Part shown: positions 1 through 32,000 of the stretch, piece by piece | How positions within the stretch are numbered: position 1 is the first letter of the stretch | Layout: each line of letters starts with the position of its first letter | Assembly: GCF_900095195.1 (NCBI RefSeq) | Contig: NZ_LT606950.1 | Coordinates: 817,207 to 849,206 of the forward strand | Direction: 5' to 3' | Origin: Polynucleobacter necessarius | Lineage (GTDB): Bacteria; Pseudomonadota; Gammaproteobacteria; Burkholderiales; Burkholderiaceae | DNA length: 32,000 nt | Notes under the pieces: generated by a model | Databases searched by the model: none | The model's input: the letters and a program-made list of their open reading frames with translations, nothing else | Told to the model about the DNA's origin: nothing | Program-made: the position numbers and the translations under genes

Positions 1-65
1 TTCAGCCCATGGAAGGATTGCTTGACGATCATTGGCAACCATTGACTGGTTCATAATAGCTATCC

Positions 66-1136
66 ATGATCGATCGCTATTCCCTCTTACGCCCCTGGCT
101 CTTTTGCTTAGATCCCGAACAAGCGCATAACCTGACGCTCACGAACTTAGATCGAGCACGGCGCTGGGGATTTCTCAACAAGTTGGTTAGCAAACCGATT
201 TCGGATCCGCAAACTCTGTGCGGCATCACCTTCCCCAATCCTGTTGGACTGGCAGCGGGCCTTGATAAAGATGGTAAGCATATTGATGCGCTGGCTGCGC
301 TGGGTTTTGGTTTTCTAGAAATTGGCACCGTCACACCACGCCCTCAGCCAGGTAACGCAAAGCCTCGTATGTTTCGCCTGCCGCAAGCCCAAGCAATCAT
401 TAACCGTATGGGCTTTAATAATGATGGTGTAAAGGCCTGTGTAGCCCGCGTTCGTCGGTCAGGATTTTGGCAAAACGGTGGTGTTCTTGGTTTAAATATC
501 GGCAAAAACGCGACCACACCGATTGATGATGCAGCCAGTGATTACGTCATGGCCATGGATGCGGTCTATGACATCGCTACCTACATCACGGTTAACATCT
601 CCTCCCCCAATACACAAAATCTCCGGGTCCTTCAAGGTGAAGATATGCTCCGTGATTTACTGCGTCAATTAGGTGATGCGCGAAATCGTTTAAGCGATCG
701 CTTTGGAACGCGTAAGCCACTCTTTTTAAAGATTGCTCCCGACTTAGGTCAAGACGATGTTCATTTGATTGCCGATCTCCTGCTGGAGTTTGGTATTGAT
801 GCCGTGATTGCTACAAACACCACGATCGCACGCGATGCTGTTCAAGGCATGGAATATGGCGAGGAAACAGGCGGACTCTCTGGTGCGCCCGTTCGCGCTG
901 CATCCAATAAAGCCATTAGGGCTTTAAAAGCAAGACTAAAAGATCAACTTCCCATTATTGGTGTGGGCGGCATCATGAGTAGCGCTGACACTAGAGAAAA
1001 GATCATGGCGGGTGCAAGCCTAGTTCAACTCTATAGTGGACTGATTTATCGCGGCCCAGATCTTGTTAATGAGTGTGCCAAGGCGCTTAGACAGCCCATC
1101 CCAACGAAGAACCCTGAGCTCACTCGCCCTTGGTGA
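66..1136 (+). CDS. pyrD: dihydroorotate dehydrogenase (quinone), class 2
   Basis: 356-aa ORF. Family motifs are visible in the translation: [29 protein letters not shown], catalytic-Ser loop NISSPNT, GVGGI. Ends in TGA. Confidence 0.95.
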
Positions 1137-1234
1137 CGCCTGAGGGTTGCCCTAATTCCAAGCATATTGTCGGCGGTTCTATAAATGACGTTTCATAATA
1201 TGCAATACATCCTGAAATCGCTACAATATCGCCT

Positions 1235-2050
1235 ATGAGCACGGCCAAAACAGTCAAAACCACCAAAAATACTGGGGAAGTCGCCAAGACTGCCATCCAG
1301 GTGGTCGACCGTATGATGAATTTGCTCGATACCCTTGCCATACACGAAGAGTCGAGCAGCCTCAAGGCACTCGCTGAAGAAACGGGTCTCCACCCTTCTA
1401 CGGCTCACCGCATCCTCAATGGAATATGGTCCCTGCCGACTGGTTGAGCGTGGCGATGGTGGCCCTATAGACTGGGTTTAAAACTATTGGAGTTAGGCAA
1501 TCTTGTGAGAAAGCCCGCTTATCGGTTCGTGAAGCCGCTCAAGGTCCAATGCGCACCCTGCACAAGTTAACCGGTGAGACGGTTAATCTCTCAGTACGCC
1601 AAGGCGATGAAATTGTGTACATCGATCGCGCCTATAGCGAGCGTTCAGGCATGCAAGTGGTCCGCGCTATTGGAGGTCGCGCACCATTACATCTAACTTC
1701 CGTTGGAAAACTATTTCTGGCAAGCGACGATGCAAATCAGGTTCGCGCCCATGTGACTCGCACTGGCCTTTCTGGCCATACACGCAACAGCATTACCGAT
1801 TTAGCCAAACTCGAATCTGAACTGAAATCTGAACTGAATCATGTACGCAGAGTGGGGTAGCGCGCGAGACGATGAAGAGCTGGAGCTTGGCGTGAGTTGC
1901 TTGGCTGCATCCATCTTGGATGACACCGGCAAATTGGTAGCCGGCTTATCGCTTAGCGCCCCTACTGACCGTATTCAGGCAGATTGGTTGCGCTCCTTGC
2001 AAGACACTGCCCTTCAAATCTCCAAGAGCATGGGTTACAAACCTAAGTGA
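1235..2050 (+). pseudogene. IclR-family transcriptional regulator, multiply frameshifted
   Basis: ORF fragments 1235-1447, 1549-1860 and 1841-2050 together read as one IclR protein. The wHTH is LKALAEETGLHPSTAHRIL and the effector domain includes GETVNLSVRQGDEIVYIDR and DDEELELGVSCLAASI. Between about 1420 and 1545 the homologous reading (CRLVERGDGG / YRLGLKLLELGNLVR / RLSVREAAQGPMRTL) hops through all three frames. A further +1 shift sits in GGGG 1854-1857. Confidence 0.85.
1815..1838 (+). repeat. perfect 12-bp tandem duplication (atctgaactgaa x2) inside the IclR pseudogene
   Basis: Bases 1815-1826 are identical to 1827-1838. The duplication is in frame and yields ESELKSELNH where relatives would be expected to have a single SEL(N/K) unit. 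Confidence 0.9.
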
Positions 2051-2246
2051 ACCAGGCACCTCGGCCTAGAACCCAACCAGCGTTTTACCATCTACATTAA
2101 GCGACGAATCGGTTGCGCTCCTTGCAAGACACTGCCCTTCAAATCTCCAAGAGCATGGGTTACAAACCTAAGTGAACCAGGCACCTCGGCCTAGAACCCA
2201 ACCAGCGTTTTACCATCTACATTAAGCGACGAATCGGTTGCGCTCC
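1986..2246. repeat. perfect 125-bp tandem duplication plus 11-bp third partial copy
   Basis: Bases 1986-2110 are identical to 2111-2235 by base-by-base reading. The first 11 nt (ggttgcgctcc) recur at 2236-2246. The unit contains the IclR 3' end and stop, the 41-nt spacer, and the last 19 nt (including the stop) of the convergent endopeptidase gene. Confidence 0.97.
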
Positions 2247-3215
2247 CGATGGCATGCGCTCGTACCAATCGCGAACTCGCACTACATCAGCAAAACGCGA
2301 CTGCGTTCCAACCGAGCCCAAGAATACAAGCAAAAGTGGCGTATTGTTCACACGCGCTTGCATTACTAAACACTTGCCTGCCGCATTAATAAAGCCGGTT
2401 TTTTGCAGACCAATATCCATATCGCCTGAGCGCACCAATCGATTGGTGTTCAAGAATTTTTGTGGGCGCTTTGCAATGACCATTGTGAGATCTGGCCAAG
2501 TGGAATACTCACGAATCAATTTATATTGGTAAGCGGCATTGAGCATACGCGTTAAATCTTCGGCTGTAGCTACGTTATCGCTGAGCAAGCCAGTAGGATC
2601 AACAAAACGAGAATGGCCCATACCCAACTCTTTGGCCTTGCGATTCATGGCATCCACAAATGCAGGAATTCCGCCTGGGTAGTTTCGGCCTAAGGTATAG
2701 GCAGCACGGTTCTCAGAGGACATCAGCGCTAAGAGCAACGCTTCCTGACGCGTCAATACCGTCCCGCCAGCCAGGCGTGAGGTGCGATAAATGTGCACAT
2801 CGTCTGCATTGATCACAAGGGTTTCATCAAGCGGTAGTTTGGAATCGAGCACAACCATTGCTGTCATAAGTTTTGTAATGGATGCAATTGGCAAACTCAC
2901 ACCAGGATTTTTCTCAAAATACACTTCTTTTGTATCTTGGTTGACCACCATCGCCACGCTCGACTTTAAATTGAGGTCATCATGCTGACCACGCAGCCCG
3001 AGTGCGGTAGCTAATGATGGTGGTGCAGCGACGACTGGCTCATTAGAGCGCGTTACGGTAATGCGAACGATTTTGGGTTTTTTGGGAGATTTAACAACTA
3101 CTTTAGTGGTTTTGCTCGACTTGTCTTTGCTAGCGGCCAATGCTGGCGCCAAATGAAGTGATGCACCCGCAAACACAGTCGCAACAACTAGCAGCCAAAT
3201 ACGCTTCAAACCCAT
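2217..3215 (-). CDS. pbpG: D-alanyl-D-alanine endopeptidase/carboxypeptidase (peptidase S11, PBP7-like)
   Basis: The ORF track gives 2217-3245. The likely start is the internal ATG at 3215, preceded by gaagg..agggg, which gives the signal peptide MGLKRIWLLVVATVFAGASLHLAPALA. SxxK (SITK), SxN (SEN) and KTG motifs are all present. Confidence 0.85.
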   Translation of the reverse strand: MGLKRIWLLVVATVFAGASLHLAPALAASKDKSSKTTKVVVKSPKKPKIVRITVTRSNEPVVAAPPSLATALGLRGQHDDLNLKSSVAMVVNQDTKEVYFEKNPGVSLPIASITKLMTAMVVLDSKLPLDETLVINADDVHIYRTSRLAGGTVLTRQEALLLALMSSENRAAYTLGRNYPGGIPAFVDAMNRKAKELGMGHSRFVDPTGLLSDNVATAEDLTRMLNAAYQYKLIREYSTWPDLTMVIAKRPQKFLNTNRLVRSGDMDIGLQKTGFINAAGKCLVMQARVNNTPLLLVFLGSVGTQSRFADVVRVRDWYERMPSGAQPIRRLM

Positions 3216-3353
3216 CCCCTGATGACCTTCATAAACATTCAACATACGAGATGATAATTAATTTCCAATCGGGAGAGGCATTTTTACGCCCCAACTTGGG
3301 TTGGAGCCCCTACTCAGCAATCGTGGCGACCGTATCAGTCTGGCGGGCATTGA

Positions 3354-4171
3354 CTAAAACGACCCCGTCATCGTCAAGCAAAGACCTAAGGCCATCATCA
3401 GGGTAAATGGCTCATCAAATAAGAGCCAGGCCATCAGTGCCGTAGTTGGGGGTGTTAGATATAATAGGCTTGTCACTTTTGTTGACGCCCCTTTGCGGAT
3501 CATCATGAACAACAAACTGATTGACCCAATGGATAGCGGAAAGATTGCCCATAAAAGTGCTGTGATAACCGACGCATTCCAAACCATGACGCCCGATTCG
3601 AAGAAATGCATACAGATAAAAACAATATTGCTGAAACACCAAACTGAATCGATGACCCTGCTCGCAGATCAAAGACTGGGCAGAATTTCTTTTGGTACAA
3701 CGTGCCAAAGGTAATGGATAGCAACGCAATAAATGCCAACACATAACTTGCCACAGGAATATGCACAAAACCAATCTTCTCGGCAACGACCAAGGCAACG
3801 CCCGCAAAACCAAAACACAGTCCAATCCACTGGCGTGGGGTTGCCTTCTCTGAAATCCATGCTGCAAACCAAGCCGTCAAAATAGGTTGTAGGCCCACAA
3901 TGATGGCCACTAGACCTGCAGTCATTCCGAGGCGCACCGCAAACCAAACCCCTAATAAGTAGCCGAATTGCAGCAACATACCAGCCACTGCAATCAAAGC
4001 CACCTTTGGGGGTATTTCCGCCATAGCGGCAATCACACCAGCAAAGCGACAAAAGAGAAAGGTAGCTGGCTCAAACGTAGGGCATCGCCAAACGCACGAT
4101 AACGAACCCCGTACCGTACTCCAAATCAAGACAAAGATGGGTGCAATCGCCCTTTCTAGGCTGAGCTTCAT
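3354..4171 (-). pseudogene. EamA/DMT-family transporter, frameshifted
   Basis: The 222-aa ORF (3503-4171) and 85-aa ORF (3354-3611) are the two halves of one 10-TM EamA-type protein (LLYLTPPTTALMAWLLFDEPFTL in the C-terminal half). The frame switches near 3610-3640. In the N-terminus the homologous reading TGFVIVRLAMPYV lies in another frame (about 4075-4120), flanked by two compensating shifts. Confidence 0.8.
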
Positions 4172-4407
4172 GAATATAGGGGGATAAATAAATCGTGTTT
4201 TAGTGAAGCGTTGATTTTAGGGCTTTTTAAAGGGGATCTCTCAATCAACGCCCTATTGCCCTGTTGATTCAAATCAAAAAGGATGGGGCAAACACGGGTG
4301 TAGATGATGCATTGTAATATTTCAGCAATATAATTTAGAAATCATTCTTGACCATTGTAGTCAGCAAGATCATAGTAAATATAGCGAACCCAAAGAAAGG
4401 GATTGGG

Positions 4408-4963
4408 ATGAACTTAACGCCAGAACAAATCGCGGCCGCGCAAAAAGCCAATTTAGAGACCTTAAGCGGGTTTAACCAGTCAAGCACTCCAAAGCATTGA
4501 GCGCTTAGTGGTACTCAATTTAGCGATTGCCAAACAAAGTTTGAGCGATAGCGTTAATAACGCCAAGAAAGCATTAGAAGTGAAAGATATTCAGCAACTT
4601 CTCGCCCATCAAGCGGAAACTGTTCAACCCATTGCTGAGAAAATTATTTCCTATAGTCGTCATTTATATGAACTGGCTCATGAAACACAAGATAGCTTTA
4701 CCAAATCTGCTGAGAAAGAATTTGCGGATGGTCAACAGAAGATGAATGTGCTCGTCGAAGAGTGGACTAAGCATGCTCCTCCAGGATCAGATGCCGCTGT
4801 TCAAGCACTTAAACAAGCAATTGCTTCTGCGAACAACGTTTATGAAACCAGTCAAAAAGCTGTCAAGCATGCTGTTGAGATTGCACAAACCAATATCAGC
4901 ACTGCAGCAGATGCTGTTGTCAAAACTGCTGGCGCTGCAAGCAAAGCCTCCAAGAAAAAATAA
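4408..4963 (+). pseudogene. phaP: phasin (PHA granule-associated protein), frameshifted
   Basis: ATG 4408, with RBS aaggga, opens the typical phasin N-terminus MNLTPEQIAAAQKANLETLS and hits TGA at 4498-4500. The continuation GLTSQALQSIERLVVLNLAIAKQ... lies in the +1 frame and joins the 151-aa ORF 4508-4963. The shift is at GGG 4468-4470. Confidence 0.8.
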
Positions 4964-4983
4964 TCGCATTTTGCCTGCAATGC

Positions 4984-5010
4984 AAAAGCCCCGATCTCTC
5001 GGGGCTTTTT
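4984..5010. terminator. bidirectional intrinsic terminator (phasin / lpdA convergent ends)
   Basis: Stem gccccga (4988-4994) pairs with tcggggc (4999-5005) around loop tctc. It is flanked by aaaa on the left and ttttt on the right. Confidence 0.8.
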
Positions 5011-5029
5011 ATTTGGCGTCCAGAAAGAT

Positions 5030-6805
5030 TTAAGACTTTTTCTTGACCGGTGGTAAATCCGTGCAATGGCCATGCGCTGCTTCAGCAGCCAAGCCAACAG
5101 ATTCGCCAAGGGTTGGATGAGGATGAATGGTTTTACCAATATCCACTGCGTCAGCGCCCATCTCAATTGCTAGACAAACCTCACCAATTAAATCGCCGGC
5201 ATGGGTGCCCACAATGCCCCCACCAATAATGCGACGCGTCTTAGCATCGAAGATGAGTTTGGTGAAGCCTTCATCGCGACCATTAGCAATCGCTCGACCG
5301 CTGGCCGCCCAGGGAAATAAGCCCTTCTCATACGCGATACCCCGCGCCTTACATTGCTCCTCAGTCAGTCCTGCCCAGGCAACCTCCGGAGCGGTATACG
5401 CAACTGAGGGAATCTGTTTCACATCAAAGTACGACTTCTCACCCGCAACAGCCTCAGCAGCGACATGACCTTCATGTACCGCTTTATGCGCCAACATAGG
5501 TTGACCGACTAAGTCGCCAATCGCGAAGATATTGGGAATATTAGTACGCATTTGTTTGTCTACAGCAATAAAGCCGCGCTCATCCACGAGAACGCCTGCT
5601 TTATCAGCATCGATTTTCTTGCCGTTAGGTGTGCGCCCCACAGCAACTAACACAAGGTCATAGGTTTGTGGCTCAGCAGGCGCATTCTCACCTTCAAAGG
5701 TCACTTGAACACCATCAGGCTTGACCTCCGCTTTGGCAGCACGTGTCTTGAGCATGATTTTTTCAAAGCGACCGGCATTGAATTTCTCCCAGACTTTTTC
5801 TAAATCACGATCCGCGCCTGCCATTAGGCCATCCACCATCTCGGCGATATCAATCCGTGACCCCAAAGTGCTGTAGACCGTAGCTATTTCAAGACCAATA
5901 ATGCCGCCACCAATTACTAACATCCGCTTGGGAATGCTCTTAAGCAACAAAGCACCAGTGCTATCCACGATACGGGGATCCTCTGGCAAGAAAGATAATT
6001 TCACTGGCTGACTGCCGGCCGCAATAATGGCTTTCTGAAAACGCACCACTTCTTTTTGACCGGTGAGATCTTGACCATCGCCGCTCGTTAGCTGCACTTC
6101 AACATGGTTAGCATCCAAGAAACGTCCGAGCCCGCGTACAACTTTGACTTTACGAGCTTTTGCCATGCCCGCTAAGCCACCAGTCAATTTAGAAATGACG
6201 GATTCTTTATAGGCTCGCAACTGATCAATTTCAATTTTGGGCGCACCAAAAGTAATGCCATGCTTAGCCATCGTTTTTACTTCATCCATGACAGCAGCGG
6301 TATGCAACAAAGCTTTTGATGGAATACAACCAACATTCAAACACACACCACCCAAGGTAGCGTAACGCTCAACCAATATGATGCTCATTCCTAAATCGGC
6401 GCTACGGAAAGCTGCGCTATAACCGCCAGGACCAGCACCCAATACCAACGTCTCGCATTCATGATCCACCTGGCCGTTGTACTGTCCCGCTTTTGGCGCC
6501 TGAGTAGGGGCTGGCGTGTTAACAATAGGAGCTGGAGTCGCGGCTGGCTTCGCTGCGGGGGCAGCTGCGCTAGCTTCTATTTCCGCAATTACAGAACCTT
6601 TACTGACTTTATCGCCTAACTTCACAGATAGGCTGGTAATGGTTCCAGCAGCATCTGCCGGAACTTCCATTGTTGCTTTATCAGACTCAAGCACCAAGAG
6701 GGGCTGCTCTTTTTCAATAACATCGCCTACTTTTACTAGCACCTCGATTACAGGCACGTCTGCGTAGTCACCAATATCTGGCACTAAGATAGTTTGCATC
6801 GCCAT
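5030..6805 (-). CDS. lpdA: dihydrolipoyl dehydrogenase (E3) with N-terminal lipoyl domain
   Basis: 591 aa. Contains lipoyl motif ESDKATMEVP, an Ala/Pro linker, FAD motif GAGPGGYSAAFR, redox disulfide GGVCLNVGCIPSK and C-terminal HPHPTLGE. Confidence 0.93.
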   Translation of the reverse strand: MAMQTILVPDIGDYADVPVIEVLVKVGDVIEKEQPLLVLESDKATMEVPADAAGTITSLSVKLGDKVSKGSVIAEIEASAAAPAAKPAATPAPIVNTPAPTQAPKAGQYNGQVDHECETLVLGAGPGGYSAAFRSADLGMSIILVERYATLGGVCLNVGCIPSKALLHTAAVMDEVKTMAKHGITFGAPKIEIDQLRAYKESVISKLTGGLAGMAKARKVKVVRGLGRFLDANHVEVQLTSGDGQDLTGQKEVVRFQKAIIAAGSQPVKLSFLPEDPRIVDSTGALLLKSIPKRMLVIGGGIIGLEIATVYSTLGSRIDIAEMVDGLMAGADRDLEKVWEKFNAGRFEKIMLKTRAAKAEVKPDGVQVTFEGENAPAEPQTYDLVLVAVGRTPNGKKIDADKAGVLVDERGFIAVDKQMRTNIPNIFAIGDLVGQPMLAHKAVHEGHVAAEAVAGEKSYFDVKQIPSVAYTAPEVAWAGLTEEQCKARGIAYEKGLFPWAASGRAIANGRDEGFTKLIFDAKTRRIIGGGIVGTHAGDLIGEVCLAIEMGADAVDIGKTIHPHPTLGESVGLAAEAAHGHCTDLPPVKKKS

Positions 6806-6822
6806 AAATCTATCTACCTTCC

Positions 6823-8112
6823 TTACAGGGTGGCACGACGGAAGTCGGCTAAGAGTTGAGCAATATAAACATTAAAGCGTGTCGCTAATGCCCCATCAAT
6901 TACGCGATGATCAGCAGATAACAATAGTGGGCAAATCAAGCGTGGCACAAATTGTTTACCGTCCCACACTGGCTTCATGGCAGCTTTACTAACTCCCAAA
7001 ATAGCAACTTCAGGCGCGTTCACAATGGGTGAGAAGTACGTACCGCCGATACCGCCCAGAGAGGAAATGGTGAAGCTCGCGCCCTGCATTTGATCAGGTT
7101 TTAATTTGCCATCACGCGCCAACGCAGCCAATTCAGAAGTTTCCTTGGCCAATTCAAAAATACCCTTCTTGTCAGCATCTTTAATGACTGGCACAATAAG
7201 ACCTGTGGGCGTATCTGCAGCAAATCCAATATTGAAATACTTCTTCAGGATTAAATCGTCACCATCGAGCGAGCTATTAAACTCCGGATATTTTTTCAAT
7301 GCCGCAACTGCTGCTTTCATTAAGAATGCGAGCATCGTAATCTTGACGCCCTTCTTCTCGTTCTCTTTGTTGATGAGTACACGGAATGCCTCTAAATCGG
7401 TGATGTCCGCATCCTCGTGATAAGTCACCGCAGGAATCATCACCCAATTGCGACCAAGATTGGCTGCAGTAAGTTTCTTGATGCGGTTTAGCGGTTGACG
7501 CTCGATCTCACCAAACTTCGTGAAATCTACTTTTGGCCAAGGAATGAGGTTTAGTCCACCGAGACTACCGCCACTAGGCGCAGCTGCAGGGCTACCCGCA
7601 CCACTACTCATTGCCGCCTTCACAAAAGCTTGCACGTCTTCTTGAGTAATGCGGCCTTTTGGTCCAGAGCCTTTTACTTGGGCAATCGTGACACCTAATT
7701 CGCGAGCGAACTTACGAACCGATGGACTAGCGTGACTAAAGGCAACATCCACTTGGGGCGCAGGATTACTTAACGGGGGAAGCGCAGGTGCTCTTGGAAT
7801 TGGAGGTTCAACAGCTTTTGCAGCAGCAGCACTTGGCGCTGGAGCGCTAGCAGCTGGTGCAGCAGAAGTAGACGCCCCTTCCAAGATAACCACTACAGAA
7901 CCCTCGGAAAGCGTATCGCCAGCTTTCACTTTGACTTCCTTGACAACACCAGCATGGGAAGAAGGCACATCCATTGTGGCTTTATCCGATTCCAATACAA
8001 CAATGGATTGCTCTTTCTCAACAGCATCACCAACTTTGACGAGCACCTCTATCACAGGAACGTCTTTGTAGTCACCAATGTCCGGTACTTTAATTTCAAT
8101 AATTTGACTCAT
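6823..8112 (-). CDS. aceF: dihydrolipoyllysine-residue acetyltransferase (PDH E2), single lipoyl domain
   Basis: 429 aa. Contains lipoyl domain (ESDKATMDVP), Ala/Pro-rich linkers, an E3-binding domain (SPSVRKFARELGV) and the catalytic motif DHRVIDGA. Confidence 0.93.
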   Translation of the reverse strand: MSQIIEIKVPDIGDYKDVPVIEVLVKVGDAVEKEQSIVVLESDKATMDVPSSHAGVVKEVKVKAGDTLSEGSVVVILEGASTSAAPAASAPAPSAAAAKAVEPPIPRAPALPPLSNPAPQVDVAFSHASPSVRKFARELGVTIAQVKGSGPKGRITQEDVQAFVKAAMSSGAGSPAAAPSGGSLGGLNLIPWPKVDFTKFGEIERQPLNRIKKLTAANLGRNWVMIPAVTYHEDADITDLEAFRVLINKENEKKGVKITMLAFLMKAAVAALKKYPEFNSSLDGDDLILKKYFNIGFAADTPTGLIVPVIKDADKKGIFELAKETSELAALARDGKLKPDQMQGASFTISSLGGIGGTYFSPIVNAPEVAILGVSKAAMKPVWDGKQFVPRLICPLLLSADHRVIDGALATRFNVYIAQLLADFRRATL

Positions 8113-8126
8113 GAATTGTTCTCACC

Positions 8127-10811
8127 TTAGACTGTCATTGGGTTTGGTTTAGATGGATCAATGCCATACTTCTTAATCGCCTCTGCTAGCTTCTGACGAT
8201 CCAGCCGACCTGCATCAACCAATGATCTCAACGCAGTCACAACCACCCAGCGACGATCGACTTCAAAGAAATCACGTAACTTTTCACGGGTATCGGAGCG
8301 TCCGAAGCCATCCGTACCCAATACTTCATAGCGACGACCCATGTGCTGAATTGCGGGACGAATTTGCTCTGCAAACAAACGCACATAGTCGGTTGCCGCA
8401 ACAATCGGGCCAGCGGTATCTTTAAAGCATTTCTCGACATGTGAAAGTACCGGGGTTGCGGTTGGATTGAGTAAGTTGGTCCGGTGAACAGCGTTCCAAT
8501 CACGACCTAGCTCAGTAAAGCTTGGACAACCCCACAGATCAGAAGCGATACCCCAATCTTTTTGGAGTAACTCTGCCGCTTCAATCACTTCACGGAAGAT
8601 TGTGCCAGATCCTAAGAGCTGTGCGCGCAATTTCGCATTCGCATCGCCAACTGACTTGAGTTTGTACATGCCCTTAATGATGTCTTTTTCAACACCTTTA
8701 GGCATAGCTGGATGCGCATAGTTCTCATTCATCAAGGTGATGTAGTAGTACACATCCTCCTGCACCTCTAGCATGCGACGCATACCATCTTGAATCACTA
8801 CAGCCAGTTCAAAAGCAAAGGTTGGATCGTAACTAATGCAATTCGGTACCGCCGCACTCCATAAATGGCTATGACCATCTTCGTGCTGCAAACCTTCACC
8901 ATTCAAAGTTGTTCTACCGGCTGTACCACCGAGCAAGAAGCCACGGCTACGCATATCGCCCGCAGCCCATGCCAGATCACCAATCCGCTGGAAACCAAAC
9001 ATCGAGTAGAAAATATAAAACGGCAACATCGGTACGCCATGCGTCGAGTACGATGTGGCGGCTGCGATCCAATCGCACATACCGCCCGCTTCATTAATAC
9101 CCTCTTGCAAGATCTGGCCAGTCTTATCTTCCTTGTAGAACATCAATTGATCATGATCTTCTGGGGTATAAAGCTGGCCCAATTGATTCCAAATGCCCAA
9201 TTGGCGGAACATTCCCTCCATACCAAAGGTGCGTGACTCATCAGGCACGATTGGGACCACGCGTTTACCAATGGTCTTATCGCGCACGATCGTATTGAGC
9301 ATGCGAACAAAAGCCATCGTGGTCGAAATCTCGCGACCCTCTGTAGTCGCCTCCAGTAGCGGTGCAAATGCATCTAACGCTGGCACTGGGAGACTCTCAG
9401 CTTTGGCACGACGCTGCGGTAAGTAGCCACCCAATTCTTGGCGACGCGCTTTCATGTACTCCAACTCAGGACTGCCTTCAGCGAATTTCACCAACGGCAT
9501 CTCTGCAAGTTGTTCGTCTTTTACAGGGATCTCAAAGCGATCACGGAAACGACGCACATCATCATCATTCATTTTCTTGGCTTGATGCGCAATATTCATG
9601 GCTTCGCCAGAGCCGCCCATGCCGTAACCTTTAATGGTGTGGGCCAAGATAACGGTAGGCTGATCTTTATGGTTTACTGCCGCATGAAATGCTGCATACA
9701 CTTTGAGTGGGTCATGACCGCCACGATTTAATTGCCAAATTTCATCATCACTCCAGTCGGCAACCAACGCTTTAAGTCCCGGCGTATTGAAAACCGTCTC
9801 GCGTACATACGCTCCGTTTTTGGCTTTCATGGTTTGGTACTGACCATCAACAATCTCGCCAAGACGTTGCATCAAGATCCCTTTTTTGTCGCGGGCAAAT
9901 AAGGCATCCCACTGACCACCCCAAACAACCTTAATCACATTCCAACCAGCACCACGGAACTCGCTCTCGAGTTCTTGAATAATTTTTCCATTGCCACGCA
10001 CTGGGCCATCCAAGCGCTGCAAGTTACAGTTGATCACAAAGATCAAGTTATCCAGCTTCTCGCGCCCCGCCATACCGATAGCACCTAATGATTCTGGTTC
10101 ATCGGTTTCACCGTCACCTAAGAATGCCCAAACTTTACGTCCCTGCTCTTGGATAAAACCACGACCACGCAAATACTTCATAAAGCGCGCTTGATAAATC
10201 GCCATAATGGGACCAAGGCCCATAGACACGGTTGGGAACTGCCAAAAATCTGGCATCAACCATGGATGCGGGTAACTGGAGATTCCATTACCGCCCACTT
10301 CTTGACGGAAGTTATTCAATTGATCATCGGTTAAACGACCCAACATGTACGCGCGGGCATACACTCCAGGCGCAGAGTGGCCTTGAACAAATATCAAATC
10401 GCCGCCATGCTTAGGAGATGGAGCATGCCAGAAATGGTTGTAACCAACGTCATATAAAGTCGCAGCAGATTGGAATGAAGAAATGTGTCCGCCAACGTTT
10501 GTATCTTTATTAGCACGCAGCACCATTGCCATGGCATTCCAACGTGTGTAGGAACGAATATGATGCTCGACATTTTGATCACCTGGTAGTCGCGCCTGAT
10601 TCTCAACTGGAATCGTATTGATGTATGGCGTCTCCGCATGGAACGGTTGATTTACACCATTCACACGCGCATGCGAAATTTGCTGATCAATTAAATAAGC
10701 AGCACGTTGCGGCCCTTCGTTATGAATGACACCGTCTAATGCTTGCAGCCATTCTTGTGTTTCAACGGGATCGGCATCATTGCCCAATACTTTGTCAGGA
10801 ACTGCAGCCAT
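8127..10811 (-). CDS. aceE: pyruvate dehydrogenase E1 component (homodimeric type)
   Basis: 894 aa with ThDP-binding motif GDGETDEPES..N. It lies immediately upstream of aceF-lpdA on the same strand. Confidence 0.95.
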   Translation of the reverse strand: MAAVPDKVLGNDADPVETQEWLQALDGVIHNEGPQRAAYLIDQQISHARVNGVNQPFHAETPYINTIPVENQARLPGDQNVEHHIRSYTRWNAMAMVLRANKDTNVGGHISSFQSAATLYDVGYNHFWHAPSPKHGGDLIFVQGHSAPGVYARAYMLGRLTDDQLNNFRQEVGGNGISSYPHPWLMPDFWQFPTVSMGLGPIMAIYQARFMKYLRGRGFIQEQGRKVWAFLGDGETDEPESLGAIGMAGREKLDNLIFVINCNLQRLDGPVRGNGKIIQELESEFRGAGWNVIKVVWGGQWDALFARDKKGILMQRLGEIVDGQYQTMKAKNGAYVRETVFNTPGLKALVADWSDDEIWQLNRGGHDPLKVYAAFHAAVNHKDQPTVILAHTIKGYGMGGSGEAMNIAHQAKKMNDDDVRRFRDRFEIPVKDEQLAEMPLVKFAEGSPELEYMKARRQELGGYLPQRRAKAESLPVPALDAFAPLLEATTEGREISTTMAFVRMLNTIVRDKTIGKRVVPIVPDESRTFGMEGMFRQLGIWNQLGQLYTPEDHDQLMFYKEDKTGQILQEGINEAGGMCDWIAAATSYSTHGVPMLPFYIFYSMFGFQRIGDLAWAAGDMRSRGFLLGGTAGRTTLNGEGLQHEDGHSHLWSAAVPNCISYDPTFAFELAVVIQDGMRRMLEVQEDVYYYITLMNENYAHPAMPKGVEKDIIKGMYKLKSVGDANAKLRAQLLGSGTIFREVIEAAELLQKDWGIASDLWGCPSFTELGRDWNAVHRTNLLNPTATPVLSHVEKCFKDTAGPIVAATDYVRLFAEQIRPAIQHMGRRYEVLGTDGFGRSDTREKLRDFFEVDRRWVVVTALRSLVDAGRLDRQKLAEAIKKYGIDPSKPNPMTV

Positions 10812-11035
10812 AACGTGTCTCCAATGGTTTTTCAGTAATTACTGCTATGTCATCTGTTAATCAATCACTCTATAGGCGATATTCTAGGAACGTATATGGG
10901 TGTATACAAGGAATTTTCCACATAATGGGAATATTTCTCATAATGTGAGATTATATTGCGATGCAAATAAAACCGCTCTCAAAGACCAGAAAATCCAATT
11001 GGACTGAGTAGCTAGGGCAAAATGGGTTTATTCGT

Positions 11036-13503
11036 ATGAAATCCACGGTTTTATCTCGACTCGTCCTCGCCCCAATTCAATGGCTCCGCAAAATTCGGTG
11101 GTTTCGACTCGTCTATACCCCTTTGTTAGCGATTGTTTTATTTACCGCTGTCATGGGCATTATTTTGGCACCCTCCACCTCCAGGAGAAGGGTCAACAAG
11201 AAGCATTAGCATTTGCCAAACAGCGTATTCAACTGCGCTTTGCAAATAACTCAGAATCACTCAATACACTCAATCGCGAAATTGCTGCGAGTAGCGAGGA
11301 TCCAAAACTCAAACAATTGGTTCGCGAGCAATCGAATGATCTGGTTCAAAACAACCAAGAGATCATTAAGGTAGTTTAGTTGGATGCAAATAGTTCACGT
11401 GTGTGGTCTGTTCCCACCAATATCCAAAAGTCAGAGTGGGATGCTCAGCTCGAAAAAAATCCTGTGGTGGCGGAAAGCCTCGCTACTACCATTGAGCTTA
11501 GTCGCATCACTGGCAGAACTGCATTTAGTAAATTTGTGATCTTGAATATGCCTGGGGAACCAAGCAAGGAAAAGAGAACACTTTTTTGGCAAGTCGCATC
11601 CAACATTGTGGGTGGTGAAGCGATTGGCTTCTTAGCTGCTCTCTACACCACACAGGGCATCTTGGATATTATTCCCGGGGAACTCACAGCCCTTTATCGT
11701 TTCACACTCCTGACGGACGATGATCGAGTCCTATCCATCTCATCCGATCGGGATACACCTAAAAGAGCCTTTAAGTTTAGATATGGGCGTACTGAGTCCG
11801 AATCTTGTTCTACGCATTGATACTTATCCTCCGTCTACCAATCATTTCGGATGTTGATTGGCGTTGTACTGGGTTTATCAGCATTTGTGATTTGGAGCCT
11901 TTGGTCTGTTTTGAAGCAGATGCAAGTTCGCCAAGAAGCAGAAGCAAGTCTGTGAAACGAAACGAATTTTCGTAATGCCATGGAAAATTCGACGCCAGTC
12001 GGTATTCGCGCACACGATATGCAAAAAAGAATTACCTATGTCAATCGCGCATTTTGTGAAATGACGGGCTGGTCTGCTAATGAACTCACGGGACTAGAGC
12101 CCCCTTTTCCATTTTGGCCAGACTCTCGACGCGATGAAATAGTGGACAAGATGAATCGCGCCCTGCGTTCGGAAATTAGCCTCAAAAACGGTATTGAAGG
12201 CGTCATTATGCGGCGCGATGGCACCTTAATTCAGATGCGTACCTTCCCCCCTAATTAATGAGAAAGGAAAGCAAACGGGATGGGTCACTTCATTAATTGA
12301 TATTTCTGAACCGAAAAAGATTCGTGAAGAATTAGCCGCATTCCAAGAGCGCTTTATTACCGTTCTTAATGGCTTGGATGCAGCGGTGTCAGTAGTCGAT
12401 CTGGAAAATGATCAACTCCTCTTTGCTAACCGCTTCTACCGCGAAAACTTTGGTGATGACTCTAAGGGACACTCCTTGCTATCTGGCGACACCAATAACT
12501 TAAAAACGCTTCATGAAGTGGCGGAAGATCTGCAAGAGTCTCCCCCTGGAATTCCGACTTCATTGCTGTATCAGGAGTCCGAATCTGAGGAAGTGCAGTT
12601 AAGCGAAAGTAACAATCGTTGGTATGAAGTGCGGCGTCGCTTTATTCCCTGGGTTGACGGTCGCCTAGCCCAGTTGCTAATTGCTACCGACATTACTGCT
12701 CGAAAAGAAGCGGACGAATTATCGCGCCAGCAAGAAGAACGTATGCAGTTTACGAGTCGTCTCACCACCATGGGTGAAATGGCATCCCCTCTCGCTCATG
12801 AATTAAATCAACCACTCTCGGCAATTTCCAATTACTGCATGGGAGTTGCCAAACGATTGGAAGACAATCTTGATCCCACCGTCTCTAAGGATATCTTGCC
12901 TGCACTGGAAAAGACCTCTGAGCAAGCGCATCGTGCTGGCACCATCATTCAGCGCATTCGTAGCTTTGTTAAACGCAGCGGACCACAACGCAAATCCAGC
13001 GGCATTAATGTCAACGCTGCAGTTGGGCTAGTAGAAGTTGAGGCGCATCGTCATCGTCTCAGTATTAGCTCCAGTATTGGCGAAAACTTGCCATTAGTGG
13101 ATATTGATCCCGTATTGATTCTGCAGGTTTTAGTCAATCTCCTCAAAAATGCCCTCGACAGTACGCGGGAAGCCTACCCTCTCTCCTCTCGTTGGTCAGC
13201 CCCACCCGTCAATATCAGCGCCGATCTGGATACGAGCACTTTTCCGGCAATGTACGGGGTTCAGGTCACGGATGGCGGGTCCGGAATCCCCGAATCCGTG
13301 CTGGAGCGCATGTTTGAGCCGTTTTTTAGTACAAAATCCGGTGGTATGGGTATGGACTCAATATCTGCCGATCCATCATCGCATCCCATCATGGCCGGCT
13401 TTGGGCGGTAAACCGCATGGACTCAGAACATACCAAGCTGGTTGGCTGCACCATTACAATATTGCTACCCCTAGTTTCCCTAGAAGCTAGCAACAATACT
13501 TAA
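11036..13503 (+). pseudogene. PAS-domain sensor histidine kinase, heavily disrupted
   Basis: ATG 11036 gives a TM N-terminus (LVYTPLLAIVLFTAVMGIIL). Lesions in order: frameshift near 11167-11171; in-frame TAG 11377-11379; in-frame TGA 11818-11820; in-frame TGA 11953-11955; +1 shift in C6 12246-12251; shift at 13354-13355. The PAS domain (STPVGIRAHDMQKRITYVNRAFCEMTGW), H-box (LAHELNQPL), N-box (LLKNALDS) and G-boxes (DGGSGIP, STKSGGMGMG) are all recognisable. The restored C-terminus GLNICRSIIASHHGRLWAVN... ends at TAA 13501-13503. Confidence 0.85.
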
Positions 13504-13539
13504 CCGATTTACCTATCCGACAAGCTTGTGAGAACCCAT

Positions 13540-14133
13540 ATGAACTTGAGCGCAACTACTAAACCAAACCAGGCCGAAGTTGTCTACGTAGTAGATGATG
13601 ATGAAGCCGTTCGTGACTCGCTCACTTGGTTGTTAGAGAGCAATGGCTATGTTGTGCGCTGTCATGCAAGCACAGAACGCTTCTTGCAATCTTTGCAAAG
13701 TACCGATAAATCGACAATTTCGTGCACCATCCTGGATGTGCGTATGCCTGACATGTCTGGCCTGGAATTGCAAGAGCGGCTCATCAGCGAAAACTTACCA
13801 ATGCCAGTCGCATTCATCACAGGTCACGGCGATGTCTCGATGGCCGTTTCGACCATGAAACGCGGTGCAGTGGATTTCATTGAAAAACCATTTAAAGAGA
13901 ATGATCTTTGCGGTTTAGTCGATCGCATGTTAGCCAAAGAGCGCGTGGATTACTCCCAAGCGAGCCAGCGCAAAATTACGCAAAGCCTATTAGGCAAGTT
14001 AACTGGGCGTGAGCGCCAAGTTCTGGAACGCATCGTGGCTGGACGCTTAAACAAGCAAATTTATGGAAAAGCTCAACGTCAATACCGTTCGGACTTGCTG
14101 CGTCTTGCCTTGTCTGACCCACAACCGAATTAA
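13540..14133 (+). pseudogene. FixJ/LuxR-type response regulator with damaged HTH
   Basis: The receiver domain is intact (DDDEAV, LDVRMPDMSG, TGHGD, KPF). In the output domain, LTGRERQVLERIVAGRLNKQI is followed by a missing stretch at about 14060-14062. Then MEKLNVNTV is encoded out of frame (14062-14088), and the original frame resumes at SDLLRLAL. The ORF stays open only because the two indels compensate. Confidence 0.7.
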
Positions 14134-14145
14134 TTAACGCTGCTC

Positions 14146-15000
14146 ATGCCCGCTCAATTACTCGACGGAAACGCGCTCTCTAAGAAGTTGCGCGCAGAAA
14201 TTGCGGCACGCGGGGCGATTGTGACCGCCAAAGGCGTTCGTCCGAGTTTAGCGGTCATTGTGGTGGGCGCTAATCCTGCTAGCCAGGTCTATGTGCGCAA
14301 CAAAGTCAAAGCCTGTGAGGATGTTGGCTTTCATTCTGTGCTGGAGCGCTACTCTGCCGAGTTAGGCGAAGAAGAATTGCTCGCTCGTATCGCGACACTC
14401 AATGCCGATCCTTCCATTCATGGCATCTTGGTGCAACTCCCCCTTCCAGAACATATTGCGTCTGAGCGCGCGCTCGAAGCAATCGCTCCAGAAAAAGATG
14501 TGGATGGCTTTTACGTTGCGAATGCCGGCGCCCTCATGGTTGGACAACCCCAATTTAAGCCCTGCACCCCATATGGCTGCATGAAAATCCTAGAAAGCAT
14601 TGATTACCCCATTCGCGGTGCTCGCGCTGTCATCGTTGGCGCATCGAATATTGTGGGCAAGCCGATGGCCATGCTCTTGTTGCAAGCTGGCGCCACCGTC
14701 ACGATCTGCAATAGTAAAACACGGGATTTAGCGCACCACACGAAAGATGCCGATATTTTGGTGGTTGCCACCGGTAAACCCAAAATGATTTCGGGCGACA
14801 TGGTGAAAAATGGCGCCGTGGTGATTGATGTTGGCATTAACCACTTACCAGACGGCAAGCTCTGCGGCGACGTCGATTTTGATAATGCGAAATACGTAGC
14901 GGGCTGGATCACCCCTGTGCCAGGTGGGGTTGGTCCGATGACAATCACCATGCTCTTGATGAACACTTTAGAGGCGGCTGAAAAAGCAGCCACACTATAG
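14146..15000 (+). CDS. folD: bifunctional methylenetetrahydrofolate dehydrogenase/methenyl-THF cyclohydrolase
   Basis: 284 aa with typical FolD sequence ([45 protein letters not shown]). Confidence 0.95.
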
Positions 15001-15018
15001 ATCCATTAAGCTAGAGGG

Positions 15019-17154
15019 ATGAATACATCTCCCTCTGCACCCCTCTTTTCTTTACCAGCCGATTTACAGAACAATCCGCTTTTGACCTTTGGTCGAGGCA
15101 TTGCCGCCTATTCAACAATTGAGCCAAAGCACATTACACCGGCGATTGAGTTCCTGTTAAAGCACGCACAGGCAGCAGTCGATACCGCTACCAACCAAAA
15201 TACACCATCAACCTGGCAAGACCTCGCGGAACCGCTTGAGGATGCCACTGAAGCCCTTGGAAGATCGTGGGACGTTATTTCACATCTTAATAGTGTAGCG
15301 GATACACCGGAACTAAGAGCGGCCTATGGCGCAATGTTACCGCAGGTCACTGCGTTCTTTTCAAGCTTGGGACAAAACCTAGCGCTCTATCAAAAGTTTA
15401 AAGAACTAAGCAAGAGTCCAGAATTTGCCACACTCAATCGTGCGCAAAAGAAAGTTATCGAAAACTCCTTACGCGATTTTCGTCTCGGTGGCGCAGAACT
15501 GAGTGATGCGGACAAACCCCGTTTTGCACAAATACAAGATGAGCAAGCGATTCTTGGTAAAGCATTTTCGGATCATGTGCTCGATGCAACCGATGGGTTT
15601 GTACATGTAGTCACCAATGAAGCTGATCTGATCGGTTTACCAGAAGATGTCAAAGCAGCGGCAGCCGATACCGCCTCGCAAAAAGACCTTCAAGGTTGGG
15701 CATTTACACTGCACTTCCCTTCCTACTATCCGGTTTTGCAATATTCCGAGAATCGTGAGTTACGGAAATTGATGTATGAGGCATACGTCACCCGAGCTTC
15801 CGAACTCGGACCTCAGTATGCCAAAGGTAATAGCGCTTGGGATAACACGCAAAACATGCTCGACCAACTCAAGTTGCGTGATGAAGAAGCGCGTATGCTA
15901 GGGTTTGCCAATTTTGCCGCCCTCAGTCTGGCGCCGAAGATGGCGAATGCCGTCGATGAAGTGGATCGCTTTTTAACGAACTTTGCGGAAAGAGCAAAAC
16001 CATACGCGCAAAAGGACTGGGATGAGCTTTGCGAATTTGCCAAACAGAATTTAGGTCTAGTAGATGGAGTGCAACCTTGGGACACTGCGTTTGCCGCTGA
16101 AAGACTTAAGCAAGCACGCTACGCATTTTCTGAAAACGAACTGAAGCAATACTTTCCATTGCCTAAAGTACTCGATGGTCTGTTTGGCGTCATTCAAACT
16201 CTCTTTGGCGTCAAGATCGAATCGGCGAATCTGCCAACCTGGCATGCTGACGTTCAATCCTTTGCAGTCAAAGATACCTCCGGAAATACTCGGGCTTACT
16301 TTTACCTAGACCCTTATGCTCGCCCTGGTAAACGAGGCGGAGCCTGGATGGATGATGCCCGAGGTCGTCGCGTACTGCCCAACGGCGACATTCAAATTCC
16401 GGTCGCGTATCTCGTGTGCAACTTTGCACCACCCGTGACAGTAGATGGAGTGCTGCGACAACATACCATTACGCATGATGATGTTATTACTCTCTTTCAT
16501 GAGAGCGGACATGGGCTCCACCACCTCTTAACGCAAGTCAGCGCTTTAGGCGTATCCGGTATTAATGGCGTTGAATGGGATGCCGTGGAGCTACCTAGTC
16601 AGTTTATGGAAAACTTCTGCTGGGAGTGGGAGGTCTTGGAAAAAATGACTGCCCACGTTGACACTGGTAAACCATTACCGCGTGACTTATACGAAAAAAT
16701 GCTTGCGGCAAAAAATTTCCAGAACGGTTTAATGACCCTGCGGCAAATTGTTATGTCTCTGACTGACTGGAGGCTGCACTCTCGCTTTGATGTAACCACC
16801 GCTCAAGGTCATGCCGTATTAGATCTGTCCAGAAAAATCGCGGCAGAATATAACGTCATTCCCCAACCAAAGATCTCCTGTTGGATTAATACCTTTAGCC
16901 ATATTTTTGCTGGCGGTTATGCGGCGGGTTACTACAGCTATAAATGGGCCGAAGTTCTCTCAGCAGATGCCTATTCTGCTTTTGAGGAGGCAGCCAAGCT
17001 CACGGGCACCGTATTGGATCTCCAAACTGGAGCGCGCTACCGTGAGGAAATATTGGAGGTAGGTGGTAGTCGTCCCGCCGCCGAATCCTTTAAAGCGTTT
17101 CGCGGAAGAGAACCCAGCATCGATGCCCTATTGCGACATGGAGGCATGGCTTAA
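15019..17154 (+). CDS. prlC: oligopeptidase A (M3 metallopeptidase)
   Basis: 711 aa. The zinc motif HExxH is present as FHESGHGLHH. Length and flanking sequence are M3-family. Confidence 0.92.
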   Translation: MNTSPSAPLFSLPADLQNNPLLTFGRGIAAYSTIEPKHITPAIEFLLKHAQAAVDTATNQNTPSTWQDLAEPLEDATEALGRSWDVISHLNSVADTPELRAAYGAMLPQVTAFFSSLGQNLALYQKFKELSKSPEFATLNRAQKKVIENSLRDFRLGGAELSDADKPRFAQIQDEQAILGKAFSDHVLDATDGFVHVVTNEADLIGLPEDVKAAAADTASQKDLQGWAFTLHFPSYYPVLQYSENRELRKLMYEAYVTRASELGPQYAKGNSAWDNTQNMLDQLKLRDEEARMLGFANFAALSLAPKMANAVDEVDRFLTNFAERAKPYAQKDWDELCEFAKQNLGLVDGVQPWDTAFAAERLKQARYAFSENELKQYFPLPKVLDGLFGVIQTLFGVKIESANLPTWHADVQSFAVKDTSGNTRAYFYLDPYARPGKRGGAWMDDARGRRVLPNGDIQIPVAYLVCNFAPPVTVDGVLRQHTITHDDVITLFHESGHGLHHLLTQVSALGVSGINGVEWDAVELPSQFMENFCWEWEVLEKMTAHVDTGKPLPRDLYEKMLAAKNFQNGLMTLRQIVMSLTDWRLHSRFDVTTAQGHAVLDLSRKIAAEYNVIPQPKISCWINTFSHIFAGGYAAGYYSYKWAEVLSADAYSAFEEAAKLTGTVLDLQTGARYREEILEVGGSRPAAESFKAFRGREPSIDALLRHGGMA

Positions 17155-17161
17155 GGCCGAT

Positions 17162-17768
17162 TCAATCCTTCCAAGTGGGATGTTTTTCCATAATGGATTG
17201 AAATAATGCGGATTCCAGATGCTCTTGCAACCATTGATGCGTGCGAGGTATCGGTAGGCGCATAAATTGCTCAGGGCACACCATCGAGAATTGTCTAATA
17301 AACAGAAAGATGGCGATATCAACCCATGACTGTGCATTCAAGCAACTACTAGATCAATACAAGTATCCCAATCACTACCCTGAAATCAAACAGGAGACGG
17401 TTTTGCAGGAAGCAAGCGAGCTGATGCTCAAACCCATGGAGGTAGCGCTCCAACAGCATCGCTATCTCTTGGGTAATGGTCCATCATTGATTGCAATCCA
17501 ATTCTGGGTTTGGTCTGATCCACCTGATTCAACCTTCAGGGTCGGCTTGCTCTAGGGCCCAATGCACGATATCCAAACTTTGATCGATCACCCGGTCGCC
17601 CACACACAGCACTGGCACTGTTCCTTTAGGAGAAACGAGCAACATGGATTTTGGCTTTTCGCGCAAAGCAATTTCACGATGCTCGACTGCTATGCCAGCA
17701 TACCTTAGAGCCATTCGCGCTCGCATGGCATAGGGACTTCTTCGATACGAATACAAAATGGGCATCAT
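17162..17768 (-). pseudogene. glutathione S-transferase-like protein, disrupted by a frameshift and an internal inversion
   Basis: The N-terminal thioredoxin-like domain (MMPILYSYRRSPYAMRARMALRYAGI..SPKGTVPVL) lies on the minus strand at 17768-17529. The C-terminal part (WVDIAIFLFIRQF...HQWLQEHLESALFQSIMEKHPTWKD*) lies on the minus strand at 17327-17162. The middle 52 codons are encoded on the plus strand. Confidence 0.85.
17328..17485 (+). other. 158-bp inverted segment of the GST-like gene
   Basis: The plus strand reads DCAFKQLLDQYKYPNHYPEIKQETVLQEASELMLKPMEVALQQHRYLLGNGPS. Reverse-complementing exactly 17328-17485 joins ...QNWIAIN to DCAFKQ... and ...GNGPS to WVDIAIF... in one frame. The breakpoints carry the inverted 4-mer ATGA/TCAT. 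Confidence 0.85.
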
Positions 17769-17795
17769 CGATGCGCGTTCAACAAAATTATTACT

Positions 17796-18644
17796 CTAGG
17801 ATTTTTTGATTGTGGCAATAACCGGAGCGTGATCCGAGGGTTGCTCCCAAGTTCTCGGCTCTTTATCCACCACACTCGCCTGACATTTTTCTTTCAAGGC
17901 ATTACTCAAGAGAATATGGTCGATGCGCAAGCCTGCATTTCTGCGAAAACCCATCATCCGATAGTCCCACCAACTATACGTTTTAGGCGCTTGCTCAAAC
18001 ATGCGAAAAGAATCGTGCAGACCTAAGTTGGTAAGCGCCTGAAACGCATTACGCTCGGGTGGCGATACCAAATTTTGCCCTTCCCATGCCTTCGGATCAT
18101 GCACGTCTTCGTCCGTTGGTGCGATATTGAAATCTCCTAGCAATGCCAAGCGCTGATTCTGATCCAACTCCCCTGCCAACCAGGATTGCAATGAATTGAG
18201 CCAATTTAGCTTGTACGCAAATTTATCGCTATCGGGCGATTGACCATTCGGAAAGTAAGCCGAGACCAATCGAATGGGTTGTGTACCAGCAAATGGAATG
18301 GTTGCCGCCAAAATACGCTGCTGTTCATCTTCAAAATTGGGGATATTGCGCGTGGGATTGAGGAACGTGGTTGCTGCATCAGATGCTATCGATGCCAAAG
18401 CTGCTTTGCGCACAATAATAGCCACACTGTTATACGTTTTTTGGCCAGCTGCCAGACTGACGTAACCAGCAGCCTCTAATTCTGCATGGGGGTACTTATC
18501 ATCTGTGAGCTTGAGCTCTTGCAAACACAGCCCATCAACTGCTTGCTGCTTTTTTTCTTGATCTTGTAACCAACGAAGTACGTGTGGAAGGCGAACCTTT
18601 AAAGAGTTCACATTCCACGCGGCAATTCGGATTGAATCAGTCAT
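17796..18644 (-). CDS. xthA: exodeoxyribonuclease III
   Basis: The ORF track extends to 18725, but the homologous start is MTDSIRIAAWNVNSL at ATG 18644. Catalytic residues are present (WNVNS, LQE, GDFNIAP, WWDYR, SDHAPV). The start overlaps the ntrC stop as ATGACTGA. Confidence 0.9.
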   Translation of the reverse strand: MTDSIRIAAWNVNSLKVRLPHVLRWLQDQEKKQQAVDGLCLQELKLTDDKYPHAELEAAGYVSLAAGQKTYNSVAIIVRKAALASIASDAATTFLNPTRNIPNFEDEQQRILAATIPFAGTQPIRLVSAYFPNGQSPDSDKFAYKLNWLNSLQSWLAGELDQNQRLALLGDFNIAPTDEDVHDPKAWEGQNLVSPPERNAFQALTNLGLHDSFRMFEQAPKTYSWWDYRMMGFRRNAGLRIDHILLSNALKEKCQASVVDKEPRTWEQPSDHAPVIATIKKS

Positions 18645-20085
18645 CGATCCCAAGTTCCTGCAATTTTCGGGTGATCGTATTGCGTCCAATGCCAAGGCGT
18701 TGAGCTGTTTCAACACAACGGCCACGAGTGACCTCTAAAGCGGCTTGCAATACCGCTTTCTCAAAACGAGAGCAAAGAGCATCGTAAACCTCTTTGTCTC
18801 CATCTTGCAGCATCTTGATTGCTAACCGGCTCAGACCATTCTCCCAATCTCCAGATGGCGACTTTCCTGATGTGTGCATGGAAGCAGACTCACCTTGCTG
18901 CGCTGCGGACAGTGCACTTGCTTCAGCAACGATATCCGTTGGCAGATCACCCACCCCTATGACGTTAGTTGGGGTCATCACAATCAACCAATGGCACAAG
19001 TTTCCCAACTGCCGCACATTCCCTGGGAATGGCATAGCGCTCATTTCCTTGAGTACCTCATCCGAGAGTTTCTTGGGCTCAACCCCCATCGCTTTGGCGC
19101 AGGAAAGCATAAAGTGTTTCGCTAACACGGGAATGTCTTCACTGCGCTCACGCAATGATGGCATACGCAGGCGAATCACATTTAAGCGATGCATTAAATC
19201 TTCGCGGAACAATCCTGCCGCTACACGTTGCTCAAGATTTTGATGGGTGGATGCAATTACACGCACATTAACCTTGATGGGGTCTTGTCCGCCGAGGCGA
19301 TAGAAGTGCCCATCAGTTAATACGCGCAGTAAACGCGTTTGCAAATCAAAAGGCAAATCGGCAATCTCACCGATAAAGAGTGTGCCGCCATCCGCCTGCT
19401 CTAAACGACCACGACGTAGCGTTTGCGCACCCGGAAATGCGCCACGCTCATGACCAAATAATTCCGATTCCAGCAAGTCCTTAGGTACCGCAGAGGTGCT
19501 CAGCGATACAAAAGGTCCTTTTACACGAGGGCTATGCTTATGCAACGCATGCGCTACCAACTCTTTACCAACCCCAGACTCACCCGTAATCAGAACCGTT
19601 GTGTGCGATTGTGCAAGGCGACCAATAGCGCGAAAGATTTCTTGCATCGCCGGCGCTTTTCCAATAATTTCAGTCGCCTCAGGTCGAATGCCGCCTAACT
19701 CCTTCTTATCCGTTTCGCTACGAATGCCCTGCTCTACCGCACGACGTATGAGCTCAACCGCTTTCTCAGTATCAAAGGGTTTGGTTAGATATTCAAATGC
19801 GCCGCCCTGGAAAGACGATACTGCGGAATCCAAATCCGAGAATGCTGTCATGATGATGACTGGTAAATTGGGATGACTTGCTTTCACATGTTGCAATAAA
19901 TCCAAACCATTACCGCGCGGCATCCGAATATCGGAAATCAAGACCTGGGGGGGTTCTTTTTCCAGACTATTCAGTACATCATTTGGATTCGAAAAGCTTT
20001 TATGGGGAATATTATCCCGCGCTAACGCTTGTTCTAATACCCAACGAATAGATTGGTCATCATCGACGATCCAAATTGGCTTCAT
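18637..20085 (-). CDS. ntrC: nitrogen regulation protein NR(I), sigma54-dependent response regulator (ORF intact, key motifs atypical)
   Basis: 482 aa with receiver domain (SDIRMP), AAA+ domain (GESGVGKE, FREDLMHRLNV, PGNVRQL) and Fis-type HTH. The loop reads GAFPGA instead of GAFTGA, and Walker B reads LFIGE instead of LFLDE. Confidence 0.9.
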   Translation of the reverse strand: MKPIWIVDDDQSIRWVLEQALARDNIPHKSFSNPNDVLNSLEKEPPQVLISDIRMPRGNGLDLLQHVKASHPNLPVIIMTAFSDLDSAVSSFQGGAFEYLTKPFDTEKAVELIRRAVEQGIRSETDKKELGGIRPEATEIIGKAPAMQEIFRAIGRLAQSHTTVLITGESGVGKELVAHALHKHSPRVKGPFVSLSTSAVPKDLLESELFGHERGAFPGAQTLRRGRLEQADGGTLFIGEIADLPFDLQTRLLRVLTDGHFYRLGGQDPIKVNVRVIASTHQNLEQRVAAGLFREDLMHRLNVIRLRMPSLRERSEDIPVLAKHFMLSCAKAMGVEPKKLSDEVLKEMSAMPFPGNVRQLGNLCHWLIVMTPTNVIGVGDLPTDIVAEASALSAAQQGESASMHTSGKSPSGDWENGLSRLAIKMLQDGDKEVYDALCSRFEKAVLQAALEVTRGRCVETAQRLGIGRNTITRKLQELGIDD

Positions 20086-21215
20086 GATGCTTTCTCCTGC
20101 CTACGGTATGGAATTTGAATATGAAAATCGGTACGACCAGGGCGGCTTTCGCACGCTATAAAGCCCCGGTGCCGCTGGACAAAGGTCTGCGCAAGAGTCA
20201 GGCTAAGACCACTACCCCCTTCGCGACCCGAGACGAGTGGAAAGAAGATGCGTTCAATAATTTCTTCTGGTATGCCTGGGCCGTTATCAATCACGTGTAG
20301 ATCCATTGCCAACTTGTACCGCTTCTTGGCAATAGTTACGGATCGAGCGACTCGGGTCTTCAATTCGATTTTCGCTGTGCCAGCATGAATTTCTTCCGCA
20401 AGCGCGTGGGCGGCGTTATGCACAGTATTTAATACTGCCTGAATCAATTGCTCACGATCACCCATCACCTCGGGCAAGCTCGTGTCGTAGTTACGAATGA
20501 TTCGAAGGCCTTTGGGAAACTCTGCCAGCACCAAACTGCGCACGCGCTCAAGGGCTTCATGCACATTGAATGACTCCATCACATGCGCCTTGCGGTGTGG
20601 TGCCAATAGCCTATCAACTAAGGTCTGTAGTCGATCAGACTCTTTAATAATGACCTGCGTGTACTCACGCAGACCTTTTTCAGATAATTCAAATTCGAGC
20701 AACTGCGCCGCCCCCCGAATTCCTCCCAGAGGATTTTTAATTTCGTGAGCTAAATTGCGCAATACTTGTTTGTTCGCCTCAACCTGTTGTGTAACCCGCT
20801 CATCGCGCTCGCTACGCAACTGCTGATCAATCGGAAACCATTCCACCATGATCAAGGCTGGATCTTCTAAAGCGGCAATCACAACGTGTGCCGGAATGGA
20901 ATCTTGATGAATACTTCCCGGCAATGAATGCAACACCATCTCTTGGCGCTGCGCCGAGACATTACTATGCTTCACCTCAGTGATCATGGCATTTAGTGCG
21001 GTGTTATCACCAAATAAATCGTGCACAGATTGACCCTCAAGCGCTTTACGTGACAGATCCAATGCTGACTCTGCAGCTGGGTTCACATAAACCAATTGTT
21101 GGTTCTCCGCCTCAAAAACCACGATGGCATTGGGCATCTGATCGAACAATGTCGGAAAAAAAGGAGCAGCCGAAGCTGCTCCCTTGAACAAATTGCGCAA
21201 CAAACCTGCGCTCAA
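20082..21215 (-). CDS. ntrB: nitrogen regulation sensor kinase NR(II)
   Basis: 377 aa. TTG start, preceded by aaggagag. H-box HEIKNPLGGIRGAAQLL and G1 box DNGPGIP are present. ATGA overlap with ntrC. Confidence 0.9.
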   Translation of the reverse strand: MSAGLLRNLFKGAASAAPFFPTLFDQMPNAIVVFEAENQQLVYVNPAAESALDLSRKALEGQSVHDLFGDNTALNAMITEVKHSNVSAQRQEMVLHSLPGSIHQDSIPAHVVIAALEDPALIMVEWFPIDQQLRSERDERVTQQVEANKQVLRNLAHEIKNPLGGIRGAAQLLEFELSEKGLREYTQVIIKESDRLQTLVDRLLAPHRKAHVMESFNVHEALERVRSLVLAEFPKGLRIIRNYDTSLPEVMGDREQLIQAVLNTVHNAAHALAEEIHAGTAKIELKTRVARSVTIAKKRYKLAMDLHVIDNGPGIPEEIIERIFFPLVSGREGGSGLSLTLAQTFVQRHRGFIACESRPGRTDFHIQIPYRRQEKAS

Positions 21216-21229
21216 GTTCTCTCCTTCGC

Positions 21230-22645
21230 TTACAGGGAGTAGTACATATCAAATTCAACTGGATGAGTTGTCATACGGAAACGTGTGACATCCTCACTCT
21301 TCAACGCGATGTAAGCGTCGAGCATTGAATTTGTAAATACACCGCCACGAGTCAAGAACTCACGATCTTTATCCAAAGCTTCCAATGCTTGATCCAAGCT
21401 ATGGCAAACGGTTGGGATCTTTGCATCTTCTTCTGGTGGCAAGTCATACAAGTTCTTGTCAGCAACTTCGCCTGGGTGAATCTTGTTCTGAACACCGTCC
21501 AAACCAGCCATCAACAAGGCAGAGAATGCCAAGTATGGGTTCGCCAATGGATCTGGGAAGCGAGTTTCGATACGACGACCTTTTGGGTTCGAAACGTGTG
21601 GAATACGAATCGAAGCAGAACGGTTACGTGCAGAGTAAGCCAACTTCACAGGAGCCTCAAAGCCCGGAACCAAACGCTTGTAGGAGTTTGTACCTGGGTT
21701 TGTAATTGCATTCAATGCACGTGCGTGCTTGATGATGCCGCCGATATAGTAGAGAGCGAACTCTGACAAACCTGCATAACCATTGCCTGCAAACAAGTTC
21801 TCGCCATTCTTCCAAACGGATTGGTGAACGTGCATACCAGAACCATTGTCGCCAACTACTGGCTTAGGCATAAAGGTTGCAGTCTTACCGTAAGCATGTG
21901 CTACGTTCTGAATCACGTATTTTTGCCAAATAGTCCAGTCAGCGCGCTGTACCAAAGTGCTGAACTTGGTGCCCAATTCGTTTTGGCCTTGACCGGCAAC
22001 TTCATGGTGATGTACTTCAACTGGAATGCCCAATGATTCAAGAATCAAGCACATCTCAGAACGCATATCTTGGAATGTATCGACTGGAGCGACTGGGAAG
22101 TAACCACCCTTCTTACCTGGACGGTGGCCAGTGTTGCCGCCTTCGATTTCGGCGCCAGAAGACCATGGAGCTTCTTCAGAATCAATCTTCACGAAGCAGC
22201 CTTGCATATCAGCACCCCAACAAACGCCGTCAAATACAAAGAACTCTGGCTCTGGACCAAAGTAAGCAGCATCGCCCAAACCGGAGCTCTTCAAATACGC
22301 TTCAGCACATTTTGCAATAGAGCGTGGATCGCGATCGTAACCTTTGCCATCAGATGGCTCGATCACATCACAGGTCAGAACCAATGTTGGCTCTTCATAG
22401 AATGGGTCAATATAAGCAGCTGTTGGATCTGGCATCAACAACATGTCAGAAGCTTCAATGCCTTTCCAACCAGCGATAGAAGAACCGTCAAATGCATGAC
22501 CGCTCTCAAATTTGTCTTCGTCAAAAGCAGAAATCGGTACTGTTGTGTGTTGCTCTTTACCCTTTGTATCTACAAAGCGGAAATCAACGAAAGTACATTC
22601 TTTCTCTTTAACTAACTTCATCACATCAGCGACGGTCTTCGTCAT
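21230..22645 (-). CDS. glnA: glutamine synthetase type I
   Basis: The homologous start [24 protein letters not shown] is at ATG 22645, behind RBS gaggagag; the ORF track extends to 22714. The adenylylation-site context [10 protein letters not shown] is present. Confidence 0.95.
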
Positions 22646-22709
22646 GCAACTCTCCTCTATAAACAAAACTCGGAATTCAAACGTAAGGCATACACCCTTG
22701 TTTATTCCA

Positions 22710-22725
22710 GGCATTCAACATACCG
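22710..22725 (-). promoter_or_regulatory. weak candidate sigma54 (-24/-12) promoter for glnA
   Basis: The minus strand reads cGGtatgttgaaTGCc, giving GG-N10-GC spacing. It is only a partial match to TGGCAC-N5-TTGC. It lies about 65-80 nt upstream of the glnA ATG. Confidence 0.3.
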
Positions 22726-22774
22726 ATTGGATGTATGTAATTTACTGAAACAAACAACGGGGAACACTCATTAT

Positions 22775-22791
22775 TGCACCAATTAAGTGCT
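22775..22791. promoter_or_regulatory. NtrC-type enhancer site (proximal)
   Basis: TGCACCAATTAAGTGCT contains GCAC-N7-GTGC, the core of the NtrC consensus TGCACC-N5-GGTGCA. Confidence 0.5.
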
Positions 22792-22826
22792 GAACTGGGC
22801 TGTTTTAATCCTTAAAACTGGGGTTT

Positions 22827-22843
22827 TGCACCGTTTTAGTGCC
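22827..22843. promoter_or_regulatory. NtrC-type enhancer site (distal)
   Basis: TGCACCGTTTTAGTGCC contains GCAC-N7-GTGC. Its centre is 52 bp (about 5 helical turns) from the proximal site. Confidence 0.5.
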
Positions 22844-22851
22844 TTACAGAG

Positions 22852-23717
22852 CTAGACAATATCGTGAATTTCATAGCCCAGTTCTTGAGTGCCCGTTCTG
22901 AGGGCAATCCACGCACCTTCAAGGAGATTGGCGTTGCCTTTGATACCTAATTCAATATGGCGCTGGGCGTATACCCCGCCTTTGCTGGAGTCTCCTACTG
23001 AGGGCAGACTTAAATACCTTAACCCCCAGAAAGCTGGCCTCAATCCGCTCCATCAAGGGGGTCAAAGTGGATTCAATGCCCTTGGGAACAATGAAGCTTT
23101 GTTCAGCCCAATTTTCTCGATGAAAGAGATCTTGGTAATGCGTGTCCAGGCACCATGCCATCATCGGTGCAGCCATCACTAGGAAACCCGGCAAAAAGTG
23201 ATGTTCTCGAATCCGAAATCCTGGAATTTGGTTATAGGGGTTCAGAATGATTTCGCTACCAAGCGGAAACTCACCCATCTTGAAGCGCTGTTGATTCTCT
23301 GGAGTGCTTAAATCTGACTTGATTGGATCGCCCTCCGCCATCGACTGAATGCGCCCAGCAATCAACTCTCCCGCGGTTGGATGCAATTCGGTTTTTGTGC
23401 CTAGGGCAAGTGCCGCACATTGGCGAGTGTGATCATCCGGTGTAGCACCAATCCCACCCAGTACTAAACACCACATCGCCACTAGCAGAACTGTCTTTCA
23501 GGGTTGCGGTAATTTGCTCAGGATCATCTGCAACATATTTAGCCCAAGATAGACTCAAGCCACGCTCATTGAGCAACTCAATCAGCTTACTCAGATGTTT
23601 ATCTTGGCGACGACCTGACAAAATCTCATCACCAATCACAATCAAACCAAATCGTCTAGATGGGTAGCCATCAGACTCGGGAGCATCCACTGCGACTGTT
23701 CTCACTACATCATTCAT
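22852..23717 (-). pseudogene. CinA-like molybdopterin-binding (MoCF-biosynthesis domain) protein, two frameshifts
   Basis: Three fragments read consecutively: MNDVV..GLIVIGDEILSGRRQDKH..GDVVFSTG | GIGATPDDHTRQCAALALG...FLGVKV | SLPSVGDSSKGGVYAQRHIELGIKG..HDIV*. The shifts are at sense-strand GGG (plus 23457-23459) and around 23011-23018. Confidence 0.8.
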
Positions 23718-23721
23718 TTGA

Positions 23722-24591
23722 TTAACCATGATTTGGAAGTTCGGAGTCCGCAACACGCGCATGGACCGCGAGGGATTTCTCCAACTCTTCTTGTCTAAGA
23801 GCCTGTAAGGCATCTAGCAAAAAGTGGCTGAACCAGAGCGCTGCAAACACAAAGATTAGGGAGTAAATCCAGAGAGCAACAAAGCTCACGATCGGAAACA
23901 ATACCAATGCCAGCGCAGAGGTTGCCCAGAAAAACGTCGGTACTGCACCCAACATACCCGCAACCACGCCCATCGTCAGCAAAGGCCAACGATACTTCTC
24001 CAGTAATAAGTCACGCTCTTCTACGCTGGCATGTTTGGCCAATACGTCATAGGACATCAGTCGCATCGTCAGCCAGCCCCACAATAATGGCGGAAGAACG
24101 GCGACCAATGGTGGCACCCACCACACGGGCAACGTCAGCAGCACCAAGACTAGGCAAATCAGCGCAGACCATAAGGTGTAAACCAGACTTCCAAAAAAGC
24201 CGCTGCCTCGCTTGCATTCCAATCCCTGATACGCAGGTTGACGTGCAACTACATTCACAATAGCGGGCACGGTAGAGAAAGCAACGAATACCAGAAGGCT
24301 AATTGTGATGAGCGGAATGATCAGCATTACAAAAAATAGCGGAGCAATCCATGCTCGGGCGTTATCAAAGCCTGCCCAGATCAATCCCTCCTGAGTCCAG
24401 CTAGTGAAGATCGACGTCGTGAGAAAAATACTGAGGGCCTCTAATGCAGGAGTCCATGTTAACCAAATCAAGACGCCCCATAACACCGCGACAATCAAAA
24501 AGGGTCGCAGACTCAACCACAGCATGCGGGGATGCATGGTTCCTACTAGGGCAAGCCCAAACGATTTAAATACTTGTTGCAACCCAACCAT
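23722..24591 (-). CDS. EI24/CysZ-like multi-pass membrane protein
   Basis: Open frame with several predicted TM segments. The probable start is ATG 24591, behind gggag; the ORF track starts at TTG 24603. The family assignment comes from overall sequence character only. Confidence 0.55.
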   Translation of the reverse strand: MVGLQQVFKSFGLALVGTMHPRMLWLSLRPFLIVAVLWGVLIWLTWTPALEALSIFLTTSIFTSWTQEGLIWAGFDNARAWIAPLFFVMLIIPLITISLLVFVAFSTVPAIVNVVARQPAYQGLECKRGSGFFGSLVYTLWSALICLVLVLLTLPVWWVPPLVAVLPPLLWGWLTMRLMSYDVLAKHASVEERDLLLEKYRWPLLTMGVVAGMLGAVPTFFWATSALALVLFPIVSFVALWIYSLIFVFAALWFSHFLLDALQALRQEELEKSLAVHARVADSELPNHG

Positions 24592-24635
24592 ATGCACTCC
24601 CAAGACATACCGGGGGTATGTTTATTCTGGATATT

Positions 24636-26715
24636 TTACTTTGGCAATAGCTCTCGTACAGCGTGAACTAGGCCTTGCCATTGCTGCGTAGAGATATTAA
24701 GCAACCTTCTCCACCCATTGTGGCTCAATTTTGGCAATGGTGCGAGCGTACATGCGATTGGTTTCTTGGAGCTCCCCCGCCAGAATCCAAGCACCCGCCT
24801 TTTTACCAATCGTTGAGCCCGGCCAAATAAATGGACGTATTCCTCGAGCGCCCACATAACCGCCAGTTTTACTATTACGATCTTGTGACTTTTCATCTTC
24901 GTCTTTTTTAGCAACATAGCCCAATAGACCAGTGAGTAAAGCCAAGTGAATTTGTTCATAAGTCGCAGGTGTGCCATTCTCTTTCCACCCTTTTTCACCC
25001 AGCATGGTATGCAACTGCCCATGAACATCACGCCACTCTCACAAGCGTCTAGGCGATAAAAATTTACTGCGGCATAAATTTTCGAGCTGACGATTGCTGT
25101 GCTTGTGCTGTAATGCGTCCTGATACCAATCCCAAAGTTTTACAAAACTCAAAAATTCAGAACGCTCATCAGCAAACTGCAGATGCGCTTAATCAGCAGC
25201 TGCGCCCTGATCCATCGGTCACTCACGCGGATCTTGGGTGGCTAATGCGGATGCAATGATGGTGACCTCTCGGAGAGCATTTTGCTCTTTGGCGGCCAGC
25301 AACATCCTTCCTATACGCGGGTCTAGTGGCAAATCCGCTAATTGCTTACCAATCTGCGTGAGCTTAAATGAATGATGAAGCTCTTTCGCATCGGCCACTG
25401 ATGGCGCTTCGTATTCAATAGCACCCAGCTCATCCAATAGTTGCACGCCATCGGCAATTGCCCTGCCGAGTGGTTTATCTATAAATGGAAAGTGCTGAAT
25501 CTGCGGCAAGCGTAATGCACTCATGCGCAGCAAGACGGCTGCTAAAGAGCTACGCAAAATCTCGGGATCAGTAAATCTAGGACGACTTTGAAAATCTGCT
25601 TCGCTATATAGGCGCACACAAATACCATCCGCAACACGACCGCAACGTCCAGCACGTTGATTGGCAGCAGCTTGTGAAATGGGCTCTATCTGGAGTTGCT
25701 TCACCTTATTGCGGTAGGAGTACTGCTTTACTCTAGCCAAGCCACTATCAATCACATAGCGAATGTTGGGAACAGTGAGAGATGTTTCCGCAACGTTGGT
25801 AGTCAAAATAATGCGACGCCCATTACCGGGTGAAAAGACCCGCTCTTGCTCAGCTACCGACTGGCGCGCAAACAAACTAAGCACCTCAGGATGAAGGCGT
25901 TGTTGCAGCACATGGTCTTTACGCAATGCTTCAGCGCAATCCCGAATCTCCCGCTCTCCTGGTAAAAAAACCAGGACATCTCCCGATCCTGCCGAACCTT
26001 CTCGCCAAACCTTCGCGATTTCTTCGGCAACCGCCTCTGGAATTTCCTTAGCAGCCTTGGATTCTTTCTTGCTATCGGGCTCTAGGGGTGCGTAACGCTG
26101 CTCTACTGGAAATAATCTGCCACTTACCTCTATGACGGGGGCCACCTTGCCATTCAGTGCAAAGTGCTCGGCAAAACGTTGGGCGTCAATCGTTGCAGAA
26201 GTAATGATGAGCTTAAGGTCAGGCCTCTTAGGCAGCAGTTGACGCAAGTAACCCAACAAAAAATCAATATTGAGGCTACGTTCGTGCGCTTCGTCGATGA
26301 TGAGAGTGTCATACGCTTTTAATTGGGGATCGCGCTGCGTCTCAGCCAGCAAGATGCCATCGGTCATCAACTTGATGGAAGCGCCTTGAGTCGTTTTGTC
26401 GGCAAAGCGGACTTGATACCCCACATCTTGACCAATTGGCGTGCCCAACTCTTGCGCAATGCGTTTTGCCGGAGCGGTAGCAGCAATACGGCGGGGTTGC
26501 GTGTGGCCAATCAGCTTTCCGCCATTGATCGTCCCGCGACCGAGATCAACACAGATCTTGGGTAGCTGCGTGGTTTTACCGGAACCCGTCTCACCGCACA
26601 CAATGACTACTTGGTGGCTTTGCAAGGCATCTTTGATCAGTGGCCGCTGACCAGAGACTGGCAATTCTTCTGGAAAGCGGATCTCTAAGCGCCGTCCGGT
26701 GTTGGAAGCAGACAC
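24636..26715 (-). pseudogene. hrpA: ATP-dependent RNA helicase HrpA, nonsense-disrupted and 3'-truncated
   Basis: GTG start at 26715. DEAH-box motifs are intact (GETGSGKTTQ, DEAHERS, TSATID, TNVAETSLTV, QRAGRCGR). In-frame TGA 25219-25221, TAA 25189-25191 and TGA 25039-25041 occur in a single continuous frame that continues through ...FIWPGS..ILAGELQETNRMYARTIAKIEPQWVEKVA to TAA 24697-24699. A possible frameshifted remnant runs to about 24636. Nothing corresponding to the C-terminal roughly 500 aa of full-length HrpA is present. Confidence 0.88.
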
Positions 26716-26781
26716 AGCTTGAGAAATTGGCTTGGGTTTTTTGTTGGTTTATGGGCTCTTGCACCCTATAATTTTCTCACT

Positions 26782-28146
26782 ATGCCGATAAATGCACCAA
26801 ACCCCGCGCAAAGCGCTGATGAATCTACCTCCAACTTCTCTTTCGTGGGGTGGTTGCGCGACGTTGCGCCTTATATCCATAGCTTTCGTGAAAAGACCTT
26901 TGTGATTGCCCTTGCGGGCGAACTCGTTCAAGAAATCGGCCTTGAGAACCTCATCGAAGATATTGCGATGTTGCATGCCATGGGTATGCAGATCGTTTTA
27001 GTGCATGGCATTCGCCCACAAATTGAAGAGCAGCTCAAACTCAGAAAGATCAAGAGCAAGTTTGGCAAAAGTGCAATGCACAGCTATCGGATTACCGATG
27101 CTGCTGCACTCGAGTGCGTCAAAGAGGCTGCTGGTGAATTGCGTTTAGACATTGAAGCGGCGTTTAGTCGTGGTTTACCCAACACCCCCATGGCCGGCTC
27201 TCGCATCTCTGTCATCTCCGGAAACTTTATTACAGCGATGCCAGTTGGTGTTGTTGAAGGTGTTGACTACATTCACACAGGCTTAGTACGTAAAGTCGAC
27301 TCCACCTCAATTACTTTATCGCTGGATAGCAATAAGATTGTGCTGCTCTCTCCTTTAGGCTTCTCGCCTACCGGTCAAGCATTTAACTTAGCTTATGAAG
27401 ATGTTGCTGCCTCGACTGCTGCCGCCCTGAAGGCCGATAAGTTGATTTTCTTAAGCCCGTATGAAGGCTTGCGGGATGGGGAGGGTGACCTCATCACGGA
27501 ACTTTCTTTGCCACAACTCCAAGAGCACATGGTGGAGAATAAAGGTATTAATCCAGGCACTAAAGGCTTACTCAATATTGCCGGCAGAGCAATTCGTGCA
27601 GGCGTCAGCCGCGTTCACTTCCTGCCTTGCAATCAAGATGGCGCGCTATTAGAAGAGCTCTTCACCCATGATGGTATTGGCATGATGCTAGCCTCCTCCG
27701 ATATTGAAAACTTGCGGGAAGCTAATCAAGATGATGTGGGCGGCATCTTGCAATTAATCATGCCATTGGAAGAAGAAGGTATTTTGGCTGCCCGGGGTCA
27801 AGATGTGATCGAGCGTGATATTCATCGCTTTTCCGTCATTGAGCATGACCGCGTTTTATTCGGCTGTGCCGCTCTCTTTCCGTTTCCCAATGGCGTCGGT
27901 GAATTAGCCTGCCTGGCGGTTGATCCAGATGTTCAGGGCTCGGGTGACGGCGAGCGCCTACTCAAGCGTATTGAGATGCGCGCCAAACAAGAAGGTATTG
28001 AAAAATTATTTGTACTCACCACTAGAACAGAACACTGGTTTCTCAAGCGTGGCTTTAAACGCGCGACGGTTGAAGATTTGCCCGAAGAGCGGAAGCAAAT
28101 CTATAACTGGGATCGGAAGTCCATGGTGTTAACAAAAGATTTGTAA
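26782..28146 (+). CDS. argA: amino-acid N-acetyltransferase (N-acetylglutamate synthase)
   Basis: The homologous start MPINAP...FVGWLRDVAPYIHSFREKTFVIALAGE is at ATG 26782; the ORF track starts at TTG 26719. It has an AAK-like N-domain and a GNAT C-domain (VDPDVQGSGDGERLL). Confidence 0.92.
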   Translation: MPINAPNPAQSADESTSNFSFVGWLRDVAPYIHSFREKTFVIALAGELVQEIGLENLIEDIAMLHAMGMQIVLVHGIRPQIEEQLKLRKIKSKFGKSAMHSYRITDAAALECVKEAAGELRLDIEAAFSRGLPNTPMAGSRISVISGNFITAMPVGVVEGVDYIHTGLVRKVDSTSITLSLDSNKIVLLSPLGFSPTGQAFNLAYEDVAASTAAALKADKLIFLSPYEGLRDGEGDLITELSLPQLQEHMVENKGINPGTKGLLNIAGRAIRAGVSRVHFLPCNQDGALLEELFTHDGIGMMLASSDIENLREANQDDVGGILQLIMPLEEEGILAARGQDVIERDIHRFSVIEHDRVLFGCAALFPFPNGVGELACLAVDPDVQGSGDGERLLKRIEMRAKQEGIEKLFVLTTRTEHWFLKRGFKRATVEDLPEERKQIYNWDRKSMVLTKDL

Positions 28147-28189
28147 GTAGATTACGGAACGAATCGGCATTAAAAGAAAGGTATTACAG

Positions 28190-28462
28190 ATGGCGCGGAT
28201 GGTTCAATGCATCAAACTAAATAAAGAAGCTGAGGGCTTGGACTTCGCTCCACTTCCCGGCGAGCTTGGTAAAAAGATTTGGAATCAAGTTTCTAAAGAG
28301 GCTTGGGCGGGATGGTTAAAACAACAAACCATGCTGATCAATGAAAACCGCCTAAACATGGCCGATCCCCGTGCACGTCAATACCTTTTAAAACAGGTAG
28401 AAAAGCACTTTTTCGAAGGCGCCGCAGACACCGCCCAAGGTTACGTTCCCCCAGCAGAATAA
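28190..28462 (+). CDS. yggX: Fe(2+)-trafficking / oxidative-damage protection protein YggX
   Basis: 90 aa. [58 protein letters not shown] is the characteristic YggX sequence. Confidence 0.9.
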
Positions 28463-28498
28463 TCCCCCGCTGACTGCAAATCAATCGATTCTGGGGTA

Positions 28499-28526
28499 TT
28501 GACATCCCAAAACTGAGGCATAGGAT
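28499..28526 (+). promoter_or_regulatory. candidate sigma70 promoter
   Basis: Perfect -35 TTGACA (28499-28504), a 16-nt spacer, and -10 TAGGAT (28521-28526). It lies in the spacer 37 nt after the yggX stop. Confidence 0.4.
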
Positions 28527-28532
28527 ATAGAC

Positions 28533-28689
28533 GTGGTGAGGCAGAAATCGTGCTCCACCGCACTGGCGAAAGCCATTACGACATAAGCACATCTCTGTGC
28601 TTATAGGCTAAGGAACGATAACTCTTCCGAGCGCCTGCGCCATGCATATCATGGCAAACAACCCGATGGGCATACCCCGTCGGGTTTTT
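28533..28689 (+). ncRNA. candidate structured small RNA (about 155 nt), family unknown
   Basis: The region runs from the candidate promoter to a strong intrinsic terminator. Internal hairpins: UGGC-GAAA-GCCA (28564-28575, GNRA tetraloop); a perfect 9-bp stem ataagcaca/tgtgcttat (28583-28604); a 6-bp stem gccatg/catggc (28639-28655). There is no convincing ORF. Confidence 0.4.
28660..28689 (+). terminator. intrinsic terminator
   Basis: aacccgatggg pairs with cccgtcgggtt (11 bp including one G-U) around loop catac. The T-run continues through 28689. Confidence 0.75.
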
Positions 28690-28713
28690 GATTGCTTGCT
28701 ATTTGATCTTTAC

Positions 28714-29424
28714 TTAATAAGTCAGTCGGCTGACGCCAGTGGCATTACTTACCAATAAAACATTGGCCTTCTCTTTTGCAAAGAGGCCAACGGTAATGAC
28801 GCCAGCAATTTGATTGATTTGTGACTCTAATTGAAGGGGATTGGCTATTTGCAATCCCGCGACATCCAATATCCATCCTCCATTATCGGTAACGAACGGC
28901 TCGCTAGCGGTTTGGCCCAGATCCGCACGCGTACTTTTCGCGAGGCGTAAGTTGACCGTTCCACCCAACTTCTCGAGCTCACGGCTCACAACGCCTTTTG
29001 CAAGCGGAATACTTTCCACGGGAAGCGCAAAGTTACCGAGCACAGGTACTTGCTTAGACGAATCGCAGATACAGATAAATTGCTTTGCCATGGAGGCGAT
29101 GATTTTTTCGCGCGTCAACGCCCCACCACCGCCCTTAATCATATGACCCAAAGAATCAATTTCATCCGCACCATCAACATAGGCTGGCAGACTCACTACA
29201 TCATTGGGGTCAAGCACCTTGAAGCCATGCATCAGCAAACGCTCGGTGGTGGCATTCGAACTGGATACGGTGCCAGCAAAATGATCCTTGTGCGGAGCCA
29301 ATGCATCAATAAAGCAATTCGCGGTAGAACCCGTTCCAACGCCCAAGATTTGACCTGCGGGTAGCTTTAGTACTTCATCTCTTGCGGCTTCGCCCACCAT
29401 TTGCTTGAGTTGATCCTGATTCAT
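28714..29424 (-). CDS. rpiA: ribose-5-phosphate isomerase A
   Basis: 236 aa with motifs [15 protein letters not shown] and [12 protein letters not shown]. Confidence 0.93.
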
Positions 29425-29453
29425 ATTTACGCCGAATGCCTTTACTAGAGGGG

Positions 29454-29490
29454 ATTCATGAATACGTCTATCATATGATATTCATGAATA
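29454..29490. promoter_or_regulatory. cluster of three perfect palindromes in the rpiA-tal divergent spacer
   Basis: ATTCATGAAT (29454-29463), TATCATATGATA (29469-29480) and TATTCATGAATA (29479-29490). The first and third share the 10-mer ATTCATGAAT. Confidence 0.35.
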
Positions 29491-29517
29491 TGACACTGCA
29501 GATTGCCAAGTAGCCCT

Positions 29518-30486
29518 ATGAATGCCGCCCTTAGCCAACTCGAACAACTGAAAAAACTCACTACCGTTGTAGCGGATACAGGAGACTTTGAGCGGATGCG
29601 GGCCTTTGCGCCTCAGGATGCCACTACCAATCCTTCTCTTATTCTCAAAGCCGCCCAACAACCCAATTACCAATCCTTAGTAGATTCGGTAAAGGCGGCG
29701 CATCCAGGATTAAGCGCTACCGAGCTGGTTGATTACATACTGGTTGCGTTTGGCCTAGAAATTTTGAAGATTGTGCCAGGCCGCGTTTCTACTGAAGTTG
29801 ATGCTCGTCTTTCCTTCGATACCAGCGGAACCATTGCTAAAGCAAAACACATCATTTCTCTTTATGAATCCCATGGCATTGATCGTCAACGTATCTTGAT
29901 TAAGTTGGCCGGAACCTGGGAAGGGATTCAGGCGGCAAAACAGTTAGAGGCTGAAGGCATTCATTGCAATATGACGCTGCTCTTTTCCTTAGTACAGACG
30001 GCCGCTTGTGGAGCGGCAAATGCAAAATTGATTTCGCCGTTTGTTGGCCGAATTACCGATTGGTACAAAAATAAATTGGGTAGCAATTGGAGTGATGCTA
30101 ACCATGGTGGTGCAAATGATCCTGGCGTTAGTTCAGTGAAACGCATTTTTCATTACTACAAGCACTTTGGCATCCCCACCGAAATTATGGGTGCGAGTTT
30201 TCGCAATACCAGCCAGATCCTAGAGCTTGCGGGCTGTGACCTCTTAACTATTAGCCCAGAGATCTTGGCTGAATTAAGCACTAACAGCAACGCTGTCAGC
30301 AAAAAGTTGGATCCCGCCAATGCAGCGAAGGCATTGAACGATGAAAAGATCACCCCTCTCAAGCTCGACGAATCGAGTTTTCGCTTACAACTGAACAATG
30401 ATGCGATGGCCACCGAAAAACTGGCTGAGGGTATTCGAAATTTCTGCATTGATACCGAAAAACTCGAGACCTTACTGACCAAGTAA
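29518..30486 (+). CDS. tal: transaldolase
   Basis: The homologous start [24 protein letters not shown] is at ATG 29518; the ORF track starts at TTG 29503. TNPSLIL and the Schiff-base lysine context [11 protein letters not shown] are present. Confidence 0.93.
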
Positions 30487-30490
30487 AACA

Positions 30491-30515
30491 AAAACCACCC
30501 GCAGGTGGTTTTTTT
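30491..30515 (+). terminator. intrinsic terminator after tal
   Basis: aaaaccacc pairs with ggtggtttt around loop cgca, followed by a T-run to 30515. Confidence 0.85.
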
Positions 30516-30535
30516 AATTCCCCAAGATCTAAATT

Positions 30536-31818
30536 CTAGTTTTTGGGACAGGCGTTATCCAATGGTTTACCAGCAATACGGTCTTTTACCCAAGATACAT
30601 AAAACGGCTTCGATGATCCAGGTGTAGTGAAGAGCGATTGCTCGCCAGGCTATTGCATTCTGCCAATATTGCCACCCAATTTACAGGCTTGATCTTGATA
30701 CAACCTATGCATCGTGGGAGGCACGGCCGTATCCTTCGTGCCGAAATAGATTTGCACTGGGGCCATCGGCTTGACCAAAGGCACTCCGCCCTTGACTATC
30801 GCTTCAGCTTACGCCAATGTGTTGCTTGGATTTTGTTTTAACAAGCTTGCGAACGTCGATCCATAGTTAAAGTTAAATGTATCGCTGGCAGTATGCATGC
30901 ATTTATTACTATAAATCTCATTGGCGACCTTAACTCCATCATCAGTAAAGACGTCGGATAGTTTGAGATTTGAAAAAGCCGCTTGAGTGCCCCAATAAAA
31001 CATGGTTGCATGGGTAAAATTGAAGACACTGTCTGTGAACATTTTTTGCATTTCTTGGATATATTTATCGGCAGTAGCCTGATCCATTTTCCCTGCAGGA
31101 GCATATATCGTGATATCTTGCGGCGCCAAAGCGACAAATCCTAGAACGTCAAGATTATCAGCCGCAGTACCTGTTTTCTTGATGTAGTCAGGCATACCGG
31201 CCAAAGCAATTGCTGCTCCACCGCCTTGTGACTAACAATACACCAAGGTCTTCTTGTTGGCTCCAGTTTCTTTCATGGAAGCTGCAGCACTGGCAGCATT
31301 CATAGTACCCATACCATTCGTGGTGGATACACTGTATTGATGACGACCGCCACCGCCGAGACCTTAATAATCCGTTGCAGCAATGACGTACCCTTCTTTC
31401 AGAAATTCTTCTATCGCCGGAATTCCGTAATCCGTCCAGGAGTTACCACCCACCAAGAGGTACTCGTTTAGCGGCACCGCAGGATCAAGAATTTGGGATG
31501 GTCCACAGTTTTGGGCAGAGCCTGTTGTGCCGTGCGCCCAAGTTAAAATGGACGACTACCTGCCGGCGCAACTACCAAGCCTGTTGAAATGGTTTTGCGA
31601 CCTGAAATATCTGAAGAGATATAGGCAATTCTCCTTGCCTGTGTGCCTTTTAGTAATGTAGCAATCTTCTCTTGTTTAATCACTTGCCTTAATTTGCCAT
31701 CCGGAGTCATTTTCATGACTGCAGCATAGAAAGGTGGCACAGGCGGATCGGCATGAACTGCCGATACATTCAACCCAAGAACTAAACCAAGCGCGAAAGT
31801 GAAAAATATCTTTTTCAT
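30536..31818 (-). pseudogene. secreted lipase-family alpha/beta hydrolase (LIP-like), disrupted
   Basis: Signal peptide MKKIFFTFALGLVLGLNVSAVHA. A frameshift sits in the 4-nt homopolymer 31545-31548. The rest is a single frame reading ILTWAHGTTGSAQNCGPSQ..AATDY*GLGGGG..VYC*SQGGGAA... with internal stops TAA 31364-31366, TAG 31232-31234 (the codon directly before the nucleophile Ser of the xSQGG elbow), TAA 30809-30811 and TAG 30650-30652. It ends at TAG 30536-30538. Confidence 0.75.
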
Positions 31819-31862
31819 GTTTACCTCTAAGAAATTTCAATAGTTATTTAAAAAAATATTTT

Positions 31863-32000
31863 TTATTTATTGGATGTACTAATGCCTAACACGCTATAAG
31901 CTGGGCAATTACCAAGCATTCCCATGATCAACGGAACAATACCAATCCAAGCCCATGGGCCCGTAATACCAAAACCCGCTAAGCCCATTAGGGTAACGCC
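31863..32000 (-). CDS. DUF2892/YgaP-like small membrane protein, 3' part (runs off window)
   Basis: The minus strand reads GVTLMGLAGFGITGPWAWIGIVPLIMGMLGNCPAYSVLGISTSNK*, with the GxCPxYxxLG(I)xT C-terminal signature. It is absent from the ORF track because the start lies outside the window. Confidence 0.55.
   Translation of the reverse strand, partial: GVTLMGLAGFGITGPWAWIGIVPLIMGMLGNCPAYSVLGISTSNK

Follow-up and report, generated by a model that had tools for sequence, protein, structure and literature searches.

Very recent genome reduction has a textbook example in Polynucleobacter necessarius, for which free-living sister species are available for comparison, and many near-full-length pseudogenes lying among intact housekeeping genes, as described below, are likewise found in Mycobacterium leprae, although that organism belongs to another phylum, has another host and shows much older decay. 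Reductive evolution in P. necessarius was reportedly described by Boscaro et al. in 2013 (PNAS 110:18590) and 2017, and the latter study (Nat Ecol Evol 1:1160; title listed in PMC9837558) is said to have found parallel genome reduction, with independent Euplotes symbiont lineages losing the same functions.

P. necessarius has been reported to contain 'a large number of pseudogenes' (PMC5018217), with counts of 231-460 pseudogenes beside 1,279 CDS (PMC4285135) or 269 pseudogenes (PMC5632650), and an emended description limits the name to obligate endosymbionts of Euplotes (PMC5018217). Here we analyzed a 32-kb stretch of DNA (the window) from this species. Strain STIR1 (Boscaro et al. 2013; PMC4285135, PMC5018217, PMC5632650) resembles the source of the window in species name, lifestyle, genome size (∼1.55-1.56 Mb), hundreds of mostly recognisable pseudogenes and a gene content that is largely a subset of that of free-living relatives. 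It is a different genome; its YggX has 91 aa versus 90 aa in the window, and pseudogenes make up ∼36% of the window genes versus ∼15-26% genome-wide in STIR1 (computed from the counts in PMC4285135). Serratia symbiotica and Sodalis share with the window an early stage of reduction, many recognisable pseudogenes and elevated dN/dS (PMC4285135). Unlike the window, which shows point mutations, small indels and simple deletions and has no insertion sequence (IS) elements, both are IS-rich, and IS elements drive their gene inactivation and rearrangement (PMC4285135).

About one third of the genes in the window are disrupted

The window holds 25 complete genes and two partial ones at its edges. Synteny with free-living members, together with amino-acid identities of 75-96%, fits the genus Polynucleobacter. 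Exact look-up of 17 window proteins (ntrC, pyrD, folD, glnA, prlC, aceE, rpiA and tal among them) matched every one at 100% identity to RefSeq proteins of P. necessarius (TaxID 576610) that sit on a 1,550,368-bp contig. The organism call of an earlier note, made from the sequence alone, was therefore right. Its obligate life inside Euplotes is taken from the taxon name under which the record was deposited and from published work (PMC5018217).

Lesions were mapped by frameshift-aware protein-to-DNA alignment against intact orthologues from free-living Polynucleobacter. We also used sister strain E (ENA ERZ27248707), an independent assembly built from other samples, as well as three SRA runs in their Logan assemblies. 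Nine of the 25 complete genes, 10,194 bp altogether, are disrupted, bearing out the earlier estimate of about one third:

1235..2066, plus strand: IclR-family regulator pseudogene (Pfam HTH_IclR and IclR_C over three fragments)
3313..4171, minus strand: EamA transporter pseudogene (four frameshifts, near 4113, 4073, 3621 and 3361; 10-aa deletion)
4408..4963, plus strand: phasin pseudogene (one +1 frameshift, at 4468)
11036..13500, plus strand: PAS sensor histidine kinase pseudogene (alignment to the 840-aa orthologues of L001 and L084)
13540..14133, plus strand: FixJ/LuxR-type response regulator, an open 197-aa ORF (RefSeq WP_114662539, 'response regulator')
17165..17795, minus strand: GST-like pseudogene (six-frame reading; Pfam GST_N_3 at 2e-19)
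22855..23717, minus strand: CinA-like (MoCF_biosynth) pseudogene (+1 frameshifts at 23459 and 23011)
24699..26762, minus strand: hrpA (DEAH helicase) pseudogene (ends after residue 692 of 1352)
30524..31816, minus strand: secretory-lipase-like pseudogene (alignment to the 441-aa L001 orthologue; Pfam LIP, 6e-16)

The overall tally is about 20 frameshifts and, by alignment, 9-11 nonsense codons, in accordance with the ten internal nonsense codons counted before; the mixture of lesion types claimed with them (frameshifts, nonsense codons, an inversion, a tandem duplication, and large and small deletions) was found in full. The IclR gene carries five frameshifts (near 1433, 1465, 1509, 1855 and 2048) and a 12-nt insertion (1814-1825), and frameshift-aware alignment to L086 covers 271 of 274 codons at 94% identity. 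In the PAS kinase there are 5-6 frameshifts (near 11166, 11772, 11844, 12247 and 13353) and stops at 11377-11379 (TAG) and 11953-11955 (TGA). Within hrpA, a +1 frameshift at 26740 lies in an A run and stops occur at 25219, 25189 and 25039, while the lipase-like gene has a -1 frameshift at 31547 and stops at 31364, 31232, 30809 and 30650; its extra TAG at 30536 (reference residue 437 of 441) may be just an early natural stop. The description of the pseudogenes as nearly full length fails for hrpA, which is only half length.

Deletions of 53 nt and 1 nt in the response regulator (14062 and 14091), net in frame, leave it without the LuxR/GerE helix-turn-helix, and the protein probably no longer works as a transcription factor; calling it a pseudogene is a matter of judgement, since RefSeq annotates the 197-aa protein. 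The strain E counterpart is intact, with 215 aa and a GerE domain. The lone 1-nt lesion of the phasin gene, taken by itself, could be an assembly error. In strain E the gene has four lesions, all different from that in the window, and phasin was inactivated independently in the two strains. A 151-aa phasin fragment is present in the protein collection without a RefSeq accession. The broken genes would yield no functional product; the N-terminal HrpA ORF of 498 aa and the response regulator reduced to its receiver may retain residual function.

Interleaved with the disrupted genes are 16 intact ones, listed here with the two edge fragments:

1..47, plus strand: 3′ end of ate (arginyl-tRNA-protein transferase), window-edge partial (tblastn, L086 ATE orthologue aa 232-246)
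66..1136, plus strand: pyrD (RefSeq WP_114662533)
2217..3245, minus strand: S11 serine hydrolase, D-Ala-D-Ala carboxypeptidase family (Pfam Peptidase_S11; RefSeq WP_231968501)
5030..10811, minus strand: pyruvate dehydrogenase (PDH) operon, with lpdA 5030-6805, aceF 6823-8112 and aceE 8127-10811 (RefSeq WP_114662535, WP_114662537, WP_114662538)
14146-15000, plus strand: folD
15019-17154, plus strand: prlC/oligopeptidase A
17796-18644, minus strand: xthA
18637-20085, minus strand: ntrC
20082-21215, minus strand: ntrB
21230-22645, minus strand: glnA
23722..24591, minus strand: EI24/CysZ-family membrane protein (RefSeq WP_114662552)
26782-28146, plus strand: argA
28190-28462, plus strand: yggX (product 90 aa)
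28714-29424, minus strand: rpiA
29518-30486, plus strand: tal
31863..32000, minus strand: YgaP-like small membrane protein, window-edge partial (aligns to L093 12295-12432)

The housekeeping genes previously listed as intact (pyrD, the PDH operon, folD, prlC, xthA, glnA, argA, rpiA and tal) all are. Missing from that list were ntrB, ntrC, the S11 serine hydrolase, EI24 and yggX, so that decay has not reached every regulator in the window. The YgaP-like gene is called in L090 and L093. A search of the whole window found no tRNA, tmRNA or Rfam families.

Orthologues are intact in free-living relatives

Gene order in the window is the same as in free-living Polynucleobacter, where the comparable orthologues are all intact: IclR (274 aa), EamA (295 aa), phasin (184 aa), the kinase (840 aa), the response regulator (215 aa), the CinA-like protein (284 aa), hrpA (1352 aa) and the lipase (441 aa). 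Lesions shared with relatives, which the earlier note had regarded as fatal to its reading, were looked for, and the free-living orthologues proved intact wherever comparable. Interrupted orthologues number 0 of ∼20 in free-living relatives versus 9 of 26 here (Fisher p about 0.003, the denominator of 26 being the approximate gene total of the earlier note). No GST-like homologue was found outside the sister strains by tblastx against all loci retrieved.

A second, divergent symbiont genome, LT606949.1 (L093), which belongs with the 2017 study, has 74-76% nucleotide identity to the window. There, hrpA and the CinA-like gene are broken too, at positions that differ from those in the window, and a fatty-acid hydroxylase is called as fragments only. 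The hrpA gene of LT606949.1 is full length, whereas the window has lost half of hrpA and three neighbouring genes.

These comparisons bear on whether the decay is tied to symbiosis at all. It might instead have arisen in a free-living Polynucleobacter lineage, through a mutator phenotype or after a recent bottleneck, and sequence alone cannot reveal host association. We consider this very unlikely, as the proteins are deposited as P. necessarius, a name kept for obligate Euplotes endosymbionts (PMC5018217), and the contig measures 1.55 Mb versus 2.0-2.2 Mb in free-living relatives (PMC5018217). Moreover, in another P. necessarius symbiont genome the same genes decayed independently, and intact copies occur in all free-living relatives examined.

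Nearly identical strains differ in their lesions

Strain E is about 98% identical to the window (96-99%). It carries about 11 of the 34 lesions in identical form and has others of its own. Only about one third of the lesions are older than the split between the two strains. Common to both are the IclR frameshift at 1855, the PAS kinase frameshifts at 11844 and 13353, the CinA-like frameshift at 23459, the hrpA frameshift with two of its stops and all four stops of the lipase-like gene. In the EamA region of strain E, a further ∼305 bp is gone. Across the same regions, gene calls are fragmented in a similar way in the Logan assemblies of SRR32119647 and SRR8208349. Both lineage-specific and parallel losses occur.

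Between the two strains, indels occur at 6.9/kb in pseudogenes versus 0.29/kb in intact genes, a 24-fold difference (chi-square p = 3e-23), and 55 of the 62 pseudogene indels are not a multiple of 3. Substitutions per kb at the first, second and third codon positions are 18.5, 17.3 and 14.7 in pseudogenes, and 6.8, 5.9 and 14.5 in intact genes, where the third position predominates. Evolution is neutral in the pseudogenes, with purifying selection acting on the intact genes. The dN/dS of the intact genes, a check named in the earlier note, was calculated; the pooled value between strains, 0.31, is inflated by segregating polymorphism at short divergence and is no clean gauge of relaxed selection.

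The same data speak against the idea that the broken genes are still expressed, whether by programmed frameshifting, stop read-through, a variant code or phase-variable homopolymers (contingency loci). Some frameshifts do lie within A6, C6 or T5 runs, and long ORF fragments such as the 498-aa HrpA persist, but single genes carry up to 8 lesions of mixed type, all three stop codons occur among the broken genes, and two strains with 98% identity do not have the same set of lesions. An alternative code or programmed recoding was rejected because the 16 intact genes have no in-frame stops, indicating the standard code, and because substitutions are spread evenly across codon positions in the broken genes, indicating an unconstrained coding frame. 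We regard such expression as even less probable than decay outside symbiosis. Least credible of all, and effectively refuted as the earlier note had argued, are sequencing or assembly errors (e.g. homopolymer miscalls) in a genome that is otherwise normal: homopolymer runs do hold one third of the 1-2-nt indels and phasin has a single 1-nt lesion, but errors would be expected equally in intact and broken genes rather than 24 times denser in the latter, about one third of the lesions recur identically in an independent assembly from other samples, strain E has its own independent lesions in the same genes, and nonsense substitutions, a 137-bp inversion, a 125-bp duplication and a 3.2-kb deletion are atypical error types.

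Rearrangements, deletions and small indels

The inversion, duplication and large deletion (REARRANGEMENTS) were each confirmed, and all three events claimed before are real:

17342-17478: 137-bp inversion inside the minus-strand GST-like gene (blastn: reversed versus strain E, 97.8% identity)
1983-2107 and 2108-2232: tandem duplication, 2 x 125 nt (repeat search, 99% identical)
24698/24699: junction of a 3,230-bp deletion versus strain E

The inversion is specific to the window strain, the orientation in strain E being collinear with the GST-like coding sequence. On the minus strand, the N-terminal domain runs from 17795 to 17532 and the C-terminal part from 17353 to 17165, with the inverted 137 bp between them; Pfam matches to GST_C_2 and GST_C appear only once the inversion is conceptually reversed. 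The duplication, likewise specific to the window strain, reaches across the 3′ ends of both the S11 gene and the IclR pseudogene and is absent from strain E. The deletion took the C-terminal half of hrpA together with remnants of three genes (a YNCE-like beta-propeller, a polysaccharide deacetylase and a fatty-acid hydroxylase) that strain E retains; in P. sphagniphilus, hrpA and these three neighbours are all intact (4 of 4). No microhomology was found at the 3.2-kb deletion junction, leaving a repeat-mediated mechanism unsupported. Among strain differences >50 bp, 8 of 9 are deletions.

The longest stretch of the window outside any gene is ∼250 bp, and because of this no IS element fits; within the window, each stretch longer than ∼250 bp belongs to a gene or pseudogene that is in synteny with relatives. 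Insertion of an IS element or prophage was rejected since there is no unassigned space for one. The reported absence of IS elements holds within the window, which is too small a sample to show it for the whole genome. Homopolymer runs of >=3 contain 33% of the 1-2-nt indels versus 17% of bases, an enrichment of ∼2-fold with most indels outside runs. Of the earlier proposal, an early stage of reduction by point mutation and small indels, without IS elements, fits the window. Its appeal to slippage needs qualifying, homopolymers holding only about a third of the small indels.

Reductive evolution and the timing of gene loss

Taken together, the window very probably represents ordinary, ongoing reductive genome evolution in P. 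necessarius as an obligate cytoplasmic Euplotes endosymbiont. Genes dispensable inside the host, here the IclR regulator, the PAS kinase with its partner response regulator, the EamA exporter, phasin, the GST-like and CinA-like proteins, HrpA and the secreted lipase, would lose selective constraint and gather random substitutions, small indels (partly through short-homopolymer slippage) and occasional rearrangements and deletions. A deletional bias would then gradually erase the broken genes, and weakened purifying selection would hold those still needed: the PDH complex, pyrD, folD, prlC, xthA, glnA-ntrBC, argA, rpiA and tal. We infer that an intracellular lifestyle with small effective population size is the cause.

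The genome and its pseudogene load are already published, and no new principle emerges from the window. It offers a clean illustration, with pseudogenes scattered among housekeeping genes, a measurable lesion spectrum, a deletional bias and no involvement of mobile elements. The added value is modest: near-identical archive strains differ in their inactivated genes and could serve to time gene loss. Tentatively, and with somewhat less than even confidence, we suggest that public metagenome and SRA assemblies contain a natural population ∼98% identical to the symbiont and differing in dead genes; the host association of strain E is assumed. Should different Euplotes hosts harbour these strains, it would become possible to date, at a fine scale, in what order and how fast genes are lost at the very onset of endosymbiosis, with a resolution finer than that of published comparisons between divergent symbiont lineages.

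Retained genes vary between strains as well. The pattern in which regulators decay and core metabolism stays holds as a tendency, but ntrB and ntrC are intact in the window strain and broken in strain E. The ate gene is split in strain E, and a split in xthA is confined to the SRR32119647 strain. The aceE gene has an in-frame 12-nt deletion versus strain E, and the pyrD product is 356 aa rather than 344 aa because a 5-nt deletion took out the stop codon.

Gene content and lesions of the window

From an ORF listing, Pfam searches and alignment to relatives, the window (32 kb) was found to hold 25 complete genes, together with two partial ones that its edges cut. The intact set comprises pyrD, an S11 serine hydrolase gene, lpdA-aceF-aceE, folD, prlC, xthA, ntrC, ntrB, glnA, a gene for an EI24/CysZ-family protein, argA, yggX, rpiA and tal. 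Nine genes with a combined span of 10,194 bp are disrupted, in agreement with an earlier note made from the sequence alone, which had put the count at nine genes out of about 26, spanning about 10 kb:

1235-2066, IclR regulator
3313-4171, EamA transporter
4408-4963, phasin
11036-13500, PAS histidine kinase
13540-14133, FixJ/LuxR response regulator, adjoining the PAS histidine kinase
17165-17795, minus strand, GST-like gene
22855-23717, CinA-like MoCF-domain gene
24699-26762, hrpA
30524-31816, secretory-lipase-like gene

These nine genes uphold in part the claim that regulators and accessory functions decay while the core stays intact, but the regulators ntrBC and some accessory genes are intact in the window. 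The window has neither tRNAs nor Rfam families, and since its longest unassigned stretch is about 250 bp, no IS element fits, as the note had held.

Free-living references were P. sphagniphilus (loci L084 and L085), Polynucleobacter sp. AP-Titi-500A-B4 (L086), three Polynucleobacter loci (L002, L003 and L005) and a related MAG (L001); gene order in all of these matches the window, and none of their comparable orthologues is disrupted. Lesions were mapped with a purpose-written frameshift-aware protein-to-DNA aligner. The IclR gene carries a 12-nt insertion and five frameshifts, the EamA gene a 10-residue deletion and four frameshifts, the phasin gene a single +1 frameshift, the PAS kinase gene two stops and five or six frameshifts, and the CinA-like gene two +1 frameshifts, while hrpA has three stops, a +1 frameshift within an A run and nothing left beyond residue 692 of 1352, and the lipase-like gene has four to five stops and one -1 frameshift. 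The 9–11 nonsense codons mapped in the window pseudogenes bracket the ten previously reported. With hrpA, the response regulator (196 of 215 reference codons kept) and the GST-like gene, which lacks a reference, set aside, the pseudogenes keep 96–100% of reference codons at 57–94% identity, so that their description as nearly full length holds for most of them but not for hrpA.

The response regulator was rightly listed as damaged, but it is an in-frame casualty: its 197-codon frame is open, and the loss of 53 nt plus 1 nt has taken the recognition helix of the LuxR/GerE helix-turn-helix. In our judgement from the sequence, the product would be functionally dead. Residual function may nonetheless persist in this 197-aa protein or in a 498-aa fragment of HrpA, the two candidates for it. 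The GST-like gene reads on the minus strand in its N-terminal domain (Pfam GST_N_3, E = 2e-19) and at its C-terminal end, but on the plus strand over its central 137 bp (17342-17478); conceptual re-inversion of this segment yields GST_C_2 and GST_C matches above Pfam thresholds. Together with a tandem duplication (2 x 125 nt, 99% identity, at 1983-2232) and large and small deletions, every class of rearrangement claimed earlier was found. In sister strain E, an independent deletion of 122 bp has its left boundary within a few nt of the right breakpoint of the window-specific inversion (17478/17479), which could reflect a local breakage hotspot or coincidence.

Shared and private lesions in sister strains

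Contigs of ENA ERZ27248707 and of the Logan assemblies of SRR32119647 and SRR8208349 were reached through the closest homologue of pyrD (98% identity), and a fourth sample, SRR14234079, was found through an rpiA look-up. Strain E was built from three overlapping loci of a 62.8-kb ENA contig, merged into a 47.4-kb sequence that is collinear with the entire window at 96.4–99.1% identity. Sequencing error, by which the interruptions would be artefacts, is poorly supported, as the earlier note had argued, because about 11 of the 34 window lesions checked are identical in this independently assembled strain. The window lesions are real, and those in common include:

1855, IclR frameshift
11844 and 13353, kinase frameshifts
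23459, CinA-like frameshift
26740, hrpA frameshift, with two hrpA stops
four lipase stops

The remaining lesions are private to the window strain, and strain E bears its own, different ones in the same genes. Strain E retains an intact response regulator of 215 aa, GerE domain included, but its ntrB has four frameshifts and its ntrC one frameshift and a deletion of ~106 bp (L087 13496-15454 for the pair, against window 18637-21215), both genes being intact in the window; inactivation is therefore strain-specific. No lesion of the phasin gene is shared: the window carries one and strain E (composite 9771-10323) four different ones, so the gene was either inactivated independently in both strains or silenced earlier by a change invisible in the coding sequence. 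Only in the SRR32119647 strain is xthA split, into 102-aa and 163-aa ORFs (L088 5839-6687); the window and strain E both keep it intact. The strain E flanks beyond the window (L081 444-5792, L090 3510-3905) are equally decayed, with ate, an mgsA/rarA-like AAA gene, a chorismate-binding gene and malate synthase present there only as fragments.

Mutational spectrum

Eight of the nine differences above 50 bp between the window and strain E are deletions, of 53 bp and 3,230 bp in the window and of about 305, 236, 122, 106, 66 and 150 bp in strain E; the remaining one is the window's 125-bp duplication. The 3.2-kb deletion, which shows no microhomology at its junction, took remnants of the hrpA C-terminus, a YNCE-like propeller, a polysaccharide deacetylase and a fatty-acid hydroxylase. 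The genes lost are intact in P. sphagniphilus, fragments in strain E and absent from the window, thereby documenting the sequence from intact gene to pseudogene to deletion. Homopolymer runs of at least 3 make up 17% of bases and hold one third of the 1–2-nt indels. Slippage probably contributes, as the earlier note had proposed alongside point mutation, but it is not dominant, homopolymers accounting for a minority of small indels.

Selection on intact and disrupted genes

Between the window and strain E, the intact genes differ by 9.1 substitutions per kb (17,256 aligned bp) and by five indels (0.29 per kb); the only two of these whose length is not a multiple of 3 are at the pyrD stop codon. 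For the pseudogenes (9,002 bp), the figures are 16.9 substitutions per kb and 62 indels (6.9 per kb), 55 of them not multiples of 3, giving an indel-to-substitution ratio of 0.41; the two gene classes differ in indel density (chi-square p = 3e-23). Substitutions per kb at codon positions 1/2/3 are 18.5/17.3/14.7 in pseudogenes versus 6.8/5.9/14.5 in intact genes (p = 2e-4), and the pooled dN/dS of intact genes, which the earlier note had proposed to calculate, is 0.31, a value inflated by short divergence times. From these measures, the pseudogenes are neutral, evolving at about the synonymous rate, and the intact genes are under weak constraint, which is what a host-restricted bacterium should show. 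Recoding, under which the interrupted genes would still be read through, is poorly supported.

Compared with the sister strain, pyrD (1095-1136) has lost 5 nt and with them its stop codon, which added 12 residues (356 versus 344 aa), and RefSeq annotates the longer 356-aa protein. The essential PDH genes aceE (10778; 12 nt, 894 versus 898 aa) and lpdA (6475; 3 nt) differ between strains by in-frame indels. The highest dN/dS values, 0.96 for the S11 hydrolase (2217-3245) and 0.74 for pyrD (66-1097), rest on 10–12 substitutions and give only a hint of relaxed constraint.

Organism and parallel loss

Searched as a protein, ntrC matched at 100% identity a RefSeq entry of Polynucleobacter necessarius that lies on a 1,550,368-bp contig. 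By exact look-up, the products of the 16 intact genes, and the response regulator in its shortened form, are likewise RefSeq proteins of this species (TaxID 576610) encoded on that contig. The suggestion of a Polynucleobacter ciliate endosymbiont was therefore correct. The hrpA and phasin fragments match only unnamed gene calls without accession, as would be expected if RefSeq regards them as pseudogenes. An emended description limits the name P. necessarius to obligate Euplotes endosymbionts (PMC5018217), and decay of a non-symbiotic kind is poorly supported. One published count for P. necessarius is 269 pseudogenes (PMC5632650). Pseudogenes make up 36% of the genes in the window, against a genome-wide 15–26% for P. 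necessarius STIR1 as calculated from the counts in PMC4285135. The window shows exactly the published pseudogene-rich phenomenon, in a genome deposited within the same research line; the finding is sound but already known, and the earlier observation and interpretation are both correct, subject to the three refinements given above, on regulators and accessory genes, on the response regulator and on homopolymer slippage.

A second P. necessarius symbiont genome (LT606949.1, 1.70 Mb, locus L093) has only 74–76% nucleotide identity to the window. Its hrpA and CinA-like gene are broken at positions other than those in the window, and for its fatty-acid hydroxylase there are only fragmentary gene calls. 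Independently acquired symbionts are reportedly reduced in parallel, and the losses in this genome agree with that picture (Boscaro et al. 2017).

The lipase-like gene, flanked in the window by tal and a YgaP-like gene, is absent from this second genome (L093 12294/12295), and a single intact orthologue was found, placed between prlC and xthA in the related MAG (L001 12175-13500); its presence and position are variable within the genus.

Follow-up and report, generated by a model that had tools for sequence, protein, structure and literature searches.

A ~140-bp in-place inversion in a GST-family pseudogene of Polynucleobacter necessarius

A GST-family pseudogene between prlC and xthA

The 32,000-nucleotide stretch of P. 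necessarius DNA analysed here (the window) carries the PDH complex, a PAS-kinase, a regulator, folD, prlC, a GST, xthA, ntrCB, glnA and further genes in the order found in the isolate genome of Polynucleobacter sp. MG-6-Vaara-E2 (L083). The syntenic proteins are 85-96% identical to those of this isolate, neighbouring proteins are 88-96% identical to Polynucleobacter proteins, and the closest OpdA match is 91% identical. Exact-sequence searches with OpdA, XthA and the 79-residue N-terminal fragment gave no match. The GST locus is a GST-family pseudogene, the relic of a vertically inherited gene with intact syntenic orthologues, the order prlC-GST-xthA-ntrC being kept in L081, L082, L002, L003 and L083. 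The closest relative, L081, is a 2.9-kb Logan contig (SRR22045391) with 88% nucleotide identity that encodes an intact GST of 202 residues, while L082 is an ENA contig with 79.5% nucleotide identity. The gene caller began the intact orthologue of L081 (1701-2309) at Met19, giving 184 residues; the 202-residue frame from ATGATG is open and agrees with the other orthologues. The GST of L082 was likewise called at 184 residues.

Both ends of the gene in the window lie on the minus strand, and its middle is readable solely on the plus strand, within an ORF of 104 residues. The gene and its parts are as follows.

17162-17768, minus strand: the whole GST-family pseudogene, 202 codons once repaired in silico, the length of the closest intact orthologue
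17529-17768, minus strand: fragment with the N-terminal thioredoxin-like domain, a 79-residue ORF in frame 0 (PF13417, GST_N_3, E = 2e-19), with the active-site CPY changed to SPY
17530-17531, minus strand: first 1-nt deletion, a G lost from GGTTGG in the DNA alignment to L081, which removes the codon for the invariant Trp80 and produces the TGA that ends the N-terminal ORF
17509-17530, minus strand: short stretch in the third frame, NQVDQTK, matching WNQVDQTKAQDW of the L082 orthologue
17508-17509, minus strand: second 1-nt deletion, by which a GCC alanine codon has lost its G, from the alignment to L081
17162-17335, minus strand: C-terminal GST part, (A)QSWVDIAIFLFIRQF...HPTWKD, with the stop TGA at 17162-17164 and P156L in the invariant IFPF motif
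17241-17555, plus strand: the 104-residue ORF, a by-product of the inversion

The original prediction from the bare sequence was that a central segment of a GST-like gene had been inverted in place, and comparison with the orthologues bears this out. Alignment of the window to L081 by blastn breaks into three colinear pieces of which the middle alone is flipped: 2-1996 of L081 match window 19467-17475 (minus), 1993-2133 match 17335-17475 (plus, E = 5e-49) and 2141-2892 match 17330-16579 (minus). The same three-piece pattern is obtained with L082 and L083, and the central GST segment is inverted relative to every orthologue. Identity to L081 is 89.4% within the flipped segment, compared to 88.0-88.6% outside it. 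The plus-strand ORF at 17241-17555 had been attributed to the inversion as well; it indeed reads the C-terminal part in antisense, then the inverted GST segment, then the upstream part in antisense.

Undoing the inversion restores the gene. When 17328-17485 is reverse-complemented, as had been proposed, translation of the minus strand yields ...NWIAINDCAFKQ...GNGPSWVDIAIFLF...HPTWKD*, which is free of stops down to the TGA at 17162-17164. This reading, made with the outer of the two breakpoint placements described below, is uninterrupted from ...NWIAIN to ...HPTWKD*. The re-inverted protein has 4204 GST homologues, the best of which (E = 1e-94 to 1e-78, coverage 99-100%) are Polynucleobacter glutathione S-transferases of ~200 residues that align with it from end to end at 64-84% identity. 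A lack of colinearity with intact orthologues had been named beforehand as an observation that would refute the inversion, yet the re-inverted protein matches over 100 intact Polynucleobacter GSTs colinearly and can be aligned over its whole length to 114 orthologues. Once the two deletions are padded and the inversion is undone at the inner placement, the repaired gene has 202 codons and is 89% identical to the 202-residue gene of L081. For the N-terminal fragment, 84% is the best identity among the GTDB matches listed.

Domain assignments agree with this reconstruction. PF13417 matches the N-terminal domain, over residues 5-77, at 67-70 bits against a cut-off of 22. For the C-terminal side, the GST domain PF13410 is recognised at 26.0 bits (cut-off 24.9) over residues 130-184, across the junction, in the re-inverted protein only; neither the central nor the C-terminal fragment alone gave a Pfam match to it. 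Among solved structures, SspA, tau and omega GSTs, DHAR and Grx2 come nearest (E = 1e-9 to 1e-5), and none of the NCBIfam equivalogs reaches its cut-off against the GST. With the cysteine-type GST superfamily (omega, lambda, DHAR, Grx2, SspA-like) the gene has in common an N-terminal domain that is thioredoxin-like and bears a CPY motif, and a helical C-terminal domain, although it differs from those members in being without a close solved or characterised homologue.

The inversion is not the only damage. A single 1-nt frameshift had been predicted as the sole other lesion; there are instead two 1-nt deletions (~17531 and ~17509), lying 22 nt apart just upstream of the inversion, between the N-terminal ORF and the flipped piece, and three substitutions, C11S, R111H and P156L. 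Of the alignment columns, 87 show at least 95% conservation among the 114 orthologues; four of these differ in the window and one in L081. The four in the window are W80, which is lost, and the three substitutions, C11S lying in the active-site CPY; the substitutions fall in columns that are invariant in the 114 orthologues. Neither the frame nor the catalytic residue is thus intact, given the inversion, the two deletions, the change of the CPY cysteine to serine, the loss of W80, R111H and P156L. The inversion or either deletion alone would abolish the protein, and the inversion may not be the inactivating lesion among the three.

Placement of the breakpoints

The flipped segment and its two junctions are placed as follows.

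17336-17477, plus strand: inverted segment at the favoured placement, with a core of 17339-17474 and an ambiguity of 17335-17478; the inverted blastn pieces against L081, L082 and L083 cover 17335-17475
17326-17338, no strand: left junction, ATGAcTGtgCATT, one arm of an imperfect 13-nt inverted repeat, with the favoured breakpoint in CATT at 17335-17338
17475-17487, no strand: right junction, AATGgtCCatCAT, the other arm of the repeat, with the favoured breakpoint in AATG at 17475-17478

The arms match at 9 of 13 positions, with perfect blocks of 4 nt. Because the junctions sit in this imperfect repeat, two placements of the breakpoints restore the frame. The inner one (CATT/AATG, 17335/17339 to 17474/17478) reconstructs an ancestor with NDGPFK...GNAQSW. 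The outer one, with the same inversion running from 17326/17329 to 17484/17487 between ATGA and TCAT (~158 bp), reconstructs NDCAFK...GNGPSW. The outer placement is that of the original prediction, which set the breakpoints at 17328-17485, gave the segment 158 bp and counted 52 central codons on the plus strand. It restores an open frame equally well, it too has 4 nt of inverted microhomology, and its product still scores 354.7 bits on the orthologue HMM.

The breakpoints nevertheless lie at the inner placement, and the outer one is very improbable. The right flank as it stands reads AATGATGGACCATT on the coding strand and equals L081 at 14 of 14 positions, and blastn homology of this flank stops exactly at 17475 in at least 12 independent orthologous loci, rather than reaching 17485. 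At the other end, un-inverted L081 has GAT GGA CCA at the first site, which belongs to a conserved motif, ND-G-[P/Q/R]-FK: glycine is present in 21 of 22 orthologous loci and proline in 17 of 22, whereas none has the Cys or Ala that the outer placement calls for. That placement would need four substitutions within 5 nt at the conserved Asp-Gly-Pro codons, and the reverse complement of GGTCCA would by chance have to recreate the orthologue's TGGACC exactly. Over the ten disputed nucleotides the inner placement matches L081 at eight and the outer at two. The orthologue HMM (n = 114) gives 360.5 bits for the inner placement, 5.8 bits ahead of the outer, and 257 for the un-inverted sequence. With the conserved site alone counted and a background identity of 88%, arithmetic from the alignments puts the likelihood ratio for the inner placement above 10^3.

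The evidence of the flank, the motif, the blastn ends and the HMM thus makes the flipped piece 136-144 bp long. Within it, at 17337-17477, 47 GST codons (FKQLLDQYKYP...YLLGN) lie on the wrong strand, five fewer than had been counted for the longer segment, and the 'DCA' and 'GPS' at the ends of that 158-bp segment are antisense readings of flanking codons. The earlier observation that the junctions carry just 4 nt of inverted microhomology stands, with CATT/AATG favoured in place of ATGA/TCAT.

Origin of the inversion and its precedents

The locus is best explained, with good though not complete confidence, by a fixed, one-off, in-place inversion of ~140 bp in a cysteine-type GST-superfamily gene between prlC and xthA of a gene-losing Polynucleobacter genome. 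Fixation and a single orientation are assumed here. The flip places 47 codons from the start of the helical C-terminal domain on the wrong strand, and its persistence would mean that the gene was no longer selected or that its loss was tolerated. An inverted sequence identity of 4 nt, CATT/AATG, is present at both breakpoints. For a random 142-bp inversion in the window, the chance of at least 4 nt of junction microhomology is 0.018, which points to a microhomology-mediated illegitimate event as the probable origin.

Rearrangements of this kind are already known. Schofield, Agbunag and Miller reportedly described, in Genetics in 1992, spontaneous inversions in E. coli that were recovered under laboratory selection and had arisen between inverted repeats of 12-23 bp. 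Shared with those is an in-place flip of a few hundred base pairs or less inside or beside a gene, at short inverted identities and without a dedicated recombinase; the present case differs in having only 4 nt of perfect identity (9 of 13 in the imperfect repeat) and in being a natural lesion in a pseudogene. Template-switch mutations are said to have been treated in Ripley's quasipalindrome model and by Loytynoja and Goldman in 2017. Template-switch spacer inversions resemble the GST lesion in that a spacer between short inverted arms is reverse-complemented while the arms are left in place. Those found in yeast coding sequence have arms of >9 bp and spacers of 2-5 bp and cause in-frame amino-acid changes (PMC8604942), whereas the GST inversion, with 4-bp arms, a 136-bp spacer and loss of function as its outcome, does not fit the arm and spacer geometry of the documented coding cases.

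As a lesion type the inversion is uncommon and, as a documented example, modestly unusual. The original prediction had called small inversions rarely documented as gene-inactivating lesions. That remark is plausible and fair, because a dedicated survey of bacterial pseudogene lesions (indels) contains no occurrence of the word 'inversion'; the underlying kind of event is nonetheless a known one.

Two routes could have produced the inversion at the 4-nt microhomology: replication could have switched template onto the opposite strand and then back, or two breaks could have been joined there. The rearrangement is exactly reciprocal and conserves length, and the arms retain different centres (CTGTG and TGGAC), so no arm conversion has taken place. 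A template switch with asymmetric switch points, which would convert an arm, is rejected on the same differing centres. When the reconstructed ancestor is folded as single-stranded DNA, the arms pair with a probability of ~0.001, which makes a hairpin-driven route unlikely. That the fragment was flipped and re-ligated after two double-strand breaks or a topoisomerase-mediated exchange, rather than by replication template switching, is a serious possibility, if somewhat short of an even chance. It accords with the exact reciprocity, the kept length, the unconverted arms and the negligible predicted pairing, and with a 136-bp spacer far above those of the yeast spacer inversions (PMC8604942). 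The sequence, however, separates neither route from the other.

The inverted orientation could also be an error of assembly or sequencing, the segment not being inverted in the organism, or a programmed state. No independent assembly with the junction was found, as the right junction gave no match in metagenomes in one exact and one degenerate scan. An artefact is nevertheless quite unlikely, because the piece is shorter than a typical read, its repeats measure 4 nt and its divergence is like that of the flanks. Single reads of essentially any platform would span both junctions of a ~140-bp piece with a 4-nt repeat at each end, and assemblers, on general reasoning, mis-join at repeats of at least k-mer length. 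Divergence from L081 is equal inside and outside the segment, and the two independent frameshifts and the changes at invariant residues are those expected of a truly dead gene.

Intragenic invertons are flips that an enzyme makes, reversibly, between recognisable inverted repeats, and the genes that hold them are otherwise intact (Chanin et al., bioRxiv 10.1101/2023.03.11.532203). Like the GST inversion, they lie wholly within coding sequence, introduce premature stops and split ORFs; premature-stop examples occur in other bacteria (bioRxiv 10.1101/2023.03.11.532203), and an imperfect 13-nt inverted repeat (9/13) brackets the segment here. It is nonetheless extremely improbable that the segment is turned by a site-specific recombinase as a means of switching or recoding the gene, and a programmed switch is rejected because recognisable repeats are lacking, the 20 largest ORFs include no recombinase and the re-inverted gene is still dead. 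The perfect repeats measure 4 nt, compared to 11 nt in the characterised thiC inverton (bioRxiv 10.1101/2023.03.11.532203), and no inverted repeat of at least 8 nt is present at the junctions. Both arms, AATGAT..CCATT and TCATGG, belong to ordinary coding sequence that is widely conserved among the orthologues. A scan of the 20 largest ORFs of the window returned no recombinase or invertase domain. The two frameshifts and the lost catalytic cysteine would persist after flipping back, so that the GST, in contrast to genes carrying invertons, is dead in either orientation.

Age of the lesions and gene loss in the window

Divergence from L081 bears on when the gene was lost. dS is ~0.56 for the GST and its neighbours alike, and dN/dS is 0.094 for the GST compared to 0.034 for xthA, 0.059 for the ntrC-like gene and 0.044 for prlC. 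The rise in the GST is modest, stems mainly from the C-terminal third and, on small numbers, goes in the direction expected for relaxed constraint. The low value suggests that most of the divergence arose under purifying selection and that, compared with the split from the closest known relative, inactivation was recent, perhaps on the order of 0.03 substitutions per site ago as a rough figure.

Gene loss extends beyond the GST. Four of the 15 genes whose order is shared with Polynucleobacter sp. MG-6-Vaara-E2 have been disrupted or have lost most of their sequence, namely the PAS-kinase, the GST, a MoCF-biosynthesis gene and a fatty-acid hydroxylase. The PAS/histidine-kinase gene (11036-13497, plus strand), which encodes 838 residues in that isolate, is interrupted by three or more changes of frame. 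Downstream of it, the response regulator (13528-14133) is intact. The MoCF-biosynthesis gene (22858-23729, minus strand; 290 residues in the isolate) has two frameshifts. The last ~39 codons are left of the fatty-acid hydroxylase (24639-24743, minus strand), which has 323 residues in the isolate.

Such a profile suggests a genome in early reductive evolution, as in host-restricted Polynucleobacter, and by analogy a symbiotic lifestyle. Boscaro et al. reportedly described, in 2013, P. necessarius endosymbionts of Euplotes with pseudogene-rich, host-restricted genomes. The lesions usually reported in host-restricted Polynucleobacter genomes are frameshifts, stops and deletions. The window resembles those genomes in genus, in its conserved gene order and in the disruption of about a quarter of its syntenic genes, yet it differs from them in that one of its lesions is an inversion. 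Taxonomic background on the genus is available (PMC5018217).

A perfect tandem duplication with a 125-bp unit (2.1 copies, 100% identical) occupies window positions 1986-2246. An 11-nt direct repeat, GGTTGCGCTCC, bounds it. A frameshifted IclR-like gene has its 3' end here, and the duplication abuts the end of a D-Ala-D-Ala carboxypeptidase ORF (2217-3245). This duplication is a recent slippage-type structural lesion.

The duplication and the inversion could both be instances of a lineage-specific process, namely raised microhomology-mediated template switching or slippage in a host-restricted Polynucleobacter that has lost repair or exonuclease functions, an idea that is improbable at present. 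Comparison of window positions 5142-24689, 19.5 kb in all, with 22 kb of Polynucleobacter sp. MG-6-Vaara-E2 by blastn and tblastx revealed no further small inversions; the leftover strand-discordant tblastx matches stem from paralogous domains of kinases or regulators or are noise. An inversion process acting across the genome is so far unsupported, the GST inversion being the sole such event in the 19.5 kb compared. If the process were real, small inversions would be a recurrent route of inactivation in early genome reduction that pseudogene callers systematically miss, and many such events, if found genome-wide, would indicate an undescribed mutational signature of early genome decay.

By itself the locus is a single dead gene, and its value is mainly methodological. 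An in-place flip of ~140 bp splits one pseudogene into three seemingly unrelated fragments and creates a spurious 104-residue ORF, so that standard annotation would miscount both genes and pseudogenes. The locus is also a natural and clean case of DNA rearranged at no more than 4 nt of inverted microhomology, and a relative with 88% identity allows its ancestral state to be rebuilt to the nucleotide.

Elsewhere in the window, frameshifts are also present in the IclR-like, EamA-like and LIP-like genes. Three further regions are probable pseudogenes: fragments of the IclR-like regulator in three frames (1136-2217, plus strand), fragments of an EamA-type transporter (3245-4500, minus strand) and an HrpA-like helicase ORF of just 498 residues that stops inside the HA2 domain (25219-26715, minus strand). 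A LIP-family lipase gene lies between prlC and the GST in L083 (12233-13555) and is missing at that position in the window. A frameshifted LIP copy with 59% identity is located 13 kb away (30548-31824, minus strand) and may be a paralogue or the relocated gene.

Follow-up and report, generated by a model that had tools for sequence, protein, structure and literature searches.

Gene organization of the glnA-ntrB-ntrC locus

The 32-kb stretch of Polynucleobacter necessarius DNA analyzed here (the window) contains ntrC, ntrB and glnA on the minus strand, together with three palindromes upstream of glnA (Table 1). The gene order glnA-ntrB-ntrC is conserved across relatives. NtrB is 91.5% identical to P. 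wuianus NtrB. The true glnA start is ATG 22645, shared with all relatives; a longer glnA ORF starting at 22714 was rejected as an artefact of ORF listing.

Table 1. Features of the glnA-ntrB-ntrC locus, in coordinates of the window
Feature	Position	Strand	Basis or remark
ntrC (glnG) CDS, 482 aa, intact, atypical NtrC	18637..20085	-	uninterrupted ORF, TIGR01818, Pfam; 84-93% identity to 119 Polynucleobacter NtrC clusters
Fis-type HTH_8 DNA-binding domain, aa 440-477	18655..18768	-	Pfam PF02954
Gly361 (E361G), private to the window, in GNVRQLEN (sensor II region), which is invariant elsewhere	19003..19005	-	1 of 120 sequences
Walker B TLFIGE, aa 235-240; Gly239 in place of the Mg-ATP Asp, Glu240 kept	19366..19383	-	minus-strand reading
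L1 loop GAFPGA, aa 215-220; Pro218 in place of the sigma54-contacting Thr	19426..19443	-	minus-strand reading
Ser196 where canonical proteins have the glutamate-switch Asn (PspF Asn64); LNxAA changed to LSTSA	19498..19500	-	alignment
Walker A GESGVGKE, aa 168-175, Lys174 kept	19561..19584	-	alignment
Receiver domain, aa 4-113	19747..20076	-	Pfam PF00072; alignment to E. coli NtrC
ntrB (glnL), 377 aa, intact, H-box HEIKNP kept, overlaps ntrC by 4 nt	20082..21215	-	NF008293, 294 bits
glnA, 471 aa	21230..22645	-	start ATG 22645, same in all relatives
CGGTATGTTGAATGCC, window version of the palindrome (A/G)GGCA-N7-TGCC found throughout the genus	22710..22725	-	leader alignment
Proximal NtrC-box-like palindrome GCACTTAATTGGTGC, ~138 nt upstream of the glnA ATG	22776..22790	-	GCAC-N7-GTGC match
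Distal NtrC-box-like palindrome GCACTAAAACGGTGC, 52 bp (~5 helical turns) from the proximal box	22828..22842	-	GCAC-N7-GTGC match

The ntrC product is one residue shorter than the 483-aa proteins of relatives and colinear with them; the gene has no frameshift, premature stop or truncation. With the TIGR01818 ntrC model it scored 626.3 bits (cut-off, 558.6), identifying it as an NtrC/GlnG orthologue, and with the enteric-specific model NF008176 it scored 603.5, slightly under the cut-off of 620. Pfam detected PF00072 (Response_reg), PF00158 (Sigma54_activat), PF25601 (AAA_lid_14) and PF02954 (HTH_8), all above cut-off. The receiver keeps the phospho-acceptor Asp52, Thr80 and Lys102.

The central domain departs from the canonical sequence at three positions. 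The minus-strand DNA GGC GCA TTT CCG GGT GCG encodes GAFPGA (Pro218 codon at 19432-19434), ACA CTC TTT ATC GGT GAG ATT GCC encodes TLFIGEIA (Gly239 codon at 19369-19371), and residues 192-200 read FVSLSTSAV. When aligned with E. coli NtrC and PspF, Ser196 corresponds to PspF Asn64, Pro218 to PspF Thr86 (the Thr of GAFTGA in NtrC), and Gly239 to PspF Asp107 (NtrC Asp239). The same alignment shows that the arginines of FREDLMHRLNV (arginine fingers) and sensor II (GNVRQL) are retained. Val172 in Walker A is uncommon, being found in 4 of 120 sequences, while the others have Thr or Ala.

Compared with canonical sigma54-dependent bacterial enhancer-binding proteins (bEBPs), the window NtrC thus lacks the Thr at position 4 of GAFTGA, the Walker B hhhhDE and the glutamate-switch Asn, and keeps Walker A GxxxxGK, the arginine fingers and sensor II. 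A bEBP-type AAA+ domain combined with a defective sigma54-contact motif is a trait that it shares with the atypical bEBPs. The initial annotation, which had reported odd residues in an intact ntrC next to a normal-looking receiver, HTH and ntrB, was borne out: GAFPGA, TLFIGE and LSTSAV are real and lie at mechanistically critical positions. Asp52, the HTH and NtrB are retained, as is the pair of NtrC boxes in front of glnA.

The substitutions are shared across the genus

We compared the closest homologues of the window NtrC, 120 Polynucleobacter sequences or clusters with 84-93% identity. In 117 of them the loop reads GAFPGA, and 117 have the Pro, Gly and Ser of the window; Gly occupies the Walker B Asp position in 97%, and Ser stands at the glutamate-switch position in all 120 (LSTSA in 119). 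The free-living P. wuianus, P. nymphae, QLW-P1DATA-2 and MWH-Svant-W18 are among the carriers. The Thr-to-Pro and Asp-to-Gly changes are therefore not private to this genome.

In contrast, Asn, Thr and Asp occupy the three positions in 39 of 39 aligned beta- and gammaproteobacterial NtrC orthologues. Among Comamonadaceae NtrC, 118 of 119 were canonical, the remaining one being unreadable by the pattern. The same was true for 18 of 19 representatives with 53-72% identity; the nineteenth had no readable L1 stretch. Outgroup loci obtained by a search of genome contigs (distant NtrC only, at most 64% identity, no Polynucleobacter genome among them) had readable Thr and Asp motifs in 69 of 80 cases, all 69 canonical. 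Since outgroup NtrC proteins with readable motifs, all at 72% identity or less, are canonical, the departures at three positions are not a matter of chance. At the 176 outgroup-conserved NtrC sites, Polynucleobacter keeps the residue at 165 and is fixed to another at 10. Nine of these 10 fixed changes fall in the AAA+ domain, including the equivalents of PspF N64, T86 and D107.

A search of 1.84 billion representatives, in which Polynucleobacter is merged in one 50% cluster, yielded a single sequence, P0140, that departs at both motifs among 107 representatives with readable motifs. Its substitutions (N to S, T to A and D to E) hint at a repeated joint loss of the same residue trio. A search with P0127, the closest representative with canonical motifs, matched Rhodoferax and other Comamonadaceae, not a deep branch of Polynucleobacter, and provided a further canonical control. 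Judged from these alignments, the Pro/Gly/Ser change is a genus-level event, assigned to the ancestor of the sampled Polynucleobacter clade and kept by selection.

Purifying selection on ntrC in a pseudogene-rich genome

Polynucleobacter ntrC is under purifying selection. Pairwise dN/dS was ~0.03, whether two free-living strains were compared or the window was set against a free-living strain. In most ntrC pairs dS is saturated, and it is already ~1.3 for the closest relative with DNA (L081). Positions conserved in at least 97% of the 120 clusters of the genus account for 78% of the AAA+ domain, 86% of the receiver and 91% of the HTH, and for 17-40% of the linkers. Conservation of AAA+ within the genus is close to that of the receiver and the HTH.

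The surroundings of ntrC differ from those in free-living strains. In the window, hrpA is truncated, three neighboring genes are deleted, and frameshifts or fragmentation affect a MoCF/CinA-like gene, a GST and a PAS histidine kinase. The genome is pseudogene-rich and looks like that of an obligate symbiont, a setting that agrees with the proposal that ntrC is a cryptic pseudogene which lost its function by the missense changes Thr to Pro and Asp to Gly and is decaying. The window NtrC also shows six private changes at sites invariant in 119 relatives, one of them E361G, and 19 unique changes, compared with 7 for the closest relative (Tajima test, p = 0.02; pairwise dS saturated). However, Pro and Gly are common to the genus, free-living species included, the dN/dS is low, and the ORF, ntrB, glnA and both NtrC boxes are intact while neighboring genes are broken. 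NtrB shows no acceleration (12 vs. 19), and the dN excess of the window over free-living strains is alike for glnA, ntrB and ntrC. The window NtrC bears a mild extra load of private substitutions only, and we consider decay by missense mutation, as proposed in the initial annotation, to be quite unlikely. Odd catalytic residues in a reduced symbiont genome can mimic decay; here they are ancient, selected and common to free-living relatives.

The glnA upstream region

The window contains just two GCAC-N7-GTGC matches, both upstream of glnA. These predicted NtrC boxes are kept in all Polynucleobacter glnA leaders.

Downstream of the boxes, ~80 nt upstream of the glnA ATG, the palindrome (A/G)GGCA-N7-TGCC occupies the place of the outgroup sigma54 -24/-12 promoter. 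A strong TGGCA[CT]-N5-[CT]TGC[AT] element is present in 33 of 35 outgroup glnA leaders, and most outgroups match 8-11 of the 11 consensus positions. Polynucleobacter leaders show a match of 7 of 11 only, embedded in the palindrome, and the window copy, CGGTATGTTGAATGCC, matches TGGCAC-N5-TTGCW at 6 of 11 positions with the GG-N10-GC core kept. It is the best glnA-proximal match in the window; across the whole window, the count of -24/-12 matches is no higher than chance. The weak -24/-12 element noted earlier upstream of glnA is real and corresponds to this palindrome. Almost every Polynucleobacter leader keeps the GG-N10-GC core where the ancestral promoter lay. In one leader (L112), the spacer is 1 nt shorter, which keeps the palindrome and breaks the strict -24/-12 spacing. 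The canonical glnA -24/-12 promoter appears to have been lost in Polynucleobacter, with the conserved palindrome in its place.

The stem positions of GGCA-N7-TGCC are nearly invariant, so an RNA hairpin and a DNA site are inseparable by covariation. A consensus scan of the glnA leader for sigma70 -35/-10 elements and terminators revealed none that was recognizable, and an Rfam search of the leader gave no match. Candidate -35/-10 elements picked by eye in the leader were unconvincing.

These observations bear on whether NtrC, like Brucella NtrX, binds DNA under the control of phosphorylation as a repressor or architectural protein, with the AAA+ domain serving only as an oligomerization scaffold and without activation. 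Such a role is compatible with the conserved receiver, HTH and putative binding sites, and with the failure to recognize a sigma70 promoter downstream of the boxes. There are also precedents: NtrX is an atypical bEBP with repressor action, and the E. coli NtrC boxes overlap and repress glnAp1. However, boxes 138-190 nt upstream of the ATG, followed by a long, near-invariant leader, have the geometry of an upstream activator, and the strongly conserved Walker A Lys, arginine fingers and sensor II suggest a continued role for nucleotide binding. Moreover, the closest precedents among NtrC orthologues (R. capsulatus and Caulobacter) activate glnA/glnB-type genes. We therefore regard a purely repressing or architectural NtrC as rather unlikely.

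Sigma-54 in Polynucleobacter

The absence of rpoN has been reported in three published surveys covering two strains, STIR1 and QLW-P1DMWA-1. For P. necessarius STIR1, the number of sigma54 factors is given as 0 (Francke 2011, BMC Genomics 12:385, Additional file 1), and RpoD and RpoH are listed as present without an RpoN orthologue (Janssen 2010, Table S4). For P. asymbioticus QLW-P1DMWA-1, no putative sigma-54 is listed (Hahn 2016, Table 2). In the same study, at least one strain, MWH-MoK4, is listed with a putative sigma-54, given together with flagellar genes (Hahn 2016). Hahn et al. 2012 does not mention sigma factors. In the 32-kb window, no rpoN was found.

The orthologue of the window NtrC in QLW-P1DMWA-1 (gi 145589434) was previously listed under "inactivated EBPs by small changes" (Francke 2011, Additional file 3) with GAFPGA, GGTLFLGE and T4 changed to P, and was flagged "np = not probable" as a true EBP. 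That entry is a catalogue line and does not include an analysis of Walker B, the glutamate switch, genus-wide conservation, selection or the glnA leader.

The prediction that this NtrC does not activate sigma54 promoters agrees with the surveys reporting no rpoN in STIR1 and P. asymbioticus. It also fits the reported inactivating effect of a Thr-to-Pro change in the GAFTGA motif of B. japonicum NifA. Still, NtrC might be sigma54-dependent if Pro218 and Gly239 were tolerated or compensated and GGCA-N7-TGCC were an unusual but working -24/-12 promoter. The GG-N10-GC core conserved at the outgroup promoter site, the putative sigma-54 of some strains such as MWH-MoK4, and the retention of Glu240, Walker A, the arginine fingers and sensor II would agree with this. 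On the other side, STIR1 and QLW-P1DMWA-1 keep the same NtrC and leader despite the reported lack of rpoN. The NifA precedent counts in the same direction; the Walker B Asp is essential for ATP hydrolysis, and the glutamate-switch Asn is lost as well. The element reaches 6-7 of 11 consensus positions vs. 8-11 in most outgroups, and the L112 leader retains the palindrome with broken -24/-12 spacing. Continued dependence on sigma54 thus appears very improbable.

A proposed mode of NtrC action

The best explanation is that Polynucleobacter has a genus-wide atypical NtrC acting without sigma54, which we consider probable. We favor it over decay because the residues are old and conserved in the genus and because two surveyed strains reportedly have no sigma-54. 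Counting against sigma54 independence are the persistence of the GG-N10-GC core, the putative sigma-54 of MWH-MoK4 and the lack of a recognizable sigma70 -35/-10 pair in the leader.

According to the proposed mechanism, the glutamate-switch Asn would have changed to Ser, the GAFTGA Thr to Pro and the Walker B Asp to Gly in a Polynucleobacter ancestor. The remainder has stayed under strong purifying selection: receiver and phospho-acceptor Asp, Walker A Lys, arginine fingers, sensor II, lid and HTH. NtrC would be phosphorylated by NtrB and would oligomerize at the tandem pair of GCAC-N7-GTGC boxes, which lie 138 and 190 nt ahead of glnA. ATP is probably bound and not hydrolyzed; the Walker B Asp is needed for ATP hydrolysis and not for ATP binding (bioRxiv 10.1101/2023.06.06.543975). 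The oligomer would then regulate transcription by a holoenzyme of the sigma70 family instead of sigma54, as reported for Rhodobacter capsulatus NtrC; the sigma70 partner is putative, and NtrC may act by activation or by repression.

More tentatively, the three changes (N to S, T to P and D to G) may represent an independent case of point mutations turning a sigma54 activator into a sigma70-type regulator. The AAA+ ring would be kept as an ATP-binding, phosphorylation-controlled assembly module, and the ancestral glnAp2 -24/-12 element would be re-used as the GGCA-N7-TGCC palindrome or a leader hairpin. We rate this scenario as possible but somewhat doubtful. If true, it would show how a minimal number of natural mutations can lead from one mode of bacterial transcription activation to the other, in a group that ranks among the most abundant freshwater bacteria: Polynucleobacter can account for a large part of freshwater bacterioplankton, ~20% of cells on average according to Hahn et al. 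2012. We found no study on nitrogen sensing without sigma-54 in Polynucleobacter. For annotation, this NtrC is a further example that a match to the "sigma-54 interaction domain" does not equal sigma54-dependent regulation.

Comparison with known systems

Atypical bEBP homologues described as working with sigma70 include the NtrC proteins of R. capsulatus and Caulobacter, VpsR, TyrR, HupR, PhhR and NtrX. The canonical reference, E. coli NtrC, is 52-55% identical to the window NtrC and shares the glnA-ntrB-ntrC operon, the GCAC-N7-GTGC site type and the domain order. Unlike the canonical E. coli/Salmonella NtrC and PspF, Polynucleobacter NtrC has replacements at N64, T86 and D107, the residues coupling ATP hydrolysis to sigma54 remodeling, and there is no canonical glnAp2.

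R. capsulatus NtrC resembles the Polynucleobacter protein in being an NtrB-partnered NtrC orthologue with REC-AAA+-HTH architecture and a defective sigma54-contact loop. R. capsulatus retains rpoN for nif genes, a gene reportedly missing from the surveyed Polynucleobacter strains. In R. capsulatus, the whole L1/GAFTGA segment is deleted, whereas in Polynucleobacter the loop length is kept and single residues are changed (T to P, N to S and D to G). R. capsulatus NtrC activates the sigma70 holoenzyme (Bowman & Kranz 1998, as cited in bioRxiv 10.1101/2023.06.06.543975). Phosphorylation is required and ATP binding without hydrolysis is reportedly sufficient, which matches the retained Walker A and the lost Walker B Asp seen here.

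Caulobacter crescentus NtrC is likewise an NtrC orthologue with a sigma54 loop that is not functional; glnBA expression depends on it, and it seems to work at sigma70 promoters (bioRxiv 10.1101/2023.06.06.543975). It has an eight-residue L1 deletion and keeps and requires the Walker B Asp235, in contrast to the Gly of Polynucleobacter. Loss of this Asp is therefore no general trait of atypical NtrC proteins.

Vibrio cholerae VpsR also combines a defective GAFTGA with a non-consensus Walker B (DE changed to ND), and activates sigma70-RNAP from a promoter-near site (PMC6158489). Unlike the window NtrC, VpsR is not an NtrC orthologue, is controlled by c-di-GMP, does not need ATP and has a biofilm regulon. 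The VpsR entry PDB 7v2b was among the matches.

Polynucleobacter NtrC probably adds a substitution-only case to the few sigma-54-free NtrC orthologues, the others having lost the loop by deletion. Its substitution-only state suits back-mutation work (P218T, G239D and S196N) on the switching of sigma-factor partners by enhancer-binding proteins.

Three mechanistic residues of NtrC are replaced

The window's ntrC is an unbroken open reading frame (see table) encoding a complete Pfam domain set (REC, sigma54-interaction AAA+, lid, and HTH_8). Its product scored 626 bits against the NtrC equivalog model TIGR01818, for which the curated cut-off is 558.6. The initial annotation had reported three unusual motifs in this protein. 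Inspection of the DNA reproduced two of them, GAFPGA and TLFIGEIA, exactly as written at 19366-19443 (Pro218 codon CCG; Gly239 codon GGT), and the LSTSAV reading was borne out upstream of both, as part of FVSLSTSAV. Upon alignment to E. coli NtrC and PspF, Ser196, Pro218, and Gly239 corresponded to PspF Asn64, Thr86, and Asp107, respectively. In AAA+ enhancer-binding proteins, Asn64 pairs with the Walker B Glu in the "glutamate switch", Thr86 is the L1-loop Thr that contacts sigma54, and Asp107 is the Mg-ATP Asp of Walker B. Since the residues match the DNA and align to mechanistic positions, the observation is confirmed, and it goes further than first described: a third mechanistic residue is affected by the LSTSAV change. 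Neither rpoN nor a second bacterial enhancer-binding protein (bEBP) was found in the 32-kb window, the remaining genes of which are housekeeping.

Features of the ntrC region and decayed genes in the window
Feature	Coordinates	Strand	Remarks
glnA	21230-22645	minus	intact
ntrB	20082-21215	minus	intact
ntrC	18637-20085	minus	unbroken ORF, 482 codons
Proximal NtrC-box-like palindrome, GCAC-N7-GTGC	22776-22790		upstream of glnA, 138 nt from ATG
Distal NtrC-box-like palindrome, GCAC-N7-GTGC	22828-22842		upstream of glnA, 52 bp from proximal
hrpA fragments	24600-26715		~1330 aa in free-living relatives
MoCF_biosynth/CinA-like gene	22855-23729		just upstream of glnA; ~290 aa in relatives, three frames here
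Glutathione S-transferase (GST) gene	17171-17768		three fragments in different frames, one on opposite strand
PAS sensor histidine kinase gene, 838 aa	11036-13497		frameshifted, at least 4 pieces

The replacements are shared across Polynucleobacter

We compared the protein, which is encoded on a 1.55-Mb contig, with its 119 closest homologue clusters, which are 84-93% identical to it. All named ones are Polynucleobacter, including P. wuianus, P. nymphae, QLW-P1DATA-2, and MWH-Svant-W18. Among the resulting 120 clusters, GAFPGA was present in 117, Ser replaced the Asn in every one (LSTSA in essentially all), and Gly occupied the Walker B Asp position in 97%, as LFLGE[IV]. Decay by missense mutation in this genome, as initially suggested, is not supported, because free-living relatives carry the same residues. 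Canonical motifs were found in all 69 readable loci of 80 from other Burkholderiales, Gamma-, and Alphaproteobacteria, in 39/39 aligned beta/gamma NtrC orthologues, in 18 of 19 representatives at 53-72% identity (the 19th has no readable L1 stretch), and in 118 of 119 Comamonadaceae NtrC proteins (the last was unmatched by the motif pattern). With the variant in the Polynucleobacter clusters and canonical motifs in the readable distant NtrC proteins, the residue change is a synapomorphy of the Polynucleobacter clade as sampled, free-living species included, and no lesion of the window genome.

An unrelated NtrC-like protein from a 3.9-kb contig of a Logan assembly (P0140; 49-50% identical) departs at the same three positions (Asn to Ser in ISAAL, Thr to Ala in GAFAGA, and Asp to Glu in FFEE), with GEAGVGKT as Walker A. 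This hints that the residue trio has been lost together repeatedly.

The GAFPGA variant has been catalogued once before, in a supplementary table entry that carries no analysis: Additional file 3 of Francke et al. 2011 (BMC Genomics 12:385) places the QLW-P1DMWA-1 orthologue (GAFPGA ... GGTLFLGE) under "inactivated EBPs by small changes" and flags it "not probable". Additional file 1 of that study gives zero sigma54 genes and zero EBPs for P. necessarius STIR1. Table S4 of Janssen et al. 2010 shows RpoD and RpoH for STIR1, and an RpoN orthologue for every compared Burkholderiales genome except this one. In Table 2 of Hahn et al. 2016, a "putative sigma-54" is absent from free-living P. asymbioticus QLW-P1DMWA-1 and present in strain MWH-MoK4, beside flagella genes. 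An inactivating Thr-to-Pro change is described for B. japonicum NifA (Kazakov et al. 2015).

ntrC is conserved outside the replaced positions

Pairwise dN/dS of ntrC was about 0.03, alike for free-living vs free-living and window vs free-living pairs; these figures are bounds without precision, because dS was saturated in many pairs. Positions conserved at ≥97% within the genus made up 78% of the AAA+ domain, 86% of the receiver, 91% of the HTH, and 17-40% of the linkers; the AAA+ domain is thus about as conserved as the receiver and HTH, and much more so than the linkers. Outgroup NtrC proteins have 176 sites that are ≥93% conserved. Of these, 165 are unchanged in Polynucleobacter, and substitutions are fixed at only 10 (G57R, V150I, A194S, N196S, A198S, I200V, T218P, D239G, M244L, and A279S), nine of them in the AAA+ domain. 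Retained are the Walker A Lys, the arginine fingers, sensor II, the lid, the phospho-acceptor Asp52, and the HTH. By its sequence, NtrC looks re-purposed, not broken: exactly the three residues that couple hydrolysis to sigma54 remodelling are replaced, and the elements just listed are kept.

The glnA leader keeps NtrC boxes and a probable relic of the sigma54 promoter

In the 32-kb window, GCAC-N7-GTGC occurs only at the two palindromes upstream of glnA, the spacing of which is that of enteric NtrC boxes. Both boxes are kept in 6/6 independently retrieved Polynucleobacter loci and, overall, in 25 distinct leaders; in the metagenomic ones only the other features are independent, because the proximal box was the search pattern. 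Further downstream, the ~170 nt preceding the glnA ATG are nearly invariant across Polynucleobacter species, despite saturation at synonymous sites. Two non-Polynucleobacter metagenome contigs (L094 and L114) contain the exact proximal box sequence, GCACTTAATTGGTGCAATAATG, and downstream of it canonical sigma54 promoters (TGGCATAAAAACTGCG and TGGCACGTTTCATGCA, respectively); therefore, the box is older than the promoter change.

In the outgroups, a strong sigma54 promoter (TGGCA[CT]-N5-[CT]TGC[AT]) was detected 48-230 nt 5' of glnA at 33 of 35 loci, in most with 8-11 of the 11 consensus positions. Polynucleobacter has only AGGCATGTTGAATGCC (7/11) at ~80 nt 5' of glnA. Its window counterpart, CGGTATGTTGAATGCC (22710-22725; 6/11), is the weak -24/-12 element noticed initially. 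A palindrome, (A/G)GGCA-N7-TGCC(T), contains the element. We read the element as derived from the ancestral glnAp2 and now kept in another role, as a DNA site or a leader hairpin; the stem is too invariant for covariation to separate the two. An Rfam search of the glnA leader gave no match, and a consensus scan of it revealed no recognisable sigma70 promoter.

In one metagenome leader (L112, contig Ga0114963_10054161), a 1-nt deletion shortens the GGCA-N7-TGCC spacer; the palindrome is kept and the rigid GG-N10-GC spacing of -24/-12 is broken. The deletion may reflect genuine variation or a mistake in the assembly. The leader (22646-22775, and in loci L083-L122) contains two elements that may be hairpins or palindromes, AGGCAT-N5-ATGCCT and CAAGG-N7-CCTTG, the latter with another copy of ATGCC in its loop; they could represent leader RNA structure or protein-binding sites. 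The mechanical glnA ORF starts at an upstream ATG (22714; 494 aa) and runs through the conserved leader (22646-22714); relatives all start at the equivalent of ATG 22645 (471 aa), after AGAGGAGA.

Gene decay surrounds an intact glnA-ntrB-ntrC cluster

Comparison with five colinear free-living or metagenomic Polynucleobacter loci showed evident gene decay in the window. Intact are glnA (95% identity), ntrB (91.5%), ntrC (86.7%), an exonuclease III-family gene (Exo_endo_phos domain), prlC, and folD. The MoCF_biosynth/CinA-like gene, split over three frames, is a pseudogene. Of hrpA, a 498-aa N-terminal ORF (25219-26715) and pieces at 24700-25326 remain. Relatives have three further genes after hrpA (YNCE-like beta-propeller, polysaccharide deacetylase, and fatty-acid hydroxylase), of which only the final 20 hydroxylase codons (24639-24698) have escaped deletion here. 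In relatives, the GST gene is flanked by the exonuclease III-family gene and prlC. The frameshifted PAS kinase leaves its partner, an intact LuxR-type response regulator (13540-14133), orphaned, whereas the NtrB-NtrC pair is intact. Such losses are the mark of a reduced Polynucleobacter genome rich in pseudogenes, which would fit an obligate ciliate endosymbiont.

NtrC itself might have begun to relax. It has six changes at sites that do not vary among the remaining 119 clusters (E24D, Q143K, E361G in GNVRQLEN, T368I, A373T, and A460T), Tajima's relative-rate test gave 19 unique changes vs 7 in the closest relative (p = 0.02, uncorrected), and the window's leader palindrome has two private changes. 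However, NtrB showed no such asymmetry (12 vs 19), and the ORF, partner kinase, target, and binding sites all survive where several neighbourhood genes are destroyed. The signal is weak, and incipient relaxation is possible but unproven. P0003, a homologue 91% identical to the window NtrC, has more private changes at otherwise invariant sites than any other (eight, including R23W and R307C) and may represent a further fast-evolving lineage, perhaps a symbiotic one.

Discussion

The evidence best supports a model in which NtrC is atypical and works without sigma54. NtrB, which is intact and retains its H-box, would phosphorylate Asp52, and phosphorylated NtrC would assemble on the pair of boxes upstream of glnA. 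Binding of nucleotide probably still aids assembly, given the retained Walker A, arginine fingers, and sensor II; hydrolysis and sigma54 contact would be lacking. At glnA, and probably at other nitrogen genes, NtrC would then regulate a sigma70-family holoenzyme; we infer both the direction of this regulation (activation vs repression) and the holoenzyme used. The initial prediction that this NtrC cannot activate sigma54 promoters is probably right, for a reason other than the one proposed.

Polynucleobacter NtrC is an uncharacterised new case in a known class of atypical bEBP-derived regulators. Its main interest lies in how a freshwater genus of very high abundance may have passed from sigma54 dependence to sigma70 dependence by substitutions alone. 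The three closest precedents are R. capsulatus NtrC, which acts with sigma70 and for which ATP binding suffices without hydrolysis, Caulobacter NtrC, which carries a deletion in L1 and is required for glnBA (both as described in bioRxiv 10.1101/2023.06.06.543975), and VpsR, reported to have no GAFTGA and a Walker B change from DE to ND (PMC6158489). Unlike these, Polynucleobacter NtrC got there by point substitutions, with loop length unchanged, and its Walker B Asp is gone, whereas Caulobacter NtrC still requires its own.
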